DNA from: a virus
Lineage: Duplodnaviria > Caudoviricetes
Virus record (IMG/VR): IMGVR_UViG_3300010365_001248
Coordinates: 1-64,000 of that record
Direction: 5' to 3' (one strand)
Length of the DNA stretch: 64,000 nucleotides
The translations under genes and the position numbers were made by a program. Positions within the stretch are counted from its first letter, which is position 1. Every line of letters begins with the position of its first letter. The notes under the pieces are model-generated. The model saw only the letters and a program-made list of their open reading frames with translations. It was not told the DNA's origin and did no database searches. Positions 1 through 64,000 of this stretch are shown piece after piece.

Positions 1-121
1 CTTTATTTCCTTTAGGGTCTTTCATTTGTATAGTTAAGTCTGTATCCACTAAATCCATAGGAGAATTAATCTCCCATGAAATAGCGATATCTTTACCTAT
101 TCTTATTCTTTTATTTGTCAT
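1..121 (-). CDS. N-terminus of a probable tail/virion protein (runs off window)
   Basis: Minus-strand frame MTNKRIRIGKDIAISWEINSPMDLVDTDLTIQMKDPKGNK is open to the window edge and co-oriented with the neighbouring tail-like genes. Confidence 0.55.
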   Translation of the reverse strand, partial: MTNKRIRIGKDIAISWEINSPMDLVDTDLTIQMKDPKGNK

Positions 122-162
122 AATCATTCCACTGTTTATAAGTTATTGTACTATGTTTCATA

Positions 163-879
163 TTACAATTCTCCCCACGTAAATTCTCCTGTTCCTGCGT
201 TAGTATAAAAGACATCATTCACTAAGTCATACATACCTGGCTTATTATCTGAGTTGCGTAACATAGGAATTAAATATCTTACTACTACACCATTATCCTT
301 TATTGTACAATTATAGAACCTTCCTACCATTGTTCTCTTGTCTGTTCCGTCTTCTCTCGTATATCCTGCTTTATAAGCTGACAAAGTAGTAAATAGATAG
401 ATATAAGAGCCAGATAGGAATGAAGAACCAGGAGTGTAAGTTAGAATTTTAGTTTCGTCTACATATAAGTCTCCTCCTTTTGCTATCTTAACGGTGTGGA
501 TATTTGTATTTTCGAGAGCGGTTTTAATGGCAGGATAAGCTGTAGAGGCTTCTCCATATTGATAGTTTCCATCTCTTTCCCACAAACTTATACCATTCAG
601 TACAGCTGTTCGCCCTCCTATTATAGCTCGAGTATTACTTCCCCATCCTGGTTGATAAAAAGGAATTTGGTCAGACTTATACTTAAAATCTATCTCTATA
701 TTAGTGTTAGACTCATAGCCCGTATTAATATATTGTTCTCCATCTCCATGAATATACTCCACTTTTCTAAAACCATCGGGCACTTTATACCAGATTATAT
801 TTCCATTCGCATCTTGTATCTTCTTAACTTCTTTTCCTACCGTGTTATCATAGATACTTTTTACATTATTCATATCCAT
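163..879 (-). CDS. Tail-associated concanavalin/LamG-like beta-sandwich protein
   Basis: 238 aa with EYIHGDGEQYINTG and GMYDLVNDVFYTNAGTGEF motifs, typical of Bacteroidetes-phage tail fibre modules. Confidence 0.6.
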   Translation of the reverse strand: MDMNNVKSIYDNTVGKEVKKIQDANGNIIWYKVPDGFRKVEYIHGDGEQYINTGYESNTNIEIDFKYKSDQIPFYQPGWGSNTRAIIGGRTAVLNGISLWERDGNYQYGEASTAYPAIKTALENTNIHTVKIAKGGDLYVDETKILTYTPGSSFLSGSYIYLFTTLSAYKAGYTREDGTDKRTMVGRFYNCTIKDNGVVVRYLIPMLRNSDNKPGMYDLVNDVFYTNAGTGEFTWGEL

Positions 880-883
880 AGTA

Positions 884-1618
884 TTACGAATTAGAAGTTA
901 ATAGGTTATAAGTCTGTGTAGTGTCGTCATCATAAGTAAAGGTAAAAGAAACTGGCTGTCCTATCTTATTATCTACTGTAATTATAGCATTATAAACTCC
1001 ACCAGAAGAAACTGCATTATTACTATTTTGTGTAGGAGTAGGGTCTATAGTAATACTTGCATCACTACCATCTTCCGTTGTAGTTCCATTATTATCTGTA
1101 TTAGTATTTAATACTGGTCTAATAGATCTTCCATAAAATCTTTCTGAATGATTTTCATAATAAATAGCATTTTTAAAGAAATAAAGATAACAAGCATAGA
1201 ATTGTCCATCAATTATAGTAGAAGTCCAATAATTACCCCATATTCCTTTATCTACAATATCTGTTTTTAGTTTATATCCATCTGTACCTAAAAATATAGA
1301 ATTAGTATTTTTATTACTAGTTATAGTATAACCTAAAAGGTTATTATCCCATTTCCAAGTACATTCAGACATTAATTCTAAAAATTGTTCTTTAGTTGGT
1401 ATAGAAAAAGAATGATTACTTATAATATTGCCTTTGTAATCACATAAACCTTCAGATATTAATTTCTTTTTATCTTTATAAAAAGTAATTGAATTATCTA
1501 AAGTATAAGATTCTTTTTCTTTAAATTCACCAAAAGCATAATATCCAGGTAAATTCTAATTTGCCCATAAAGTGCCAGAAGTTAAACCTAGATCTACATA
1601 TTCAAATTTATCTTCCAT
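884..1618 (-). CDS. DUF1566/Fib_succ_major-like (C-type-lectin-fold) protein, 244 aa with one in-frame TAG
   Basis: ATG at 1618 gives MEDKFEYVDLGLTSGTLWAN(TAG)NLPGYYAFGE...PTKEQFLELMSECTWKW, in frame with track ORF 884..1372. The only interruption is the TAG at 1558-1556. Family motifs YVDLGL.SGTLWA, GNYWTST and GRSIRPV are present. Confidence 0.8.
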
Positions 1619-1728
1619 ACAATTTTTAATTTAAATTAATAAATCTATGCAATATTATAATTTATTTATTATACTATTGTAGGATAATCTGCTAGATTAG
1701 ATATATGGTTATATAATAATATTATATT

Positions 1729-2685
1729 ATGCCAAATTTAAAAAATAAAGGATACGATCGTTATAATTACATGGATAAATTAAAAGCAAGACGAGATGTT
1801 ACTAATATTAATAATCCAGAACTAGAAAAGAAGGTTTTTGCAATTAAAATCATGAGTGATGAGTATAAAGCTAATAAACAAGCTTATGATTTATATTTGC
1901 AACAAGGTTATAAAAATCCTATGTCTTTTTAGGATTTTATTAAAATTAAATCTCAGAATTATACTCCTAAAATGCATTATATAGGTCCAGCTACAAAATC
2001 TATAGAATAGATAAAAGCTGAGGAAAGAAAAAGATAGCTAGCTACATAGTGTAGATATAATAATATATTACTTTATGGGACACCTAATGGAGGAAGAGAT
2101 TGGTCAGATGATTAGGTAATTTCTGCTGCAAATAGCCTATAGAATTGTGTAACATTCCCTTTAAGTTTTACAAAAGTGGCTCCTCTTACTGCAGCTGCTG
2201 ATTATTATAGAAATTTTAATGATTCTAAGTTAGGAACTGTCTATGATGCTACATCTTTAGTAGCTCATGCTATTAATCCTAAATTGGCTGTTGCAATGAA
2301 TGTTGCTCCTATTCCTTTTGCAGTTAATGATATGTATTAGAAAGGAATTTCAATAGATAATAGTTTAGATTTAGCTGGAGGAGGTTTCGCTATAGCTGAT
2401 AAAACTATAAGATCTTTATTATAGAAACGTCTTCCTAGAAAAATGCGATTTAATATGGATTATGGTATATGGGGATAGGGCGAACCTGTAGCGGCTTGGA
2501 TTGAGCGAGCTTCTGTTCCTAGGGAGAGGCGTCGTTTAATAAAAAAAGGAAGACATGGATTTGATCCAGTTTCTGAAAAGTATAGAAAATATACATATCC
2601 TATAGGAGTTTTTCAAACTGCTCCTTTTATAGTTAATTTAGGAGAAAATGCTAAAAATATTTATGATCATGCAACTAAAGAATAA
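1729..2685 (+). CDS. Hypothetical late protein, 318 aa with TAG read-through
   Basis: Frame is open from ATG 1729 to TAA 2683-2685 with 9 in-frame TAG and no internal TAA/TGA. The N-terminus is paralogous to the next gene. Confidence 0.8.
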
Positions 2686-2742
2686 AAATTGCTCATTAAA
2701 TAAAAATAATTTAGATATTTATAATTATAAAATATTAATTAC

Positions 2743-4371
2743 TTGGATAAATTAAAAGCAAGACGAGATGTTACTAATATTAATACTCCAGTACTAGATT
2801 AGAATATTTTTGCAATTCCTGAGGAATATACTCCTAAAATGCTTTATATAGGTCCAGCTGGAGAAGATCTTCCAGAAGTATTAAAAAGAAAATATGCAAA
2901 GGAGGCTTATTATTATGAGCAAGAAATTAAATATTAGAAACAGAAAGAAAAAGCACTGAAAGAATTAGAAAGATTTGCAGAAATTAGTTCTCCTAGTACA
3001 TATATTAATTTAGCTGCAGATAAATTAAGAGGGAAACCTTATGGAACTACTAGTAGTTAGTTACCTTCGGAAGTTAAAATGCTAGAAGATATATTAGTTC
3101 CTTCAGCTGGAGGTTTAGCAGTTAAAGGAGGTAAAAGCTTAATTAGAGGAAGCATAGATTTAGCAAAGAAACCAATTACTAATTATTTATAGAAAAAGGA
3201 TCCTATACTTTGGGAATTATCGGGGAAAGATTTTTCAAAAATACCTGATATTACAATTACTCCTAAAAATATAAAGTTTTTATATAGTCCTAGTTTTTCT
3301 GAAGCGTTGCCTAATGCAAATTTTAAAATGACCCCGTTAGTTAAAAGATTAATATAGGCAAAACCTACTAAAAAATTAATTAAACATTTATAGGGAGAAG
3401 AAGCAGTAAAAATGTTTAAAGATTATGGAGGAATGAAAATTCCTGAAGGCTCTATAAATGGTGAATAGCTTTTAAAATATGTTCCTGAAGTTAGAGAAAG
3501 ATACGGTTTAGTAGGTAATACAAATATTTCTGATCAAGAAATAGCTGAAGCTTTATATAAACATGTAAAAGAATTAGGAGGTAATACAGCAGCAGTAAAT
3601 GCTTAGGGAGAACCCTAGTTACTATTTAGAGGAGATACTAAAAGGTATACTTAGTTAGTTCCACACGGAATTGAGGTAAAACCTACTGACGCTTGGGCAG
3701 ATAATTTATTAGGAACATTATTTTTAGATAGACATGGAATTGGAGAATATGGAGGACCTGATAGATATTTAATTAAATATAATTAATATAGACAATTAAT
3801 AGGACCTTATAATTCAGGAATAGAAATTATGTCTCCTAGTATAGGAAATAAAAAAGGAATATATAAAAATTTACCTGAAGAAAATTTTATTAAAACTCCT
3901 AATGAATATTTTTATAAAAAAACAGATGGTTATCCTATACTTATAAATTATAGAACTTCTATATCTAAAGTTCCTAGTGAAAATTTTCCATCACCTTATA
4001 GTAATGATTTAAATGGATTTGTTGTTAGAACTCCTAAAGTATATGATATGACAGATGAATTTAATTTATATGGAGATTATGCTTCTATGCAAAAAATTAA
4101 AAACAAAGCAAATAAAGAAAAGTCAGGATTACTTATTTCTAAACCTGCTTATAAAGAAATTAATGGAGAAAAAATTCCTATGCATAGAGATGAACATGAT
4201 AAATTTACATATATAGCATTACCCGATGATAAATTAAGAACAGCAAAACATATTTTACCCTATGATTTAAGAATTCCAAGAGATTGGACTGATCCTAATA
4301 TTTATAGAGTAGCTATTCCTGTAGGAATAGGTTCTCAATTTATGAATAAAGATTATAAACTATCTTTTTAA
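2743..4371 (+). CDS. TAG-recoded protein with an ADP-ribosyltransferase-like (ART-PolyVal-like) C-terminal region; one in-frame TAA at 3784
   Basis: TTG 2743 aligns with the ATG of the upstream paralog (DKLKARRDVTNIN). There are 10 in-frame TAG up to TAA 3784-3786, and the same frame continues into track ORF 3829..4371. Motifs VNA(Q)GEP(Q)LLFRGD and a terminal DPNIYR are present. Confidence 0.6.
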
Positions 4372-4374
4372 ACT

Positions 4375-4404
4375 AAAATAGCCTCCTAAGTGGAGGCTAT
4401 TTTT
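4375..4404. terminator. Bidirectional intrinsic terminator
   Basis: AAAATAGCCTCC-TAAGT-GGAGGCTATTTT between convergent genes. Confidence 0.85.
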
Positions 4405-5242
4405 ATTTTATAGTTAATTTAATTCCAGAACCTATCATTACTGAAGGTTTCCAATTTAATTCTTTATATAATTTTGTTGTATCTGCACAAGTACATTCTA
4501 CATCTTCTTGAGGAGGTTTAGAAAATTTAATAGGAGAATTTAATTTATACCCTAATTCCATTAATCTAAGACTAATCATATTAAATAAAGTAATTACAGG
4601 TACTGAAATACCTGTACCTATATTAAATATTTCATGCCCCTCCCCCTTTCTATTGGAAAGTAATTTAATTCCTTTAACAATATCTGTAATATAAGTGAAA
4701 TCTCTTGAACAAGCATTAATTGTTATAGGTTTTTGTTCTTTTAGAAGTTTAATAAATTTTTGTATAGCCATATCTGGTCTACTATCAGGACCATATACTG
4801 TAAAAAATCTCAACCCTGTAATTTTCATATCTTTACTAAATGTATTAGCTAATACCTCATCAGATAATTTTGTACAAGCATAATAAGAAATAGGATGTAG
4901 ATCTATTGTATTTTCAGATTGATGAGTTTGACTACCATAAACTGAAGAAGATGAAGCATACATTAAGTGTTTAACTTTATATTTCTTGCACATAGTCAGA
5001 ATATTAAAGAATCCCCTAATATTTACATCCCCCTGTAGGGCTTTATTTGGCTCCCTTACACCAGGTATTGCAGCTAGGTGGATAACTAGGTCATAATTAT
5101 TCTGAAATACTTTATCTAAAAATTTTAAATCTAGAATACTACCTGTATAAGTAGCATCATGTAAATCTAAGCCATCAGCTTGTATAAATTTTATTAAATT
5201 GCTGCCAATAAAGCCAGTACTACCAGTTATTAATGTTTTCAT
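4403..5242 (-). CDS. NAD-dependent nucleotide-sugar epimerase/dehydratase (UDP-glucuronate 4-epimerase-like)
   Basis: Rossmann motif GSTGFIG, HLAAIPGVR, ASSSSVYG, catalytic YACTK, and LRFFTVYGP..RPDMA. Confidence 0.92.
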   Translation of the reverse strand: MKTLITGSTGFIGSNLIKFIQADGLDLHDATYTGSILDLKFLDKVFQNNYDLVIHLAAIPGVREPNKALQGDVNIRGFFNILTMCKKYKVKHLMYASSSSVYGSQTHQSENTIDLHPISYYACTKLSDEVLANTFSKDMKITGLRFFTVYGPDSRPDMAIQKFIKLLKEQKPITINACSRDFTYITDIVKGIKLLSNRKGEGHEIFNIGTGISVPVITLFNMISLRLMELGYKLNSPIKFSKPPQEDVECTCADTTKLYKELNWKPSVMIGSGIKLTIK

Positions 5243-5322
5243 ATATCAATGATATATTTTATTTAGGGTATAAAAAATACCATGAGGAGGTTTAATTTTA
5301 ATTATTCTCATAGTATAAATTG

Positions 5323-5400
5323 TACCCTGAAGTAGGTATTTAAATACCCTGAAATGGGTATCTAGATACTCCGAGATAGGTATTTAAATACTCCGAGATA
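5323..5400. repeat. 22-bp iteron-like tandem array (3.5 copies)
   Basis: TACCCTGAAGTAGGTATTTAAA / TACCCTGAAATGGGTATCTAGA / TACTCCGAGATAGGTATTTAAA / TACTCCGAGATA. Confidence 0.85.
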
Positions 5401-5455
5401 TTTTATAATTAACTGAATTCTAATAAATTATGTAGAATTCCTTTCTTATTTATTT

Positions 5456-5911
5456 ATGGCAGAATATACTAAAATTAAAACTCAAACAGAATCAGTAGAT
5501 CCTTTAACAGGAGAGATATTAGTAACTAATACAGAACAAGTAATTAAATGTAAATCTAAAGAAGAGTTTTGTATGATATTTGTACAAGCTTTGCCAATAG
5601 TTAGTAAATTGACTCAAGCTGAAAGTAATATATTAGTTTTTATGATGTTAAAAGCAGATTTTTATGCTGAAGGAGAAATTGGTAATAGAATTAGTTATAC
5701 AAATACTTTTAAAGCTATGTTAGTTAAAGAAACTGGGCTTTCTTTAGAAACAATAAAGAAAGCAGTTACTAAATTAATTAATAAATCTTTACTTTTAAAG
5801 GCAAAAAATGATCGACAAACTTTTTATTTAAACCCTAAATATTTCTTTCAGGGAAATTTAGGAGATAGAACTAAGGCAATTAGTATAACAACTAAATATT
5901 TATTAGAATGA
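5456..5911 (+). CDS. RepL-like winged-helix replication/maintenance protein
   Basis: N-terminal VDPLTGEI, HTH GLSLETIKKAVTKL, and C-terminal YLNPKYFFQG typical of RepL. Confidence 0.75.
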   Translation: MAEYTKIKTQTESVDPLTGEILVTNTEQVIKCKSKEEFCMIFVQALPIVSKLTQAESNILVFMMLKADFYAEGEIGNRISYTNTFKAMLVKETGLSLETIKKAVTKLINKSLLLKAKNDRQTFYLNPKYFFQGNLGDRTKAISITTKYLLE

Positions 5912-6510
5912 TTTATTTAATAGAACAAGATAACTATTATAAAATAGGATACACTTCTAATTTAGAAAGAAGATTAAAAGAATATTCTACCCATAATATT
6001 AATTTTAAATTAATAGATACTATAGAAGGAGATAAATCTTTTGAAGATTTATTACATAAAAAGTTTAAACATTTAAAATATAATAATGAATGGGTTCATA
6101 AGAATGATGAGATCCTAAAGTATTTTAAAAATACTAAAGGTATAAAAGAGATTCCTAAAGATTTTGTATATATGTTTCCTGCAGTTTTAGATAAATTAGG
6201 GGAATTAACTGAAGCTAGTTTTAAAACTTTACAATATATTGTTTTAAATGCGGGATTTGCAGGAAACCCCCCGATAGGTAATATTTTTAACTTAAATGGT
6301 TTTTATGAAGATATTATAGAAAAAACTCAATTAAAAAAATCTGCTATTACTAAAGCCTTAAAAAAATTGGTAGAAGTTACATTATTAATTAAAGATAAAA
6401 AAGCAAGAGGAATTTATTATGTAAACCCCCTTTATTTTTGGAAAGGTAAACTTAGTGATCGGATTAATTCTATTGATGTTAGTTATAAATATGTATTGAA
6501 AGAGGAATAA
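5908..6510 (+). CDS. GIY-YIG/T5orf172-like domain fused to a RepL-like domain
   Basis: N-terminus IYLI...YKIGYT.NLERRL...E..LHKKF...NEW; C-terminus YYVNPLYFWKG is paralogous to the preceding gene. Confidence 0.75.
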   Translation: MIYLIEQDNYYKIGYTSNLERRLKEYSTHNINFKLIDTIEGDKSFEDLLHKKFKHLKYNNEWVHKNDEILKYFKNTKGIKEIPKDFVYMFPAVLDKLGELTEASFKTLQYIVLNAGFAGNPPIGNIFNLNGFYEDIIEKTQLKKSAITKALKKLVEVTLLIKDKKARGIYYVNPLYFWKGKLSDRINSIDVSYKYVLKEE

Positions 6511-6591
6511 ATCAGGAAGTGAGTGTATAGGAAGTGAGTGAATAGGGAGTAGATATCCTATTTTGTGCCCCCTGGGTCACAAAATGGGAAA

Positions 6592-6618
6592 CTAGCATGT
6601 ATATATTTCTAAAACAAC
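6592..6618 (+). promoter_or_regulatory. Conserved early-gene motif copy 1 (candidate phage RNAP promoter)
   Basis: CTAGCATGTATATATTTCT-N5-AAC directly after a hairpin at ~6557-6588. Confidence 0.6.
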
Positions 6619-6816
6619 GTAGTTGTTTAACACGTATTGTGGAAAAACACTAGAATGTGAAGAATAGTAGCATTTTATGATGTGTCAGTACTAATATTTG
6701 TTTTAATAACTTGACATTGGGGAATAGCACCTAATAGCAGTCATAAAGACAGTGAACACGCAAAGCGGAGACAAGTCCACGCAACGCTTTTAATTAAATT
6801 ATTGCAGGGGCAAATT

Positions 6817-7116
6817 ATGGCAGATTTAATGTTAAAATTTTTGACAGCAGAATCTATAAGTGAACAATTGTACATCTTTTGCGGGCTTACAGGAGCGGGG
6901 GTTAGGTGCACACGTTTTTATGTGCGTAGACAAGGTTTTGAAATAACTGATAAAGCCATTACAATAGAAACGTTAAGGAATTTACCAAAAAATTATTTTA
7001 TTGAGAAATTTCTTGAGGGCTATGATAAGTGGCTTAATAAGCAAATAATGAATTTTGACCATTTAGGTTATTTACCAAGTGAAGACGCTCTGGCAGATTA
7101 TGAAGTAATTCTGTAG
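6817..7116 (+). CDS. Hypothetical early protein
   Basis: ORF track (ATG 6817 preferred). Ends in TAG; read-through would add 10 codons up to a TAA next to the terminator. Confidence 0.6.
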   Translation: MADLMLKFLTAESISEQLYIFCGLTGAGVRCTRFYVRRQGFEITDKAITIETLRNLPKNYFIEKFLEGYDKWLNKQIMNFDHLGYLPSEDALADYEVIL

Positions 7117-7144
7117 GATGACAAATTAAGTGTGAAAGTAAAAT

Positions 7145-7181
7145 AATAATCCTCAACCTTTTAGGTTGGGGATTATTTTTT
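7145..7181 (+). terminator. Intrinsic terminator
   Basis: AATAATCCTCAACC/GGTTGGGGATTATT hairpin followed by a T-run. Confidence 0.8.
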
Positions 7182-7195
7182 ATTAGTGCGTCTAC

Positions 7196-7222
7196 CTAGC
7201 AAGTATCTATTTCTGTATTAAC
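7196..7222 (+). promoter_or_regulatory. Conserved early-gene motif copy 2
   Basis: CTAGCAAGTATCTATTTCT-N5-AAC. Confidence 0.6.
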
Positions 7223-7304
7223 ATAAAGTTGTATATCAAATTAGCCAATTGATATACAATTAAGTTTAATTAATGCCCGTAAAGGACGGGTAGGCTAAAA
7301 GCAG

Positions 7305-7766
7305 ATGAAAAAAATAGTTATCATCGAACAAAAGATTAGTTCATCGAGTTTCGTTAGTTTAGTAAATTTCTCAGAACAACAAATTTGGGATGTTAGAGAG
7401 GCTATAATAAAAGCTGCCTTTTTGGCTTTTACTAAGTCTGACATATCAATTTTTCAAACTGAAAGGAATACCTTTCTTATAGCAAACAACTCTATGATGC
7501 CCGTTGAATTTTATAGATGGTCCATGCAACACTTCTTTAATGTACAAGCATTTACTAATGAAGAAGAACGAAGTTGCCAATTATCTACTCACGAAGTAAC
7601 TTCCAGAGATATTTTTATCTTTGCTGATGAATTATTAACTTTTAGAGGAGCAGATTTTGTGAGTGTTATCCGAAAAACTATAAAGGATAACATAGAAAAT
7701 ATATCAGATGTGTCACTTTTAATGAGTGTGCATTCTGCGTTCATAGAGCAGATTGATAAACTCTAA
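7305..7766 (+). CDS. Hypothetical early protein
   Basis: ORF track, 153 aa, flanked by the motif and a hairpin. Confidence 0.7.
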   Translation: MKKIVIIEQKISSSSFVSLVNFSEQQIWDVREAIIKAAFLAFTKSDISIFQTERNTFLIANNSMMPVEFYRWSMQHFFNVQAFTNEEERSCQLSTHEVTSRDIFIFADELLTFRGADFVSVIRKTIKDNIENISDVSLLMSVHSAFIEQIDKL

Positions 7767-7815
7767 AAGCTTTTAGTTTTGTGGGATAACTACCCACCAA
7801 ACTAAAGGTGGTTAA

Positions 7816-7842
7816 CTAGCAAGTATTTGTATCTATACTAAC
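7816..7842 (+). promoter_or_regulatory. Conserved early-gene motif copy 3
   Basis: CTAGCAAGTATTTGTATCT-N5-AAC after a hairpin at ~7770-7808. Confidence 0.6.
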
Positions 7843-7874
7843 GTAAAAGTATAATGTTTTAAAATTTTACGATT

Positions 7875-8432
7875 ATGGCAACAGCTAAGCGTGTGTCAAA
7901 TACCGACACCTTAAAGAAGGGTATCCAATTTTTCTCTGATGGAATGTTGTACACATTCTGCGGTTTTGATGATTCACAAGAAGACATCAAAACAAAGATT
8001 AACAATGTCGAAAAGTTCGACATTATGTTAATGTTCGAAGAACTCGATGCGGATAAAAAACCAACAGGTGTGGTTGTTAAAGTGTGCCATGGCACATTCT
8101 TAAAAACTATATCAACCGTCGTCAACGAGGACGGCGTGGCAAAAGTCAACCGTCGTAGTCAACCTCTTTATTCAGGGTCTTTGATTGACAAATACAAAAC
8201 GATGTGGCTAAAGTGTGTTACATACGGTGAGTGGAAACATGGTGCTGAACAGTTATTAAAAGATTTAATTTTTACGTGTGTGGTAACTCCACACACCGAC
8301 AGAATTAAAACGTACGATTATGAAAATAAGGTTTGGATTAAATCTTATAATGAGTCAAAAGACGGATGGACGAGTTATCAATTAGATGAACTAATTGAGA
8401 ATTCAACTATTTCAAAACCACAAAAGAATTAA
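7875..8432 (+). CDS. Hypothetical early protein
   Basis: ORF track, 185 aa; followed by a hairpin terminator at 8453-8487. Confidence 0.75.
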   Translation: MATAKRVSNTDTLKKGIQFFSDGMLYTFCGFDDSQEDIKTKINNVEKFDIMLMFEELDADKKPTGVVVKVCHGTFLKTISTVVNEDGVAKVNRRSQPLYSGSLIDKYKTMWLKCVTYGEWKHGAEQLLKDLIFTCVVTPHTDRIKTYDYENKVWIKSYNESKDGWTSYQLDELIENSTISKPQKN

Positions 8433-8537
8433 TTTCTTTGGCTCTGCAAATTTATCCTACACTACAAATGTAGTGTAGGATATTTTTATCCTAAAAATTC
8501 AAATTTGGGTAAAGCCCAATTTGAGTTTTGTGTCTAA

Positions 8538-8564
8538 CTAGCAAGTATGTATTTCTTCTAAAAC
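8538..8564 (+). promoter_or_regulatory. Conserved early-gene motif copy 4
   Basis: CTAGCAAGTATGTATTTCT-N5-AAC after a hairpin at ~8494-8529. Confidence 0.6.
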
Positions 8565-8590
8565 TTAGAACCAATTAATAAGTATTTATT

Positions 8591-9136
8591 ATGGAAAGAA
8601 ATGTAATTTCAAAGCAACTAGGTATGGAACCAGTTGCAGCTTTGCCATCAGATATGGCAAAACTAAAACCCACCATCAATGAAGAGGCAATTCTTCACGA
8701 TGGGGACGTAGTAACTATCCCAAGTGAAATTTCTTGGGGTAAAATGATGGTAAATGGTAAGGCAATTTATGCCGTACCTAGTTCTAAACTCAATGCAGCA
8801 GGTGTAGAAGAACCTTATGCATTGTTCCCTCATACCTACAGACGTCGTGTTACTGTAGGTCGTCTTGAAGGCTCAGCCTTTATAAAAGAAGAAGTCCTAA
8901 CAATCTTTAAAGGAACATTTGTTGATTTTTATAACGATTGTTATCTAAGGTCAGGAGATGTTCACGAACTAATGAGTAAGCTAAAAGGAAAGAAATTCCG
9001 TGCTACTCAAATTGGAACAGATTCACGTCCATCAATGGGATTCATTACTAAAGATGGAATTGTCAAAGCTTCTCCTTTAGCAGAACTTGCTGACCCTAGA
9101 GAAAAGAAGCTTTGGGACTTGGAACTTGTAGACTAA
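8591..9136 (+). CDS. Hypothetical early protein
   Basis: ORF track, 181 aa, AT-rich leader. Confidence 0.75.
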   Translation: MERNVISKQLGMEPVAALPSDMAKLKPTINEEAILHDGDVVTIPSEISWGKMMVNGKAIYAVPSSKLNAAGVEEPYALFPHTYRRRVTVGRLEGSAFIKEEVLTIFKGTFVDFYNDCYLRSGDVHELMSKLKGKKFRATQIGTDSRPSMGFITKDGIVKASPLAELADPREKKLWDLELVD

Positions 9137-9275
9137 TAGTCTCCCAGAAGGAAAACTGGGTTAACAAACCATTTTCTTAAACGGAAGACTGCTTGGAGTA
9201 CACTTTTAGTGTAGAGAGTCCGATTCTCTCCAGTCTACAATCAACGAATTCTACTTTTTTAAGTTAAACAATCTG

Positions 9276-9493
9276 AAAGTAACTTTTTGTGAAAAAAGTT
9301 ACTTTTTTCTATTGGAAATAAATTTATCCAATAGTAATATACACGCGTACGCACACGCACGCGTTTCTTCTTTCTTTAAGAAAGAAAGTATATATACTAC
9401 GTATATATACCAAAGAAAGAAGAAACAAGAAAGAAAGTGAACCAAATTGAAAATTAACAATGCTGAGCTTGCGAAAGCGTTCGCAAGCTCAGT
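9276..9493. other. Palindrome-dense non-coding tract, candidate replication origin or regulatory hub
   Basis: Consecutive inverted repeats: AAAGTAACTTTT..AAAAGTTACTTT, CTATTGGA..TCCAATAG, ACGCGT..ACGCGT, TTCTTTCTT/AAGAAAGAA, GTATATATAC..GTATATATAC, CTGAGCTTGCGAA..TTCGCAAGCTCAG. Confidence 0.45.
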
Positions 9494-9932
9494 AAACTAA
9501 AATAAAAAAAATATGGAAAACAGATTTTGTATTATTAACAATGAACTAGTCTATGTTCTACCTGACTACTTCATTAAAAATGATAATTTTGATGGTGTTA
9601 CAGGTAAATCTTTCAGGTATTTAAATCCATGCAATGGTCGACCAGACTGTTGTGACCAGTTCAACTTGATGCTAATTCGGTAGATATTAAAATATCTCCA
9701 ATTATTAAAAAGTGTCAAGAATAGGCTACGAAATTTTCGGAGAGTATTATGTTTACAGTCATTACTGTAAACTAAGTGAAAAACTAGGTAAACTTGGTAA
9801 GTTTGCTAACTTTTCTGTACTAAAAGTGTGGAAAGATGGTCAAACTTTTAAAGTTATTTATCTTCATGATTCTTATTGAAGACCAAGAAACTGAGTCTTA
9901 TTTTATCTTTTGGTAATAATTTGTTATTTTTA

Positions 9933-9989
9933 TGTGACAAAATGGCACAATGTGTGACAAAATGGCACAATGTGTGACAAAATGGCACA
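9933..9989. repeat. Tandem 20-bp repeat x3 of a near-palindromic site
   Basis: TGTGACAAAATGGCACAATG twice plus TGTGACAAAATGGCACA. Confidence 0.9.
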
Positions 9990-10120
9990 TAAAAATTTCA
10001 TTTTATTTAATAAATATCTTTTTATCTGCCAAAATTAAAAGAAATTGGGAGCCCTTACATACTCCCAATTTCTTTTTCATAAAAATAAATTAGTATTTTT
10101 TCAACTAAAAATCTATTAAA

Positions 10121-10357
10121 ATGTTAGTGAAACATTCTGTAATCCTAATCCCAGGATTAGGAGGAGAATGGGAATATACCCATTCTTATAAGGAACTTGA
10201 TAACAAGTTCAAACAAGTAGACCGTTCAGAGGAATGGGTCAAAAAGCAAAGAGCTGCTGCATTTAACGCAATGCATCATCACGTTACTAATGATTTTATT
10301 CAGTACGTAAAAAGAGAACAAGCAAAATATTATTTAGTCAGTATTCAAATCCTATGA
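10121..10357 (+). CDS. Hypothetical protein
   Basis: ORF track; overlaps next gene by ATGA. Confidence 0.65.
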   Translation: MLVKHSVILIPGLGGEWEYTHSYKELDNKFKQVDRSEEWVKKQRAAAFNAMHHHVTNDFIQYVKREQAKYYLVSIQIL

Positions 10358-10725
10358 AAAAACTAATCTTTTTTCTTTTATTGTTAACCAGTTGTAAACC
10401 AACTGTTGAAGAGGTTGTAAAAGAATCAGTAGATTCAATAAATATCAACGATCATATATATCTCCTAAAAGGAGAACAAAATCTCATGATCGTCACTGAT
10501 CAACTCAATGCTGAAGAGTGGCAGGATGCTAAAACGGAGATCTATTGTGATCACGTAGATGTAATCTATGGATCAACCGCTAATCCTACTCAAGTCTATC
10601 TTAACCAATTAGAAGAATTAAATAAACATTTAATTTCTTCTAAAGAAATGAGAGACTACTATAGAAATAATCCTACCCTTTTAAAACTTCCAGTAGAAAA
10701 TCTAGAAGAATACAAAGAAGAATAA
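10354..10725 (+). CDS. Putative lipoprotein
   Basis: MKKLIFFLLLLTSC: signal peptide with a lipobox-like Cys. Confidence 0.7.
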   Translation: MKKLIFFLLLLTSCKPTVEEVVKESVDSININDHIYLLKGEQNLMIVTDQLNAEEWQDAKTEIYCDHVDVIYGSTANPTQVYLNQLEELNKHLISSKEMRDYYRNNPTLLKLPVENLEEYKEE

Positions 10726-10743
10726 AAAAATAGTATAAAATAT

Positions 10744-10774
10744 TTTGACTTATTCAAAATATTTTATACTTTTG
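10744..10774 (+). promoter_or_regulatory. Bacteroidetes sigmaA-type promoter for the tRNA cluster
   Basis: TTTG (10744) - 19 nt - TACTTTTG matches the -33 TTTG / -7 TAnnTTTG consensus, 6 nt before tRNA-Gln. Confidence 0.7.
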
Positions 10775-10780
10775 TACCAT

Positions 10781-10851
10781 TGAAGTTTCGTATAACGGTA
10801 GTACACCAGTTTTTGGATCTGGTAGTAGGAGTTCGATTCTCCTAACTTCAA
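10781..10851 (+). tRNA. tRNA-Gln(TTG)
   Basis: Acceptor TGAAGTT/AACTTCA, anticodon arm CCAGT-TTTTGGA-TCTGG, T-loop TTCGATT. Confidence 0.85.
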
Positions 10852-10880
10852 CTAAAATGTATTAATTTATCATTTCGTGC

Positions 10881-10910
10881 TTGATTTGTGATTAAACTAT
10901 TATATTTGCA
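10881..10910 (+). promoter_or_regulatory. Second Bacteroidetes-type promoter
   Basis: TATATTTGCA (-7 element TAnnTTTG) at 10901-10910 with upstream TTG. Confidence 0.6.
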
Positions 10911-11150
10911 GACGAAAACTGTGTAAATACACAAAAATTGTATCTTTTAGTTTGTTCAGAACGACAATGGTTAATATAGAAAGGTTAGTTGAGCAATGTT
11001 GGACTAAAACACCAAATGTAGGAAATGAGTCGGGGAAACCGAATGATACCTATATGCATATTTATATGCTGAGAGGGACTCCAAGGTGTAGGTAACGACT
11101 ACAAGACACTCTCTATAAAAAACCGTGAAACTCGGTAGATGCTCGTAAAT
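10911..11150 (+). ncRNA. Candidate structured ncRNA of unknown class
   Basis: ORF-free stretch behind its own promoter with nested stems: GAGCA/TGCTC, TAGG/CCTA, TCGG-GGAAA-CCGA, GCATA/TATGC, GAGAG/CTCTC, TGTAG/CTACA, ACCG/CGGT. Confidence 0.4.
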
Positions 11151-11168
11151 TAATACTTTTTTATTCAC

Positions 11169-11253
11169 GCCTCAGTGATGAAATTGGCAGTCATGCAAGA
11201 TTTAAGCTCTTGTGGTCAGTACGACCGTATGGGTTCGAGTCCCATCTGAGGTA
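11169..11253 (+). tRNA. tRNA-Leu(TAA)
   Basis: GCCTCAG/CTGAGGT acceptor, CAAGA-TTTAAGC-TCTTG, long variable arm, TTCGAGT. Confidence 0.92.
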
Positions 11254-11338
11254 GAAATGCTTGATTAAAACCTCCACGTGGTGCATTTCGGTTAACACTA
11301 ATATTAATCACAAATTATATAAAGATATGAAACAAAAT

Positions 11339-11411
11339 GCCTCTGTAGTTCAATTGGTAGAACGATTGATTTGTAATCAATAGGCTGTCGGTTCAAGTCC
11401 GGCCAGAGGCT
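11339..11411 (+). tRNA. tRNA-Thr(TGT)
   Basis: GCCTCTG/CAGAGGC acceptor, ATTGA-TTTGTAA-TCAAT, TTCAAGT. Confidence 0.93.
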
Positions 11412-11451
11412 CTTGATTTAGATCTTTGACAAGTCTGATAATAAAATATAT

Positions 11452-11526
11452 AGCGGGGTGGACTGGAGATGGTTCCAGCTCGGCCTCATAAGCCGAACGA
11501 CACAGGTTCGAACCCTGTCCCCGCAA
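11452..11526 (+). tRNA. tRNA-Met(CAT), initiator-like
   Basis: AGCGGGG/CCCCGCA with a 1:72 mismatch, TCGGC-CTCATAA-GCCGA, TTCGAAC. Confidence 0.88.
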
Positions 11527-11532
11527 CAATAT

Positions 11533-11566
11533 GGATCTGTAGCTCAGTTGGTTGAGAGCAACGGAA
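11533..11566 (+). pseudogene. Truncated tRNA 5' half
   Basis: GGATCTG-TA-GCTC-AGTTGGTTGA-GAGC-A-ACGGA stops before an anticodon; no 3' half. Confidence 0.6.
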
Positions 11567-11568
11567 TT

Positions 11569-11640
11569 CTTTCTATCGTCTAATGGTTAGGACTCATGCC
11601 TTATACGCATGCAATCTAGGTTCAAATCCTAGTAGAAAGA
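11569..11640 (+). tRNA. tRNA-Ile(TAT)
   Basis: CTTTCTA/TAGAAAG acceptor, CATGC-CTTATAC-GCATG (anticodon TAT), CTAGG-TTCAAAT-CCTAG, discriminator A. Confidence 0.8.
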
Positions 11641-11692
11641 CTAATTTTTTTATAAGAAAGACCTGTTGGTCGCAGGGTCCACATACATATCT

Positions 11693-11759
11693 GCTGGGTC
11701 CGTCTAGTGGTTTGGACGCCACCCTTTCACGGTGGAGGGTTCGAATCCCGTACTCAGTA
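11693..11759 (+). tRNA. tRNA-Glu(TTC), degenerate (variable loop and part of T-stem deleted)
   Basis: GCTGGGT/ACTCAGT acceptor, CCACC-CTTTCAC-GGTGG, then only A-GGG-TTCGAAT-CCCGT. Confidence 0.65.
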
Positions 11760-11781
11760 CAATAATGTACAAATACATTCT

Positions 11782-11871
11782 GGTGGTTTACTCAAGTGGT
11801 TAAGAGGGCAGTTTGCTAAACTGTTAGGCCGTTAATACGGTACGCAGGTTCGAACCCTGCAGCCACCGCCA
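11782..11871 (+). tRNA. tRNA-Ser(GCT)
   Basis: GGTGGTT/AGCCACC acceptor, GCAGT-TTGCTAA-ACTGT, long variable arm, encoded CCA. Confidence 0.93.
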
Positions 11872-11874
11872 GTC

Positions 11875-12096
11875 GGTCAGGCATATTCCTTAATGTGTCC
11901 CATACTGCTCTGGTCACAGTACGTAGCAGCTCCGTTTACCTGTCCCGTCTATTGTAATACTTCTCTATCACGTTAAGATGAAGTTGGTCAGGCATATTCC
12001 TTAATGTGTCCCATACTGCTCTGGTCACAGTACGTAGCAGCTCCGTTTACCTGTCCCGTCTATTGTAATACTTCTCTATCACGTTAAGATGAAGTT
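11875..12096. repeat. Perfect 111-bp tandem duplication
   Basis: 11875-11985 equals 11986-12096 (GGTCAGGCATATTCC...GATGAAGTT). Confidence 0.95.
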
Positions 12097-12262
12097 GAGT
12101 TTCAGCTGTAGAGTTGCAGACCCTACAGTGAAGTTTGATGGTAAACTGTTCCTTGTATATTGACTGGTATATACATGGAAGCAAACTTTGCCGGGTTTAC
12201 ACCTTGTCCTCACTCCGCCGCACACGGAAAATGACATTGCGTCCAGGGAAAAAGGTGATCAT

Positions 12263-12333
12263 GATCCCATAGCTCAACGGCAGAGCTGCAGGCTTTTAAT
12301 CTGTAGATGATGGTTCGATTCCATCTGGGATCA
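12263..12333 (+). tRNA. tRNA-Lys(TTT)
   Basis: GATCCCA/TGGGATC acceptor, GCAGG-CTTTTAA-TCTGT, TTCGATT. Confidence 0.9.
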
Positions 12334-12469
12334 CAATTTCACTGTAAAAAAAATACAAAGTTTACTGTGATAGTAGATGCTTTTTTTATTTTGAAAATGC
12401 TATTTGATAGGAGGTTGTTGTGAAACAATCTCCTATTTTTGTATTAGAAATTTAAAAAAAATTATATAT

Positions 12470-13369
12470 ATGGAATTACAGTCATTTTTTGGCACTTCAG
12501 GCTTATCAAGCACAAGTGCTAATAGCATAGCTAACTATGCTAAAGAAGCCTACAGAGAAATAGATTCTTTCTTTGAGAATCTACAACTCTATAATGTAGA
12601 AACTCAATTAATTGGGACATCTGATCGTCTCATAACTAAAAGAGGTCTTTCAGATCTATCTTCAATTAAAAACAAAATTGAGTTTTTGTATGAAGCTAAA
12701 GCTTTAATTACTTGGCTTCATAAAGCAATTAAAGCCAAAGAAGATTTGGAAATAGAAGCTAAGTGCATTCCTCCTTATAAAAATCCAGTCCCTCAAAGTA
12801 CTTTGGTTCACCCAAAAGAACCTAATACACTAGTTGAGGCTGATTTTTGGAAAAAACAGCCAATAAAAACCAGATATAGTTATCTATATCTTGAAACAAA
12901 ATGTGCTGTAATTGGTGGATTGATCCATGAAAATGGAGCAATTTCTAAAGCTAGAAAGAAACTTTTGTCGATAATATCTAATCCTTCAGAAATAAAAGGA
13001 GAAGGAAGAGATACAATTATCACATATTATACTCCATCTGTGAGTGTACAAGAAGTAGACAAGCTTTTCTTTGAGTTGCAAGGATTGCACAGATCTGCTC
13101 AAGCAGAACTAAATTCTTTGAGAAGTCAAGCTAAAGCTTGGTGTGATAAGACAAATATTGAAAATTTAGCAGAATATAAAACAGCTTTGACTGATTATTA
13201 TGCTAAAAAACGAGCTTTAGACAAGGAAAAAGAGGAAGCTGAAAAGCTTTACTATTCTTCTAAAAAAGAAGAATCATTAAATTCTCTAAAAGAAATAAAT
13301 TCTTTAAAAATTGTCATTCCAGACAATTTGAGAGAAATTTATGAAGCAGTTAATTCACTAACAAAATAA
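12470..13369 (+). CDS. Hypothetical coiled-coil phage protein
   Basis: Track ORF 12404..13369; ATG 12470 (MELQSFFG) preferred. Confidence 0.8.
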   Translation: MELQSFFGTSGLSSTSANSIANYAKEAYREIDSFFENLQLYNVETQLIGTSDRLITKRGLSDLSSIKNKIEFLYEAKALITWLHKAIKAKEDLEIEAKCIPPYKNPVPQSTLVHPKEPNTLVEADFWKKQPIKTRYSYLYLETKCAVIGGLIHENGAISKARKKLLSIISNPSEIKGEGRDTIITYYTPSVSVQEVDKLFFELQGLHRSAQAELNSLRSQAKAWCDKTNIENLAEYKTALTDYYAKKRALDKEKEEAEKLYYSSKKEESLNSLKEINSLKIVIPDNLREIYEAVNSLTK

Positions 13370-13646
13370 AGAGTTATCTACATACTGAGTTACTTGTAAC
13401 AAATTTGTAGAGAGTATCTAAATTAAATAGAGTTTACTCATCTATATATAAAATAAAATTATTAAAAGACTAAATATCAAACTGTAGAAGAGCTTCTAAA
13501 GTTGAAGAAATAATACAATCTTCTTCATATTAGTGGTGTGAGGGGTGAAACCCTCCACCATATCTATTGCTAATTTTATTTTAATGAATGTAAAGGCACC
13601 TATTTGTGAAAATAAGTGCCTTTTAAATTTAAAAAAATTAAAAAAG

Positions 13647-14225
13647 ATGAAAACACTAATTTTAAAAAAATTTATTTCTACTTTTAAAGTAGATGTATCT
13701 AATATAGATACTTCTTTTTTAAAAGAAAATGAATTTTATCAAACTCAATTAGAAAATTCTTTTAAGTATTTTTCTATTAGTAATGGAGAATTATTTTTTC
13801 ATGCTGATGTACCTTGGCACGAAAATGAAATCATTCATATTATGTTTGATGCTCCAATAGAAACTATTTGGGCTTTATTAGAAGGAGAGCCTAAAATAGT
13901 AAATATTTTTAAAGGTACTAAATTGACAACACAAGGACACTTTATTCTACCCATTCCAATGGACAATATAAAGAAAGTAGGTAATTTCTATGAACTTTAT
14001 ATTCAAGATTGGGATATTAGAATAGTTAATACTATTCCTCTCATACCTTGGAAGGAAACAAAGAAACCTAAAACTTTTCAAATTAAAGGACTTTTTAATG
14101 AATCCTCAAGAAATTTTTATCTAGTGCGTGAAGAATATTGTTCTTCTATTCTAGAATTTCAATTATCCAAATATAAAAATTTCAAAATTAAAACTATTAA
14201 ATTAGATTATAAACGCCTATTTTAG
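13647..14225 (+). CDS. Hypothetical protein
   Basis: Track ORF 13545..14225; ATG 13647 preferred. Confidence 0.7.
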   Translation: MKTLILKKFISTFKVDVSNIDTSFLKENEFYQTQLENSFKYFSISNGELFFHADVPWHENEIIHIMFDAPIETIWALLEGEPKIVNIFKGTKLTTQGHFILPIPMDNIKKVGNFYELYIQDWDIRIVNTIPLIPWKETKKPKTFQIKGLFNESSRNFYLVREEYCSSILEFQLSKYKNFKIKTIKLDYKRLF

Positions 14226-14493
14226 CTATTATTTATTAAAAGTAATATAATTAGTCGTTATAATTAAAATAATAGCTAATTTAGGCTTTAAAATAGAAAA
14301 CCCACATTAATTTAAAACTGTTACGCACTACTCCCCTTATTTAAAGGGGAGTTTCTTTTGAGTCATCTGCTTTTTTCATATTTTTTTAATTTTCCCTACT
14401 ATTAGAAATAACCATGTTATTTAATCTAATAGTAGGGTTTTTATTATAATATGAAAAAATTAATATAAAAGAAATTAACTAAAAATTAAAAAT

Positions 14494-14751
14494 ATGGAAA
14501 CAAAAAAGATTGTAGAAAAATGTAAAACTACACTTGTAGCAAAAGTGAATTTTCCAGGAAAGCCTCATAATTATCTAGGGTGGGTGGGAGCTTTAAATAG
14601 TTTTCTAAGACCTTTTGGAGTTACTTATGAGGATTTTTCTATTCAACAAAATGAATTTATTAAAGGTAAATATCATTTTATTGAAAATCCAGATAATATT
14701 TTAGTTTATGTCATAGAATATGTGTATGAACTAAATGATGATGAAGATTAA
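14494..14751 (+). CDS. Hypothetical protein
   Basis: ORF track; followed by a hairpin and T-run. Confidence 0.7.
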   Translation: METKKIVEKCKTTLVAKVNFPGKPHNYLGWVGALNSFLRPFGVTYEDFSIQQNEFIKGKYHFIENPDNILVYVIEYVYELNDDED

Positions 14752-15003
14752 TTAATTCCTCCTTATGGAGGAATTTTTTTCTTAAATTCTGTATACAAAT
14801 ACGTTAATTAAATTCAGAGAATTTTCTTTAGAAGAATTAAAATTTATTTTTCAAGATATTAGAAGAATAATACCTAAATATTCTTATAAAGATTATTATT
14901 ATGTAGATAAATATAATATTTTTTATCCAGGTATTACTCCTGAATTAAAACAAAAAATAGAAAATTTTTATAATTTATTTTCAAAAAGTTTAATTAAAAT
15001 AGA

Positions 15004-15354
15004 ATGGGACTAGATATATTTTATTGTATTTTAATACTTAGCACTTTATTAATAACTATTTCAACTTTATTTTTCTTAGGATATCTTGATACTCATGCTC
15101 ATGATATTGAATGGTGCGGTAAACTTACTCAAAGATTATTCGTACCCAAATCATATAAAATTTATAAAGAATTAATGAAAACCAAAGATTTTCTTTATTG
15201 TGAATCTAGGGAAGATATTCCTAAGGGTTATATGGGATATGTTTATATAGCCGAAATGAATTCTATTTTTTATTATGATAATTTTATATATTCGGGAGAA
15301 AGTATTGTAGATGTTAGAGGAGGACAATATTTAATTAAAGATTTATTAAAATGA
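15004..15354 (+). CDS. Hypothetical membrane-anchored protein
   Basis: N-terminal hydrophobic segment. Confidence 0.65.
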   Translation: MGLDIFYCILILSTLLITISTLFFLGYLDTHAHDIEWCGKLTQRLFVPKSYKIYKELMKTKDFLYCESREDIPKGYMGYVYIAEMNSIFYYDNFIYSGESIVDVRGGQYLIKDLLK

Positions 15355-15539
15355 AAACACCTAAATATTCAATAGGAGATATATTATATGCAGTTAATCG
15401 TCATGATGAAGATTTAATGTATAGATTAGATCGAATTATTGATATAAAATTTAATGAAAAAGACCAGGACTATATTTATAGTATTCAAGACGATGAAACT
15501 GTATATAATATTTCTGATAAATACTTAGAAAATGGCTAG
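15351..15539 (+). CDS. Hypothetical protein
   Basis: ORF track; coupled overlaps with neighbours. Confidence 0.6.
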   Translation: MKTPKYSIGDILYAVNRHDEDLMYRLDRIIDIKFNEKDQDYIYSIQDDETVYNISDKYLENG

Positions 15540-15879
15540 ATATAAAATTATTACAATAGAAAATGAGAATGGCAGATGGTATACTAATTCTTTTAGTTCT
15601 TATAATCCTAAAATTAAATATAGCTTGGAAAATGCAGTGAGAAATAAATCAGGCTGGTTTGGAATATATAATTCTTTAAATCAAAGTCTTATTATATTTC
15701 GAGGAGATTGTTTTTCTTATGCACCTACTAATTCTATTGATATATTTAAATTAATAGAACCAGTAGCTGAAATATTTAATAGAATGAGATATATAGGAAT
15801 AGGTGTAAAATGGAAAGACCGATGGGTTCCTTGTATTAATATTTATATGAGATGCAGAAGAAAATTATTGAGACTTTAA
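15532..15879 (+). CDS. Hypothetical protein
   Basis: ORF track. Confidence 0.6.
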   Translation: MARYKIITIENENGRWYTNSFSSYNPKIKYSLENAVRNKSGWFGIYNSLNQSLIIFRGDCFSYAPTNSIDIFKLIEPVAEIFNRMRYIGIGVKWKDRWVPCINIYMRCRRKLLRL

Positions 15880-16343
15880 AAAATATTTCTTCAGAAGAAT
15901 TAATAGATTTAAGAGAAAAAATTCAAGAGACAAAAAATTCTTTACAAGAATTATCAGATAAAACTAAAAAAATATCAAATTTTCAACTTGAATTATGTAA
16001 ATCTATAAAATACGCTGAATTAGAAACTTTTAAAGAATATTTAAAAGAAAATATTAAAGAATTACAAATATTAGAAGGAAAAGTTTTTCAAAGATCTTAT
16101 TTTGATGAGGAATATATATTAATCAATTCAGTAACTGTTCATAAAAAAACTTTATTATGTATTAATTATCAAAGTTTACAAGTAAGAAATGATTATTTAA
16201 ATTTTAATAATAGAAAATTAGAAACTAATTATTCTACTGAAATAATAAATTTTTTAGAACCTTTAAAGGAAATAGATGCTCCAGAATGGTTTTCTTCTTT
16301 TATTACTTTAAGTACTTTAATTGTTCAAAATCATGCTAAATGA
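15852..16343 (+). CDS. Coiled-coil hypothetical protein (paralog 1 of 3)
   Basis: N-terminal heptads; LEGK motif; terminal FSSFITLSTLI. Confidence 0.7.
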   Translation: MQKKIIETLKNISSEELIDLREKIQETKNSLQELSDKTKKISNFQLELCKSIKYAELETFKEYLKENIKELQILEGKVFQRSYFDEEYILINSVTVHKKTLLCINYQSLQVRNDYLNFNNRKLETNYSTEIINFLEPLKEIDAPEWFSSFITLSTLIVQNHAK

Positions 16344-16767
16344 ATTCATATCAAAAATTGATTGTTTAAAAGTAAATAAGCTCCAAAATCAAATTAAAGA
16401 TATGGAAGCTGAAATTTTAAAATTAAATAGTCAATTAGATAATTTACAACAAACAAAAAATTCTTTGATTATTCAATTTAATAATCAAAGAGAAACGTTT
16501 TTTAATGAATTTCTTGAAGAAAATCTTCAAAAATTAAAAGATGATTTAGAAGGAAAATTATATCTTTTATATAGTACTGAAAGAACTTTAATGTTATTTA
16601 ATGATATTTCATTCCGTCAAAATTCAGAACGTTGTTCTTCTTTAACAGAATTAAAAACATTATTAAGTAATTTAACTTTATTTCATTCTACAGATTTTGA
16701 TTCTTTCATTGCTGTAAGTACAATTTTAATAAATAAATATAACCCTTTAACTGGTCATTCGGTATGA
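16333..16767 (+). CDS. Coiled-coil hypothetical protein (paralog 2 of 3)
   Basis: N-terminal heptads; LEGK motif; terminal FDSFIAVSTIL. Confidence 0.7.
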   Translation: MLNEFISKIDCLKVNKLQNQIKDMEAEILKLNSQLDNLQQTKNSLIIQFNNQRETFFNEFLEENLQKLKDDLEGKLYLLYSTERTLMLFNDISFRQNSERCSSLTELKTLLSNLTLFHSTDFDSFIAVSTILINKYNPLTGHSV

Positions 16768-17291
16768 ATATTATTCAAGATATTATAGAAAAAAATGTAA
16801 AAATAGAAGAAAAAGATTTTACAGAAAGAAGAAATTTAAATGAGATTGTTCAAAATCGAAGAAAGAAATTAGAAGAACTATCTGCAGAACTAGAAAAACA
16901 AAAAGAATTACTTCAACAAGATCAAAAAAATTATATAATATATAATAATAAATTAGAAAATAAATCTTTTTCTATTATAATGAAAGTATTTGAAAAGTTA
17001 TATTTAGGTGCTTATTTTAAAGAGATTTCTTCTCAAAATAAATATAATTATTTTATTAATATAAAAGAAATTTCTAATAATTATTTTACTCAAGGATATA
17101 TACTTTTAAAAGTAACCGCTTTGCAGATAAGATCTTCTAATCTTTATTTTGAAAATAAAGAATATAGATTTTATGACGTAGCTGATTTTAAAAAATTCTT
17201 TGAGAATTATAGGTTATTACAAGAACCTGAATTAACTAAAATTGCAACTTATATACTTCTTTCTTATAACCTTATATCTGAATGTAAATAA
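16764..17291 (+). CDS. Coiled-coil hypothetical protein (probable paralog 3 of 3)
   Basis: N-terminal heptads; LQIRSSNLYFENK resembles LQVRNDYLNFNNR of paralog 1. Confidence 0.7.
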   Translation: MNIIQDIIEKNVKIEEKDFTERRNLNEIVQNRRKKLEELSAELEKQKELLQQDQKNYIIYNNKLENKSFSIIMKVFEKLYLGAYFKEISSQNKYNYFINIKEISNNYFTQGYILLKVTALQIRSSNLYFENKEYRFYDVADFKKFFENYRLLQEPELTKIATYILLSYNLISECK

Positions 17292-17293
17292 CT

Positions 17294-17572
17294 ATGCAAA
17301 AACTATATTTTGTTTATATGAAGAGTCCTAAATTATTTAATAATTTTAGTATCTGCTCATCTAAAGAAGAAGCTCTTCTTAAATATAATTTATTTATTGA
17401 AGAAGCTAAAAATTATCCCGATCAAACTACTTTTTATAATGTTACTTTTCCATCTGAAAATGTAGCTACTGTAGAAGTATTTAAGGAAACTCATTTAATT
17501 GATAGAATAACTGTAGGTTATTCTAAAATAGCTTTAAATAAATATTTTACGTTAGAACAATTAACCCTATGA
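17294..17572 (+). CDS. Hypothetical protein
   Basis: ORF track. Confidence 0.6.
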   Translation: MQKLYFVYMKSPKLFNNFSICSSKEEALLKYNLFIEEAKNYPDQTTFYNVTFPSENVATVEVFKETHLIDRITVGYSKIALNKYFTLEQLTL

Positions 17573-18156
17573 AAAAAAGTATTTTAGCTGGTCTATTAAT
17601 TGCTATAGCAGGTTATGCAAATTTAATTGTAGGAGGAATTCCTGGAGCATGTATATTTGCATTCGGTTTGTTAAGTATATGTGCTATGGGATTAAATTTA
17701 TACACAGGCAAAGCAGGTTCTTGTGAATTTACTACTCATTATACAGAAAATAGTCCTTTCTATTTATTTTTAGATATTTTTTGTATAAATATTTTTGCCG
17801 TTATCTTTACAGGAATAATTTTACCCTATAATCAAAAAGCAGCTGAAGCAGTAGCTATCATTATTAAAGATAGAATAACTTGTCCTTTATATGTAGCTTT
17901 TATTAAAGCTATCTTTTGTGGATTAATAATGGAAATAGCCGTTTATATATATAAAAATAATAAAAGTTATTTAGGTATTTTATTTGGCGTTCCATTATTT
18001 ATCCTTTGTGGTTTTTATCATTGTATAGCAGATATGTTTTATATGGCATATGACGCTTCTATAAATAAAGTATTATATATAGAATGTTATGGTACATGGT
18101 TAATATCTGTTATAGGCAATTTTGTTGGTTGTAATATTAGAAGATTATGTATTTAA
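17569..18156 (+). CDS. Formate/nitrite transporter (FNT) family channel
   Basis: SILAGLLIAIAG, NLYTGK, AIFCG, FILCGFYHCIADMFY and GNFVG are FNT signature motifs; multiple TM segments. Confidence 0.88.
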   Translation: MKKSILAGLLIAIAGYANLIVGGIPGACIFAFGLLSICAMGLNLYTGKAGSCEFTTHYTENSPFYLFLDIFCINIFAVIFTGIILPYNQKAAEAVAIIIKDRITCPLYVAFIKAIFCGLIMEIAVYIYKNNKSYLGILFGVPLFILCGFYHCIADMFYMAYDASINKVLYIECYGTWLISVIGNFVGCNIRRLCI

Positions 18157-18280
18157 GTGATTTAATTACTCTCGCTGTAAATGATATTTTACGTCAGTAT
18201 ATTAGCAAATTAATTTCTTTTAAAGATATTGAAGGTCATGACTTTGTATTAATTAGAAATAAATAAAAAATAATTAAAGT

Positions 18281-18490
18281 ATGAGCACAATTGAAGAAAA
18301 AATAGCCATAATGCAAGCTTTTGCTGATGGCAAAAAAATTGAAATTTATAATAAACGTTTAAAAAAATGGGAAGATATAGAAGACCCACATTGGGATTGG
18401 ATGGATTCCGAATATCGAATAAAAAAAGTTTCAGAATATCGTCCTTATACTTTTGATGACTATGCCTACGGCTATTTATACAGCTTTTGA
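18281..18490 (+). CDS. Small phage protein (possibly truncated)
   Basis: IMQAFADGKKIE...W.W...EYRIK is a common phage motif; downstream sequence looks like gene fragments. Confidence 0.6.
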   Translation: MSTIEEKIAIMQAFADGKKIEIYNKRLKKWEDIEDPHWDWMDSEYRIKKVSEYRPYTFDDYAYGYLYSF

Positions 18491-18715
18491 AGATGATTGG
18501 GAAGAAATTCTATCTAAAAGATCTTCTGATTATAGAAAAGCAGAAAAAGGTGGCTATGTTATTGCAAAAAATCTGGTATAATTTCTAATATTAAAAATCT
18601 TTATCCAGTAGGTTCTCCTATAAGTATAAAAGATGGTCGTTGTGGATTCGAAACTTTATTAACTGATTATACTTGGTTAGATTGGAGTCCTTGTGGCATT
18701 AAAAATTAATTATTT

Positions 18716-19177
18716 ATGGAAAATAAAAGAAAGCCTTTTAATACTAATAATTTTATCAGTAATGAAGAAACTCCAGTAGAAACTAAAAATGGACATAAAG
18801 TATTTATTCATACAACAAATAGAATAAATGATAAATCTAGTTTTTATCAAGTAGTTGGAGAAGTTGTATATGAAGATAATTCATGGGGTCTTTATTGGTG
18901 GTCAAAAGAAGGAAAATTTGAACCAACTGAGGATAGTAATAGAGATCTTGTATTTTCAGTAAAAAAGACTACAAGAAGAATGACTAATTATGAATTATCT
19001 TATTGGTTAAAAGAAAAATCTGGAGAACACAGAGAATGGAAAAGAGAACATACTATTAATGTTTGTTCTTTTTATGTTTATAAAGAAGAAGATCAAGATG
19101 ATGAATGTGATAAAGATATTTTTATCCGATCTAATAAAGGTGAATGGAGAAAACCCCTAATTGTATTTGAAGAATAA
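18716..19177 (+). CDS. Hypothetical protein
   Basis: ORF track. Confidence 0.7.
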   Translation: MENKRKPFNTNNFISNEETPVETKNGHKVFIHTTNRINDKSSFYQVVGEVVYEDNSWGLYWWSKEGKFEPTEDSNRDLVFSVKKTTRRMTNYELSYWLKEKSGEHREWKREHTINVCSFYVYKEEDQDDECDKDIFIRSNKGEWRKPLIVFEE

Positions 19178-19510
19178 ATACTATGAAGAAAGCTATTTGT
19201 AGTGTAATAGTAAAAGAATAAAATAAAATAATAAAATATAATTATGTATAAAGTAGTAAATATCATAGATAATTCTATTTATGGGGAATATGAAACCTAT
19301 TTAGAAGCTTTAAAAATAATTGAAGAATTATACGATTCCTATATTTCTACTACCAGTATTAAAATTTCCAAAATTTTCGTTATTAGCCCTTATTAAAAAT
19401 CAACTTAAAATAATAGCTGAAAATGATAGAGAACATATCATACAAAAAATTAATGAAAAAAAGAGAGAAATAACTGAATTAGAAAAGAAATTAAATAAAA
19501 ATAATTAGCT

Positions 19511-20554
19511 ATGATAGGTTATAAAGCATTTGATGAAAATCTTTGTTGTAGAGGTTTTCAATTTGAGATAGGTAAAACCTACACGAAAGATGTAAAAAAA
19601 GAAGATATGCAAATATGTTCTAACACAGTCTTTCATTTTTGTCGTGAATTTTATGAAATAGAAAAATGCTCAGATTATCAATTAATAAAGAGTAGAATAT
19701 GTGAAGTAATTGCTGGAGATGTTGTACAAAATGGAAGTAAATATGGAACTAATTCTATTACAATATTAAGAGAAATTGTAGGAGAAGAAAAAAATAATCT
19801 GATTAATTCTGGTTATAGAAATTCTGGTTGTAATAATTCTGGAAATTATAATACTGGTGATTTTAATTCTGGTCATAAAAATACTGGTAACGAAAATTCT
19901 GGAAATTTTAATACTGGTAGTAGAAATATAGGTAATGAAAATTCTGGAAGATATAATTCAGGTTATAAAAATACTGGAGATAAAAATTATGGTAATTATA
20001 ATTCAGGTGATTATAATATAGGTACACATAATACAGGTACTTATAATAGCGGTAATGGAAATACAGGAAATTTTAATAAAGGCAATTATAATTCTGGAGA
20101 CTATAATTTAGGAGGTTGGAATAATGGTTCCCATAATTATGGTAATGATAATACGGGTAGTAGAAATTCAGGTAACTACAATGTAGGAAGTTGGAATTTA
20201 GGAAATTATAATTCTGGTAATTTAAATACAAATGAACCTCCATTTCGTATTTTTAATAAAGAAACTAAAATACGAAGAGAAGATATTCAATATCCTGATT
20301 TCTTTTTCTTTAAATTAACACAATTCATTACATATGATGACGCTACAAGTGAAGAAAGAAGAATTTATAAAGAAGAACTTGAAACTTGTGGAGGATTTAC
20401 AAAATCTCTATATTATAAAACAGCTTGGAGAAAAAGTTGGAATGAAGCTAGTGATGATGATAGAAGAAAAGTATTACAGTTGCCTAACTGGGATAATGAA
20501 ATTTTTAAAGAAATTTCAGGAATTGATGTGGAAAAAGAGTTAGGAATAATATGA
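19511..20554 (+). CDS. NSG-type pentapeptide-repeat protein, copy 1
   Basis: GYKAFD..L.CRGFQFE.GK N-domain, a long N(S/T)Gxx repeat tract, and an LPNWD.EIFKEISGID tail. Confidence 0.9.
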   Translation: MIGYKAFDENLCCRGFQFEIGKTYTKDVKKEDMQICSNTVFHFCREFYEIEKCSDYQLIKSRICEVIAGDVVQNGSKYGTNSITILREIVGEEKNNLINSGYRNSGCNNSGNYNTGDFNSGHKNTGNENSGNFNTGSRNIGNENSGRYNSGYKNTGDKNYGNYNSGDYNIGTHNTGTYNSGNGNTGNFNKGNYNSGDYNLGGWNNGSHNYGNDNTGSRNSGNYNVGSWNLGNYNSGNLNTNEPPFRIFNKETKIRREDIQYPDFFFFKLTQFITYDDATSEERRIYKEELETCGGFTKSLYYKTAWRKSWNEASDDDRRKVLQLPNWDNEIFKEISGIDVEKELGII

Positions 20555-20585
20555 CACAGAAGAAAAAAACTAAAAATACAAAAAC

Positions 20586-21560
20586 ATGATAGGATACAAA
20601 GCATTTGACAAAGATTTGAAATGTAGAGGATTTCAATTCGAAGTAGGCAAGATCTACACAAAGGATGTTAAGAAAAAGGACATGAAGCTGTGTTCTGATA
20701 CAGTGTTTCATTTCTGTAGAGAACTCTTTCAAATTGAAAGAAGTTCCAATTATAAGCTGTCTGAAAGCCGTATATGCGAGGTTATCGCAGGAGAGGATGT
20801 AATTGGTGATAATGGCAAGTATGGGACAAATTCTCTAATGATACTAAGAGAGATAGTAGGAGACGAGAAGGATGCATTAATCAATTCGGGAGACGGGAAT
20901 TCGGGAGACTGGAATTCAGGAGACTGTAATTCGGGAAACAGGAATTCGGGAAACTGTAATTCGGGAAACTGGAATTCAGGAGGCGGGAATTCGGGAAACA
21001 GGAATTCGGGAAACAGGAATTTGGGAAACAGGAATTCAGGAAACAGGAATTCGGGAAACTGGAATACGGGCAGCAGTAATACGGGAGACTGGAATTCGGG
21101 AGACGGGAATACGGGAAACTGGAATTCGGGAAACAGGAATTCGGGAGACTGGAATTCGGGAGACTGGAATTCAGGAGACTGTAATTCGGGAAACTGGAAT
21201 TCGGGAAACTGGAATTCGGGAAACTTAAACAGCACTGAGGCTCCATTTCGTATTTTTAATAAAGAAACTGATGTGTATAGAGACAGCGTTGTTTATCCAA
21301 ACTTCTTCTATTTCAATAAGACATCGTTTGTCAGCTATGATACAGCGAGGGACTGGGAGCGAAAGAGATACAAAAATGAAATCGAGGTGTGTGGAGGTTT
21401 CTGGAGAAAGCTTGAATACAAAGAAGCCTGGAGAAAAAGTTGGAATGAAGCTAGTGATGAGGATAGAAGAAAAGTATTACAGTTGCCTAACTGGGATAAT
21501 GAAATTTTTAAAGAAATTTCAGGAATTGATGTGGAAAAAGAGTTAGGAATAACTAAATAA
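20586..21560 (+). CDS. NSG-type pentapeptide-repeat protein, copy 2
   Basis: Same architecture; repeats encoded by near-identical 15-bp units (AATTCGGGAAACTGG). Confidence 0.9.
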   Translation: MIGYKAFDKDLKCRGFQFEVGKIYTKDVKKKDMKLCSDTVFHFCRELFQIERSSNYKLSESRICEVIAGEDVIGDNGKYGTNSLMILREIVGDEKDALINSGDGNSGDWNSGDCNSGNRNSGNCNSGNWNSGGGNSGNRNSGNRNLGNRNSGNRNSGNWNTGSSNTGDWNSGDGNTGNWNSGNRNSGDWNSGDWNSGDCNSGNWNSGNWNSGNLNSTEAPFRIFNKETDVYRDSVVYPNFFYFNKTSFVSYDTARDWERKRYKNEIEVCGGFWRKLEYKEAWRKSWNEASDEDRRKVLQLPNWDNEIFKEISGIDVEKELGITK

Positions 21561-21758
21561 AATTAAAAATGGTGACTTTATTAATCTTTATACCAGTCAA
21601 TATACAAGGAACAGTTTACCATCAAACTGTAAACCTGGCAAAGTTTGCTTCCATGTATATATTATTAGTATTTACAGTTATTGCAATATCACTGCTTGTT
21701 ACTAGTATACAAGAATTAAATGGAAAGCACGCAAATCTTTTGGTTAAAAAATTAAACT

Positions 21759-22151
21759 ATGATCAAAACAAGTGAATTAATGTTAGGTGATTTTATTCAC
21801 CTAACAGATGGACAAATAGCACAAGTTATTGCTATTGATATATTAGGTAATATTGATGTTGAGTTTGTAGAAGAAGGTGTTCTTAATCGTATTAGAGCAC
21901 ATGAAGAAGATATTCATCCGATTCGACTATCAGAATATTTTTTTCTAATTAATGGATTTACTAGACAATTTCATTCTGCTGATAAAATTGATTATTTTAT
22001 ACAAGATTTTGTAATAAGTAGAGATGGATTTAATGATTTCTGGTTTCATATTGGTAATGATAAATATATAATGATAAATTATATTCATCAATTTCAACAT
22101 ATTCTTAAATCATTAAAAATATATGATATTTCTGAAAAATTAAAAATCTAA
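21759..22151 (+). CDS. Hypothetical phage protein
   Basis: ELMLGD...PIRLSE..F..NGF...YIHQFQHIL is a common Bacteroidetes-phage pattern. Confidence 0.7.
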   Translation: MIKTSELMLGDFIHLTDGQIAQVIAIDILGNIDVEFVEEGVLNRIRAHEEDIHPIRLSEYFFLINGFTRQFHSADKIDYFIQDFVISRDGFNDFWFHIGNDKYIMINYIHQFQHILKSLKIYDISEKLKI

Positions 22152-22155
22152 TAAA

Positions 22156-22776
22156 ATGGAAAATCTAAATTTAATTGAAATTTTAAAAAATGTTCCAAAA
22201 GGAACAAAGCTCTACTCGCCTATTTTTGGAGAGTGTGAATTAAATGTAGTTTCAGACAATTTTATTTGTGTATCGGGTAAACATGGAGGATATTTATATA
22301 AAGATGGAACTTATTACGAAGGTTGTGGTGAATGTCTTTTATTTCCATCTAAAGAAAATCGAGATTGGTCTACTTTTAAAATTGAAAAAGAAGATTTTTC
22401 AGTTGGAGATTATGTAAAAGTTAAATCATCAGATAAAGTTTATCTAATAAAACAGATAAAAGAAACAGGAGTTTTAGTATCAGATATTATTAATTCTTCA
22501 AATGATTTTGAATTTCCTATAGATAAATCTATTATATCTGAAAAAGTGACTAAATTTGATCCTAAATGGTTAAAACCATTTGATAGAATACTAGTACGTA
22601 ATGAAGATTCAACTATTTGGATAGCAACTTTGTTTTCTCATATAGATAATAAAGAACAAAGTTCTTATGTTACTATTGATGGATTTCTTAGAAAATTTTG
22701 TATCCCATTTAATGCAGAAACAAAACATTTAGTAGGAACATCAGATGAGGAGCCAGAATTTTATAGAATTTATTAA
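22156..22776 (+). CDS. Hypothetical phage protein
   Basis: EILKNVPKGTKLYSPIFG, ECLLFPSKENRDWS and KPFDRILVR motifs. Confidence 0.8.
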   Translation: MENLNLIEILKNVPKGTKLYSPIFGECELNVVSDNFICVSGKHGGYLYKDGTYYEGCGECLLFPSKENRDWSTFKIEKEDFSVGDYVKVKSSDKVYLIKQIKETGVLVSDIINSSNDFEFPIDKSIISEKVTKFDPKWLKPFDRILVRNEDSTIWIATLFSHIDNKEQSSYVTIDGFLRKFCIPFNAETKHLVGTSDEEPEFYRIY

Positions 22777-22781
22777 CTAAT

Positions 22782-22891
22782 CTTTTTCATTTTAATAAAA
22801 GCAGGATGAAAAATATCATTGATAAGCAGTAAGTAGAAGTACTATTAAATACAATGATATTTTTCATCCTGCTTTTATTAAAATGAAAAAG
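22782..22891. repeat. Perfect 40-bp inverted repeat with 30-nt spacer
   Basis: 22782-22821 is the exact reverse complement of 22852-22891. Confidence 0.95.
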
Positions 22892-23023
22892 TTTTGATAC
22901 TGATTTACGAGGATTTGTAGATGATATTGTTTATGAAATAGGTAATTATTTTTAGATAAAGGAAGAAGTTGAAAAATATATAGAAAAATTTTGTGAATTT
23001 TTTAAAAAAATTAAAGGTAAATA

Positions 23024-23260
23024 ATGAAAGAACAGTTAAATAATGCAATTATAATAGTAGTAGCTATAATATTTATTTTTTTTGGATTTGCTTTATTTTT
23101 TAGTCTCATTAAAAGTTGTATTGATGAGGAAAAAATGGTAGTAAAACACATTAGCGGATATGATGTTGTAGAGCTTGAGGATGGTCATTGGTATTTGAGA
23201 GGTAATAGAAATGCTTTAGATCATTATATTGAATGCCCTAAATGTAATAAAAAAGAATGA
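23024..23260 (+). CDS. Small membrane protein with C-terminal H...CPKC
   Basis: ORF track; N-terminal TM segment. Confidence 0.65.
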   Translation: MKEQLNNAIIIVVAIIFIFFGFALFFSLIKSCIDEEKMVVKHISGYDVVELEDGHWYLRGNRNALDHYIECPKCNKKE

Positions 23261-23458
23261 AAATAGTCCTTTTTCTTCAAGTGAATTAGGCGTAGCAGAA
23301 GATTGGGAAAATTCTTCCACTTGTCCTTGGTAATTTTATTATTATAAATACTTCTAGAAGAATAATTTCTAGAAATATTTAATTTTATTAAATCAGTTCA
23401 ATTTTAGATTTAGAAAAAATTTCTAAAAATTATTCTTCGAATAAAAATTATTAAATAA

Positions 23459-24127
23459 ATGGCAGCAATTGATAAATTTTATAGTTCTGATAAAGAACTA
23501 GTTAAAAAAATTTTAACTAAAATAGCTCAATATGATAAAGTATTTATATGTACTTATTTAGGACATGATTTTTATTTTAATCCTAATAATTATTTATATA
23601 TAAAATTACAGGATATAGATGATCTAGATTGGTCTCGAAAATGTCCTATTTGGAATAGTCCTACTTATATGGATAAATGGCTTTATGAAAATTTTCAAGA
23701 ATTTCCAGAAGTTATTCAAGATATAAAGGAAAAATACAATATAGAATATTCTAATGCTTATATAAAAAAGAGCCTATTTAGCAATGTAAATAGTTCTAAT
23801 TCAATATTTTCTTTAGAAGAATTACCTATAGGAAAACATTTTAAAATAATTAAAAAACCTCATAGGATGTTTAATAGACTACCTTGTAAAGGACGTCTTA
23901 TTTTACAGATATGGTCTGATGAATATTATTGGTATAATGAAAATATAGATGATTTTGTTCCAGGAAATTTACCATGTACATCTAGTGCAGTTTTTCTTAA
24001 ATATGATTATGTTAATAAACATACTATTAAAAAGATAGTAGAAAAATATAATTTTCCTATAGGAACAACAATTCATTTAGATGGTAAATACGTGGATCAG
24101 GATTGGTTTATTCGAATTAAAAAGTAA
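23459..24127 (+). CDS. Hypothetical protein
   Basis: ORF track, 222 aa. Confidence 0.75.
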   Translation: MAAIDKFYSSDKELVKKILTKIAQYDKVFICTYLGHDFYFNPNNYLYIKLQDIDDLDWSRKCPIWNSPTYMDKWLYENFQEFPEVIQDIKEKYNIEYSNAYIKKSLFSNVNSSNSIFSLEELPIGKHFKIIKKPHRMFNRLPCKGRLILQIWSDEYYWYNENIDDFVPGNLPCTSSAVFLKYDYVNKHTIKKIVEKYNFPIGTTIHLDGKYVDQDWFIRIKK

Positions 24128-24189
24128 ATTTTAAATTAAAATATTATGATTTTCCTTTATTTATCATTAATTTCTTTAGGTAGTACAAA

Positions 24190-24624
24190 ATGATGAATAG
24201 TATAGAACAATTAGAACAAGAAAAAAAGAAATTACAAGAATCTATAGATGAAATTAATAGAGAAATTACTAAAAATAAATTTCAAATAACTTCAGAAAAA
24301 TTAAATCCTATTCTACCAATAATCCAAGATTCTTTAAAAAATTTTCTTTTAATACAAACTAGTGAAAATTCTTATGTAATTCATAAAGTAGTTTCTTATT
24401 CTTCAATAGAAAATGTTTTTGGACAAGCAACTTTGACTATTCAGACAAAATTTAGTTTATATAAATATAGTTCAGGTGATATTTCATTAAAACCAGAAGC
24501 ATCTCAACGTCGAATTGAGGCGAATCTATATTTTGATTTTCCAAAGTATTCTATACTTTCTAAAAAAGAATTTGATCAATTATTAAAAAATATTATTAAA
24601 GAATCTTTATCATGTATCAAGTAA
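24190..24624 (+). CDS. Hypothetical protein with N-terminal coiled coil
   Basis: ORF track. Confidence 0.7.
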   Translation: MMNSIEQLEQEKKKLQESIDEINREITKNKFQITSEKLNPILPIIQDSLKNFLLIQTSENSYVIHKVVSYSSIENVFGQATLTIQTKFSLYKYSSGDISLKPEASQRRIEANLYFDFPKYSILSKKEFDQLLKNIIKESLSCIK

Positions 24625-24742
24625 TTTTTAAAGAAACTGAAGAAAAAATGTTTGAATCTAAAGAAAAGTATCAAGCAGAAATTTATAGAAATACTTGTAA
24701 TTATCCTTATTTGTATAAAATAATATATATTAATATTTAATT

Positions 24743-25180
24743 ATGGAGTCTTCAATTTTAGAAAAAGTTAATAACTTTTTGAAATTAGCTATAAAACAAA
24801 ATGAGCCTTCTATTATTATTTTCAGAGAAATTTTGAGTAGATTTACTATCTATCAAAAATCTTTTGAAAATATTAAAAATCCTTTTAATGACAAGATAGC
24901 TATTAAATTAATTAATAAAATTAAAAAAGAACATGAGGAAACTATTTCTTTTTTTAAACCTGATTCTGCTAATTATCAATCTGAAAAACTTTATTTAGAT
25001 ATTCTAAATGAGTTATTACCAGAACCAGCTTCTAAAGAAGAAATGGAAAACTATGCTAAAGAATTAATTGAAATTAATGATAAAAATATGAGTAAATTAA
25101 TTAAATTAATGCAAAATAAATTTCCTGTTAATTCAGGAAAAGATATTTCTGATATTATTAAATTACTTATTAATGACTGA
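24743..25180 (+). CDS. GatB/YqeY-like protein
   Basis: 145 aa helical protein with E..IL.ELLPEPASKEE and GKDISDIIK, fitting the YqeY pattern. Confidence 0.55.
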   Translation: MESSILEKVNNFLKLAIKQNEPSIIIFREILSRFTIYQKSFENIKNPFNDKIAIKLINKIKKEHEETISFFKPDSANYQSEKLYLDILNELLPEPASKEEMENYAKELIEINDKNMSKLIKLMQNKFPVNSGKDISDIIKLLIND

Positions 25181-25478
25181 TTTAGAAAAAGCAGCTTTAA
25201 AATACCAAAATGATTTAAGAATTTGTAAGATATATAGAGAAAGTTATAATAAAGGAGATTATGCAATTGTAACTGTAGATTTAAAAAATAAAACAGTTAA
25301 AGCTTCTACTGAAAATGCTGCTCTCCAATTACGTAATGAATGTGTAATAGATGAAGATTTTCCTAAAGTTAATATTACATACCCTATTAATGGTTCTTAT
25401 GGATTATGGTCAATTTTAAATTTGTTTAATACTACTAAAGGAGGGGAATTAATATTATTAACTTATATTAATTATTAA
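25173..25478 (+). CDS. Hypothetical protein
   Basis: ORF track. Confidence 0.6.
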   Translation: MTDLEKAALKYQNDLRICKIYRESYNKGDYAIVTVDLKNKTVKASTENAALQLRNECVIDEDFPKVNITYPINGSYGLWSILNLFNTTKGGELILLTYINY

Positions 25479-25486
25479 AATTAATT

Positions 25487-26125
25487 ATGAAGGCTCTTGA
25501 AGAAATATGCATGAATCAGCTAGAGTACTTAGGGTTTCCTTATACTAAAAAGTTTTATTTTACTAAAGAAGTCAGAGGTTTTTTAGAAAGTATTATTACA
25601 TTTAATTTAAAAAAATTTAAAGAAAGTACTTTATTTTTAGGAGAAGAAAATGATCTTGGTTATTATGAATTAGGAGATATTAAATATAAATGGATAAAAA
25701 ATAGTACACATATTTTTAAAATTGATAGTTTAAATTTAGAAGTTAAACGTCATGAAAATGGAGGACTATCTTTTGAAAGCTTTTTATATTTAAAAAATCT
25801 TGATTTAAAAGTAATTCAAGCAAAAATATTAGATTATTTAAAAGCTAAAGAAAATGAAATTTATCTAAAAGTTGAAATTTTTAAACAATTATCATTTTTA
25901 AAAGATTGTCATTTTAAATTTGATAATACTTATCTTAATATTACAAAAAATTATTCTCCTAATATTAAAGTAAAAATGACTATTTATATAGCTCATATTC
26001 TTTTAACTTCTATACAAGCATTTGAAGAATTAGAACAACATTTACCTGCAATTTGTCATCATTATACTTCTTATGCTGTATATTTTCATTATGATCCAAA
26101 TGTTCACAAATTCGTCTTCAACTGA
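25487..26125 (+). CDS. Paralog array member 1 of 4
   Basis: HENGGLSFESFLYLKNLD motif. Confidence 0.75.
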   Translation: MKALEEICMNQLEYLGFPYTKKFYFTKEVRGFLESIITFNLKKFKESTLFLGEENDLGYYELGDIKYKWIKNSTHIFKIDSLNLEVKRHENGGLSFESFLYLKNLDLKVIQAKILDYLKAKENEIYLKVEIFKQLSFLKDCHFKFDNTYLNITKNYSPNIKVKMTIYIAHILLTSIQAFEELEQHLPAICHHYTSYAVYFHYDPNVHKFVFN

Positions 26126-26768
26126 TATTTTAGATTTTAAATCTTATTATATTAAAAGAATCAGTGATTATTCTTATAATAATATGCATGAATCTTTTGA
26201 TACTTTTTTTCAAACATATCTAAAATTTATTTGGGAAGTTACTCCTAATAAAACTAAAGAAACTAAAAAATTATTAGACGCTATAAAAATTTCAGATAAT
26301 ACCTATGAATTTCCTAGTTTTTATTATGTTTTTGAAGGTAAATCAATACATATTATAAAAAGTAAAAAAGATTGGCAAAAGATTTTTTCAGTACGTACAG
26401 TAGGAGGAATAACTTTTCGTCTTTTTCTATATTTAAATTCTTTAAATATAGAAGAATTGAAACTTTTTTATGAAACTAAAGAACAAGAACGTTTTAGTAA
26501 AACTCAAAATGAATTAGATAGGTTATTAAATTCAGAATTGTGTTTAAAGATACCTTATTCATTACAAAAATCACTAACTTTTTGTGATTTGTGTTTTGAT
26601 TATATGGAACATCGTATTCATATAGCTTTATATTACTCAGAATTAGCTCAAATTTCTGTAAATATATTTGATTCTCTTTATAATGATTTACCTATGTTAA
26701 TAAATTATTTTGATAGAAAAGATTTACGTTTTTATTGGAAAAATAATTCTCAACTTATGTTATGGTAA
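26073..26768 (+). CDS. Paralog array member 2 of 4
   Basis: RTVGGITFRLFLYLNSLN motif. Confidence 0.75.
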   Translation: MLYIFIMIQMFTNSSSTDILDFKSYYIKRISDYSYNNMHESFDTFFQTYLKFIWEVTPNKTKETKKLLDAIKISDNTYEFPSFYYVFEGKSIHIIKSKKDWQKIFSVRTVGGITFRLFLYLNSLNIEELKLFYETKEQERFSKTQNELDRLLNSELCLKIPYSLQKSLTFCDLCFDYMEHRIHIALYYSELAQISVNIFDSLYNDLPMLINYFDRKDLRFYWKNNSQLMLW

Positions 26769-27430
26769 CATTTTTAGAATATATAAAAACTATAAATACT
26801 GATAAAAATATTTTTTCAGAAAATTATATAAGTAATGCTTTAAGCCAATATTTAGTTTCTTTTTTAAAATTTCAAGATAGAAAATTTAAAATAACTGAAT
26901 CTTTTTTAAAACCTTATTTAATAAATCAGAGAAATAAAGTAAAAGAATATAAATTAGGAAATATTTTTTATAAAACTAATAAAACTTGGCATGATTTTTA
27001 TTTTAAAAATTCTAAAACTAATACACGAGAAACAATAGGACAAATTTATCATTATGGAAGTTTAACACTAGAAACTTGCATACTTTTAAAATCTTTAAAT
27101 TTATTAAAAGAAGTGAGAGAAGTTGAACGAATTTTTTCTAATTATAAAAAACAAGTAAATCATAAAATTTATGAAATAGAAGGTATTTTTGCTAAAAATA
27201 ATTTTTTAATTACAAAGAAAAGTGTAAATTCTTTAGGATGGGTACAATTTTATCTTTCTTATGATTCAATAACTATTTTCTTTGAAATATTTTGGGAAGG
27301 TTTACTACGTATGCCAATAAAAATTTTAACTAAATTTTTAAAAAAGTTTCCTATAGTTCTTGATTGTTTTTCATCTCATTATATTTACATTTTTTATGAT
27401 ACTGAATCAAATAAAATATTTTTTAGATAA
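26762..27430 (+). CDS. Paralog array member 3 of 4
   Basis: IYHYGSLTLETCILLKSLN motif. Confidence 0.75.
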   Translation: MVTFLEYIKTINTDKNIFSENYISNALSQYLVSFLKFQDRKFKITESFLKPYLINQRNKVKEYKLGNIFYKTNKTWHDFYFKNSKTNTRETIGQIYHYGSLTLETCILLKSLNLLKEVREVERIFSNYKKQVNHKIYEIEGIFAKNNFLITKKSVNSLGWVQFYLSYDSITIFFEIFWEGLLRMPIKILTKFLKKFPIVLDCFSSHYIYIFYDTESNKIFFR

Positions 27431-27433
27431 ACT

Positions 27434-28090
27434 ATGAGATCTTATTTAGAATATTTTCAAGAATCTTATGCTAATTATTCTCCTTATTCACAATTAAATC
27501 AAAAAGATATTTTAGGAAATTATTTAGCTAATTGTCTTCAATTTTATGATAAAAAAACTAAATCCAGTGAAGTTTTTTTACAAAATTGTTTACAATCTAC
27601 AACTAAAAATCTTAAAACTTATAAAATAGGAAATTTTATTTATCAATGGTCAGGAAAATCCGATCATAGCTTTTATTATGATGATAATAGTTATTTAGCT
27701 ACTATATATCATTATGGAGGATTAAAGTTAGAATCTTTTTTAATTTTACAAAATTTTGATGTAGATAAAGAATTTAAAGAGGCTTTAAATTGGTATGATT
27801 CAATTAAACAAGAATTTAAAATAAAAGAAAAAGAATTTTATGATTCAGCCTTTTTTAAATTTTTTCATTTAAAAATATCAACTTGTTGTAAGACATTAGA
27901 GTTTGAGGGTTCTTTTAGAGATATTAAAATTTATTTTAAAATTTCTTGGATAGAACTTTTAACATTTTCTGATTCAAAGTGTGAAGAATTTTTAAAAGAA
28001 TTTTCTACTATCTGTAAGTATGTTAAAACTGATTTGACTTTAAGGATAATATATGAAAATAATTCTCCAAAAATTTATATGTTATACTGA
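27434..28090 (+). CDS. Paralog array member 4 of 4
   Basis: IYHYGGLKLESFLILQNFD motif. Confidence 0.75.
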   Translation: MRSYLEYFQESYANYSPYSQLNQKDILGNYLANCLQFYDKKTKSSEVFLQNCLQSTTKNLKTYKIGNFIYQWSGKSDHSFYYDDNSYLATIYHYGGLKLESFLILQNFDVDKEFKEALNWYDSIKQEFKIKEKEFYDSAFFKFFHLKISTCCKTLEFEGSFRDIKIYFKISWIELLTFSDSKCEEFLKEFSTICKYVKTDLTLRIIYENNSPKIYMLY

Positions 28091-28144
28091 TGGAGCACAG
28101 TCTTGTGGTTCTGCTGGAATTGGTTTGGTTTTTGTGTTAGAAAA
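28077..28144. repeat. 68-bp direct repeat of the RNase H gene start (second copy 29614-29681)
   Basis: ATATGTTATACTGATGGAGCACAG...GTGTTAGAAAA is identical at both loci. Confidence 0.95.
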
Positions 28145-28173
28145 ATAATTAGTCTTTTTTAATAATTAATTCT

Positions 28174-28569
28174 ATGAAAACAATAGGTATTCAAGTTAAA
28201 AGTAATCAATTACTTATTCTGGTAATTGAAAATGGGGCAGAAATTGATAGATTTTCAACTACTTTTGATGATCTAGAAACTTTTTTTAAAAAATATTTAG
28301 ATCATAAAGAACATTCTAAAATATTATTTTTAGAAAATAATAAAGCAGAAATTGAAAATTTATTTAATTTAGGTATTCAACAAAATTTAATTGATCAATC
28401 TGATTTGAAAAAATTGGCTGATATTTCTACAGATTGGCAATTTGGGTTGCATGATTTTATTGAAGATAAATGGATTTTCGGTCCTGAAAATTTTCAATTT
28501 AAAGAATTAGGATTACTCCTTGCTGCTTATTGTTATGATTTAGATAAAACTCGTATTTATTTTAATTAA
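28174..28569 (+). CDS. Hypothetical protein
   Basis: ORF track. Confidence 0.65.
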   Translation: MKTIGIQVKSNQLLILVIENGAEIDRFSTTFDDLETFFKKYLDHKEHSKILFLENNKAEIENLFNLGIQQNLIDQSDLKKLADISTDWQFGLHDFIEDKWIFGPENFQFKELGLLLAAYCYDLDKTRIYFN

Positions 28570-28577
28570 AATTTATT

Positions 28578-28934
28578 ATGGATCCAAAAAATTTGATTGA
28601 CAGTCTAAAAGTTGTGATGGAAGTACTAGCTTCTAACGGTGAGCAAGAACTTGTAAATGCAGTAAAAGCTATTAAAGCAGAAGAACAGCGTAAAAAAGTT
28701 CAGCAAATTCAATCACAAAGATGTGAACTATTTAAGATTTTCACAGATGAAATTATGGAAAAGGTAATTAGAACATCTTTTTCAGAAAATCTAACTCCGT
28801 CTCAATTTTTGACTAAAGTGATTAATGATCACTATAATTATAATAAAAAAGTTTTGAAGAATAAACAATTAGAAAATGCTTTTTCCTCAGCTTCAGTAGA
28901 AGATTCAATTAAAATTCTTCAATCTTTGAGATAA
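28578..28934 (+). CDS. Hypothetical protein
   Basis: ORF track. Confidence 0.7.
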   Translation: MDPKNLIDSLKVVMEVLASNGEQELVNAVKAIKAEEQRKKVQQIQSQRCELFKIFTDEIMEKVIRTSFSENLTPSQFLTKVINDHYNYNKKVLKNKQLENAFSSASVEDSIKILQSLR

Positions 28935-29155
28935 TTAGATCAGATCTTTCCGTAAACTTTTTTTTCTTTTCCAAAGGATCTCTTTTAGAGATCCTTTTAT
29001 TATGATTTATCCTTTAGTTACTTTAAAAGGAATATATAAAGATCCTTTTTTTATCACAGATTATGGTTCTAAAATTTTTTTAGGTCATGAATGGTGTTCT
29101 TATAAAGAAGTATTTATTATATTTCAAAATAAAAAAGCTATAAATTATATTCCAA

Positions 29156-29614
29156 TTGAAGAAAAATCTTGAACAATCTTTAAAAGATAAAATTTCTTAT
29201 TATACAGCTAAATTATTAGAGTTAAAAGGAATATATACTTGGGATTCTTTAAAAGATATTAAAGGTGTAACTATAACAGGTTTACCTATTGATACTACAG
29301 ATACTATTTCTGCTATAGATAAAATGTCTTTTAAAGAAAATTATCCTGATACTTTTAGTTCATTAACTTTGAGTAAATCAGCTTTAGCTATGGCTAAAAT
29401 ATCACAGCTATTTACTATATTTGGAGGAATTATTCCCTATTCTGAATGGACTAAAGATTCAATTAAGTATATTATTTGTAGAGAAGGAAATTCAATAAAA
29501 TTTAAGCAAGTTACTTCTGAATATTATTTTTTAGCTTTTAGATCTTCTGATGACAGAGAGTTATTTTATAAAAATAACCTCCCGTTAATCAAAGATTATT
29601 TATGCATGAATTAA
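29156..29614 (+). CDS. Hypothetical protein
   Basis: ORF track; FLAF...RELF..NN..LIKDYL tail. Confidence 0.65.
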   Translation: MKKNLEQSLKDKISYYTAKLLELKGIYTWDSLKDIKGVTITGLPIDTTDTISAIDKMSFKENYPDTFSSLTLSKSALAMAKISQLFTIFGGIIPYSEWTKDSIKYIICREGNSIKFKQVTSEYYFLAFRSSDDRELFYKNNLPLIKDYLCMN

Positions 29615-30012
29615 TATGTTATACTGATGGAGCACAGTCTTGTGGTTCTGCTGGAATTGGTTTGGTTTTTGTGTTAGAAAATAGTATTATTAATACATTC
29701 TATAAAAATTTTAAAGGAATTACAAATAATCAAGCAGAACTTTTAGCTGTGATACATGCTTTAAATTTTATTAACAAACCTTTAAAAAAATTAACAATAA
29801 TAACAGATAGTCAATATGTATTAGGATGTGCTGTAAAAGGGTGGAAACGTTCTAAAAATCAAAAATATTGGCAATTGTATGATAAAGTTTATCAAAAATG
29901 TTTAGAATTATGTTCTAATATCGAAATTAAATGGGTAAAAGGTCATGATTCTAATAGATTTAATGAATTGGCTGATAAATTAGCCGTAAAAGCAAAAACA
30001 AATGGAGAATAG
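29602..30012 (+). CDS. rnhA: Ribonuclease HI
   Basis: YTDGA, TNNQAEL.A, TDSQYV and WVKGH...NELADKLA catalytic motifs. Confidence 0.95.
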   Translation: MHELICYTDGAQSCGSAGIGLVFVLENSIINTFYKNFKGITNNQAELLAVIHALNFINKPLKKLTIITDSQYVLGCAVKGWKRSKNQKYWQLYDKVYQKCLELCSNIEIKWVKGHDSNRFNELADKLAVKAKTNGE

Positions 30013-31547
30013 TTTTGAAAATTTGATTCATAACATATTAAAACATCTAATAATCAGAAATGAATTTTTTGGTAAATATATGAGTAATTTTCAATATTTT
30101 GAAAATACAATCATAAAACAACCAGTAGATTATTTGGTGGATGAATTAGGTTATGTTAAGTGTTATGTAAATACAAATTATTCTAAAGAGAATATTATAG
30201 ATGCATTAAAACATGTAGCTACACATCTAATTGTAGATCCAATACCTGAAATAGAACCAGTATCGGAGTATCAAAAATATTGTGCAAATCAATCTTTTGA
30301 TGCTACAACTGAATCTCGTTATTGGCATGGACTTCCATTATGTAAACCTACTAGTTATTACTATAGAAGAATGCTAGATCCTGATTATAAAGAAGGAGGA
30401 GAACGTTCTTTAAGAGAATTAGATCCTAGTTTTGTTTTACTTTTGGAACAAGTAAAATCAAATCCAGAAAAATATAGAGATCAAATTAATTGGCATTTGC
30501 AGTGGCTTTCTTTGCAAGGAATGCCAAAACCAGTATTGTCTGTAGAAATAATACAATTTGCCAAGGAAAAACTAAAAATGGTAGCAGAAACTACTGCAAA
30601 ATCTGCAGGAACTTTGCCAGGTGGACTTTCAGAATTTTTTGTATTTAAAAAGGAACCTGCTAAATTTAAATGGCAAAATCTTGTAAGAAAACATTTGGGT
30701 TCTAATCCAGCAGAAACTTTTAGATCAACTCATAGAAAAGAATCTAATCGTTATGTAGGTGGAGCTGGACATACTAGAGAAAAGAATCCTAGTATTTTAG
30801 TTCTTCTTGATACTTCTGGTTCTATTGATAGAAAAGAATTCCAAGAATTCTTTAGAGAAATTGACACAATGCATAAAAGAAATTATGATATTTCTATAGC
30901 AGAATTTGATGGCAATTTTGAAAATGTCTATAAATATGATAGAAAAAATAATAAAATAGAAGTACACGGTCGTGGAGGTAAAAGAATTTTGTGCCTCCTA
31001 TAATAGAAATATTATATAAAAAATTGCTTAAATTGCGGGAAGTTCCTTAGAGATCTTGGTACTAATACAAGATAGTAATATACTTGTAGGTGGGACGTAA
31101 TTAATCTCAGTATAGTAAAAAGTCAAGATATTGGATAATCCGCAGCAAAATTTCTTTAATATTTATGAATAAAAAATATTCTTTTAATGAAAAGTATTTT
31201 GAAGTAATTGATAATGAAAAAAAGATATTTTTATAAAACATATTAAAGAAAGATGTTCAGAGACTATAATAGCACAACTTCGAAAAGAAAATTTCTTTTA
31301 AAGTTGAATGGATAGTCCAGCTTATTTTGAAAGAAATAAGGTTATGACAAATCTTAAAGCGATGGTCGATTATTGGAATCTTCATTATAAAGAAGTAGCC
31401 GCAGGAATATTATTTACTGATGGAGTAGACGATATAAAGAATGTTGCTAAACCTAGAGGTAATTTTATGTGGGTTATTTCTTCAGATGGTTACCAAGAAG
31501 ATGTTTATCCAGGTAAAACTCTTTTTATTCCAAAAGATAATAATTAA
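30002..31547 (+). CDS. DUF2201-like/vWA domain protein (MoxR partner), spliced 30002-30979 + 31347-31547, 392 aa
   Basis: MIDAS motif LLDTSGSI; splicing restores GRGG|TN and adds FTDG. Confidence 0.85.
30980..31346 (+). mobile_element. Group I intron 1 (vWA gene)
   Basis: 5' exon ends in U and intron ends in G. IGS TTTGTGCCTCC pairs both exons. Core elements AATTGCGGGAA, AATCCGCAGC, CAGAGACTA, ATAGTCC. Confidence 0.92.
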
Positions 31548-31605
31548 TTAAATATTTAATTTAAGTCTAGTTTTTTAAACTAGACTTTTTTTATTTTATA
31601 TTACA

Positions 31606-31833
31606 ATGACAACAAAAAAATCGCAGATTGATTGGGTAAAATTTAATTCAGAAATGTTTACTTACAAAGAAATTGTTATTCGTTTAAAACAAGGTTGGGA
31701 ATTTTCTAAAATTCTTCGTTATTGTAATCTTTCTGTACCTGAATTGAAAACTCGAATGAAAAATCTCAAAAATTATCGTAATAATATTTTTGAATTAGTA
31801 AAAACCCAATTTGAAATGCAAAATGCTGATTAA
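31606..31833 (+). CDS. Hypothetical protein
   Basis: ORF track. Confidence 0.6.
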   Translation: MTTKKSQIDWVKFNSEMFTYKEIVIRLKQGWEFSKILRYCNLSVPELKTRMKNLKNYRNNIFELVKTQFEMQNAD

Positions 31834-32512
31834 TTATTCTGATATTCTTCCTATCGGATCAACTAATCATTATTGCGGATTTGGATTTCCTACAAATTGT
31901 TATACAGATATTCCTTTATTAGATTTTATAAAAGAAATCATAAAAACTTCTCCTGATTATTATTTAAAGTCTTCACATTACGGTCCTTATATTTTGGATA
32001 GAAATGCGTACAGAGTACGAGGATTATTATATAATTCTTTTTATAAAAATCAACTTTACTTTGTACATAATGATTATCAAAAAATGAGTGAACAATTAGG
32101 ATCAGGAGAAATAGTATCTAAAGGAGATTTTTATATAATTCCTAAAGAATTATTACATAATAATGATAATTTTCGTTTAGAAACAGAAGTATTATATTTA
32201 AACTCTAAAGAAAATCCAGATTTAACTTTAGATATTATTTTAAAAATAATTCCCTATTTACAGGCTCCAGATGTTGGAACAAATATAGTAGGGTATTTAA
32301 TGTTAAAATCTTATAACTGGATAGAATATCCTAATGTAATTTATACTTTATTACAGCAGTTTCCTAATTATTTGGGAGATTTGATGGCTTCTCCTCAAAT
32401 AGGAGATATGCTTTGTTTTGTAATAAGTGATAAATATACAAAAAGTTCTTATGCAAAAGAAAAACAATTATTAAGTGATTTATTAAAGTATTTACAAAAA
32501 TTTAAAAGATGA
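31811..32512 (+). CDS. Hypothetical protein
   Basis: ORF track (start may be 31823). Confidence 0.7.
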   Translation: MKCKMLINYSDILPIGSTNHYCGFGFPTNCYTDIPLLDFIKEIIKTSPDYYLKSSHYGPYILDRNAYRVRGLLYNSFYKNQLYFVHNDYQKMSEQLGSGEIVSKGDFYIIPKELLHNNDNFRLETEVLYLNSKENPDLTLDIILKIIPYLQAPDVGTNIVGYLMLKSYNWIEYPNVIYTLLQQFPNYLGDLMASPQIGDMLCFVISDKYTKSSYAKEKQLLSDLLKYLQKFKR

Positions 32513-34528
32513 ATCTAGAACAAGTAAAATCCATAACAAATAGAATTATGGATGTAAATCGAAAGTTAGCAGATTTAGGTGAACCAAAAATTCCTATTAA
32601 TTTTATAGGTATGGCAGGTGTGGGTAAATGTGATTTGCCGTCTTATTGAGTAATTAATAAGATTATCATTGGGCAAAAACGGTGAAGACTGTGATGTTAA
32701 TACCGTGGTAAGTTTTTTCATTACGAAAGGGAAAAAACCACCGTAACGCGTAGAAGGTGAATAAATATAATCCTTCCAAGAGTGTCCGACTCCTAATTTT
32801 TAGGATGAATATGTACGCTGAGCTATAGAGAAAAAGAATCTATAGAAGTATAGATAAAAAGCTATACGATAACAAAACTGAAAACGAGCAGCCTAATGCA
32901 AGTAGCTGAAGAAAGAGGTTGTCATATTGAAACAGTTGTCTTGTCGCAGCTTGAAGAGGTAGGTGATGAACTATAAATGTCACCTAAATTAAAAACTCTG
33001 TGAATCTGGGAAAATCATCGTTATTATATGACAACCCTAATCCAAGCCTTATAGAAATATATTGAAGGATCAACGACTAGAATTAGTAGCCTCAGCAAGT
33101 GGTGTTGGAGGTAAACATTCCACGAGTGCAGAGAATTTTCCTATATATACCAATATTTAGTGGAAAATTAAGAGATAGTCTGAACTATATATAATACATA
33201 AATTATAGAATTAAAGGATAAAGAGCCTTTAAGATAACACAATTGATTACAGGAATGCCAGTTAAATTTTATAAACTTATTGATCCTCAAGGACAAGAAG
33301 TTGAAATGGCAGAAAGTGTTGTTCCTACACTTTTAAATTCAGGATATACTATTTGTCCTAATTGCGAACCAGTTACTTCTTTTGCAAAACCAGCTTGGGT
33401 GCCAGAAGATCGAGATCAAGAGTTTATTTTACTACTTGATGATTTTACCCGTAAAAATTAATTATTAAAATTTAGGAAGCTGCGGGTGTAAAACTCTGTG
33501 AATCTGGGAAACCCTTTATAATAAAATAAAGGCAACCCTAATCCAAGCTTTGTAGAAATACACTGAAGGATCAACGACTAGATTTAGTAATCTGACCAGG
33601 TGGTGCTGAAGATGAAAAATCCACGAGTGCAGAGCAATTATTTAAACATACCAATGTTAAACGATAATTGGTGAGATAGTCTGAACAATACATATATCTA
33701 AAAGTATTGAATTAAAGGATAAAGAGCCTTTAAGATAACAATTTGTGCAATAAAACATTCCTTCAAGCAATTATGCAATTGTTGCAATTTGGTAGTTATG
33801 GTACTTGGAGATTGCCTAAATATACTACAATTCTACTTTCTTCTAATCCAGAAGATGGTATGTACGATGTAACTGAAATTGATCCAGCTTTAAGATCTAG
33901 AATGATGAATTTTGTTGTAGATTTTGATATTAAGTTATGGGCTAAATGGGCTGAATCTAAAAATAAAAATGGTCAACTAATTAATTTTGCTCTTTGGAAT
34001 CAAAAAATGTTCCAAACAGCTAATCATTCTATTAATGCTAGAAACTATTCTATGTTTATAGATGCATTGATGGGAATTAAATTGGACACTAAAAATATGC
34101 CTGAAATTATATTAATGGCACAAGGAATTTTTGGTGAAGAACTTTCTATTGCAGAAGATCTTAGAATGTTTATAGATCAGCAACTAGATAAATTGCCAAC
34201 TCCTAACGATGTCATTACTAAATCTTGGGATGAATTGGAACCAATGCTAACAGATATTCTTTATAAAAATGAAGGTTATCGTTCAGATATTGGTTTCCTA
34301 TTAACCGTTCGTTTTTCTAATTATCTTGAAGAATATTTCAAGAATAACAAAGAAAAGAAAAAAGGTGAAAAAATTGAAAAAAGATTAGTTGAGTTGTTAA
34401 CTGCTAAAAAACCTTTATTGCAAGAAAATGGTTTATTGGAAATTGTTAAAACTCTAATAACTAAGTTTGCAGCAAAATGTCCAACTTTAGTAGCAAATCC
34501 AATTATTGCTTCAAAATTATTAAATTAA
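32509..34528 (+). CDS. MoxR-like AAA+ ATPase, spliced 32509-32625 + 32881-32967 + 33246-33452 + 33746-34528, 397 aa
   Basis: Splicing restores Walker A GMAGVG|KTS, EVGD|ITGMP and Walker B LLLDDFTR|CN; SSNP and DPALRSR are in exon 4. Confidence 0.9.
32626..32880 (+). mobile_element. Group I intron 2 (MoxR Walker A), variant-P7 family
   Basis: GGT|...AACTG|AAA; IGS TTTGCC; P7 GCGTA/TACGC. Confidence 0.9.
32968..33245 (+). mobile_element. Group I intron 3 (MoxR)
   Basis: IGS AATGTCACCT pairs AGGTGAT|ATT; P7 GACTA/TAGTC; terminal G. Confidence 0.9.
33453..33745 (+). mobile_element. Group I intron 4 (MoxR), close relative of intron 3
   Basis: IGS GCGGGT pairs ACCCGT; long blocks identical to intron 3. 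Confidence 0.9.
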
Positions 34529-34530
34529 TT

Positions 34531-34869
34531 ATGAAACAATTAATTGAATTTATTAAAAACTTTTTTAGTACACCTGAAATTAAAGCTGATTATATTTTTC
34601 AAGTAGCTTTACACGGTGAACAATATATTGAGCTAGATGAAAATACTCGTATTAGAAAGTGTATTAAAAAAGCAATTGATTGGTCTTATAAAAAATCTTT
34701 ATGTGGAGAATGTCAATGTCTTGCAAAAATAGATCAAGATTTAATATCTAAAAAAGATATTATTATTGATATTCTTCAAAAAGATTACCATTTTGTAGTA
34801 AAAGATTTATCTGTATTAAATCCAAAATACAGTCATCTACTACTTTTAGATGTAGACCCATCTGAATAA
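34531..34869 (+). CDS. Hypothetical protein
   Basis: Track ORF 34477..34869; ATG 34531 preferred. Confidence 0.65.
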   Translation: MKQLIEFIKNFFSTPEIKADYIFQVALHGEQYIELDENTRIRKCIKKAIDWSYKKSLCGECQCLAKIDQDLISKKDIIIDILQKDYHFVVKDLSVLNPKYSHLLLLDVDPSE

Positions 34870-34946
34870 TATGGTTTATTTAATTATTTATATTTGTTTA
34901 ATTTTTGGTTTGCTTATTTATTTTAAGCAAACCGCTTTAATTTTTA

Positions 34947-35369
34947 ATGAAAACAATGAAAAATTCTAAAAAAATTATTATCTTTAAGCATTCTTCTTTA
35001 ACTGATTTTACAGGTGTTACACGTTATTTTTGTATTTGTGCTAGAGTACAATATGTATTTAAAGGTATTTCAACTATCACTTTTGGTTATTCTATTTGTA
35101 CTCCACCTGATGAATATAATCAGGAAACAGCAGAGAAAATTGCAAGAAAGAAAGTAGAATTTTCAAATAGACTAATTGCTTTTCCAGGTAAAATGATTAA
35201 TGATTCTGTATTAGAACAGATTCTAACTAATGAAATTGATTTCGTTAAAACTCATACCGGAGTTATTTTTAAAACTTATGCTACTGATGAACTTAAATAT
35301 ATTAAGTTACAGAAAGATATAAAAGGAGTTAAAAATGCAATTAATGAACTCAACACCACTAAAGGATAA
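34947..35369 (+). CDS. Hypothetical phage protein
   Basis: GYSICTPPDEYN...IARKK motif. Confidence 0.7.
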   Translation: MKTMKNSKKIIIFKHSSLTDFTGVTRYFCICARVQYVFKGISTITFGYSICTPPDEYNQETAEKIARKKVEFSNRLIAFPGKMINDSVLEQILTNEIDFVKTHTGVIFKTYATDELKYIKLQKDIKGVKNAINELNTTKG

Positions 35370-35517
35370 AAATAATATTATTTATAAATACCCCGAAAGA
35401 ACTTGTAAAAATTGTAAAAAATATCCTTGTTTTAAAGGATTTGATTTTATCAATTTAGATTTTGCTAAATATGGTTGTTTAAATTATGAAGCAGGATCTA
35501 AAAGAGTTTACAATTAA
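35335..35517 (+). CDS. Small Cys-rich protein
   Basis: CKNCKKYPC...GC. Confidence 0.5.
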   Translation: MQLMNSTPLKDKNNIIYKYPERTCKNCKKYPCFKGFDFINLDFAKYGCLNYEAGSKRVYN

Positions 35518-35821
35518 AGCTAAATTATTAGCAGAAAAGAAAGATCTTTTTGGTTATACTCTTTATGTATTTCAAAATCTTGAAAATTATAATATTCATG
35601 AGAAATACATAACTCTCGTTAGATTTCCAAATTGGGAACAAAGCCCTTTTAATATAAATGAAGAGGGCTTTGTTCATTTTAAAATAGTAGAAGCTGGACA
35701 AGATGAATGGTATGATCCTAATTCTAAAAGATTTTATTATTATAATTATACTAATATGATTTTTTTACAGTTTATACCTTTAAAACCAACTACTGGAGAT
35801 CAGATATATATTTTAGATTAA
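35486..35821 (+). CDS. Hypothetical protein
   Basis: ORF track. Confidence 0.7.
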   Translation: MKQDLKEFTIKAKLLAEKKDLFGYTLYVFQNLENYNIHEKYITLVRFPNWEQSPFNINEEGFVHFKIVEAGQDEWYDPNSKRFYYYNYTNMIFLQFIPLKPTTGDQIYILD

Positions 35822-35831
35822 TATAATAAAT

Positions 35832-36686
35832 ATGACAGCAATTGCAGAAGCATTTAAAAAAGCTAATGAATCCAATTTAAACAAGTATGAATGGAGAACC
35901 TCTAAAGATGAGAATGGTGTATATAAAACTTATAAATTAATGGAATGTTCTTTTGAACAACTTCATAGTTTTTATAAACATTGTCAATCTATGCTAGAAA
36001 ATGAGGAATCTACACACTTAGGAAGAAGTGTTATTATGAATATGATTACTTCTCAAATTTCTAAAAGTTATGCTGAACTTGTAGTTAGAATGATGGTTGG
36101 AGTAGGTAAATCTTATAATACTCGATTGGAATTATATCAAGCTTTAAAACATTTTATAGAATTAAATCCTAATGTATTTGTTGATGCTGAAAGTAAAAAG
36201 AATTTTAGTATAGTAAATGCAATTTCTGGACTTGATTCTAAATTCACATCTGCTAATTTAGAAGATGTTATGAATGCTTGCCTATCTTCTTTAGGAAAAA
36301 TTCAATTAACTAAAATTTCTTTAAATTTTATTCTTTCTTTGGGAATTAATTTAAATAAAGAATCTCAAAAAGTAGTAGAATCTTGGATACGAACTAATAT
36401 TAATCTCCCTAAAGACACTAAACTAAAATTTAAAACAAATGGAATTACTAAAGAAGAACTCTATGATATTATCAAAATGAAAAGTGATTCTACTAATTTT
36501 GGTAAGTTTGTATTTGCTAAAGATTACAATGATTTATCATCAAGTCAACTTAATCTTTTAGTAACTAAATTATTACCAGCTCTTTATAATAAATGTGGTT
36601 ATCAGAAATTTCTTTGGGCAAAAAAGATGCAAGAAATTCAAGATGTCGGTTTAGCTAAGGGTTGGAATGTTGCAAATGAAATTTAA
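35832..36686 (+). CDS. Hypothetical replication-module protein
   Basis: ORF track, 284 aa; TAATG-coupled to the helicase. Confidence 0.8.
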   Translation: MTAIAEAFKKANESNLNKYEWRTSKDENGVYKTYKLMECSFEQLHSFYKHCQSMLENEESTHLGRSVIMNMITSQISKSYAELVVRMMVGVGKSYNTRLELYQALKHFIELNPNVFVDAESKKNFSIVNAISGLDSKFTSANLEDVMNACLSSLGKIQLTKISLNFILSLGINLNKESQKVVESWIRTNINLPKDTKLKFKTNGITKEELYDIIKMKSDSTNFGKFVFAKDYNDLSSSQLNLLVTKLLPALYNKCGYQKFLWAKKMQEIQDVGLAKGWNVANEI

Positions 36687-38475
36687 TGACTAGGGATGAA
36701 CGTCAACAACTCGTAATTAAACACTGGATTGCTACAAAAGGAAAAGGAACTTGTGAACTTCCTACTGGGTTGTATTATTTTAAATATATGAAAAAATTTA
36801 TTGATTATAAAAATATAGTAATGAATATTCTAAAGAAAATGGATTAAATTTAATAAAATATCTTTATAATAATAGTTCTATCTACTTAGAAAGAAAATAT
36901 AATTTATTTAAATTTTTTCAAAAAGGCAGCCGTTCTGTAAAGGAATTTACAGAATTATTATCGGGCAATATCGGGGGAAAGCCTATATAGGAAAATCCCG
37001 AGATAAATTTAGAAATTAAAAAATCTAAATCATTGTACAGCGTAGAAGGTGAAACTTATGAAAAATAAATGTAAATATCAAATAAAATTAAAAGACTTTC
37101 CTTATTATTGTTGTAATGCACAAAAGTATTGTCCAGCAATAATATGTCCTTTAAATTATAAAGATTGTGAAGTTTATAAGAATATAATCCTTCCAAGAGT
37201 GTCCGATATCCCAACTGAAATAAGTGGATAAACAGGTACGCGGAGCTTATAAGTAATTATAAGAAGTATGGGATAAAAAGCCCATGCGGTAACAAAACTG
37301 TTGGTAAAACTAGAGTAGCTTTAAAAATAATTGCTTTATTACAAGCAAAAAAGCCTCTAATTTCAATTAAAATACTTGTTCCGACTAATACATTAAAACT
37401 TCAATGGGAAAAAGAAATAGAGGCTTTTAAATTAAAAAAAGATACTATTTCTGTTGAAGTTATGATGGGTTCTTCCCAAAAGCAATCTGAATGTGATTTA
37501 TTAATTTTAGATGAATGTCATCGTTGTCTTTCAGAACATTTATACGCAGCTTTTACTAATATTAAATTTAGATTTGTATTAGGATTAACTGCAACGCTTG
37601 AACGTCTAGATGGTAGACATTTATTAATAGATCAATATGCTCCAATTTGTGATAGTGTTACTATTCAAGAAGCCCTACAAGAAGGGTGGCTTGCTCCATA
37701 TAAAGAATATCTTGTATTAATTGATGTAGATGATATTCAAGTATTTAAAGATTTAAATAAACAATTTACTTCAGTATTTGAATTTTTTAATATGGATTTT
37801 AATTTAGCTATGTCATGTGTAGGTAAAAAAGGTTATTATAATCGTATAAAATTAAGAGATGAAATGCTGCCAAATAATGCTACTCAAAAACAAAAATCAG
37901 ATACTCTTAAACTGATTCAATTAAAAGTAGCTCAATTTATGAGAATTCTTCAAAAAAGAAAATCATTTATAGCAAATCATCCTAAAAAGATTGAAATAGC
38001 TAAACGAATAATAGCAGCACGTTCTAATAAAAAAATTATTACTTTTTGTAAAACAGTTAAAATGGCTGAAGCTATATCAGATAAATATGTTTATACAGGA
38101 GATAAAAGTGTCAAAAAGAATAAACAAATTTTAGAGGAATTTAATAAACAAACTTCTGGAGTATTATCTACAAGTAAAATGGCTCAAGAGGGGCTTGATT
38201 GTCCTGATTTATCTGTAGGTATTTGTTTAGATGTAGATTCAAGTAAAATTAAAGCTAAACAAATATTAGGAAGGGTAATTCGTAAATATAAAGACAAACA
38301 AGCTGAATTTTTTACTATAGTAATTAATAATTGTGTTGAAGTGCAATGGTGGCAAAAAAGTCACACAGGTGCTCCAAATACTATTAAAATTGATGAAGAA
38401 GGTTTAGATCAAGTTTTGAAAGGAGAAACTCCTAGAGAAATTAAAAATCTTCAAAATTATCAATTTAGATGGTGA
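36686..38475 (+). CDS. SF2 (DExH) helicase, spliced 36686-36770 + 37301-38475, 419 aa
   Basis: Splicing restores LPTGFGKT; DECH, GLTAT, EGLD.P and QILGRVIR motifs. Confidence 0.92.
36771..37300 (+). mobile_element. Group I intron 5 (helicase Walker A), variant-P7 family, with HEG remnant and Cys-rich cargo ORF
   Basis: Core shared with intron 2 (TCGGGCAATATCGG, GCGTAGAAGGTGAA, CCTTCCAAGAGTGTCCG, GTACGC); ends AACAAAACTG. Confidence 0.9.
37058..37231 (+). CDS. Intron-encoded 57-aa Cys-rich peptide
   Basis: MKNKCKYQIKLKDFPYYCCNAQKYCPAIICPLNYKDCEVYK... inserted in an intron loop. Confidence 0.45.
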   Translation: MKNKCKYQIKLKDFPYYCCNAQKYCPAIICPLNYKDCEVYKNIILPRVSDIPTEISG

Positions 38476-38538
38476 TTTGAAAAGTTTTAAATTAGTATTA
38501 TGTATTAAACCCTGAAAAGGGTAAAATGCATAAAAAGA

Positions 38539-39174
38539 ATGAAATTAATTCAATTCTTTTTATGTATGTTTATTAATTTAGAAACTGAACTCCTTTGCTA
38601 TAATCAATATAATCTATCTCCTAATGAATTGCTATTTCTTCGAATGTTACTTCTTTGTCAAACAGAAGATCCTGAAGAAAAGAAATATTTTATAACTTAT
38701 ATGCAATTACCTGAAAGTTGTAAAGGTAATATACGTGAAATGTTAGTTATCTTACAGGCTAAAGGTTATATTCTTAAAAATTATAAAATTCCTGAAAAAG
38801 GTCAACAATTTGATCCTGTAAATATTCCTTTTAATCAAAAAATGGTTAATAAACTTTATAAAGCTTCTTATCAAATGGGAAAAGAGCTTTATGATATTTA
38901 TCCATTGAGTTGTGTAGTAAATGAGTGTGAGTATAAATTAAAAAGAATTTCTAATAAATTTGATACTCTAGAAGATGCTTATCGTTATTATGGACAAGCA
39001 ATTCGTAATGATAATATGACTCATGAACAAATCATTAAATTAATTAAATGGGGTAAAGATAATGGGTATCAATTTACTACTTTAGGTGCATTTTTAGCAG
39101 ATCATGATTGGAATAATATATTGTCAATGCAAAAGGAAAGTATATTAAATAATTCTTATATGAAAATGGTGTAA
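38539..39174 (+). CDS. Hypothetical protein preceding DnaB (possible initiator/loader)
   Basis: ORF track; HTH-like N-terminus; function inferred from position only. Confidence 0.7.
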   Translation: MKLIQFFLCMFINLETELLCYNQYNLSPNELLFLRMLLLCQTEDPEEKKYFITYMQLPESCKGNIREMLVILQAKGYILKNYKIPEKGQQFDPVNIPFNQKMVNKLYKASYQMGKELYDIYPLSCVVNECEYKLKRISNKFDTLEDAYRYYGQAIRNDNMTHEQIIKLIKWGKDNGYQFTTLGAFLADHDWNNILSMQKESILNNSYMKMV

Positions 39175-39199
39175 TATGAGAATTTTTAATTAATTTTGT

Positions 39200-40904
39200 A
39201 TGATTTCTGATGAACTTTTAAAAGAAATAGATAGAGGTAGAGAGGGTTTAAATCAAGGTACTACAACTGGTCTAGATAAATTAGATGATTTAACTGGAGG
39301 AAATTTACCTAATAACTTTATTGTAATTTTAGCTCAAAGCGGAGTAGGTAGTGTCTTACATATAAAATGCCGTTCCTATAAAGGAATTTTAGGAATTATT
39401 ACAAACCAAAAACGGGGAACTAAGTAAGAAGAATCCCGTGGTAAATATAGAAATTAAAAAGTCTATATCACCGTAGAGCGTAGGAATTGAACCTATTAAT
39501 ATAGAATAAAATATTCCCAAGAGTGGTTTGCATCCCAACTGAAAGAAGTGGATGAATAGGTACGCCGAGCTGTATTGTAAAATACAGAAGTTAAGATAAA
39601 AAGCTTAACGATAACACAACTGAAATCTTCCTTAATGTTATATTCATATTTTTATAAAGCTTTAAGAACCCATGAAAATGATGATAACTATTTTTGTTAT
39701 TTGTTTAGTTTAGAAATGTCTGCTACAATGGTACTAGGTAAAGTAATTAGTACCTATCTTTATGAGGAATTTAATGTTAGACTTTCTATAAATGATATTT
39801 TTTCAAGAAAAAAAGATTATACTCTTTCTGACGAAAATTATAATTTAGTCCTTAAAGGTATTGAATGGATTAAAAAAATGGAATCTAAATTTATTATATT
39901 TGATAAATCTCTTAATGCAGAAATTCTTTATACTTTATTATTAAAAGAATTAGAAAAAAGAGGATCTTTTCAAGAAACTGAAAATAGAAAAATTTATATT
40001 CCAAATAATCCTAATTTACTTTTTAATGTAATAATAGATCATATTTCTTTAGTTATGCCTTCTAGAGGTAGAGATTTAAAAAGAGAAATAGATTTAATTA
40101 CAGCTTATTTAGTTACATTGAGAAATATGACTAAATTAAGTCCTATTATTGTACAACAAGTAAATAGAGAACAATCTACAATGGAGAGGCGTAAGCAAGG
40201 GTTGTCGGATAGGAGGGTCCCTTGGATTTTAAAAAACAAAAATCATTTTGTATCTTTAATTAAACCTTATATTATTCCATCCATGCTTTATAAAATTCAA
40301 TAAAAATGTCCGAATAAAATTCCGTTAAACGGAGAAACTCCTAACAAGGACAACTCCGTGCTAAATTTTGAAGAAATTCAAATAAATGCCTAAAGACTAG
40401 AGATGATGCTTAACAAGTAAAGTTGAAGCTATAAAATTCTCCACGAAAGCGGGACACTGTTTATAGTAATATTTGAGAAAATATGAAATAAATTAAAGAT
40501 ATAGTCTGATCTATATAGTAATATATAGAATTATAGGATAAAGAGCCTATAAGATAACAAAAATGGTACGCCAATCCGATGCAGCTGATTCTGCAGATCC
40601 TACAAAAGCAGCTGAAGTTGTTATAGCTGTATTTAGTCCTAAAAGAGAAAAATTAAATAACTATGTAGGTTATGATGTTTCTGTATTAGATGATAAATTA
40701 AGAGCTATTCAATTACTCAAAGGAAGATATGGTATTGCAGATGTTGCTATAGCTTGTTGTTTTTGGGGAGATATTAATTATTGGCGTGAATTGCCAAAAG
40801 CTGAACATATTCGAGATTATACTAATTATCTAGAACCAAATTTTATTCCTGAACCTATTGAAACTGAATCTATTAAAATTGATATAAATAATTTTACTTT
40901 ATGA
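39200..40904 (+). CDS. dnaB: DnaB-like replicative helicase, spliced 39200-39349 + 39623-40210 + 40566-40904, 358 aa
   Basis: TTGL..LD, AQSGVG|KS, FSLEM, IIDHISLV, QQVNR, SD|VRQSD and LKGRYG motifs. Confidence 0.9.
39350..39622 (+). mobile_element. Group I intron 6 (DnaB Walker A), variant-P7 family
   Basis: GGT|...CAACTG|AAA; P7 GCGTA/TACGC. Confidence 0.9.
40211..40565 (+). mobile_element. Group I intron 7 (DnaB) with LAGLIDADG C-terminal remnant
   Basis: IGS GTCCGA pairs TCGGAT; P7 GACTA/TAGTC; the 5' loop encodes FVSLIKPYIIPSMLYKI. Confidence 0.88.
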
Positions 40905-41185
40905 CGAATTATGTAAAAGAATTTCAAGAAATTACTAAACAAATGTCTGAAACCTATGAACGAAAAAATACTGACTATGGAAATAGTTTTGCAGTTTCCG
41001 TTCAAAAATACGGTTTGATTGCAGCACTTACTCGTATAAGTGATAAATTTAACCGTATGGAAAATCTTATTTTAACTCGTAATCAACAAGTTAATGATGA
41101 ATCTCTTTCAGACACTTTGTTAGATCTAGCTACCTATTGTATTATGACTACAATAGAACTTAATCATTCTAATAATAAAAATTAA
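40901..41185 (+). CDS. DUF1599/nucleotide-modification-associated domain protein
   Basis: KNTDYGNSF...RISDKFNR...ESLSDTLLDLATY. Confidence 0.85.
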   Translation: MTNYVKEFQEITKQMSETYERKNTDYGNSFAVSVQKYGLIAALTRISDKFNRMENLILTRNQQVNDESLSDTLLDLATYCIMTTIELNHSNNKN

Positions 41186-43357
41186 TGGCAATTACACTAC
41201 CTAAAACAAAACTTCCTGCACTTACTCAAGATCCTAAAAATCTAATTATTTTCGGTTTGCCTAAGGTTACCAGCCGTGCCTAAAAGGGATTTTAGGTATT
41301 ATAACTGAGTAAAAACGGTGGATGCTAAAAATTTTTCTTTTTACTATACAAAAAGTTGGAAAAAAATTATAAACTTGAATAGATTTTATTAAAAATAATT
41401 TATTTTAAGTTTATGAAAATTAATCGTTTTAAATATTCATTAAAAGATATAAAAATATTTGCAGATTATTATAAAAATAATCATACTTTATTAGAAACTG
41501 CAAAATATTTTAATATTAATTATAAAACTATGATAAATAGTTTTATTAGATTAGGGTATTATAAACCTACTAGAAAACAATTAAATAGAAAATATACTAT
41601 TTTGCATGAAGATTATTTTAGTAAAATAGATTCTCATGAAAAAGCTTATTTCTTAGGATTATTAATGTCTGATGGTTATATAGCTACAGATACTTATAGT
41701 AAAATTATGGGAATTACTTTACAATTGCAAGATGAATATATTTTAGAATATTTAAAACAAGCTATTAATCCAAATTCTAAATTACATTATTATAAAAATT
41801 CTGTTAAATTTAGAATTAATAGTACTAAAATATACAATGATTTAAAAACTTTAAATTTTTCTGAATCTAAATCAAATAAAGAATTTCATATACCAAATAT
41901 AAATAAAGAATTTTATAATTCTTTTATAGCTGGTTATTTTGATGGAGATGGATGTATTACTTTAAAAAAATCAGGTTACACAGTATGTTCTATTATATCT
42001 AATTCTAAATTAATATTAGAAGATATTCAAAAAATATTAACTGATAATAATATTTTAACAACTTTAAGAATAGATAGACCTGCTAAAAATAATAGACAAG
42101 CTTTGTATATTTTAGCTATTAATAGATTAAAAGAACAAAAAAAATTTGGAGAATTTATTTATAAAAATACTCCTATTTATTTAATTAGAAAGAAAGAAAA
42201 ATTCATGCAAATACCGTGCTAAATCTATAAATTGCGAAAGGTTATAGATCAGTGTAACGCATAGAGAGTGAATAAATATAATCTCTCCACGAGTACTCGG
42301 TATCTAGAACAGATAAAAATATATGCTGAACTATGAAGAAATTCATAGAAATACAGATAAAAAACTGTATGATAACAAAATTGTGGCAAAACAACTGCAC
42401 TTTCTACACTAGAAAATAATTTAATTATTGATACAGAAAATGGATCAGATTATGTAGAAGCTTTAAAAGTTAAAGCAACTAATATTAAAGAATTGCAAGA
42501 AATTTGTAAAGCAATTAAAGAAGCAGGAAATCCTTATAAATTTATTACAATTGATACTGTTACGGCAATTGAAGAAATGGCAAAACCATTGGCAATCAAA
42601 TATTATAGAGATTCTCCAATGTTTTCTGAAAAATATGCTCAAGTTACTGAACCTCAAGCACTTCCAAATGGAAGCGGGTGGCAATGGTGGCGACAAGCCA
42701 TTGAAAAATTGATAGATATGGTAGCTCAATGTACACCTAATTTAATTATTTGTGGACATGTTAAAGATACTAAACTTGATGAAAATACCTCAGGTTCTGT
42801 AAAAGATCTTGATTTGGCAGGTAAAAAATAGTAAAGTATTTTGCCGTCCTTAAGAGTGATCTTAAGGATCATGACGGGGCAATATCGGTGAAGGCTAAAA
42901 GTTGGATTAAAGATAATATAAATATTAAATTTAAAACAACTCATGTTAATACCGAGATAATTAATGATTTAAAAAGTCATTAACATCGTAACGCATAGAA
43001 AGTGAACCTATATTATAGAATATAATCTTTCCACGAGTGTCCTGCTCTAAATGAAAATTTAGATGAAAATATATGCTGAACTTATAAGAAATTATAAGAA
43101 CTATGAGATAAAAAACTTATAGGGTAACAAAATTGAAAACTAAAAGAGTTCTTTCAGCTAAATCAGACGCTATCGCTTTTTGTTTCAGAGACGATGATGG
43201 AAATTTGTGTTTACAATTTGGTAGTAATGGTGAAATTTTAACAGGAGCTCGTCCTGCTCATCTTGCTGGTAAAACTATTGTAGTTGCTGAAAAGAATGAA
43301 GATGGTACATTTATTTCTCATTGGGAACGTATTTATCCATCTTTGAATGAGAAATGA
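41185..43357 (+). CDS. AAA_24/Sak4-like P-loop ATPase, spliced 41185-41267 + 42384-42822 + 43136-43357, 247 aa
   Basis: Splicing restores FGLPKVGKTT; LIIDTENG, ITIDTVT, IICGH and DLAG|KTK motifs. Confidence 0.9.
41268..42383 (+). mobile_element. Group I intron 8 (ATPase Walker A), variant-P7 family, with intact homing endonuclease
   Basis: IGS GCCT pairs AGGT; P7 GCATA/TATGC; ends GATAACAAAATTG. Confidence 0.92.
41413..42222 (+). CDS. LAGLIDADG homing endonuclease (double motif, N-terminal HTH)
   Basis: AYFLGLLMSDGYI and FIAGYFDGDGCI motifs; located inside intron 8. Confidence 0.93.
   Translation: MKINRFKYSLKDIKIFADYYKNNHTLLETAKYFNINYKTMINSFIRLGYYKPTRKQLNRKYTILHEDYFSKIDSHEKAYFLGLLMSDGYIATDTYSKIMGITLQLQDEYILEYLKQAINPNSKLHYYKNSVKFRINSTKIYNDLKTLNFSESKSNKEFHIPNINKEFYNSFIAGYFDGDGCITLKKSGYTVCSIISNSKLILEDIQKILTDNNILTTLRIDRPAKNNRQALYILAINRLKEQKKFGEFIYKNTPIYLIRKKEKFMQIPC
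42823..43135 (+). mobile_element. Group I intron 9 (ATPase), variant-P7 family
   Basis: GGT|...AATTG|AAA; IGS TTTTGCC; P7 GCATA/TATGC. Confidence 0.9.
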
Positions 43358-43377
43358 TAATTTTTAATTTAAATTAA

Positions 43378-43911
43378 ATGAAAGTAATTTCTGAAATTGT
43401 TTATACAATTGAAATTGATACTGAAACTAACGAATCTCGAATTATTAAACAGAGATTTTTAACAAAAGGAGATATTAAAATAGATGATTCTACTACAGAT
43501 CCTATTATTATTAGAGATGCTAATAAACTTACATTTAATCAAGCAGCTTTAGATTTAATGCAAGTAAAAGTAGGAGATTCTATTTCAATTAAGTATCGTA
43601 CTGAAAATGGTAAAGAAATTCCATTAATAGGAAAAGATCAATATTTTCCAAATGCTATTGGAAATAAAATTACTAAGAAAGGTACTATATCTTTTAGAGG
43701 AGATATGAATAAAAATTTATCTCTTTTTGGTTCTACTTTTAATTTAGTAGAAAGTAAAGATAAAGGTATTTTCTTTATGAAAGGAGATCTAAATACTGTG
43801 GAAGTTCCTGATGAAATTATTGATATTAATAAAGAACTTGATATATCTTCTTTAAATGAAGAAGATCTATCTTTAGACGATACGGATCTTTCTTTTGATT
43901 TTAGTCTTTAA
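43378..43911 (+). CDS. Hypothetical protein with acidic tail
   Basis: ORF track. Confidence 0.75.
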   Translation: MKVISEIVYTIEIDTETNESRIIKQRFLTKGDIKIDDSTTDPIIIRDANKLTFNQAALDLMQVKVGDSISIKYRTENGKEIPLIGKDQYFPNAIGNKITKKGTISFRGDMNKNLSLFGSTFNLVESKDKGIFFMKGDLNTVEVPDEIIDINKELDISSLNEEDLSLDDTDLSFDFSL

Positions 43912-43971
43912 ACATTGCAAAACAAATACTATTAAATTTTAATATATTAACTTTTTAAATTTTTAAACAAC

Positions 43972-44697
43972 ATGAATTTTTCAAATCAAAACGACGAAGT
44001 AGTAATTAGTAGTTCTAACAAGAAGCCTTTGATGCCTTATGCTGTACACACAGTAACCCTTGATTCTGTTGAAATTACAGAAAGTGGAGTTTATAAATTC
44101 CTAGCTTTTTCATTTTCTAATGAGGAAGGAGTAATTAATCTTTCAGTATTTAAACCAAATGATAAAGATGAGGAACGTAAAGAAATGTCTCGTCAAAATG
44201 GTGCTAAATATTATTTACCTTCTAGAGCAGAAAATATGTGGGCTTGTTTTCAGCAACTAATGAAAACTTTGAATCCTGCTGGATATGAAAAAGCTAAAAC
44301 GGTAAAAATTAAGAATTTCGATGATGCTTTTGCAGTAGTAGAAAAAGTATTGAAGGCAGCTATTGGCACTCAAACTAATATTAAAGTAGAAGGATATATG
44401 AAGAATGGATATATCCAATTTATGCTTCCTAATATTACTACTTTGGTAGATTCTTCTAATAGTAAAAGTGAAGTTCGACAAAATGATTATTTTGTAGGAG
44501 ATCAGGTATTTCTAACTAATTATAATATCACTAGAGCAGCTAAATTTAAAGCAGATTATGAGGCATCTAGAAATGCTCAGCCAACTCCTATGACTACTGC
44601 AGAAAATTCAACAGAAAGTGGTGATCTTAATATTACAGAAACTACTCCAGAAGATTTGAATACTAATGATATTGATATTACTTCGCTAGATCTATAA
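43972..44697 (+). CDS. Probable single-stranded DNA-binding protein
   Basis: Beta-rich core, low-complexity acidic C-tail, located between the ATPase and the primase. Confidence 0.55.
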   Translation: MNFSNQNDEVVISSSNKKPLMPYAVHTVTLDSVEITESGVYKFLAFSFSNEEGVINLSVFKPNDKDEERKEMSRQNGAKYYLPSRAENMWACFQQLMKTLNPAGYEKAKTVKIKNFDDAFAVVEKVLKAAIGTQTNIKVEGYMKNGYIQFMLPNITTLVDSSNSKSEVRQNDYFVGDQVFLTNYNITRAAKFKADYEASRNAQPTPMTTAENSTESGDLNITETTPEDLNTNDIDITSLDL

Positions 44698-44699
44698 TA

Positions 44700-45704
44700 A
44701 TGAATTTTAATTACTCTTCTGATAAGGTACAATTACCTATTACAAAAGAGTTTTTATTATCTAAAAATAGTGAAGAAACATATATGTCTTATTACTTAGG
44801 GATGCCCTTAAGTAATAAGGCATTTTGTAGTCCTTTAAGAAAGGATCATAAACCTTCTTGTTCACTTTGGAAAAGTAAATTAGGAACTTTATATTTTAAA
44901 GATTTTGCTACAGGACAAACTTTATCTTTTGTCAATTTAGTTATGGTGAAGTATAATTGTACTTACTCAGAAGCTTTAATTAAAATTGCAGAAGATTTTG
45001 GTTTAACTCCTGAACAAACTAATTTACAACCAATTATTCAACAAATACCTACTTTTAAAACAAAAAGTCAATCTAAAATTCAAATAGAACAAAAAAAATT
45101 TACTAAACAAGAATTAGCTTGGTGGAAACAATTTGGTATTACTAAAGAAATTTTAGATAAATTCAGTATTTTTAGTTGTAAAAATGTCTTTTTAAATAAT
45201 AAAATATTTATTACTTCTACAGAAAAATGTCCAGTTTATGGGTATTTTTATGGAATTAAAAATGGTATAGAACAATGGAAAATTTATATTCCATTAAGAA
45301 CTAAATTTAGATGGATTAATAATGCAGATAAAGAAACTACTCAAGGTTATGCTCAATTACCAGAAACAGGAAAATATTTAGTTATTACTAAATCTTTAAA
45401 AGATGTAGCTTTACTCTACACGTTTGGTATACCTGCAGTAGCTCCTTCTTCTGAAACAAGTTTTATTAAAAAAGAATTATTAGAAGAATTAAAAAATAGA
45501 TTTCAAACTATTATAGTTTTCTTTGATAATGATCGTACTGGGAAAGCTTATATGGCTAAATTAAGACATAAATATCCAGAATTTAAATATCTAATAATTC
45601 CTAGACAATTAAAAGCTAAAGATATTAGTGATTTTTATAAATTATATGGTAGAAAGTTGACTAAAGATCTTATTAAAAAAGGTTTAAAAATTATTTCAAA
45701 ATGA
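44700..45704 (+). CDS. DNA primase (Zn-finger + TOPRIM)
   Basis: SPLRKDHKPS...FKDF, ITKSLKDV, FFDND.TG and KDISD motifs. Confidence 0.9.
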   Translation: MNFNYSSDKVQLPITKEFLLSKNSEETYMSYYLGMPLSNKAFCSPLRKDHKPSCSLWKSKLGTLYFKDFATGQTLSFVNLVMVKYNCTYSEALIKIAEDFGLTPEQTNLQPIIQQIPTFKTKSQSKIQIEQKKFTKQELAWWKQFGITKEILDKFSIFSCKNVFLNNKIFITSTEKCPVYGYFYGIKNGIEQWKIYIPLRTKFRWINNADKETTQGYAQLPETGKYLVITKSLKDVALLYTFGIPAVAPSSETSFIKKELLEELKNRFQTIIVFFDNDRTGKAYMAKLRHKYPEFKYLIIPRQLKAKDISDFYKLYGRKLTKDLIKKGLKIISK

Positions 45705-46060
45705 ATAAAGAACTTGAAAAAAGACTTTTTGAAACTCCTTCAACTGAAATTGAAATGTTAACTGCAACTGCTTATAATAAAGTTATGAGAGAAGTAGTAG
45801 TTAATGAAGATTCAGATGAAAGAAAACTTTGTGCAATGGCAGGTAGTTAGATTTATAGAATCAAAGATAGTATTCCTGCTATTGAATATCCTGATGTAGA
45901 TAGAGCCAATGAGGCTCCTTAAGCAGAGCCTCCCAGTAATAACTAATTGATATAGGTATTGGTCGATTTACTGTTAATGGAGATACTATTATTTATGAAA
46001 ATGCAGATTTTACACGATTTGGTTTTGCTACAATAGGATTACCAATTCGTCCTGTTAAAC

Positions 46061-46088
46061 AAGGTCAGTCTTAAGACTGACCTTTTTT
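46061..46088 (+). terminator. Intrinsic terminator
   Basis: AAGGTCAGTC-TTAA-GACTGACCTT followed by a T-run. Confidence 0.85.
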
Positions 46089-46099
46089 ATTTTATATAA

Positions 46100-46483
46100 A
46101 TGGATAAAGAAGAAAGAAAAGCTTTAGGAAAAAGAGTTCGAAGAAGAGGTAATGCTTATGAATTAAAAATTATTAAAGAATTAACTGAATTAGGGTTTTC
46201 TAATTTACAAAGCAGTCGTTCAGCATCTAGAGCATTAGATAATCAAAAAATTGATATTTATGATCCTGATAATGTTTTAAATTTTTATGTACAATGTAAA
46301 GCTTCAAAAAATACTCCTAATTTAGTTATACTAAATAAAGAAGTAGGTAAAAAAGATAAACCTTTAGCTATATTTTTTAATAAAGCAGATTCAATGGCAA
46401 AAATTAAAGAATTTGTATGTATTCCTAAATCATTTTTTTATCAATTAATTTCTAATAATTTTTTAAATGCAATTACTGAATAA
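46100..46483 (+). CDS. Holliday junction resolvase-like PD-(D/E)XK nuclease
   Basis: RRRGNAYE...IDI...VQCK. Confidence 0.8.
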   Translation: MDKEERKALGKRVRRRGNAYELKIIKELTELGFSNLQSSRSASRALDNQKIDIYDPDNVLNFYVQCKASKNTPNLVILNKEVGKKDKPLAIFFNKADSMAKIKEFVCIPKSFFYQLISNNFLNAITE

Positions 46484-46943
46484 ATTAAAACAAAAAATTA
46501 ATTATTTAAATAAACGGTATAATCCATATTATTATTGGTTGCCTTTTAAAAAATATATTAAAAGACCTACTATGTCTTTTTATATAACTCATAAATATAA
46601 TTATTTTTTTGGTTTATCTTGTCCTGATAGCTTTCATTGTATATTTCGACCTTTAGGTTGGAAATTAAAATATGATATGGCTAGATGGGAATGGAATCCT
46701 TATTTTTCTTTACGTATTCCTTATATAGGTCATTTTTTAATTCTCTGGGGATTTGAAAATACTACTAAAGTAAAAAATGCTTATATGCTTAATAGTATTT
46801 GTTGGGAAAGTATGTTAGATCTTACTGCAGCTAATAAAATAACCAAAGAAAATATTATTCAAACTTTTAATGATGTTTGTTGGACCACTCATAGTAAAAA
46901 TGGTAAACATACAACTCATGTTACTGATTTATTGAAAAAATGA
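46467..46943 (+). CDS. Hypothetical protein
   Basis: ORF track. Confidence 0.65.
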   Translation: MQLLNKLKQKINYLNKRYNPYYYWLPFKKYIKRPTMSFYITHKYNYFFGLSCPDSFHCIFRPLGWKLKYDMARWEWNPYFSLRIPYIGHFLILWGFENTTKVKNAYMLNSICWESMLDLTAANKITKENIIQTFNDVCWTTHSKNGKHTTHVTDLLKK

Positions 46944-46998
46944 ATAAACTCATGAAAAAAGAAAAAATTAAAAATAAAATTTTAAAATTTTTAAATAT

Positions 46999-47499
46999 AT
47001 GTTAAATATTGGGCTGGACGCAGATGGAGTAATCGCTGATTTTTTTAATTCATATTATAAATTTTTTAATATGGATTATTCCACACCAATAGATAGTAAT
47101 AAAATGACAAAAGCATGTAATCAAATATTGATTCATGAACATGATTTTTGGGTAGAAATGCCTATTCTATATATGCCTAATTTTACCCCAAAATTAATTT
47201 GTACTAAAAGAAATTTTCCAATTGAATGGACTAAAGAATTTTTAATTAAAAATAATATTCCTATAGTTCCAATTATTCAAATAGAGTATTCTCAAAATAA
47301 ATCTACTTTTCTAAAACATGAAAAAATAGATGTATTTATTGAGGATACTCCTGAAAACTTAGAAGATTTAATTAATCATGGAATTCCTTGTCTTTTACTT
47401 GATGGTGATTTTAATAAGTATTATAATACGCCTTATAGGATATATTCGCTCGAATATCAAGAAATAGAAAAAATGTATAATAAATATTTTAAATTATGA
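46999..47499 (+). CDS. HAD-family 5'(3')-nucleotidase-like protein
   Basis: GLDADGVIADF and DVFIED motifs. Confidence 0.85.
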   Translation: MLNIGLDADGVIADFFNSYYKFFNMDYSTPIDSNKMTKACNQILIHEHDFWVEMPILYMPNFTPKLICTKRNFPIEWTKEFLIKNNIPIVPIIQIEYSQNKSTFLKHEKIDVFIEDTPENLEDLINHGIPCLLLDGDFNKYYNTPYRIYSLEYQEIEKMYNKYFKL

Positions 47500-48194
47500 T
47501 TATTATTCCTGATATACACGGTAGAACTTTTTGGAAAAGTGCTATAGAACAAAAAGAAAAGAATGAGAAAATAATATTTTTAGGGGATTATTTAGATCAT
47601 TATGATTATGAAAAAAATTCAGAAAATGAATTAATTACTCCTGAAAAGGCTATAGAAAATTTTAAAGAAATTTTAAATTATAAAAAGAATAATAATAATG
47701 TAATTCTCTTACAAGGAAATCATGATTATATTCATTATAATTTAAATTCTTTTGATTACAGAAAATATTATAAATATGAAGAAGATATTAATATGCTTTT
47801 TAAAGATAATTTAAAATTATTTTCTATAGCTCATTATGAAGTGTTTAAAAATCAACCTTTTTTATTTACTCATGCTGGAGTAATGCAAAAATGGTTAAAT
47901 AGGGTTAATCAAAAATTTTCAACTATTGAAAATTTAGTACATTGGCTAAATACTAACCCTTGGGCGGCTTTACGAATGTGTGGACCTGATAGAGGAGGTT
48001 TTGATCCTGTAGGTAGTTGTTTATGGGTAACTGTAACTGAATTTGATACTACTAATTATGAATTACCTAATATTTATCAAATTTTTGGACACACACAACT
48101 ACGTTCTGGTTTTATAGGTCCATATCATGCAGATTTGGATTGTCGTAAAGCGTTTAAATTAAATGAAGATACTTTAGAAATTTCTCCTTTATGA
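47496..48194 (+). CDS. Calcineurin-like metallophosphoesterase
   Basis: DIHG, GDYLD, GNHD, THAG and FGHT motifs. Confidence 0.93.
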   Translation: MIIIPDIHGRTFWKSAIEQKEKNEKIIFLGDYLDHYDYEKNSENELITPEKAIENFKEILNYKKNNNNVILLQGNHDYIHYNLNSFDYRKYYKYEEDINMLFKDNLKLFSIAHYEVFKNQPFLFTHAGVMQKWLNRVNQKFSTIENLVHWLNTNPWAALRMCGPDRGGFDPVGSCLWVTVTEFDTTNYELPNIYQIFGHTQLRSGFIGPYHADLDCRKAFKLNEDTLEISPL

Positions 48195-49479
48195 AATTAG
48201 ATGATATTAAATTAATTCCTTTAATGGATACTTTAAGATTACAAAAAATTTCAGATGAAGTTTATTTTTCTGAAAAATATTCATCTTATATTAGTAATTC
48301 TCGTTTAGGATTACTAAATCCATTACAGGATGGGACTCCTGAAAAATTTTTTCAAGGATTTGTAAATCAGGGATATAACCCTTCTTTCGAGTTAGGTAGA
48401 TGAAAATTTTTATAGTATAACTGCCGTCTTTATGAGTAATTATAAAGATTATAACAGGGCAATATCGGTGAATTCTGAAATTGAAAATACCGAGATAACT
48501 TTTGGAATAGCGAAAGGTTCAAAAGCATCGTAGAGCATAGGAAATGAATAAATATAATTTTCCCAAGAGTGTCCTGCTCCTTATATATTAAGGATGAAAA
48601 TATATGCCGAACTATAAAGAATAACAATTTATAGAAATATAGATAAAAAGCTATATGATAACAAAATTGAGTAGAACCCATGAATTAATACTCCAGCCTG
48701 AATACTTTGAATTGGCTCCTGATTTAATGCGACCAAGTGCTAAATTAGGAGCTATTGCGGATAAATTATATCCCTATTTTATTAAAAATACTATAACAGA
48801 TGATCTAGTAACAAAATTTTGTTTGGAAATAGATTATTATGTTAATCAATTAACTCCTAATAGAATTCAAAGTATTAAAGATACTTGTAATGAGTATTGG
48901 AAAAGAAGACAACAGTATGAAGCTTCTCATGAAACATCTAAAATAATTCAATATTGTGATGCTAAATTGTTAAGTACTGTACAAAGTTGTGTTGGTAATT
49001 TAAATAATCATCCACAAGTTAAATCTTTATTACACCCTGAAGGTATACTAGAAACTCCAATATCTGAATGTGAACAAGCCATTCTTTTGGATATAAAAGC
49101 AGAATTACCTAATGGAAAAAATATTATACTAAAACTAAAAGCAAAACTAGATAATTATACTATAGATAAAGAAGCTAATATAGTTACTGTTAATGATGTT
49201 AAAACTTATAGAACTGATTTAATTATGAACTGTGAAGCTTTTCATTATCATCGCGAGATAGGGTTGTATCTCTATTTATTATCAAAATGTTGTGAAAAAT
49301 TTTATAATATGAAAGATTTTACAATGAAAGGTAATTATCTAGGTGTTCAAACTCAATTTCCTTTTAGAGCTTGTGTTTTACCTGTAAAACAACAAGATTT
49401 TAAAAAAGGATTAATTGAAATGGATAAATTATTAAAATATGCTGCTTATTTAATAGGATATAAAAATTATAAATTCTAA
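48191..49479 (+). CDS. PD-(D/E)XK exonuclease-like protein, spliced 48191-48397 + 48670-49479, 338 aa
   Basis: ISNSRL, ELG|SRTHE, EQ...KAKLD...DVKT and Y..EIGLY motifs. Confidence 0.85.
48398..48669 (+). mobile_element. Group I intron 10 (nuclease), variant-P7 family
   Basis: IGS ACTGCC pairs GGT|AGT; P7 GCATA/TATGC. Confidence 0.9.
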
Positions 49480-49813
49480 TGTCACTAACTAGTTCAATTT
49501 TAATTAGTTGCTTTTTAACTATACTATGTATTATTTTAATTGAAAGAAAAAATTAATTTTTCTTTTAAATATATTAAAATTTTTTAATACTTTTGTATTC
49601 TATGAATCCACAAATGGCTTATTCTATTGTACAATTTATCCATAAAAATTTAGAAAAAGATATTCAATTATCAGTAGAAGATACTGCTAGTTTAATTTCT
49701 AAACAATTTAATTTAAAATATGAAGAATCCTATAAAATAGCTTCAGATTTATTTTATTTTGTTAATTCTGATTTTTTAATGAATTTATTTAAATTTAAAT
49801 TAAATATTTTAAA

Positions 49814-50395
49814 ATGAGTAGTTACACTTTTGTTGATTTTTGTTACAAAGAAAAAACTATTAAATCTTTAATAGATTTTTGTACTTCTGCCTCAAGAGAA
49901 CTTGATTTACCAGGTACTGGTACAAATAGAATTAATTATTTTCTTGAACATGATCATAAATTTAAAGATGAAGTTTTTAAATCTATGATTGATAATGGTT
50001 TAGATCCCCTTAAAGATAATAGTATTTATTATATTTGGAGCCATTCTAAATTTAATTTAGTAGAAAGATTTGGAGAAAAAGCTCATTGGGCTCCTTTTAC
50101 AAAAGATTTACTAGATTATGCAATAAATCATTATAAAGAAAATGTTAATGAGGCTAAAAAAGCTATTAAAGATAATTTAGCAATTAACCAATATCTTTCA
50201 AAAATTCAGGCTTCTACAAAGGAAGCTGTAATAGAAATAGTTGAACAAATACAATCTAATGAATCTTCTAATGATTATTGGAAAGATGAATTAAAAATAG
50301 CTAAATATAATCTAAAGCGATTTAAACGTATTAAATTTTGGTATTATTTAACTAAATTTATACCTAAATGTCAACTATTGTATTATCGGGATTAA
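49814..50395 (+). CDS. Hypothetical protein
   Basis: ORF track. Confidence 0.7.
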   Translation: MSSYTFVDFCYKEKTIKSLIDFCTSASRELDLPGTGTNRINYFLEHDHKFKDEVFKSMIDNGLDPLKDNSIYYIWSHSKFNLVERFGEKAHWAPFTKDLLDYAINHYKENVNEAKKAIKDNLAINQYLSKIQASTKEAVIEIVEQIQSNESSNDYWKDELKIAKYNLKRFKRIKFWYYLTKFIPKCQLLYYRD

Positions 50396-50561
50396 AAAAG
50401 AAAATACTTTTAGCAGGCTTTACTTTTATAGTAAGCCTGTTTTTATTTTTAATATATTTATATTATAAATGTGGAAGAATTATTACTTATAAGTTTTTTT
50501 CTTGGATTACTTCTGATAAGTATTTAAGGTTTAAATAAACTAATTAATAAAATACGAAAAA

Positions 50562-51053
50562 ATGGGCACTAATTTTTATAGAGTAAAAAAATATGATTCT
50601 TTTAATAATGAATTAGCTCATTATTATATTTCTGTTGGAAAATTATTAGGAGAAGATTCTTTAGAAAGTTTAATAAATGATTTAAAGAATCCAATTCATA
50701 TTTGTAAAATTTCAGCAGGTTGGCAAGTTTTATTTGATCATAATAATGGTGAATATTATAATCTTTCTAAAAAAAGTTTAAGTAAATTTCTAAAAAAAGA
50801 AGGTTATAATATAATAGATGAATATGGACAAATATATTCTTCAAAAGCTTTTTGGCAATTAGTTTCTTCACATAATAAAAATGAGCATAATAATTTTTAT
50901 GGAGAAATTTATGCTAAAGAAGTAAAAGATACAAACTATTATGCAACTGAATCAGAAAAAGAACGAATTCAAACTTTATGTGGAATTACGCCTATTTATG
51001 CTGATTTTCAATCTAATGGTTTAAGATGGTCAGTAAATACTAATTTTTGTTAA
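50562..51053 (+). CDS. Hypothetical phage protein
   Basis: MGTNFY...HICKISAGW...IIDEYG. Confidence 0.75.
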   Translation: MGTNFYRVKKYDSFNNELAHYYISVGKLLGEDSLESLINDLKNPIHICKISAGWQVLFDHNNGEYYNLSKKSLSKFLKKEGYNIIDEYGQIYSSKAFWQLVSSHNKNEHNNFYGEIYAKEVKDTNYYATESEKERIQTLCGITPIYADFQSNGLRWSVNTNFC

Positions 51054-51359
51054 ATGATTGTATTACACAGTGTTAGTTTAGTAGCTTTAGCTGCAATGTT
51101 AATTTATGTTATTTGCTTTTTCTGTAAATATAGATTTATTCCACAAAGTTTATCTGTAACAGCAGAAAGGTCAGGTAGATATAGATGGTGGCAAGTTACT
51201 ATCTGTACTGTAATGGGTTGGTTAAGTTATTACTTACCAACTTGTTATCCTTTTGCTATTTATGGAGCTTTACCTCTTTTAGGAGCTGCTGGTGTAGCTG
51301 GATTAGCTTTAGCTGGTTATTATTCTTATTCACCTGGAATAGAAACTAAAAGGGAATAG
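51054..51359 (+). CDS. Membrane protein (possibly truncated)
   Basis: Three hydrophobic segments; IPQSLS motif. Confidence 0.6.
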   Translation: MIVLHSVSLVALAAMLIYVICFFCKYRFIPQSLSVTAERSGRYRWWQVTICTVMGWLSYYLPTCYPFAIYGALPLLGAAGVAGLALAGYYSYSPGIETKRE

Positions 51360-51401
51360 TTGGTTATTATATTATAATAAATTTTATAGGAGTTCTATAA
51401 A

Positions 51402-51707
51402 TTGGATATTCGTGATTTGTATATAGGACACATGTCTTCTTCTGAAGATTGGTATCAATTTATTAATTTACTTTGTAATTTAACTAAATATTTATCTGAA
51501 CAAAAGAAGAAGAAACTTTCTTGCTCTGAAGTTTGGGAGGCAATATTGAAAAAATTACCTCCTAAAGATCAATGGGCAATAGATTTAGGTAAATTGGCTG
51601 ATATTATTTATATGCATTCAGATTTATTTGATAATTATGGATTTAAACCATCTGAATATTCAAGCCAATTATTAAAAATCTTTAATACAAAACTTGTACC
51701 ATTTTGA
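51402..51707 (+). CDS. Hypothetical protein
   Basis: ORF track. Confidence 0.6.
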   Translation: MDIRDLYIGHMSSSEDWYQFINLLCNLTKYLSEQKKKKLSCSEVWEAILKKLPPKDQWAIDLGKLADIIYMHSDLFDNYGFKPSEYSSQLLKIFNTKLVPF

Positions 51708-52243
51708 AACATATAGAAACTCAAATAGTGCGAGGTATTACTGTAAAAGACGCAGTTAAAATTTTGCCTTTTAAAGTCATCAAATGTATTGATGCAGGAC
51801 AATTTTTCCGTAAACTAGATAAAGAAGGAATAAAATATTCTAATAAAAAACAAAGAGAATTTGTTTGTGAAGAATTTTTAAAATACCATAAAGCTTGGAA
51901 ACCTGGTTATGTAGGTTATATTACACATAGATGGAGAACACTTTCTTGTAGATGTAAAAGCCAATCTATAGTAACTTATAATAAAAATACCAAGCATAAA
52001 TTAGAAAACGGTTATATTGTCTATAATCAAAATAATCAAATAGTAGAATTTATATACGATATTAAATTAAGTGATTTAATTTCATATTTGAGAAAAAAAT
52101 TAAAAGTAGATACTCTTTCTACTTATAAAGTTATGAAAATTAAAACACGCGATAGAGAAACTCCTACACTTTCATTTTCTAGAAAAAATATAAATGAAGA
52201 TAAATTAGGAGAATACGATATTTTCTATTGTATTGATGATTAA
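51704..52243 (+). CDS. Hypothetical protein
   Basis: ORF track. Confidence 0.65.
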   Translation: MKHIETQIVRGITVKDAVKILPFKVIKCIDAGQFFRKLDKEGIKYSNKKQREFVCEEFLKYHKAWKPGYVGYITHRWRTLSCRCKSQSIVTYNKNTKHKLENGYIVYNQNNQIVEFIYDIKLSDLISYLRKKLKVDTLSTYKVMKIKTRDRETPTLSFSRKNINEDKLGEYDIFYCIDD

Positions 52244-52829
52244 TAGCAAAATTTATCAAACTTTAATTAAACCTTGGATAAAAGAAAAAGATGTAGAACA
52301 ATTATTTACTGATTTATATAATAATTGGAAAAATACTTTAGCTACTAAAGATCGCATTCAAAATAAATTTATTTCAGATGGTATAATTAAAGTTTATAAA
52401 GATGATTCTTTTACAAAACTTGATTATTGGATTTTACAAGAATGTAAACTCAGTACTTTTTTAGGAGATAAAGAAAAAATAGCAGCACAGTTTTTACAAT
52501 CTTTAATTTATATTAGTTTTTCTTTATATGATATTTCTTATGATTTACCTGGAGATAAATGTAAAGGTATTGTTTTAAATTCTAAATATTTTTTTGGATA
52601 CATAGATTTAAAAGATATTAATTTATCTTCTTGGGAACCTTTATGGGATAAATATAGAAAAATTGTAAGACCTTGTGATGCTTTTAAGCATTCTGAATTA
52701 TTAAATTGGGCTAAACAAAATTTAAAATTTACTAAATATTTTGATATAGAACAATTTAAAACTATCGAAGATTCAGAAAATACAGGATTATTAACCAATA
52801 TAAATAATATAAGATATGAAATTGCTTGA
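52233..52829 (+). CDS. Hypothetical protein
   Basis: ORF track. Confidence 0.65.
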   Translation: MMINSKIYQTLIKPWIKEKDVEQLFTDLYNNWKNTLATKDRIQNKFISDGIIKVYKDDSFTKLDYWILQECKLSTFLGDKEKIAAQFLQSLIYISFSLYDISYDLPGDKCKGIVLNSKYFFGYIDLKDINLSSWEPLWDKYRKIVRPCDAFKHSELLNWAKQNLKFTKYFDIEQFKTIEDSENTGLLTNINNIRYEIA

Positions 52830-53514
52830 TTTATATAAGGGTGCTACAGTTATTAACAAAAAATTAACCATTTCTCCTAAAAAATGTATAGCTCCTTTTA
52901 TAAAACAGTTTAAAGATTATAAAACTAAAATTAGTGTATTTGCATTATCTAATCAAGAAATACTTGAAAATAATATAACAAAGAAAATATATTCAGATGT
53001 ATTAATACAAGTAATTTTACCTAATATATCTTTAGCTTCTTATAAAATGATGATATGTTTTACATATAAAATAGGTTTTGGAGTAAAAATTTATAAATGT
53101 TGGTATGATATTGAAAATCAATCATATTTAGTAAATACTTCTAAAGATATTTATATGTATAATTTTGATAATATTGACTATTCTAAAGTTGCTACGTTAA
53201 TTAATGAAGATATACCTATTATTGATGAATCTAAATCTTTTAATACAGAAGATTTAAAGAAAATAATGGGTAGTTGGTCAATAGATTGTTCTCAATTAAC
53301 TTTAGCTATTAGTAAAGATAAAGTTAAATTAGCCGAAAATCTTCCTATTCGATGTTTTAAAAGAATTCAAAAACATTATTTACTTGATACTATTTCTATT
53401 AAAGAAATTAGACAAGATTTTAGTTTTCTTTTAATTGAAGATATGAAGAAAGATTTATATAATATATATGAGAAAAGTTTTCTCATCAATACTTTATTAA
53501 ATGAAAATTGTTAA
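52816..53514 (+). CDS. Hypothetical protein (DUF932-like)
   Basis: ORF track; family guess is weak. Confidence 0.6.
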   Translation: MKLLDLYKGATVINKKLTISPKKCIAPFIKQFKDYKTKISVFALSNQEILENNITKKIYSDVLIQVILPNISLASYKMMICFTYKIGFGVKIYKCWYDIENQSYLVNTSKDIYMYNFDNIDYSKVATLINEDIPIIDESKSFNTEDLKKIMGSWSIDCSQLTLAISKDKVKLAENLPIRCFKRIQKHYLLDTISIKEIRQDFSFLLIEDMKKDLYNIYEKSFLINTLLNENC

Positions 53515-56500
53515 AACTGTTATAAATAAAAAGAGAGAAGAAAAAATATTTGATATAAATAAAATTCATATAGCTATTCGTAAAAGTGCTGATAGAATTT
53601 TAGTTACTCTAAATGATTCAGATTGTATTAAAATTTCAGATGAAGTTATTAATATGATTGATACTGAAAAAATAGAAGTTTCTAAATTGCATAATATAGT
53701 TGAACAAGCTCTTGAAAAAACTGGTTTTAATAAAGTAGCAGATTCTTATAGACAATATCGAAATTATAAATTAGATCTCCAAAAAACAAAAGAAACGGCT
53801 AATAATGATATTCAAGCTACTTTTATGAGTATTATTAATGCTGTTAATAATGATATTACTAGAGAAAATGCAAATATGAATTCAGATTCTCCTGCAGGTA
53901 TGATGATGAAATTTGCAAGTGAATCAACTAAACCTTTTGTAAGTAAATATCTTTTGTCTGAAGATGTTTTACTTGCAGAATCTTTAAATTATTTACATAT
54001 TCATGATAAAGATTACTATCCAACTAAAAGTTTGACTTGTATTCAGCACCCTTTAGATAGAATTCTTGAAAAAGGATTTAAAGCGGGGCATGGAGAAGCT
54101 AGAGGAGCTAAAAGAATTGAAACTGCTAGTATTTTAGCAGCTATTTCAATGGAAACTGTACAAAATGAAATGCATAAATAATACTGTGCATACTATTAGA
54201 AATAATAGGTAAAAATAAAAATAACGTGAACTTGTTTATCAGCAAGGTGTGAAAGAAACCTTTAGGGTTATATAGGAAATGATATATTTATTCTTTTGCT
54301 AACAGGGGAAGACACGTCCAAGTTTATCCTGTGCCAAGTACTAGTTACCATAAAAGTATTAATAAAAACTAGTAACTAGTAAAGGTCAAGAGACTATCGA
54401 AAAGTTATATTTTGCATAAGAAAATAAACACTTAGTAGAGTAGGGTAGAGATTGATACTATCCGAAGTGCGTTACAACTTAACATTTGAAGGTGAAGTTG
54501 ATGATATAGTCCGTCCTAAATTTATATTTAGGAAGGGTGGACAAGCAATTCCAGCTTTTGATTTTTATATGGCACCTTATGTAAGAAAAACATTTAATGA
54601 AGAAATTCTCAAAATTAAAAATTTTATGTTTGATTCAAATATTAATTGGGAGAATTTAATGAATATTAAATTGAAAGATTATATAAAGAAGCCTTTAACT
54701 GATTGTAAAGATTTGTCAGAAAAAATCATACAACAAGCTATAAATAATACAGTAGATAGAGTTCATCAAGCTATGGAATCTTTTATTCATAATATGAATT
54801 CTATTCATTCTAGAGGAGGTAAAATATGATTGCCTCCCAAATATAGTAATATATTTGTAAAAAATCCCGTAAAATCGGTGAAGTCTAAAAATATTAGGAT
54901 TCCAATAATATTCAAGATAATACCGAGGTAAGTTCTAAGATTGCGAAAGGCTTGGAAACACCGTAGAGCATAGTGGGTGAATAAATATAATCCCGCCAAG
55001 AGTATGGGACCCCAAATATATTTGGGTGAAAATGTATGCCGAACTATAAAGAAATTTATAGAAATAAAGGATAAAAAACCTTTATGATAACAAAATTGAA
55101 TCAAGTTGTATTTAGTAGTATTAATTATGGTACTGATACTTCAGCTGAAGGTAGGTGTGTAATTAGAGAACTATTAATATCTACGGAACAAGGAGTAGGA
55201 AATAATGCTACAGCTATTTTTCCGATACAAATTTGGAAAACAAAAGAAGGTGTATCAATATTACCTACTGATCCTAATTATGATTTATATAAATTCGCTT
55301 GTAAAGTTAGTGCACGCAGATTTTTTCCAAATTTTTTAAATCTAGATGCTACTTTTAACAAAGATGATGCTTGGGATATTAATGATCCTAAACGTTATGA
55401 ACATGAAGTAGCTGCAATGGGTAAGTGAAAATGCAGCCCATTTAAAACCTTTTGAACCGTGCTAACGGGTGTGGAATAAACGATTTAGTTTAGATTAATA
55501 GTCTATTAATTATTCTGCTAACTGCTAGGTCCAATAATAGCAGTTCTAAAATTATTGGATGAGGCAGTGCCAAATCGCAAAATGCGAAAGTGTGAATCGA
55601 CTATCCCTGATGAGTGTAAGGGAGTAGAATTGGAGATAAGCACCAATTCGAAGCGGAAGGCTCTAGAAATAGAGAACATATAGTCAGTACTAATGGTGAC
55701 ATTAGATTAATACGTGTAGAACCAGAGTTTATGAAAATGCTTTTGGACCTAAAACTTCAATAGGTAGAGGTAATATTAGTTTTTCTACTATGAATTTAGT
55801 TAAATTAGCTATTGAGGTTTCAATTCAAGATGAATTTTTATATAAAGAAAATAATAATTGGAAATTTAATGAAAATAAAAATTCAATTGAAGATAAAAAT
55901 AGAAGGCTAGAAGCATTTTTAATTAAATTATCAAATTTAGTAACTATTACTACTAAACAATTACATCAACGTTTTGAATTTCAAAAAACTGCTTTGAAAA
56001 AACAATTTCCTTTATTAATGCAAGGACTTTGGAATGGTTCTGAATCTTTAAAAGATACAGATACTATCGAATCAGTTATTAATTCAGGAACCCTCGGTGT
56101 GGGCTTTATAGGTTTGGCTGAAACTTTGGTAGCTTTAACTGGAAAACATCATGGAGAATCTGAAGAAAGTCAAAAGTTTGGTTTAACTATAATTAAAAGT
56201 ATTAAAGATCAATGCGTTGAAGCTAGAGAAAAATATAAGCATAATTATGCTTGTTTAGCTACTCCAGCTGAAGGTTTATCTGGTAAATTTACTAAAATAG
56301 ATAAAAAAGAATTTGGAATTATTCCTGGAGTTATTGACAAAGAATATTATACTAATTCTAATCATGTTCCTGTAGAATATAAATGTAGTATTGAGCACAA
56401 ATTTAAAATCGAAGGACCTTATCATGAATTAATTACAGCTGGTCACATCGGATATTGTGAGATTGATGGAGATTTAACTAAAAATCCAGAAGCTATTATG

Positions 56501-56764
56501 GATATAGTTCAATTAGGTAGAAAATATAATATGGGATATATTTCTATTAATCATATACAATTGAGATGTCCTTATTGTAATTATGAATCTAACGAAAATT
56601 TAAATATTACAGAATGTCCGCATGATCATCATAAATTAGATATTTTGCAAAGAATTACTGGATATTTAGTAGGATCTACTGATCGTTGGAATTCAGGAAA
56701 ATTAGATGAATTACATAGAAGAATTAATCATAATTTATATGAAAATACTTCAAATAATTCCTAA
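53501..56764 (+). CDS. nrdD: Anaerobic (class III) ribonucleotide reductase, spliced 53501-54175 + 54536-54820 + 55099-55422 + 55715-56764, 777 aa
   Basis: ATP-cone, ENAN, HIHDKD, EMH|GGQ, SRGG|NQVVFSS, MG|CRT, TPAEGL, YYTNS and the RITGYL glycyl-radical loop. Confidence 0.96.
54176..54535 (+). mobile_element. Group I intron 11 (nrdD)
   Basis: IGS GTGCAT pairs ATGCAT; P7 AGAGACTA/ATAGTCC. Confidence 0.9.
54821..55098 (+). mobile_element. Group I intron 12 (nrdD), variant-P7 family
   Basis: IGS GATTGCCTCC pairs GGAGGT|AATC; P7 GCATA/TATGC. Confidence 0.92.
55423..55714 (+). mobile_element. Group I intron 13 (nrdD, just before the catalytic Cys codon)
   Basis: IGS GCAGCCCAT pairs ATGGGT|TGT; P7 GACTA/TAGTC. 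Confidence 0.9.
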
Positions 56765-57215
56765 TACTGTAGTAGATGGTCCTCATTTGAGGACCTCTAT
56801 TTATATTAGTGGTTGTAAACACAATTGTAAAGGATGTCATAATCCTCAATCTCATGATTTTAATGCAGGTATAGAAATTACAATTCAAGATTTAATAAAT
56901 AAAATTTTATCTTTAAATTGTAATTATATTACTTTAAGTGGAGGAGATCCTTTATATTCAGCTATTGAATGTTGTGAATTATGTAAAAAATTAAAAGAAT
57001 TAAATCCGAATTTTAATATTTGGGTTTATACTGGTTTTGAATTTGAATACGTAAAACATTTTGAAATTATGAAATATATAGATGTTTTATGTGATGGTCC
57101 TTTTATAGAAAGATTAAAAGATACTTCTTTACCTTTTAGAGGATCTTCAAATCAAAGATTAATAGATGTTCCAGCATCGTTAAAATCTGGTAAAATAATT
57201 TTATTTAATAATTAA
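56739..57215 (+). CDS. nrdG: Anaerobic RNR activating radical-SAM enzyme
   Basis: VDGPHLR, CKHNCKGC, TLSGGDP and FRGSSNQR motifs. Confidence 0.95.
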   Translation: MKILQIIPNTVVDGPHLRTSIYISGCKHNCKGCHNPQSHDFNAGIEITIQDLINKILSLNCNYITLSGGDPLYSAIECCELCKKLKELNPNFNIWVYTGFEFEYVKHFEIMKYIDVLCDGPFIERLKDTSLPFRGSSNQRLIDVPASLKSGKIILFNN

Positions 57216-57234
57216 TTTTAATTAAATTTGCACT

Positions 57235-57663
57235 ATGAAAATTTATTTAGCTAGTCCATTTTTTAATGAAACAGAAATTAATAATGTTAAAGCAGCAGCA
57301 GATGTACTAAGAATGCTAGGACATGATGTATATGTTCCTATGGAACATGAAAATAGAGAACTATCAAAATCAGATCCTGAAACTTTTAGTAAAACTACTT
57401 TTAAACTAGATGTTGATGCTATTAATGATGCTCAAGCAGTTGTAGCACTTTATTATGATAATTATAGTGATTCAGGTACAGCTTGGGAAATAGGTTATTC
57501 TTATGCTTTACATAAAAGACTAATTGTGGTACATATGGCAAATACACCTAGTAATTTAATGGTTCATGAAGCTGCTCACGCTAATATAAAAGGACTACTA
57601 AATTTAGGACTTTATGATTTTACAAATATGCCTTGGGTGCCTTGGGATGGTAAATTAATTTAA
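57235..57663 (+). CDS. Nucleoside 2-deoxyribosyltransferase family protein
   Basis: IYLASPFF, D..AI and DSGTAWEIGY motifs. Confidence 0.9.
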   Translation: MKIYLASPFFNETEINNVKAAADVLRMLGHDVYVPMEHENRELSKSDPETFSKTTFKLDVDAINDAQAVVALYYDNYSDSGTAWEIGYSYALHKRLIVVHMANTPSNLMVHEAAHANIKGLLNLGLYDFTNMPWVPWDGKLI

Positions 57664-57840
57664 AATGAATATTTTTATTTTATTTTATAAAATAATTATA
57701 GGAAGTTTTGTTTTATTTATAACCTCCTATAGTATTTATATAAATTCTGTAGATCTAAATAATTTAGGAATTAAAAATGAAGATCAGAAATCATTAAAAT
57801 TAATGATTGCTTTTTTAATTCTTTTAGCAATTATCTTATA

Positions 57841-58014
57841 ATGAGTAAAAATAAAACTATCTTTGTATCAAGAGAAAGTATGCGATTGAGATCAATCGTT
57901 AGAGCTAAATCTATCAATGATGCACTAGAAGAGCATCGTAAATCTAATTCTAAAGAATTACGTAATAGTAAAGATAATATTACTAAATTTGAAAAGAAAA
58001 AAGATTTTAGATGA
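57841..58014 (+). CDS. Small hypothetical protein (57 aa)
   Basis: Manual translation MSKNKTIFVSRE...; ATGA overlap with the next gene. Confidence 0.5.
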   Translation: MSKNKTIFVSRESMRLRSIVRAKSINDALEEHRKSNSKELRNSKDNITKFEKKKDFR

Positions 58015-58277
58015 AATTAATTTTATGTCATTCTGATGATAATTGGGCAAATAAAATAATTGCTCAATTATCTAAAGATATTGAAATAGAATCTTACAAC
58101 GAATTTTATAAAAAAGAAAGAACAAAAGCGTTTAGAGTAAAAGGGGGGTTTGGTGCAAGAGCCACTCCTTTTGCTCTTTTTTATTACAATGATAAAATAA
58201 AACCTTTTTATTCTGAAACTTTAGATTGTACTGAAGAAAATATTATTAATTTTATTAAATCTATTAACAATGATTAA
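58011..58277 (+). CDS. Small thioredoxin-fold-like protein lacking CxxC
   Basis: GARATPF motif; located among nucleotide-metabolism genes. Confidence 0.5.
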   Translation: MKLILCHSDDNWANKIIAQLSKDIEIESYNEFYKKERTKAFRVKGGFGARATPFALFYYNDKIKPFYSETLDCTEENIINFIKSINND

Positions 58278-58773
58278 TGTACGTGTAATTAAAAAAACTA
58301 TGAATGATCTTCCAAAAGAAGCTACTGTAGGTTCTGCAGGATTAGATTTTCAAGCTGATCTTTTGGAAATTAAAGAAAAATTTCTTTTCAATGCAGAAGT
58401 ACTAAAAGATCAAGAAGGTAATATTAAAGGTATTCTTATAATGCCTGGAGGTAGAGCACTTATTCCTACTGGAATTTATATGGATATGCCTGAAGGTATT
58501 TATATGGAACTTTTTGTACGTAGTGGTCATGCTATTAAACTAGGTATAATGTCATCAACTGGAGTATCTGTAATTGATACTGATTATCATCAAGAAATAG
58601 GTATTCCTCTTACTAATTTTGGAGACAAACCTTTCTTTATTGCTCAGGGTGATCGTATTGCTCAAGGAGTTTTTAAAAGAAAATTGGATATTAATTTTGA
58701 AGTAGTAGAAGATTTTAATATTCAAGAAGAGACACGTAACGGAGGTTATGGATCAACTAATCAAATTCAGTAA
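58270..58773 (+). CDS. dut: dUTPase (trimeric)
   Basis: SAGLD, RSG, VIDTDY, RIAQ and RNGGYGST motifs. Confidence 0.95.
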   Translation: MINVRVIKKTMNDLPKEATVGSAGLDFQADLLEIKEKFLFNAEVLKDQEGNIKGILIMPGGRALIPTGIYMDMPEGIYMELFVRSGHAIKLGIMSSTGVSVIDTDYHQEIGIPLTNFGDKPFFIAQGDRIAQGVFKRKLDINFEVVEDFNIQEETRNGGYGSTNQIQ

Positions 58774-59951
58774 TGAAACTAGTAACTAGAGATTCTAAAA
58801 ATAAAATTCGTGTTATTTATATTTCTTTGATAGAAGATATTAAAGATGTTTCTTATACTATTAAAAGAAGTAGTGGTCTACTAGAAGGAAAATTAATTAT
58901 ACAACCTGAGATTAAGATTACTAAAGGTAAAGTAAAACGTACTGTTTTTCAGCAAGCTGAACTTCAATTTAATAGTGAAGTTAAAAAGTTAAAAGACAAA
59001 GGATATAAAGAAATTTCTGTTAATTTATCTGTAGAAGAAATAGATAAGTTTTTAGGTCAAAATAAAACAGATTCAGAAGGTAATTATAAACCTATGCTTG
59101 CCAAAGCTTTAAAAGATTGTGATCAATCAAAAATTGATAATAAACAATGGTATATTTCTAGAAAAATAAATGGATTGAGATGTACTATTTGTAAACAAAA
59201 TGGTGTTTTACATGCTTTTGGTAGAGGTTCAAGTACTTATGATACTGCTATATCACATATTTTAAATCATCCTAAACTTATTGAATTCTTTGACAAAAAT
59301 CCTACTATTATTTTAGATGGAGAATGCTATAAACATGGTATTTATCTACAAGAAATTAGTGGTAAAATGAGGCAAGAATCTGAACAAATTCCTGAACTAG
59401 AATTTTATCTTTATGATGTTGTAGATCCTTCTAAAAAATTTACAGAAAGATTTAAACTTTTGCAACAAATTGAAAAGGATTTAGATTTATATTTTTTACC
59501 AGATAGAGAATGGAATGATAATGATTTAAAAATTCAAATTGTTCCTCAAGAACTTGTAAATAATTTAGATGAAATTAATGCTAAACATGATCAATTTGTT
59601 TCTGAAGGCTTTGAAGGAGCAGTTATTCGAGATCCAAATAGCTTGTATGTATGTGGCGGTAGAAATTTGTCCATGGTTAAAGTTAAACGATACTTGGATG
59701 ACTGTTTTACAGTTGTTGGAATACAACAAGGATTGCGTAAATATGATGATATGGTATTTGTTTTAAAAACTAAAGATAATTTATATTTTAATGCTAAACC
59801 TATGGGTAGTAGAGAATTAAAAATAGATTATACTGATAATTTTGAAACTAAATATAAAAATCATATTGGAGAATGTAAATTCTTTGAATATTCAAAAGAA
59901 AATATTCCTTGTCAACCTACGTTTATTTCTTTTAGATTTGATCTTGAATAA
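58773..59951 (+). CDS. ATP-dependent DNA ligase
   Basis: PMLA, K-I-N-G-L-R (KxDG variant), LDGE, YD, EGAVIR and KVK motifs. Confidence 0.92.
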   Translation: MKLVTRDSKNKIRVIYISLIEDIKDVSYTIKRSSGLLEGKLIIQPEIKITKGKVKRTVFQQAELQFNSEVKKLKDKGYKEISVNLSVEEIDKFLGQNKTDSEGNYKPMLAKALKDCDQSKIDNKQWYISRKINGLRCTICKQNGVLHAFGRGSSTYDTAISHILNHPKLIEFFDKNPTIILDGECYKHGIYLQEISGKMRQESEQIPELEFYLYDVVDPSKKFTERFKLLQQIEKDLDLYFLPDREWNDNDLKIQIVPQELVNNLDEINAKHDQFVSEGFEGAVIRDPNSLYVCGGRNLSMVKVKRYLDDCFTVVGIQQGLRKYDDMVFVLKTKDNLYFNAKPMGSRELKIDYTDNFETKYKNHIGECKFFEYSKENIPCQPTFISFRFDLE

Positions 59952-59961
59952 ATAATAATTT

Positions 59962-60213
59962 ATGAAAAATATAACCAATTTATCTAATACTTATAATAAT
60001 GTAATTAAATTAGCAGATGATCTTTCAAAATTTATTAAAGATTATCAACCACAAAATGCTAATGATTACTTTGATAAAGACTTAATGGTGACTCAACTTA
60101 ATATATTACACAGTCTTGCTTGTACTTTAGCTATGCGTATTAATATTAATAGTGTACAAGAAGAACCTGAAGAGGCACCTATTATGGATAATGAGCCTTC
60201 TGTAAATGATTAA
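59962..60213 (+). CDS. crAss001_48-like small protein
   Basis: KL..DL.KFI...LM..QL.I...L...LAMRI pattern. Confidence 0.55.
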   Translation: MKNITNLSNTYNNVIKLADDLSKFIKDYQPQNANDYFDKDLMVTQLNILHSLACTLAMRININSVQEEPEEAPIMDNEPSVND

Positions 60214-61054
60214 AAAAGTAATTTTTACAGACCATTCTAATGATATACTAGTAAAATATTTTCATGATATTAATAAATATCCTATTCTATCAAATGATGA
60301 AATTAATCAACTTATTCCGTCGGCACAAAAAGGTAATGAACAATCAATTGATTTAATATGTAAATCAGTACTCCGTTTTGTTGTAACTATTGCAAAACAG
60401 TTACAATATAAAGGAGTACCTTTAATGGATTTAATATCAGAAGGTAATTATGGTATTTTAACTGCTATTAAAAAATATAAAGTAGAAAAAGAAATACCTT
60501 TTATTTACTATGCTATTCATTGGATTAAACAAAAGATGTATATTGCTATTTATGGAACTAATAAATCTATACGTATTACTTTTGTACAAAATATGCGTTT
60601 AAATAAGATTATTAAAGTTTCAGCTAAATTTATGCAAGAACATCAACGTGAACCTTCTGCTGAAGAATTAGAAGAATTAACTGGATTTCCTTTAAAAGAA
60701 ATTAAGATTTTATTACCTTATTTAGATAAAGTCAATTCTTTAGATACTATAATTGAATCTAATGATTCTGAAACAACTTTAGGAGAATTATTACCAGGAG
60801 ATTATATTGAACAAGATACTGATTTACATAAAGAATATGTAAATAAAAAACTTTATAAAGTTTTGAATAAATTAACTTTAAGAGAAAAAGCTGTTATTTG
60901 TTTAATATATGGAATACAATGTCAACAAATGTATTTACCTGATATTGCTAAATTATTTGGAGTTTGTGAAGAACGCATTAGGCAAATTAAAGAAAAAGCT
61001 TTATACAGATTGAAAAAATATAAACGTTATTTTATCGAAATAAATTATGCGTAA
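60206..61054 (+). CDS. Sigma-70 family RNA polymerase sigma factor
   Basis: LRFVVTIAK, DLISEGNYG, YAIHWIKQ, REPSAEEL and ERIRQIKEKAL motifs. Confidence 0.93.
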   Translation: MIKKVIFTDHSNDILVKYFHDINKYPILSNDEINQLIPSAQKGNEQSIDLICKSVLRFVVTIAKQLQYKGVPLMDLISEGNYGILTAIKKYKVEKEIPFIYYAIHWIKQKMYIAIYGTNKSIRITFVQNMRLNKIIKVSAKFMQEHQREPSAEELEELTGFPLKEIKILLPYLDKVNSLDTIIESNDSETTLGELLPGDYIEQDTDLHKEYVNKKLYKVLNKLTLREKAVICLIYGIQCQQMYLPDIAKLFGVCEERIRQIKEKALYRLKKYKRYFIEINYA

Positions 61055-61307
61055 GAAAGTTTTAATGAAAGGTCGCTATGGATTGAAACACTATTTAGTT
61101 GTAGATGAAGAAGATCCTAATCTATATAAATTGCAAACTGATAAAAAAACTAGTTATGTTTCAACTATAGGAGATAATTTTGATGATCTAGTAGCTGTTG
61201 ATCCTGAAGGTGGTCCTTATATTTCAAAAGGTAGTAAATTACTTAATAAAATTATTTCTTCTATTTATCAGGATGAAGATGGAACTATTTTTATTAGATT
61301 AGAATGA
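61047..61307 (+). CDS. Hypothetical phage protein
   Basis: VDPEGGPYI motif. Confidence 0.7.
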   Translation: MRKKVLMKGRYGLKHYLVVDEEDPNLYKLQTDKKTSYVSTIGDNFDDLVAVDPEGGPYISKGSKLLNKIISSIYQDEDGTIFIRLE

Positions 61308-64000
61308 TTTACGCTATTTCAATTAATAAACCTCTTTACGATTGTGATGATATAAAATATATTTCTGTACAAGAAAGTATAGAAATATTGAATCAAATGT
61401 CTGTAATTCAAGTAGATAGCGAGACAAGTGGCTTAAATCTATACCTATCTAAACTTTTAACAGTTCAGTTAGGTAATGCTAAAGATCAAGTGGTAATTGA
61501 TACTCAGACAGTTGATATTAAACAATATAAATCTATTTTGGAAAGTAAAAAATTAATTCTTCATAATGCAAATTTTGATTTACAATTTTTGTATAAAGAA
61601 GGTATTATTCCAAGAAAGATTTATGATACTATGATTGCTGAACAAGTATTGTATTTAGGGTATCCTCCTGAACAAAAGAAATATAGTTTAGCTGATATTG
61701 CTCTATTTAGATTAAATAAAATAATGGATAAATCTATTAGAACAAATATTGCTAGACTAGGTTTTTGTGAAAGTGTAATACGCTATGGTGCAAAAGATGT
61801 TACTTTTCTAGAAGATATTGCTAAATCTCAAATAGCTGAAGCTCGTCAGAAAAAATGTGTAGATGCTATTATACTTGAATGTAAATTTGTACCTGCTATG
61901 GCTTATCTAGAATTTTGTGGAATTAAACTAGATGAAACAAAATGGAAAGCCAAAATGAAAAAAGATCAAACAGCTTTAAATGAATCTCAAGAAAAATTAA
62001 ATACTTGGTTACGAAATAAAGCTGCTAAAGATTCTAGGTTTAAAAAATTTATTCAGCAACAATTAAATTTATTTGGTTTTGAACCTGATATTTTATTAAA
62101 TTGGAATTCATCAGAACAAGTAGTAGAATTACTTAAATTACTTGGTTTTAATACTGAAGTTAAAGATAAAAAGACTGGAGAAACAAAAGATTCATGTCTT
62201 GAAAAAAATTTAGCTATTCAAAAAGGTATTGATGATGAATTTTTACAAATGTTTTTTGATTATAAAGGAGCTGTAAAAGTAGTATCTTCATTTGGTCAAA
62301 CTTTTTTAAATGCAATTAATCCTATTACGGGAAGATTGCACTTTCATTATAAATGTATAGGAACAGTTTCTAGTCGAATGTCTAGTGGTACAGGTAGAGA
62401 TGCTGAAATTGCTAGATATAAAGGACTTTTAGAGAAAGATTGTCCTAATCTAAATGGGCAACAATTACCTCATGATGCAGAAACTAGAGCTTGTTTCGTA
62501 TCTGAACCTGGAAATCTTTTCGTTTCGTGTGATTATTCGAGTTAAAAATTGACTTATAATTTAAACAAGATCAAATAATTAAATTATTTAATAAATTATA
62601 TTTAAATGCCCATGTATTTTTAAAAAGAAAATATATGAAATGGCTCGACTTTTATGAAAGTAAAAGAAATAAAATGGCTTAAACTGCGGGAACCAGAGGC
62701 AACTGCAATCCGCAACGAAACTTGTCCGCCTAAAAGGCAATTCCAAAGAGACAAGGACGCTCAGAGACTATAATAGCCACACCTAAGTATATTTATATAT
62801 ATGGTGAATGGATAGTCCAGCCTAGTCAGGCTGCAAGAAGGTTATATGCAAGCAGAAATATATGATGAACCTGTACTAAAAGAAATGTATCGTAATGGAT
62901 TAGATTCTCATAGTGTTAATGCTAAAATCTTTTTTAAAGACGAATTAAAAGATATTCCTATTGAAGATGTTAAAAAATTAAGACCAGATTTAAGATCTAA
63001 AGCTAAAGCTCCATTTTTTGCTCTTTCTTAATTGGTAAATTTGTCTTTTTGTTGTAAAAACAAAAAGTTATTACAGACTATTTAAATAAATTTTGTTTAA
63101 ATAGGAAAAAAACAAATTTTTGAGACTTATAGAAGTAATTCTATATGAAACATTGGGTGAATTGCTGGAAAGCTAAACATACTGTAAGTGCATGCCAATC
63201 AGCAGCTTAGTTAACGAAAAGCATAAAAGTAGTTAAAAAGTTCAACGACTAATCTTTGAGAAGCTTATCAATAAAAAGATCACGAGTGCCCAACTCCTTA
63301 ATAAAGGATGATGATATAGTCTGAGCTATATGGAAACATATAGAAATGTATTATAAACAAATACATGATAACATAACTGATGGAGGATCTGCTTCAACTT
63401 TAGTAACTTCTTTAGGTATTTCTAAAAAAGAAGCTCAGCAAATTGTAAATAACTATCAAGAAGGTTATAAAGCAACAATGGAATTTGCTAAAAGGGGAGA
63501 AGCTTTTGTCAAAAAATATGGATATATTTTAATTAATAAAATTACTGGTTTAAAACTATGGTGGTGGGATCATAAAAATTGGTTAGAAGAAGAATATTAT
63601 TTATGTGAACACCCTGAAGAAAGGCGATCTAAAAAATTTAGAACACACAATTCCGTATTAGCTCAATATAGTAGATATTCAAGAAATTATCCAAGTCAGG
63701 GTAAACAAAGACTGCCCTGGGTAAACTCCTTAAATTCGGTGAAAACTGAGATGTTAATACCGAGCCAAGTCTTTTAGTAATAAAAGAAAGGTGTAACGAC
63801 TAGTATATGGAATCCTTTTATAGGATAGTAAAATACCACGAAAAGGGAGATTATATTTTTACTTTTTGTAAAAATATATTAAGATATAGTCTGAACAATA
63901 ACGAAAAAGAAGTTATTGAATCTAAAGATAAAGAACTTTAGAGTTAACATATTTGAGTTCAGCTTCTATGACGAAAACAGCTGCTACAAATCTATTTAAT
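61304..64000 (+). CDS. polA: Family A DNA polymerase, spliced 61304-62542 + 62834-63029 + 63380-63702 + 63956->64000 (partial)
   Basis: Exonuclease motifs DSETSG, HNANFD, DTM and YGAKD. Motif A CDYSS|QE, motif B RSKAK..FALSYGG, and NYPSQG|SSA. Confidence 0.95.
62543..62833 (+). mobile_element. Group I intron 14 (polA motif A)
   Basis: IGS TGGCTCGA pairs TCGAGT|CA; core related to intron 1 (ACTGCGGGAA, CAGAGACTATAATAGC, GGATAGTCCAGC). Confidence 0.9.
63030..63379 (+). mobile_element. Group I intron 15 (polA motif B Tyr codon)
   Basis: T|AT junction restores Tyr; core GAATTGCTGGAA, AATCAGCAGC, CAACGACTA, GATATAGTC. Confidence 0.9.
63703..63955 (+). mobile_element. Group I intron 16 (polA)
   Basis: IGS ACTGCCCTG pairs CAGGGT|AGT; P7 GACTA/TAGTC. 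Confidence 0.9.

What the first reader, a model, noticed from the sequence alone, without database searches (positions are those of the whole stretch)
6557..8564. Hairpin plus CTAGCAWGTATNTRTWTCT-N5-AAC cassette before four consecutive early genes
The motif recurs at 6592, 7196, 7816 and 8538. Each copy lies just downstream of a strong hairpin and upstream of a single gene, and I did not notice it elsewhere in the window. It does not match the host TAnnTTTG promoter. Known: crAss-like phages inject a virion RNA polymerase for early transcription. Inference: these are its promoters, possibly hairpin-dependent as in N4, and they could also act as recombination points for gene cassettes.
Basis: partly seen in the sequence, partly recalled or inferred. 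Interest (0 to 1): 0.7.

Follow-up and report, generated by a model that had tools for sequence, protein, structure and literature searches.

The report
Hairpin-plus-promoter cassettes, crAss-like phage
Four unrelated small genes at the head of the early gene block of an uncultured 164-kb crAss-like phage each sit behind a strong hairpin and one conserved, non-host-like 33-base signal. The signal is most likely a phage-specific promoter, and related strains gain, lose or swap genes at it, but sequence alone cannot show which RNA polymerase reads it.

Summary
The motif occurs exactly four times (6592, 7196, 7816, 8538, + strand) and nowhere else in the 163,912-bp genome: the four sites score about 41 bits on a weight matrix and the next best site scores 15. 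The extended consensus is A(A/C)CTAGCA(A/T)GTATnT(A/G)T(A/T)TCT-N5-AACnTA. Each copy follows a significant hairpin and precedes one gene. The four genes have no family match and are unrelated to each other.

The signal is under selection. An 89%-identical relative keeps 66 nt around copy 4 unchanged and carries a compensatory change in the hairpin stem. It also marks the joints of gene-cassette turnover. One related strain lacks cassettes 1 and 2, with the break at the 5' edge of the motif. Another keeps the hairpin-plus-motif spacers but not the gene bodies.

The signal matches neither the Bacteroidetes consensus nor a sigma-70 promoter. The hairpins vary in sequence, length and distance to the motif, so an N4-type hairpin promoter is not supported.

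The best reading is terminator plus phage-specific promoter cassettes, like T4-type PeSLs. It could instead be host core polymerase with the phage's own RpoD/RpoS-like sigma factor (60206-61054). This scan has already noted similar cassettes in at least 37 other crAss-like genomes.

The parts
6556..6589 (+). Hairpin 1 (about 14 pairs, no U-tract). It abuts motif 1 and follows the stop of the GIY-YIG/RepL-like gene 5908-6510.
   Evidence: Fold dG -20.2 kcal/mol, z -3.2.
6590..6622 (+). Motif copy 1 (33-nt extended element; core CTAGCATGTATATATTTCT at 6592).
   Evidence: The break of the strain deletion is reported at 6590.
6817..7116 (+). Cassette gene 1, 99 aa (104 aa from TTG at 6802). No family match. 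Ends in TAG. Its leader is about 200 nt.
   Evidence: Absent from strain X4.
7137..7184 (+). Hairpin 2, a classical terminator shape (core 7145-7177 followed by a T-run).
   Evidence: dG -22.9, z -5.8.
7194..7226 (+). Motif copy 2.
7305..7766 (+). Cassette gene 2, 153 aa, no family match.
   Evidence: Absent from X4. The gene body is not covered in X7, where a joint 7312->7756 is reported.
7769..7809 (+). Hairpin 3 (15 pairs with one mismatch, no U-tract).
   Evidence: dG -19.4, z -3.4.
7814..7846 (+). Motif copy 3.
   Evidence: The other end of the X4 deletion is at 7814, and X7 contigs diverge 10-17 nt after this copy.
7875..8432 (+). Cassette gene 3, 185 aa. Found only in this phage lineage, with relatives 57-86% identical.
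   Evidence: The AlphaFold2 model has pLDDT 64 and gave no credible fold match.
8453..8482 (+). Hairpin 4a, a classical terminator with a T-run.
8494..8529 (+). Hairpin 4b, the one next to motif 4. Its stem is kept by an A:T to G:C double change in relative L050.
8536..8568 (+). Motif copy 4. It lies inside a 66-nt stretch (8522-8587) that is identical in an 89%-identical relative.
8591..9136 (+). Cassette gene 4, 181 aa. Found only in this phage lineage, with relatives 61-88% identical.
   Evidence: The model has pLDDT 57.
60206..61054 (+). Phage-encoded sigma-70-family factor (regions 2, 3 and 4; RpoD/RpoS-like; 282 aa). It is a candidate alternative reader of the motif.

Best explanation
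The region is an array of four self-contained expression cassettes at the head of the rightward gene block, which is not TAG-recoded and is presumably early. Each unit has four parts:
- a stable stem-loop that ends or insulates transcription from the left
- a 33-nt conserved signal that acts as a phage-specific promoter, with initiation probably at or just after the conserved AAC
- a leader of 29 to about 200 nt
- one lineage-restricted gene with no family match

The signal is not the host sigma-A consensus, so I infer that a phage-supplied specificity reads it. My leading candidate is the injected crAss-type virion RNA polymerase (about 0.35). Next is host core polymerase with the phage's own sigma factor (about 0.2). 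Last is host holoenzyme helped by a bound phage factor (about 0.1).

Because the same signal heads every unit, it also serves as the crossover point at which related strains delete, insert or replace cassettes. This is the behaviour of PeSL cassettes in T4-type phages.

Shown here:
- the motif, its uniqueness in the genome and its conservation
- the hairpins
- that the four genes are unrelated
- strain differences whose breaks lie at the motif

Inferred: promoter function, early timing, and the identity of the polymerase.

Sub-probabilities: promoter of any kind about 0.65; recombination joint about 0.8.
For: (1) There are four exact copies against 0.05 expected, and no other site in the 164-kb genome scores above 15 of 41 bits.

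(2) All copies lie on the coding strand in four consecutive spacers. Each is upstream of a different gene, the genes are unrelated to each other (blastp) and none has a family match. The shared element is therefore not a by-product of gene duplication.

(3) The conservation has the shape of a functional site. The same columns vary in all copies, and the flanks are unrelated.

(4) The element is under purifying selection. In the 89%-identical contig L050, 66 nt (8522-8587) are identical; by my arithmetic the chance of that at 11% divergence is about 5e-4. Hairpin 4b keeps its pairing through an A:T to G:C double change.

(5) In run X7 the four spacers are covered at depth 13-19 while the gene bodies have depth 0-0.7. 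Contigs diverge 10-17 nt after motif 3.

(6) In run X4 an 11.6-kb contig, about 97% identical upstream, joins 6590 directly to 7814. These are the first bases of motif copies 1 and 3, so cassettes 1 and 2 are removed.

(7) The host-type consensus TTTG-N19-21-TAnnTTTG occurs only before the tRNA cluster (10744) and before the suppressor tRNA (157295). The motif has no conserved -35/-10 pair either.

(8) The array starts about 1 kb after the strand switch, just after the iterons and the RepL-like genes. This is where crAss-like phages place their early genes.

(9) A precedent exists for a virion two-barrel polymerase with its own conserved promoter: P23-45. A precedent exists for promoter/stem-loop cassettes that drive modular shuffling: PeSLs.
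Against: - No transcript data exist for this phage. No RNA run holds the region, so promoter activity and timing are untested.
- In phi14:2, transcripts made by the virion polymerase gp66 had no detectable common upstream motif, and gp66 preferred single-stranded DNA.
- The phage encodes a complete sigma factor that could read the motif.
- The TATTTCT part is a weak look-alike of the host -7 box TAnnTTTG (3-5 of 6 specified positions, read from the sequence). Use by the host holoenzyme is therefore not excluded.
- The motif is not found in five relatives with 56-57% terminase identity.
- I could not confirm the virion polymerase gene by homology.
- With only four copies, recent spread of one spacer by recombination could account for part of the similarity.
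Confidence: 0.55

Rival explanations
1. The motif is the promoter of host core polymerase carrying the phage-encoded RpoD/RpoS-like sigma factor (60206-61054). The four cassettes would then be middle or late accessory genes, not immediate-early ones.
For: A full sigma factor with regions 2, 3 and 4 is encoded in the same gene block. The motif differs from the host consensus, as a new sigma specificity would require. Protein-coding genes of this phage almost never carry the host consensus.
Against: A phage sigma factor is expected to serve many promoters, above all those of the late block, yet the motif and its halves occur nowhere else. The conserved bases form one continuous 20-nt block, not two hexamers about 17 nt apart. 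Gene 1 ends in TAG, which would be read through once the suppressor tRNA is active.
Confidence: 0.2
2. The motif is not a promoter but a protein-binding or recombination site. It could be an operator for one of the adjacent RepL-like winged-helix proteins. It could also be a target of the GIY-YIG-like (T5orf172/MUG113) protein 5908-6510 that mobilises cassettes.
For: Two DNA-binding genes, one fused to a GIY-YIG-like nuclease domain, lie directly upstream. Strain differences have their breaks at the motif. Conservation over 20 continuous bases suits a protein-binding site.
Against: The RepL-like genes already have their own iterons at 5323-5399. The motif is asymmetric and always co-directional with the gene behind it. 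No integrase-type recombinase turned up among the genes I scanned near the array. Each gene would still need a promoter, and no other shared signal exists in the spacers.
Confidence: 0.12
3. The hairpin plus motif acts at the RNA level inside one long transcript, as a processing site, a stabilising 5'/3' end or an antitermination signal, rather than at the DNA level.
For: Two of the hairpins (1 and 3) lack the U-tract of an intrinsic terminator. A compensatory change shows selection on the pairing of hairpin 4b.
Against: No Rfam family matches. The motif has no internal pairing, and its distance to the hairpin (0-17 nt) and to the start codon (about 25-200 nt) varies. Hairpins 2 and 4a are classical terminators, which argues for separate transcripts.
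Confidence: 0.08
4. These are N4-type promoters, in which the extruded DNA hairpin itself is the recognition element of the virion polymerase.
For: A hairpin lies close to every copy. There are only a handful of sites, as with the three N4 early promoters.
Against: N4 hairpins have 5-7 pairs with conserved bases, centred at -11 from the start. Here the stems have 12-16 pairs, share no sequence, and their centres lie 20-35 nt from the motif. Similar hairpins end other genes that have no motif. No T7-like polymerase domain was found, although the control for that search was silent.
Confidence: 0.03

Closest known systems
PeSL (promoter-early stem-loop) cassettes of T4-type phages RB49 and phi1 (Arbiol et al. 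2010, PMC2839356)
   Same: Both are small intergenic modules that combine a promoter with a stem-loop terminator. Both sit upstream of genes without known homologues in a plastic, early-expressed region. In both, recombination between copies causes deletions, insertions and replacements between close strains.
   Different: PeSL promoters match the host sigma-70 consensus, and there are about 50 per genome. Here the signal matches no host consensus, has only four copies, and the stem-loop always lies upstream of the signal. Mini-circles were not examined.
Pre-early promoters of the virion two-barrel RNA polymerase gp96 of Thermus phage P23-45 (bioRxiv 10.1101/2022.12.01.518664)
   Same: A conserved phage-specific motif lies upstream of the first genes expressed and is absent from host promoters. 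It occurs in a phage that carries a virion polymerase of the same broad class as the crAss-like enzymes.
   Different: In P23-45 the link between motif and polymerase rests on start-site mapping and ChIP-seq. Here nothing is mapped. I did not compare the motif sequences.
Early transcription of crAss-like phage phi14:2 by virion polymerase gp66 (bioRxiv 10.1101/2020.03.07.982082)
   Same: Same phage order. In both, small early genes lie at one end of the replication arm, and a giant virion polymerase is presumed to read them.
   Different: phi14:2 early transcripts showed no common upstream motif, and gp66 preferred single-stranded templates. Here a sharply conserved 33-nt signal is present.
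Coliphage N4 early promoters P1-P3 (PMC4496689)
   Same: Both have few sites, lie near the start of the early region, and have a hairpin nearby.
   Different: The N4 hairpin is short, conserved and at a fixed distance, and it is read by a T7-like polymerase. None of these features holds here.

Membership tests
T4-type PeSL regulatory cassettes | Intergenic composite of a promoter motif and a stable stem-loop, upstream of genes without known homologues | tested here: met
   Four spacers each hold a hairpin plus the motif, ahead of a gene with no family match.
T4-type PeSL regulatory cassettes | The promoter part matches the host primary-sigma consensus | tested here: not met
   There is no conserved -35/-10 pair and no TTTG/TAnnTTTG. 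The host consensus occurs only before the tRNA genes.
T4-type PeSL regulatory cassettes | Recombination between copies produces indels and replacements between close strains | tested here: met
   X4 joins 6590 to 7814, which are both motif starts. X7 keeps the spacers but not the gene bodies.
T4-type PeSL regulatory cassettes | Promoter and terminator activity shown with reporters; mini-circle formation | not testable with these tools
   This needs experiments.
N4-type hairpin promoters | Short hairpin (5-7 pairs) with conserved stem and loop bases | tested here: not met
   The stems have 12-16 pairs and share no sequence.
N4-type hairpin promoters | Fixed distance from hairpin centre to the start site (-11) | tested here: not met
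   The distance from hairpin centre to the motif is 20, 35, 27 and 26 nt (and coordinates).
N4-type hairpin promoters | T7-like single-subunit virion polymerase | tested here: inconclusive
   PF00940 gave no match in the genome, but the control genomes were silent too.
Promoter of the crAss-type virion RNA polymerase | The genome encodes the giant two-barrel polymerase with a DxDxD motif (I or V at position 4) | tested here: inconclusive
   A 3734-aa TAG-recoded ORF contains DLDID. It lies beside helicase- and PD-(D/E)XK-bearing giant ORFs. No sequence match to solved structures, Pfam or annotated phages was found.
Promoter of the crAss-type virion RNA polymerase | Rifampicin-resistant transcript starts at the sites immediately after infection | not testable with these tools
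   No RNA run holds the region. The phage is uncultured.
Bacteroidetes sigma-A promoter | TTTG at -33 and TAnnTTTG at -7, 19-21 nt apart | tested here: not met
   No copy matches. TATTTCT fits 3-5 of 6 specified -7 positions, and a -33 TTTG is present in copy 4 only.
Intrinsic (factor-independent) terminators | G+C-containing stem-loop followed by a U-run | tested here: inconclusive
   Hairpins 2 and 4a fit. Hairpins 1 and 3 have no U-run. Hairpin 4b has a partial one.

The most novel reading that the evidence does not exclude
The 33-nt element is the recognition sequence of the crAss-type injected two-barrel RNA polymerase in this (Zeta-like) lineage. That would make it a sequence-defined early promoter for an enzyme whose promoter is unknown in the one studied phage. 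The polymerase would serve just four immediate-early, strain-variable genes, with the promoter copies doubling as the exchange points of the cassettes.
Probability: 0.3. Interest if true: 0.75.

Novelty: new variant of a known kind. Interest (0 to 1): 0.55.

Why it matters
How crAss-like phages start transcription is an open point. The injected polymerase is known structurally, but no promoter has been defined for it, and the papers I could search on crAss001 and the Zeta group name none. A short, sharply conserved, non-host signal in front of the first four genes gives a concrete template for in vitro transcription and for start-site searches in metatranscriptomes. The strain comparison also shows how these abundant gut and wastewater phages turn over their first-expressed genes: by exchange at shared regulatory signals, as T4-type phages do with PeSLs. 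These genes are the likely host-takeover or anti-defence set, which is my inference. The phage-encoded sigma factor is a competing reader and must be tested alongside. This scan has already flagged similar cassettes in many other crAss-like genomes, so this case is one more member of that pattern, not a first sighting.

Tried and rejected
**Motif searches outside the genome**
- IMG/VR and metagenome pattern scans gave only single hits in unrelated DNA. The exception was L050, a 2.5-kb contig from a close relative.
- The genome-contig scan gave 91 hits, close to the number I expect by chance. Many of them are one alphaproteobacterial repeat that shares the 19-mer, which I treat as coincidence.
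- Five relatives with 56-57% terminase identity lack the motif.
- In relative G001 the early region shares almost no genes with this phage. It shows only a weak two-copy repeat at the analogous place.

**Fetching variant arrays**
- The search for related loci with gene 4 and with the RepL alignment found nothing close.

**RNA evidence**
- No RNA holder is listed. X24 is labelled RNA-Seq, but the tool rates it as probably DNA, and it covers only parts of gene 4 and the tRNAs.
- The X7 joints 6637->7196 and 7312->7756 have unknown letters between the two sides, and the first has only 28 nt on its shorter side. I did not build on them.

**Virion polymerase**
- Neither the 1680-aa nor the 3734-aa ORF matched PHROGs, Pfam polymerase families, PDB sequences or annotated phage genes.
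I sent it to no other remote tool.

**Function of the cassette genes**
- They have no PHROG or Pfam hits.
- Their homologues occur only in the same lineage.
- The AlphaFold2 models are of low confidence, pLDDT 57 and 64.
- Foldseek against the PDB gave nothing at E <= 0.001. A scatter of OB-fold proteins appeared at E 0.04-0.5 with TM below 0.25, which is not credible.
- A profile comparison of gene 3 with gene 4 gave probability 5%.

**RNA families**
- Rfam found nothing in 1300-10800 beyond chance-level hits.
Full report
**The observation**

No further site appears in the window even with three mismatches allowed, and 0.05 matches are expected by chance.

The window is the first 64 kb of a 163,912-bp IMG/VR virus record rated 94% complete. 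A weight matrix built from the four sites scores them at 41-42 bits. The best other site on either strand of the whole genome scores 15 bits. Halves of the motif do not recur in any meaningful place.

The flanks are unrelated.

Each copy follows a hairpin that folds far better than shuffled sequence:
- 6556-6589
- 7137-7184
- 7769-7809
- 8453-8482 plus 8494-8529

Each copy precedes a single ORF of 99, 153, 185 or 181 codons.

**The genome**

- G+C content is about 27%.
- A rightward block of small genes runs from about 5.4 kb to about 70 kb.
- The leftward block, 74-164 kb, opens into long reading frames only if TAG is read through. Total ORF length rises from 37,834 to 54,475 codons, and the longest frame from 1,627 to 3,734 codons.
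- A tRNA with anticodon CTA lies at about 157.2 kb.
- The large terminase is 22-27% identical to terminases of Crassvirales and 43-47% identical to unannotated gut phage records.
- Rfam finds a group I intron at 63112-63343, and intron-core-like words recur elsewhere.
I did not run a phylogeny.
- The leftward block holds consecutive giant ORFs with an SF1 helicase domain, a PD-(D/E)XK nuclease domain, and a 3,734-codon ORF that contains DLDID. That motif has the form, with I at the fourth position, reported for crAss-like virion polymerases.
The premise that the phage injects a polymerase is therefore plausible but not verified here.

**Position of the array**

The strand switch lies near 5.3 kb. 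There, 22-nt iterons (5323-5399) precede two RepL-like genes, and the second of these is fused to a T5orf172/MUG113 (GIY-YIG-like) domain. The four cassettes follow directly. Behind them come a few small genes and a cluster of seven tRNA genes. The cassettes are thus among the first genes of the block that uses the standard code. Gene 1 even ends in TAG.

**Evidence that the element is functional**

The four genes have no PHROG or Pfam match and are unrelated to one another, so the shared upstream element is not a remnant of gene duplication.

The activated-sludge contig L050 is about 89% identical to 8260-10165. Within it, 66 nt from 8522 to 8587 are identical. This stretch covers the 3' arm of hairpin 4b, motif 4 and the leader. 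At 11% divergence the chance of that is about 5e-4 by my arithmetic. Hairpin 4b keeps its pairing through an A:T to G:C double change.

**Strain comparison**

Logan contigs of four public runs were laid on 3000-13000.
- Run X3 (wastewater) holds near-identical pieces that cover parts of all four cassettes.
- Run X4 (bovine gut) has an 11.6-kb contig that is about 97% identical over 4345-6590 and then continues at 7814 with no letters in between. 6590 and 7814 are the first bases of motif copies 1 and 3, so this strain lacks cassettes 1 and 2.
- Run X7 (gut) covers the four spacers at depth 13-19. The bins inside genes 1, 2 and 3 have depth 0, 0 and 0.7. Two contigs leave the reference 10 and 17 nt after motif 3 and run into other sequence.

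The hairpin-plus-motif spacers are therefore better kept than the genes between them, and gene content changes at the motifs.

Homologues of genes 3 and 4 exist only in this lineage, at 57-88% identity. The RepL fusion gene next door reaches 93%.

**What kind of signal it is**

- The simple sigma-70 scan finds no conserved -35/-10 pair in the four copies.
- The Bacteroidetes consensus TTTG-N19-21-TAnnTTTG occurs once in the rightward block, 37 nt before the first tRNA. In the leftward block it occurs once in an intergenic spacer, just upstream of the suppressor tRNA gene. The -7 box alone is not enriched in spacers.
- The motif contains TATTTCT, which fits only 3-5 of the 6 specified positions of the -7 box. 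If it were read as such a box, the conserved AAC would fall where starts are expected. This is a weak hint, not a match.
- The conserved bases form one continuous block of about 20 nt plus the AAC. This is more like the promoter of a phage polymerase or a protein-binding site than a two-hexamer sigma promoter.
- The hairpins are not part of a fixed structure with the motif. Their sequences, lengths (12-16 pairs) and loops (3-7 nt) differ, and so does the distance from hairpin centre to motif (20-35 nt).
- Two hairpins (2 and 4a) are classical terminators, and similar hairpins end other genes that have no motif.
- N4 promoters have a 5-7-pair hairpin with conserved bases centred at -11. That model does not fit.

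**Who reads it**

Three readers are possible.

1. The injected polymerase. In favour are the position, the non-host sequence and the small number of sites, plus the precedent of P23-45, whose virion two-barrel polymerase uses its own conserved motif. Against it is phi14:2, where early transcripts had no common upstream motif and the enzyme preferred single-stranded DNA.

2. Host core polymerase with the phage's own sigma factor. A 282-aa protein at 60206-61054 has regions 2, 3 and 4 and scores best against RpoS and RpoD models. Against it, a sigma factor should serve many promoters, above all late ones, and the motif occurs nowhere else.

3. Host holoenzyme, perhaps helped by a bound factor.

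No RNA run holds the region, so the choice cannot be made from data at hand.

**Comparison with what is known**

The closest described system is the PeSL of T4-type phages. These are promoter plus stem-loop modules upstream of genes without known homologues in plastic regions, and recombination between copies causes the indels and replacements that distinguish close strains. The layout and the strain behaviour are the same here. The promoter part is not, because PeSLs carry the host sigma-70 consensus.

I found no paper that defines an early promoter for a crAss-like phage.

Earlier notes of this scan report hairpin-plus-motif early cassettes in at least 37 other crAss-like genomes, each with its own motif. 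Those notes are unchecked, and I use them only as leads.

**Verdict**

- The signal is real, selected and non-host-like.
- It marks cassette boundaries and recombination joints.
- That it is a promoter is likely.
- That the virion polymerase reads it is the leading guess but remains open.
- N4-like hairpin dependence is unlikely.

Noticed in passing
window 60206-61054 (+): The phage encodes a full-length sigma-70-family factor (regions 2, 3 and 4) that scores best against RpoS/RpoD models. Its target promoters are unknown, and no shared late-promoter motif was looked for in depth.
   Followed up: partly
window 5323-5399: Three and a half copies of a 22-nt unit with palindromic junctions (GGTATTTAAATACC) lie 55 nt upstream of two RepL-like genes (5456-5911 and 5908-6510). 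The second gene carries an N-terminal T5orf172/MUG113 GIY-YIG-like domain.
   Followed up: partly
window 6514-6543: Two tandem copies of a 15-nt unit (AGGAAGTGAGTGTAT, then a copy with one change), followed by a weaker third, lie between the stop of the RepL fusion gene and hairpin 1. This may be a binding site.
   Followed up: no
window 9933-9992: Three tandem 20-nt units (TGTGACAAAATGGCACAATG) lie in the spacer before gene 10121-10357. The layout resembles an operator.
   Followed up: no
window 10744-10774 and genome 157295 (- strand): The only intergenic full matches to the Bacteroidetes consensus TTTG-N19-21-TAnnTTTG lie in front of tRNA genes: the seven-tRNA cluster and the CTA suppressor tRNA at about 157152-157241. 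Protein-coding genes lack the consensus.
   Followed up: partly
window 63112-63343; also 33175, 33676, 40501, 63886 and genome 128903 (-): There is an Rfam group I intron hit at 63112-63343 (79.5 bits). The word GATATAGTCTGA recurs at the other five sites and looks to me like group I intron core sequence. This fits the intron-dense Zeta crAss-like description.
   Followed up: partly
window 32853, 37272, 39595, 48642; genome 150975 and 150248 (-): A repeated unit with the invariant word GATAAAAAGC is set between short inverted repeats and followed by GATAACAAAACTG-like sequence. It may be another intron or structured-RNA element.
   Followed up: no
L050:938-1473 (relative of window about 9181-9186): The 89%-identical activated-sludge relative carries a 535-nt insertion with no ORF but rich in hairpins, between cassette gene 4 and the downstream spacer.
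   Followed up: no
loci L079-L157 (Brucella/Ochrobactrum, Phenylobacterium, Caulobacter and other Alphaproteobacteria): A multi-copy chromosomal repeat, CACTAGCAAGTATATGTTTCTAGTG inside a longer inverted repeat, shares the 19-mer core of the phage motif. The total number of database hits is about what chance predicts, so I take the match as coincidence. I did not identify the repeat itself.
   Followed up: partly
window 7229-7260 and 7276-7292: The leader of cassette gene 2 holds a perfect 12-pair stem-loop and a second short G+C-rich hairpin between the motif and the start codon.
   Followed up: no

Follow-up and report, generated by a model that had tools for sequence, protein, structure and literature searches.

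The replication module of a crAss-like gut phage with a genome of 163,912 bp contains 16 interruptions of 253-1116 nt in eight genes of replication and nucleotide metabolism, and these are very probably cis-splicing group I introns, selfish mobile elements that have mostly been stripped of their endonucleases. This assignment, made from sequence, covers the first 64,000 nt of the genome record (the window, i.e. the whole stretch of DNA analysed here) and extends to a 17th intron outside it at genome positions 64058-64420, which is the fourth in the PolA gene and separates the D codon of motif C from its E codon; given this additional intron, 16 is a lower bound for these genes. The 16 introns make up 17.8% of the part that holds the replication module, and the case is a real, unusually dense example of a habit already reported for crAss-like phages. 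All of the interruptions listed in the initial annotation are present, with each boundary fixed against uninterrupted homologues. The outer limits given there hold to the base, 30980 being the first position of intron 1 and 63955 the last of intron 16, and both the preceding U and the terminal G are found in 16 of 16 introns. As also predicted, excision restores eight open genes, colinear with uninterrupted homologues that have full-length Pfam matches: VWA/DUF2201 (392 aa), AAA_5 (397 aa), SNF2 (419 aa), DnaB-like (358 aa), AAA_24 (247 aa), a gene without assigned function (338 aa), NrdD (777 aa) and PolA (668 aa, with the 17th intron removed as well). In the present strain all eight genes would depend on splicing.

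The introns, all on the plus strand, occupy the essential motifs that were named for them at the outset, namely four Walker A loops, the neighbourhood of a Walker B motif, motifs A and B of PolA, and the radical cysteine of NrdD. Intron 1 (30980-31346, 367 nt) interrupts the VWA-like DUF2201 gene at HGRGG/TNLK, where the slash marks the junction. The AAA_5 ATPase gene is split in its Walker A loop (GVG/KTS) by intron 2 (32626-32880, 255 nt), at EEVGD/ITGMP by intron 3 (32968-33245, 278 nt), and just past Walker B (LLLDDFTR/CNK) by intron 4 (33453-33745, 293 nt). Motif I of the SNF2 helicase, the Walker A loop of that gene, is cut at PTG/FGKT by intron 5 (36771-37300, 530 nt), and the DnaB-like helicase gene contains intron 6 (39350-39622, 273 nt) in Walker A (SGVG/KSS) and intron 7 (40211-40565, 355 nt) at KQGLSD/VRQSD. 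The fourth interrupted Walker A loop (LPKV/GKTT) belongs to the AAA_24 gene and holds intron 8 (41268-42383, 1116 nt), followed in the same gene by intron 9 (42823-43135, 313 nt) at DLDLAG/KTKR. Intron 10 (48398-48669, 272 nt) lies at SFELG/SRTHE of the function-unassigned gene. Three introns reside in NrdD: intron 11 (54176-54535, 360 nt) at NEMH/GGQAIP, intron 12 (54821-55098, 278 nt) at HSRGG/NQVVF, and intron 13 (55423-55714, 292 nt) at AAMG/CRTR, directly 5' of a Cys codon whose product aligns with Cys416 of the Prevotella copri enzyme (PcNrdD), the radical-initiator cysteine. Within the window, PolA is interrupted in motif A (DYSS/QEGY) by intron 14 (62543-62833, 291 nt), in motif B (FFALS/YGGSA) by intron 15 (63030-63379, 350 nt), and in the QG/SSAS motif by intron 16 (63703-63955, 253 nt).

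Several junctions can be read directly from uninterrupted genes in other phages. The exons flanking intron 6 abut exactly at 39349/39623 in MT836666, with which the allele length at intron 7 also agrees, and those flanking intron 10 abut at 48397/48670 in MT835492. Homologues that are ~44-57% identical fix the junctions of intron 5, where MT836666 reads TGFGKTR, and of introns 11 and 12, whose exons lie directly against each other in NrdD genes of other phages that have no interruption there.

The search with group I models that the initial annotation had proposed was successful in part. The Rfam model RF00028 matches 10 of the 16 introns with E-values of 1e-18 to 0.004, and intron 15 (79.5 bits) and intron 3 (51.5 bits) exceed its gathering score of 50. 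The other matches are to introns 7 (45.9 bits, E 1e-10), 4 (42.2 bits, E 9e-9), 16 (39.2 bits, E 9e-7), 14 (38.6 bits, E 1.4e-6), 11 (33.6 bits, E 2e-6), 12 (30.3 bits, E 2e-5), 1 (28.8 bits, E 1.5e-5) and 2 (23.6 bits, E 0.004), whereas no RF00028 match was obtained for intron 13, nor for intron 10 even in a 301-nt search. Introns 3, 4, 7 and 16 form a family (A) that is similar to the T4 td intron and has the P7.1/P7.2 insert, seen in the IA-like intron 3; intron 15 joins it more loosely. Introns 2, 5, 6, 8, 9, 10 and 12 constitute a related seven-member family (B) with a P7 of the form G.GCRUA/UAYGC. Introns 1 and 14 are a sequence-related pair, and introns 11 and 13 stand alone, although the 5' part of intron 11 resembles the same-site intron in another locus (L013).

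In family B the RF00028 signal is weak or absent, yet compensatory pairing is strong and includes the P3/P7 pseudoknot: 91.9% of cells are paired as compared with ~44% when the partners are slid, 38 of 62 pairs have compensatory changes, and pairing is complete (100%) in both P3 and P7. Six held-out sequences of the family, which had no part in deriving the structure, each have P3 and P7 paired at 6/6 with different letters. This covariation supports introns 2, 6 and 9 and is the basis for the assignment of intron 10. The family-B core is matched in two pieces (nhmmer) in intron 5, with held-out P3 6/6 and P7 6/6, and intron 8 likewise has P3 and P7 at 6/6. The core of intron 13 was drawn by hand, without covariation support, as P1 AAUGGGU/GCCCAUU, P3 UUCUGC/GCGGAA, P4 CUGCU/GGCAG and P7 GACUA/UAGUC, plus P7.1, P7.2, P8 and P9.

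Each intron can form a P1 helix of 3-8 bp with a G opposite the U that precedes it. At fixed guide positions, P1 averages 5.1 bp with the intron's own exons and 2.4 bp with the exons of other introns, and P10 averages 3.1 bp with the own 3' exon and 1.0 bp with those of others; neither observed value was reached in any of 20000 permutations, the P1 test being not fully independent since guide positions were partly picked by their P1 match. P1 is GGAGGU/GCCUCC in introns 1 and 12 (both with a P10 of 5 bp), UCGGAU/GUCCGA in intron 7 and UCGAGU/GCUCGA in intron 14 (guides 97 and 100 nt inside the intron, respectively), and AUGCAU/GUGCAU in intron 11. It reaches 8 bp in intron 3 and 7 bp in introns 4 and 16, the latter with a P10 of 4 bp, and P10 of intron 9 is AAAA/UUUU. 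The earlier statement that nearly all introns carry a guide matching their own exons is therefore correct, but the match is weak in six family-B introns, where the exon side of P1 consists of no more than GGU/GCC (3 bp); P10 is only 0-1 bp in introns 4, 5, 6 and 15. We infer from these features that the pre-mRNA would adopt the group I fold, that an exogenous guanosine would attack 3' of the U.G pair in P1 and then give way to the intron's terminal G, and that ligation of the exons, aligned by P1 and P10, would restore the eight genes.

The introns are polymorphic among close relatives. Uninterrupted or partly interrupted alleles at 96-99% identity, in mixed combinations, were found for introns 1-4, 6-10 and 13-16; the intron-less alleles are seen as proteins, and the contigs of up to 165 kb are the one sign that they derive from DNA and not from RNA. 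Clusters at 90% identity mix interrupted and uninterrupted forms of the VWA, AAA_5, DnaB-like, AAA_24, function-unassigned 338-aa, NrdD and PolA genes. At intron 1 the uninterrupted alleles P0056, P0055 and P0066 have 392 aa, the same as the spliced product, and the spliced AAA_5 product shares 99% identity with P0035, which has no interruption, while intron 3 is absent from P0029 and P0030 and intron 4 from P0031 and P0029. P0091 reads straight through the site of intron 6, and P0086 (304 aa), uninterrupted at intron 7, has LYE in place of LSD. The AAA_24 homologues are mostly uninterrupted (245-248 aa); the spliced protein matches the uninterrupted P0162 and P0165, P0161 is without intron 8, and the intron 9 site is colinear with 247-aa homologues. 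Uninterrupted alleles are likewise represented by P0113 at intron 10 (338 aa, on 22 contigs), by P0126, P0131 and P0135 (462 aa) at intron 13, by P0152, P0155 and P0146 at intron 14, by P0152 and P0155 at intron 15, and by P0152 at intron 16. No uninterrupted allele was found among near-identical strains for introns 5, 11 and 12, and the three NrdD sites are occupied in just 5, 2 and 7 of ~50 other phage NrdD loci. Intron-less alleles are thus present at 97-99% protein identity, which makes the introns dispensable.

In agreement with the initial annotation, 15 of the 16 introns have no intact endonuclease. The only intact gene, in intron 8 (41413-42222, plus strand, 269 aa), encodes a LAGLIDADG endonuclease (Pfam LAGLIDADG_3, 1.2e-15; phrog_4645 'endonuclease', 4.4e-41 over residues 11-267). 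Intron 5 retains a LAGLIDADG remnant (~36814-36987), which shares 58% identity with the C-terminal end of the LAGLIDADG gene within the SNF2 intron of MT835492, together with a 60-aa Cys-rich ORF (37049-37231), and the other 14 introns have no ORF of at least 60 aa with any family match. Most of the introns have thus lost their homing endonuclease gene, with one intact and one remnant. An unlikely alternative use of these elements is competitive: together with LAGLIDADG or free-standing nucleases they would cut the intron-less alleles of co-infecting relatives and thereby spread flanking markers, as intron endonucleases mediate interference between co-infecting phages in the phiKZ-like group. 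The intact endonuclease, the coexistence of intron-plus and intron-minus alleles, and amino acid differences between the two allele types immediately next to introns 1, 7 and 8, which would fit co-conversion or target-site immunity, speak for it. The lack of an encoded nuclease in all other introns speaks against it, as do the failure to identify any free-standing homing nuclease in the screened part of the window and the lack of any clustering of such differences next to introns 2, 3, 4, 10 and 14-16.

The initial annotation had also raised the possibility of a collective checkpoint on replication, given that splicing needs guanosine and Mg2+. In the form considered here, the introns would be kept since their joint splicing ties replication to the supply of guanosine nucleotide or Mg2+, or to the translational state of the host. 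The probable dependence of all eight genes on splicing, among them the polymerase, two helicases and ribonucleotide reductase, and the placement of introns in indispensable motifs would suit such a role, and Sandegren and Sjoberg reportedly observed in 2007 that splicing of T4 introns drops under poor translation. The proposal is nevertheless not supported: near-identical strains have uninterrupted alleles in many combinations, the sites are empty in most relatives, and there is no conserved intron set on which a checkpoint could operate. Cellular GTP is millimolar, far above the micromolar guanosine Km of group I ribozymes, and therefore the cofactor should not be limiting. Placement in conserved motifs is a known habit of homing elements and requires no regulatory purpose. 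The DNA there, being conserved between phages, would offer good homing targets, and imprecise loss of an intron from such a site would be lethal. We consider a checkpoint very improbable. Least credible of all, despite the existence of split phage genes, is that the gaps are intergenic spacers between truly split genes or decayed pseudogenes, given that the splits fall within P-loops and between adjacent catalytic residues, that they share a conserved group I core supported by covariation, that the guides are specific to both flanking exons, and that every gap has the T before it and the G at its end and its removal restores the frame.

As to how the selfish introns spread, one tentative and rather doubtful possibility concerns family B, which may be an ORF-less lineage whose copies spread as RNA, reverse-splicing into any GGU-purine site, in place of endonuclease homing. 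On the exon side its guide offers just GCC, the partner of GGU. The family follows GGU at eight or more genome sites, seven in the window, one at 150 kb, where the 5' exon ends in GGTGGT, and possibly that of a second copy at 150 kb. P-loop Gly codons account for four of the sites, and in every copy the 5' portion of the guide has been re-tuned to the 3' exon of that copy; in the SNF2 gene of MT835492, the nearest relative of intron 5 is inserted 5 nt away, at the neighbouring GGU. Together, these features would fit spread by reverse splicing, which has long been proposed and, to our knowledge, never caught in phages.

Several group I introns within one essential gene are known from orf142 of Staphylococcus phage Twort and from the DNA polymerase genes of SPO1-like Bacillus phages and the T7-like PhiI/W31, where PolA motifs are recurrent targets as they are here. 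Those phages have fewer affected genes per genome, whereas the present phage has a run of eight genes hit, with PolA cut in each of its three catalytic motifs and in the QG motif. The td, nrdB and nrdD (sunY) introns of T4 (subgroup IA2) have the same group I fold with a P7.1/P7.2 insert between P7 and P3' as intron 13 and both families, and likewise lie in nucleotide-metabolism genes including nrdD, with endonuclease genes that are mobile or decayed. In contrast, T4 has three introns, one per gene, as compared with up to four per gene and mostly ORF-less introns here, and the second pair of P7 in family B is C-G in place of the usual A-U.

As the initial annotation stated, intron-rich crAss-like phages are known. 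Those of the Zeta type, with genomes of 145-192 kb, have been described (Yutin 2021, PMC7886860), and so have small introns without ORFs in jumbo phages of Bacteroides. The present phage resembles the Zeta-type phages (PMC7886860; Lera phage, PMC12386605) as a large crAss-like gut phage of a size within that range, with group I introns in core genes, LAGLIDADG endonucleases and a fitting intron density; this likeness in genome size and intron density makes it a candidate for the Zeta group, and its PolA is 41-43% identical to those of its nearest relatives, crAss-like Bacteroides phages. It differs in having at least 17 introns in one 33.5-kb replication module, of which 15 of the 16 in the window lack an endonuclease domain and would be missed by counting such domains. 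The Jug jumbo phages of Bacteroides/Phocaeicola have on average 18.5 small (~206 nt) ORF-less group I introns per genome, which split nrdD, terL and polymerase genes, and metatranscriptome reads confirmed splicing for 37 of 76 of them (PMC12880540). They too have many small ORF-less introns, but belong to a different clade with genomes of 360-402 kb, whereas splicing in the present phage is deduced from its genome; the local density here is much higher, at ~1 intron per 2 kb.

These results leave the understanding of group I introns unchanged, and the checkpoint, the exciting part of the initial proposal, is unsupported. They do indicate that the intron load of crAss-like phages is undercounted, since published counts relied on endonuclease domains. 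Gene callers report the eight genes as more than 24 fragments, and with the present coordinates the polymerase, helicases, ATPases and ribonucleotide reductase are recovered at full length. Finally, the alleles with 0, 1, 2 or 3 introns at 97-99% identity constitute a natural series for intron gain and loss, which allows one to test directly the cost and benefit of the introns to the phage.

The virus record (163,912 bp, ~26% G+C) encodes a family A DNA polymerase with 41-43% identity to those of crAss-like Bacteroides phages, e.g. crAss001 and DAC15, and by its size and gene content the phage is tentatively placed in the Zeta group of crAss-like phages. A cluster of seven tRNA genes occupies positions 10781-12333 (Rfam tRNA, 41-74 bits). 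On the plus strand between 30 and 64 kb, long reading frames are interrupted by gaps of ~250-1100 nt. The four NrdD pieces match consecutive Pfam profile positions (1-103, 103-154, 152-263 and 263-562), and the PolA pieces are also consecutive along their profile; judged by this coverage, the gene pieces belong together.

Each junction of introns 1-16, numbered from 5' to 3' at 30980-63955, was set by comparison with uninterrupted homologues. For introns 11-13, the four NrdD exon peptides abut base-exactly in phage loci such as L001-L008. The predicted spliced AAA_5 protein (397 aa) is 99.0% and 97.7% identical to its uninterrupted homologues P0035 and P0026, respectively; P0026 is found on contigs as long as 165 kb. 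Cluster look-up yielded alleles with none or only some of the introns for the VWA gene (392 aa), the 338-aa gene, the DnaB-like helicase, NrdD at intron 13 and PolA (668 aa), and homologue search did so for AAA_24 (247 aa). The SNF2 helicase of phage record MT836666 is uninterrupted (TGFGKTR). With the start of intron 7 at 40211, all 16 introns are preceded by T and end in G, and all eight predicted spliced reading frames are open, which bears out the sixteen frame-restoring interruptions of the initial annotation. The introns make up 5875 of 32,976 nt. In 12 of the 16 the first in-frame stop falls at most 8 codons past the 5' splice site, an excess over the expectation for 26% GC DNA not being clear. 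The gap at 45851-46099 was rejected as an extra intron, as it ends in a GC hairpin and a T-run and joins no split gene.

The insertion sites proposed in essential motifs were each placed by junction or alignment, and all of them hold. Introns 2, 5, 6 and 8 each interrupt the Walker A loop of an ATPase (in the AAA_5, SNF2, DnaB-like and AAA_24 genes, respectively), intron 4 is located 3' of a Walker B motif, and PolA is interrupted in motif A by intron 14 and in motif B by intron 15. Intron 13 directly precedes the cysteine whose counterpart in the alignment is Cys416, the radical-initiator residue of Prevotella copri NrdD; NrdD exon 4 (55715-56761) matches the structure of that enzyme (8p23) with E 7e-124. 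PolA contains four introns, one in each of its motifs A, B and C and one in the QG motif, because a seventeenth group I intron splits motif C just past the window end. This 363-nt intron (genome positions 64058-64420, equivalent to 1058-1420 of the DNA locus L057) lies between the D and E codons of MVHD|EMSCEYP and matches the Rfam group I model RF00028 with 30.7 bits over 64048-64384. A related intron occurs at about this position in the phage record MT835492.

Only intron 8 carries an intact LAGLIDADG gene (269 aa). Intron 5 retains ~58 codons similar to the C-terminal end of the LAGLIDADG gene carried by its homologue in MT835492, and no credible ORFs were found in introns other than these two; the claim that 15 introns are without an intact endonuclease therefore holds. 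Intron 5 also contains a 60-aa Cys-rich ORF (37049-37231), which is unrelated to the LAGLIDADG remnant and lies within a ~112-nt insert in the intron core; no similarity to the screened endonuclease families was found for it.

The group I identity of the introns is supported by RF00028 matches to 10 of the 16, by covariation within a sequence family and by P3/P7 pairing in held-out sequences. Two introns exceed the gathering threshold, 15 with 79.5 bits and 3 with 51.5 bits, and introns 7, 4, 16, 14, 11, 12, 1 and 2 score 46-24 bits in narrow searches (E 1e-10 to 0.004). No RF00028 match was found for introns 10 and 13, and introns 5, 6, 8 and 9 were unlisted in the 35-kb search, the only Rfam search covering them. 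By sequence grouping, family A comprises introns 3, 4, 7 and 16, with intron 15 loosely attached, family B comprises introns 2, 5, 6, 8, 9, 10 and 12, introns 1 and 14 group with each other, and introns 11 and 13 each stand alone. A third family of introns 1, 11, 13 and 14 was considered and rejected, since only 1 and 14 resemble each other. Families A and B are related through a common 3' hairpin and the tail GAUAACAAAAYUG.

For family B, the structure P2-P9.1 including the P3/P7 pseudoknot was drawn by hand, and the family was searched with nhmmer. Among five members, 91.9% of cells are paired, vs 32-46% with partners slid; 38 of the 62 pairs show compensatory changes, including all six pairs of P3, and both P3 and P7 are 100% paired. 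Each of six held-out sequences (introns 5 and 8, two more copies near 150 kb of this genome, and the MT835492 introns in SNF2 and DnaB) forms 6/6 P3 and 6/6 P7 pairs with differing letters. The family B P7 is G-bulge-GCRUA/UAYGC; it retains the bulge and the G-C pair that binds guanosine, with C-G as its second pair. For intron 13, a putative canonical core with GACUA/UAGUC was sketched by hand from the intron's own sequence only. Subgroups were assigned by the presence or absence of P7.1/P7.2 only.

Guide positions were fixed per intron, replacing an unconstrained 160-nt scan for P1 that gave many spurious matches. On average P1 pairs 5.1 bp with an intron's own 5' exon vs 2.4 bp with the exons of other introns; for P10, the more independent test, the values are 3.1 bp with the own 3' exon vs 1.0 bp with foreign ones. 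For both helices, the observed value was reached in none of 20000 permutations. In introns 7 and 14 some 100 nt separate the 5' splice site from the guide downstream (40211-40307 and 62543-62642), and the loop closed by P1 would thus be very long; the frame upstream of intron 7 continues for 31 codons through the stretch before the guide.

Further group I intron matches are present on the minus strand of the genome. Two family B copies, at 150220-150438 and 150952-151195, are both distant from the replication module and each show 6/6 P3 and 6/6 P7 pairs (locus L061); the former is preceded by ...ATTGGTGGT, another GGU site. RF00028 also matches the late-gene strand at 147393-147605 (82.2 bits), 131241-131378 (38.9 bits) and 131738-131769 (22.2 bits). 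The genome total of group I introns is probably well over 20.

The exon-side P1 of family B is no longer than GGU/GCC, and GGU precedes all seven family B introns in the window and the 150-kb copy with a readable 5' exon (GGTGGT). The guides are tuned to their own 3' exons, e.g. GAUU/AAUC, ACU/AGU and CCA/UGG. The nearest relative of intron 5, in MT835492, occupies the following GGU of that P-loop, 5 nt further downstream. The two SNF2 introns (L055:11059-12223 in MT835492 and 36771-37300 here) are mutual closest relatives with 77-81% identity and LAGLIDADG sequence in common, and their sites, TGFG|K in MT835492 vs TG|FGK in the window, each follow GGU. This pattern would fit spread by reverse splicing; the action of nucleases in trans on similar P-loop DNA would also fit. 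Intron-plus and intron-minus alleles show clustered differences at three junctions (introns 1, 7 and 8) and no such clustering at the others, and hence the protein data do not decide the mode of spread.

In the protein clusters, every intermediate form of intron content is present. AAA_5 alleles have no intron, intron 2 only, intron 4 only or further combinations, PolA alleles have 0, 1, 2 or 3 of introns 14-16, and one AAA_24 allele is without intron 8 yet has intron 9. The AAA_24 allele P0161, which is without intron 8, reads GLPKCGNTT vs GKTT in others, with the Walker A lysine replaced at the empty site; sequencing variation or damage to the allele could explain this. What appears to be one strain lineage, represented by proteins on contigs of up to 165,372 bp, has VWA, AAA_5 and 338-aa products that are uninterrupted (without introns 1-4 and 10), and its SNF2 and NrdD forms still have introns 5 and 13. 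The intron 10 exon-exon junction pattern was absent from the viral contigs searched; its four matches in metagenome contigs were rejected as chance hits unrelated to this genome.

In ~50 other phage NrdD loci the three intron sites are filled in 5, 2 and 7, often by larger, unrelated inserts. A megablast search against phage records gave no match, and no related loci were found with the SNF2 exon as query. The SNF2 gene was not found by search in phages sharing NrdD, so that NrdD relatives are not genome relatives; the closest phage relatives of NrdD exon 4, ~57% identical, come from such SNF2-negative phages. NrdD may have been gained independently of the other genes in the module.

The initial annotation had further suggested that the introns could jointly act as a replication control device. 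Such a checkpoint is highly improbable, as it would need the introns to be retained and the set is not kept among strains. Cellular GTP is roughly thousand-fold above the typical Km of group I ribozymes, which makes guanosine limitation unlikely. Splicing of T4 introns depends on ongoing translation, and by analogy this dependence would be the only realistic link to physiology, as a side effect and not a designed sensor. In metatranscriptome runs 7-24% of sampled sequence words were present, small shares from which no conclusion on habitat or expression is drawn.

The kind of phenomenon is known, since high intron density has already been published for two phage groups. Introns and inteins at an 'unprecedented' density were described in 145-192 kb Zeta-group crAss-like phages (Yutin et al. 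2021, PMC7886860), and a 2025 Zeta-phage paper makes the same statement, with ORF-less introns uncounted. The Jug jumbo phages have 18.5 small ORF-less group I introns per genome, as identified by covariance models, and splicing of 37 of 76 introns was confirmed with metatranscriptome reads (PMC12880540). Added here are an exact intron map, the finding that ORF-less introns predominate in a crAss-like phage, a polymerase with four introns in its motifs, and a strain-level polymorphism that bears the signature of selfish homing elements with a sporadic distribution over recurrent hot spots.

Follow-up and report, generated by a model that had tools for sequence, protein, structure and literature searches.

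The seven group I introns, predicted to be self-splicing, that carry a variant P7 pairing in the 64,000-nt window (the whole stretch of DNA analysed here, part of a 164-kb phage record) are mobile introns of an ordinary sort; they add a few new details and no new kind of system. They belong to a pan-phage lineage and were probably gathered separately, mainly by endonuclease homing, rather than forming a new transposing system.

Reading of the sequence confirmed that P7 GCRUA/UAYGC replaces GACUA/UAGUC in introns i2, i5, i6, i8, i9, i10 and i12. The strands are GCGTA/TACGC in i2, i5 and i6 and GCATA/TATGC in i8, i9, i10 and i12, with the third pair covarying (G-C in three introns, A-U in four). 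Canonical GACTA/TAGTC, ascribed in the preliminary description to the other nine introns of the window, was found in at least eight of them; for the NrdD intron at 54182–54451 no clear 3′ strand was found. Across the lineage, P7 consists of a covarying closing pair (AU 13, GC 11, CG 3), one bulged base, the guanosine-binding G-C pair (unchanged in 27 of 27), a C-G that does not vary, an R-Y pair that flips freely, and lastly U-A and A-U. Across the family, at least 24 flips of the third pair have occurred. Compared with the P7 of Staphylococcus myophage type, the variant alters both pairs stacked beside the guanosine-binding pair; their Tetrahymena equivalents are the A265-U310 and C266-G309 triples (PMC9943679). 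As for the modules said to be common to the seven, AATATAAT..CCMMGAGT stood (6 matches against 0.03 expected), whereas CCACGAGT and GATAAAG..GATAACA are not exclusive to them, both being present in the canonical-P7 introns i3, i4 and i7. Relatedness of the seven by descent, with P7 as a shared derived character, was supported. The literature searched, mostly without subscription papers, yielded no description of the variant P7 and none of P-loop group I introns; that coverage does not allow the P7 to be called undescribed.

The architecture P1-P2-P3-P4-P5-P6/6a-P7-P7.1-P3′-P8-P7′-P9-P9.1 is common to the variant and canonical-P7 introns of the genome. The 58 pairs in 12 helices were 91% paired, compared with 66% in shuffles and 34–45% with partners slid. 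All four pairs of P3, in the P3/P8 pseudoknot, covaried and were 100% paired, and pairing reached 100% in P7, 99% in P4 and 97% in P6. Covariation was detected in P7, P7.1, P8, P9 and P9.1 (45 sequences); P7.1 has 5 bp, four of them covarying and 100% paired, and P9.1 was supported. Each of the seven ends in ..AAYTG with a terminal omega G, and the next exon restores the reading frame; removal in silico restored Walker A motifs and NrdD continuity. By these sequence features the elements are group I introns, and we infer that they splice.

None of the seven matched Rfam RF00028 at the gathering threshold or at E-values up to 10, including a 286-nt search; canonical-P7 sister introns did match it (79.5, 39.2 and 38.6 bits). 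Since the structural evidence supports introns, we attribute this miss to a gap in the model's coverage and do not count it against them. Covariance model R1, representing the variant family, gave 133.9 bits for i2 and also detected five canonical-P7 introns of the genome at 41–70 bits, one of which is the intron scoring 79.5 bits with RF00028 and matches Staphylococcus myophage introns. The canonical-P7 introns of the genome match 131 Staphylococcus phage records. In subgroup IA2, additional helices P7.1/P7.2 separate P7 from P3′, and a P9.1 is present; the group I introns of Twort/K-like Staphylococcus myophages are ones that we take to be IA2. The variant family has the same helix order as these, with P7.1 placed after P7 and before P3′, as well as the CCAMGAGU joiner, P9/P9.1 and a tail of ..GAUAACAnAAyUG at the 3′ end, but differs in its GCRUA/UAYGC P7, its failure to match RF00028 and its association with a LAGLIDADG endonuclease. 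Short family forms have no separate P7.2, and some members carry an inserted hairpin in L7.1.

The seven introns, all on the plus strand, lie in six genes: an ATPase matching phrog_1297, an SF2 helicase, a DnaB-like helicase, an AAA_24 ATPase (two introns), gene 48191–49479 and NrdD. Intron i2 (32626–32880, 255 nt, no ORF) splits the Walker A motif GVG^KT (^ marks the insertion point) of the ATPase, and its removal restores GMAGVGKTS. Intron i5 (36771–37300, 530 nt) lies in motif I of the SF2 helicase, PTG(F)GKT (ACT GGG T^TT GGT AAA ACT), where the helicase domains were matched. Its long L1 (36771–36925) contains the remains of the C-terminal part of a LAGLIDADG gene, which align to the end of the intact LAGLIDADG ORF in MT835492; its P7.1 loop holds a Cys-rich mini-ORF of 60 aa (37049–37231) that matched no family. 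In the DnaB-like helicase, whose DnaB_C match was weak, intron i6 (39350–39622, 273 nt, no ORF) interrupts Walker A at GVG^KS. In the AAA_24 gene, i8 (41268–42383, 1116 nt) occupies the Walker A region, LPK(V)GKT (AAG GT^T GGC AAA ACA), and carries in its P5 loop an intact gene for a double-motif LAGLIDADG homing endonuclease of 269 aa (41413–42222, plus strand; LAGLIDADG_3, E = 1e-15), confirmed as the sole LAGLIDADG_3 match in the whole 164-kb record. Further along the same gene, i9 (42823–43135, 313 nt, no ORF) splits a Walker A look-alike, LAG^KTKR (GGT^AAAACT). Intron i10 (48398–48669, 272 nt, no ORF) is located at FELG^SRTHELIL in the unnamed gene 48191–49479, and i12 (54821–55098, 278 nt, no ORF) at SRGG^NQVVF in NrdD, with a P1 of 6 bp (GGAGGU/GCCUCC) and flanking exons matching NRDD and phrog_487. 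Apart from the intact gene of i8 and the remnant in i5, the seven contain no endonuclease sequence. An IStron-like reading, with an intron fused to a transposase, was dropped, the only ORFs in the seven being the LAGLIDADG gene and the 60-aa ORF.

The splice sites read in the sequence confirmed that all seven insert after GGT, a triplet that accounts for 2.7% of the window's NNT. In all seven, GGU of the 5′ exon pairs with GCC, and the 5′ exon ends in the U of a U·G wobble. Guides had been described as re-tuned to each site; the intron-side half of P1 does differ, but the exon-binding GCC is invariant in 7 of 7. With GCC as the guide and the rest of P1 supplied by the intron, any GGT site would permit splicing. 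The GGT rule thus follows from a guide that needs just GGU, and RNA-level integration is not needed to account for it. Nor is GGT unique to the seven: it also precedes two canonical-P7 introns, at about 30978 and 63703. The suggested preference was upheld in that GGT and P-loops are favoured family-wide. GGT is a Gly codon in five of the seven and is split over two codons in i5 and i8. Among 101 family members with a called 3′ end, 27 are inserted at GK[ST] (Walker A) or a short way before it, and these represent no fewer than a dozen protein contexts.

Reverse-splicing ectopic transposition of group I introns has been proposed for rDNA introns, and the preliminary description envisaged a comparable process within this genome. 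Spelled out, such a model has a single ribozyme lineage multiplying in the genome by reverse splicing at GGU in transcripts, followed by reverse transcription and recombination. Short guide-target pairing would permit many sites, related introns do occur at heterologous sites, and the invariant three-nucleotide guide fits any GGU; 8 of the 9 family copies in the 164-kb record follow GGT. However, one family copy, in TerL, follows CGAT with the guide GUCG, no reverse transcriptase (RVT_1) match was found in the genome by domain search, and endonuclease genes and their remnants, found also in same-site relatives, point to a DNA route. Copy number favours multiplication, with 9 family copies here (at least 93 bits) versus 1–4 (at least 85 bits) in five related genomes of 167–181 kb.

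Relationships among the copies did not bear out an intragenomic origin. The copies of this phage are 75–82% identical to each other, no closer than to copies of unrelated phages, and their nearest neighbours are mostly foreign. The main tree (240 columns, 77 rows) distributes them over several distinct, supported clades that include foreign members, and the AU test rejected monophyly of the seven (p = 0.017, lnL difference 114). A clade of five own copies gave p = 0.0275 on a 27-row tree; a tree restricted to the 3′ half (139 columns, 111 rows), too weak for the purpose and superseded by the main tree, gave p = 0.124 for the seven. Intron i5 was placed with helicase introns of the phage loci L114, L001 and L042, i6 with L025, L064, L068 and the DnaB intron of MT835492, the i8 core with L084, and i12 with L088 and L037. 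The nearest relatives of the i8 core differ from those of its endonuclease. On the other side, i2 and i10 match one another more closely than either matches any other sequence (78%), and i2, i10 and i12 group loosely on the 27-row tree. Given the excess of copies over the related genomes, some spread within this phage lineage may have occurred, but we consider multiplication by reverse splicing unlikely as the source of the seven.

The family is not confined to this genome. Megablast of 12 kb against phages returned just two short matches. A signature scan of IMG/VR found at least 113 stretches, 106 of them confirmed by profile, and BLAST located the family in 45–65 deposited phage records (crAss-like, Bacillus, Staphylococcus, Clostridioides and Lak). 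Deposited examples include cr6_1, where an ATPase is interrupted at GTG^KT and the intron endonuclease is annotated, Bacillus phage PJN02 (RecD-like gene, GMG^KS), phiCD211 and TerL of a Staphylococcus phage. This presence in deposited records, in some cases with annotated endonucleases, speaks against the proposal of an undescribed system. About 40 sampled loci encode a homologue of the i8 endonuclease adjoining the intron core. Many members of the lineage carry a LAGLIDADG gene, situated in the P1 loop or the P5 loop. Colonisation of unrelated genes by the family was upheld, and single-site homing cannot be the whole history.

The argument that site-specific homing does not explain the distribution was largely overturned by relatives at the same sites. 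Family introns occur elsewhere at the same site or motif as i5, i6, i8, i10 and i12. At the i8 site, the closest relative, L060, has an intron at the identical position, with an ORF in the same loop and an endonuclease of 45% amino acid identity. The helicase introns that cluster with i5 come from three other phages, one having a full LAGLIDADG ORF; i5 itself retains a remnant of such an ORF. The i6 site is occupied in MT835492, the i10 site in L110 and the i12 site in L079 and L102; no same-site relative of i9 or i2 was found among the family loci examined. Empty sites were also identified, for i9 in L060 (GTAGGT^AAAACT) and L110, and for i10 in L033, L001, L060 and L063. Both filled and empty alleles were found for the helicase, DnaB, AAA_24, i10-gene and NrdD sites.

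Occupied sites in relatives at 40–60% protein identity, together with the divergence of the copies and the lack of an endonuclease gene in six of the seven, would also fit old residents, inherited vertically from an ancestor of the phage group, lost in relatives and no longer mobile. Such a history is improbable, however. Occupancy is patchy and does not track relatedness, L060 sharing just the i8 site while its i6, i9 and i10 sites are empty; the family occurs in unrelated phages of Firmicutes and cyanobacteria; and i6 is closer to the intron in the AAA_24 P-loop of L025 (78% identity), which with L064 is its nearest core, than to the intron at its own DnaB site in MT835492 (66%).

Mobilisation of the six ORF-less introns in trans by the i8 endonuclease, cutting all their target sites, was a further proposal. 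The enzyme's being the only one of its kind in the record speaks for it, as do the resemblance between the i8 site CCTAAGGT^TGGCAAAAC and the i5 site CCTACTGGGT^TTGGTAAAAC and the GGT^AAAWC common to several sites. Nevertheless, LAGLIDADG enzymes read about 14–22 bp, and the i10 and i12 sites have just GGT in common with the i8 site. Moreover, the ORF-less introns have foreign relatives of their own, several with ORFs in a different loop (L1), and i5 bears the remnant of its own endonuclease. We regard this proposal as very improbable.

In the favoured reading, separate acquisition, the introns would have arrived in this phage independently, from relatives infecting the same cell, with endonuclease-driven homing placing them in cognate sites. 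Occasional ectopic moves might have taken place between look-alike GGT sites, above all in Walker A coding DNA (GGN AAA WCN), and most introns would later have lost their endonuclease genes, leaving the remnant in i5 and the intact gene in i8. The same-site relatives, the remnant and the polyphyly of the copies are observed; the homing route and the direction of the moves are what we infer. Precise homing does not predict the displaced insertions: compared with L001 and L114, the helicase intron is shifted 5 nt upstream, and the AAA_24 intron sits 4 nt upstream of that in L025, each position being preceded by a GGT. These shifts also fit reverse splicing, and guide-directed (RNA-level) integration or sloppy repair could have produced them. 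More tentatively, and with less than even probability, the variant-P7 lineage may be a generalist, in which the GCC:GGU guide and a LAGLIDADG enzyme tolerating Walker A DNA allow hops among the P-loops in unrelated NTPases and into similar-looking sites, that of i9 for instance.

The record shows similarities to the 'Zeta' crAss-like phages, which are 145–192 kb, distantly crAss-like and have up to 14 introns found via endonuclease domains (Yutin et al. 2021, PMC7886860); the likeness rests on its 164-kb size and helicase matches to crAss-like phages, not on phylogeny. In contrast to introns counted by protein domains, 15 of the 16 in the window have no intact endonuclease and would be missed by such a survey. 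Endonuclease-bearing inteins recur in Walker A of non-orthologous NTPases, DnaB, MCM and RFC among them (Novikova et al. 2016, PMC4760082), and the P-loop hot spot of the intron family parallels that of inteins. Unlike inteins, which splice as protein, these are RNA introns whose three-nucleotide guide adds the GGU requirement.

For annotation, the standard Rfam model overlooks the family, as do protein-domain surveys where no ORF is present. Its insertions divide essential phage genes (ATPases, helicases, NrdD, TerL) into pieces that can pass for broken genes. In crAss-like and other gut phages, a covariance model such as R1 would mend the gene calls. For RNA biology, its value lies in more than 100 natural variants of the two pairs flanking the guanosine-binding pair, always Watson-Crick. 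If the generalist reading is true, the family could be a large uncounted share of gut-phage introns, RF00028 being blind to it.

The scan for P7 strands assigned GCGTA/TACGC to introns i2, i5 and i6 and GCATA/TATGC to i8, i9, i10 and i12, while neighbouring introns showed the canonical GACTA/TAGTC. The region 32626–55098 extends exactly from the start of i2 to the end of i12. The module AATATAAT..CCMMGAGT occurred six times against 0.03 expected, and junctions read from the sequence placed GGT before 7/7 introns. Strand scan and junction reading agree with the preliminary description, which had reported the variant P7 in seven introns, all after GGT. According to the junction reading, with host genes named from Pfam and PHROGs, i2 and i6 interrupt Walker A motifs between G and K, and i5 and i8 enter Walker A four to five bases earlier, where GGT straddles two codons, with junctions GGG T|TT in i5 and GT|T in i8. 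Intron i9 lies at an AGKT look-alike further along the AAA_24 gene of i8. A Gly codon precedes both i10, which interrupts an unnamed gene, and i12 in NrdD. Canonical-P7 introns at window positions 30978 and 63703 (guides GCCUCC and GCCC) are also preceded by GGT; the preference for this triplet thus extends beyond the variant family.

In the NrdD intron at window 54182–54451 (between 54181 and 54452), the 5′ GACTA was seen and a clear TAGTC partner was not found; its core may be different or degenerate. The P7.1 loop of i5 contains a 60-aa ORF with seven Cys (window 37049–37231), which had no match in Pfam or PHROGs and may be a relic or encode a small peptide carried by the intron. The TGTATTATTTTAA..ATATG-like stretch opening i5 (36771–36821) recurs with 71–76% identity at 49527–49577 and 30073–30117, in both cases in intergenic sequence directly upstream of ORFs, and may represent a promoter or translation-start module.

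The Rfam group I intron model RF00028 reported none of the seven introns, even at E ≤ 10 on a 286-nt stretch. Despite this silence, their group I structure is strongly supported by comparative folding. RNAalifold applied to 45 family sequences recovered P7, P7.1, P8, P9 and P9.1, with compensatory changes at 20 of 25 pairs. In a full-length alignment of 27 sequences, with P2, P3 (pseudoknot), P4, P5, P6, P6a, P7, P7.1, P8, P9 and P9.1 written out, 91% of paired cells were complementary, compared to 66% after shuffling and 34–45% with partners slid, and P3 and P7 were paired in 27/27 sequences. The closing pair of P7 covaries (A-U 13, G-C 11, C-G 3); then come a single bulged base, G-C and C-G pairs that are both invariant, an R-Y pair (A-U 14, G-C 13), U-A and A-U. 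This arrangement is the one usual for guanosine pockets. In Tetrahymena, A265-U310 and C266-G309 are the two pairs forming stacking triples (PMC9943679), whereas in the variant family both are replaced, the 265:310 position being C-G. R1, a covariance model derived from family members, scored the nine copies of the genome at 93–139 bits and its five canonical-P7 introns at 41–70 bits; one of the latter obtained 79.5 bits with RF00028 and matches introns in 131 Staphylococcus phage records. The variant family is thus sister to a classical group of phage introns.

The IMG/VR virus record comprises 163.9 kb (94% complete, G+C ~26%), and the window covers its initial 64 kb. Its helicase has distant matches in crAss-like phages. 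In size and intron load, the record fits the 'Zeta' crAss-like group, which is intron-rich, with genomes of 145–192 kb and up to 14 introns counted via endonuclease domains (PMC7886860). Seven tRNA genes are clustered at window 10781–12333 on the plus strand. Outside the window, the large terminase gene TerL carries two further variant-P7 copies (150220–151201 of the full record, minus strand), one after GGT at LLIGG|TGGDKG and the other after CGAT at KARS(I)GFSE, with the altered guide GUCG.

The family is shared well beyond the present genome and is not private to it. A signature scan of IMG/VR, with the P7 5′ strand fixed and the 3′ strand free, returned at least 113 stretches, and 106 of those listed are full-length matches to the family profile. 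The 111 distinct members compared comprised 64 with GCAUA/UAUGC, 43 with GCGUA/UACGC and four with other combinations, all Watson–Crick; the third P7 pair underwent at least 24 state changes on the family tree. BLAST placed the family in 45–65 deposited records, and all inspected ones carry the variant P7. These include the ATPase gene (GTG|KT) of crAss-like cr6_1, with an annotated intron endonuclease, the RecD-like helicase gene (GMG|KS) of Bacillus phage PJN02, and TerL of a Staphylococcus phage. In the tape-measure gene of Clostridium phage phiCD211 (LN681537.2, 28587–29156; locus L120, 1501–2070), a variant-P7 intron lies directly upstream of a canonical one, back to back. The depositors annotated only the canonical intron (Intron_gpI, from Rfam), and the unannotated neighbour illustrates the Rfam blind spot.

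Mapping of presence and absence in relatives, performed without i2 because its exons were too short as queries, revealed filled and empty alleles at the helicase, DnaB and i10-gene sites. The helicase site holds family introns in phage MT835492 and loci L114 and L042 and is empty in L025 and MT836666. The DnaB site is filled in MT835492 and empty in four others, and the i10-gene site is filled in L110 and empty in five. Filled sites were also found in NrdD (L079, L102) and, in several phages, in TerL. At the AAA_24 site of i8, the intron of the related 179-kb phage L060 occupies the identical position and has an ORF in the same loop (45% protein identity); in L025 a different family member, whose ORF is in L1, lies 4 nt further downstream. 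For i9, no filled relative was found among the phages compared, and L060 is empty there (GTAGGT|AAAACT).

The genome's own copies are 75–82% identical, both mutually and to foreign copies, and they scatter among the latter on a tree of 77 members (240 columns). Intron i5 groups with introns that three other phages carry in the helicase gene, i6 with L025, L064, L068 and the MT835492 DnaB intron, i8 with L084 and L071, i12 with L088 and L037, and a TerL copy with L056; i2, i9 and i10 had no resolved placement. The own-copy label required eight changes for eight own copies, the maximum possible, and AU tests rejected a clade of five (p = 0.0275) and a clade of seven (p = 0.017).

The i8 ORF (41413–42222) is an intact two-motif LAGLIDADG gene, the sole one in the record. 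About 40 of the family loci compared encode a homologue adjoining the core, in many cases in the P1 loop, with a conserved C-terminus (..IYLxRKY..) reaching the guide. The i5 L1 (155 nt) aligns at 77% with the matching part of the intact MT835492 ORF and represents the decayed end of a LAGLIDADG gene of this type. In i8 (41268–42383), the ribozyme core is nearest L084, in a different gene, and the endonuclease and insertion site match L060; these affinities suggest different histories for the core and the endonuclease. The L060 ORF at the i8-equivalent site (12214–13005, minus strand) contains in-frame TAA and TGA, reflecting either decay or stop-codon recoding.

A minority case can be made for ectopic spread or for spread directed by the guide. 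Exon pairing within P1 is limited to GGU:GCC, the remainder coming from the intron, so that any GGT site would permit splicing; among 44 members the guide is GCC in most and GGC or GUC in a few. Exon 2 opens with K[ST] in 18/101 members with a called 3′ end, and 9/101 lie directly before GK[ST], a bias parallel to the clustering of endonuclease-bearing inteins in P-loops (PMC4760082). In the present phage, the helicase intron lies 5 nt and the AAA_24 intron 4 nt upstream of where relatives carry theirs, each after another GGT, and such displacement is outside the prediction of precise homing. Intron i6 is 78% identical to an AAA_24 intron versus 66% to the DnaB-site intron of MT835492, indicating that moves between P-loops of different genes occurred. 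The genome also holds nine copies versus 1–4 in five related complete genomes. Against such spread, no reverse transcriptase was found in the present genome; together with the rejected monophyly of the seven and the wide occurrence of the family elsewhere, this leaves the earlier proposal of a new intragenomically transposing ribozyme system unsupported. The accompanying claim that site-specific homing offers no explanation is likewise largely unsupported in view of the filled and empty same-site alleles, the LAGLIDADG homologues and the i5 remnant. What has accumulated in this intron-rich phage is a set of ordinary mobile group I introns, members of a phage family that is widespread and associated with endonucleases.
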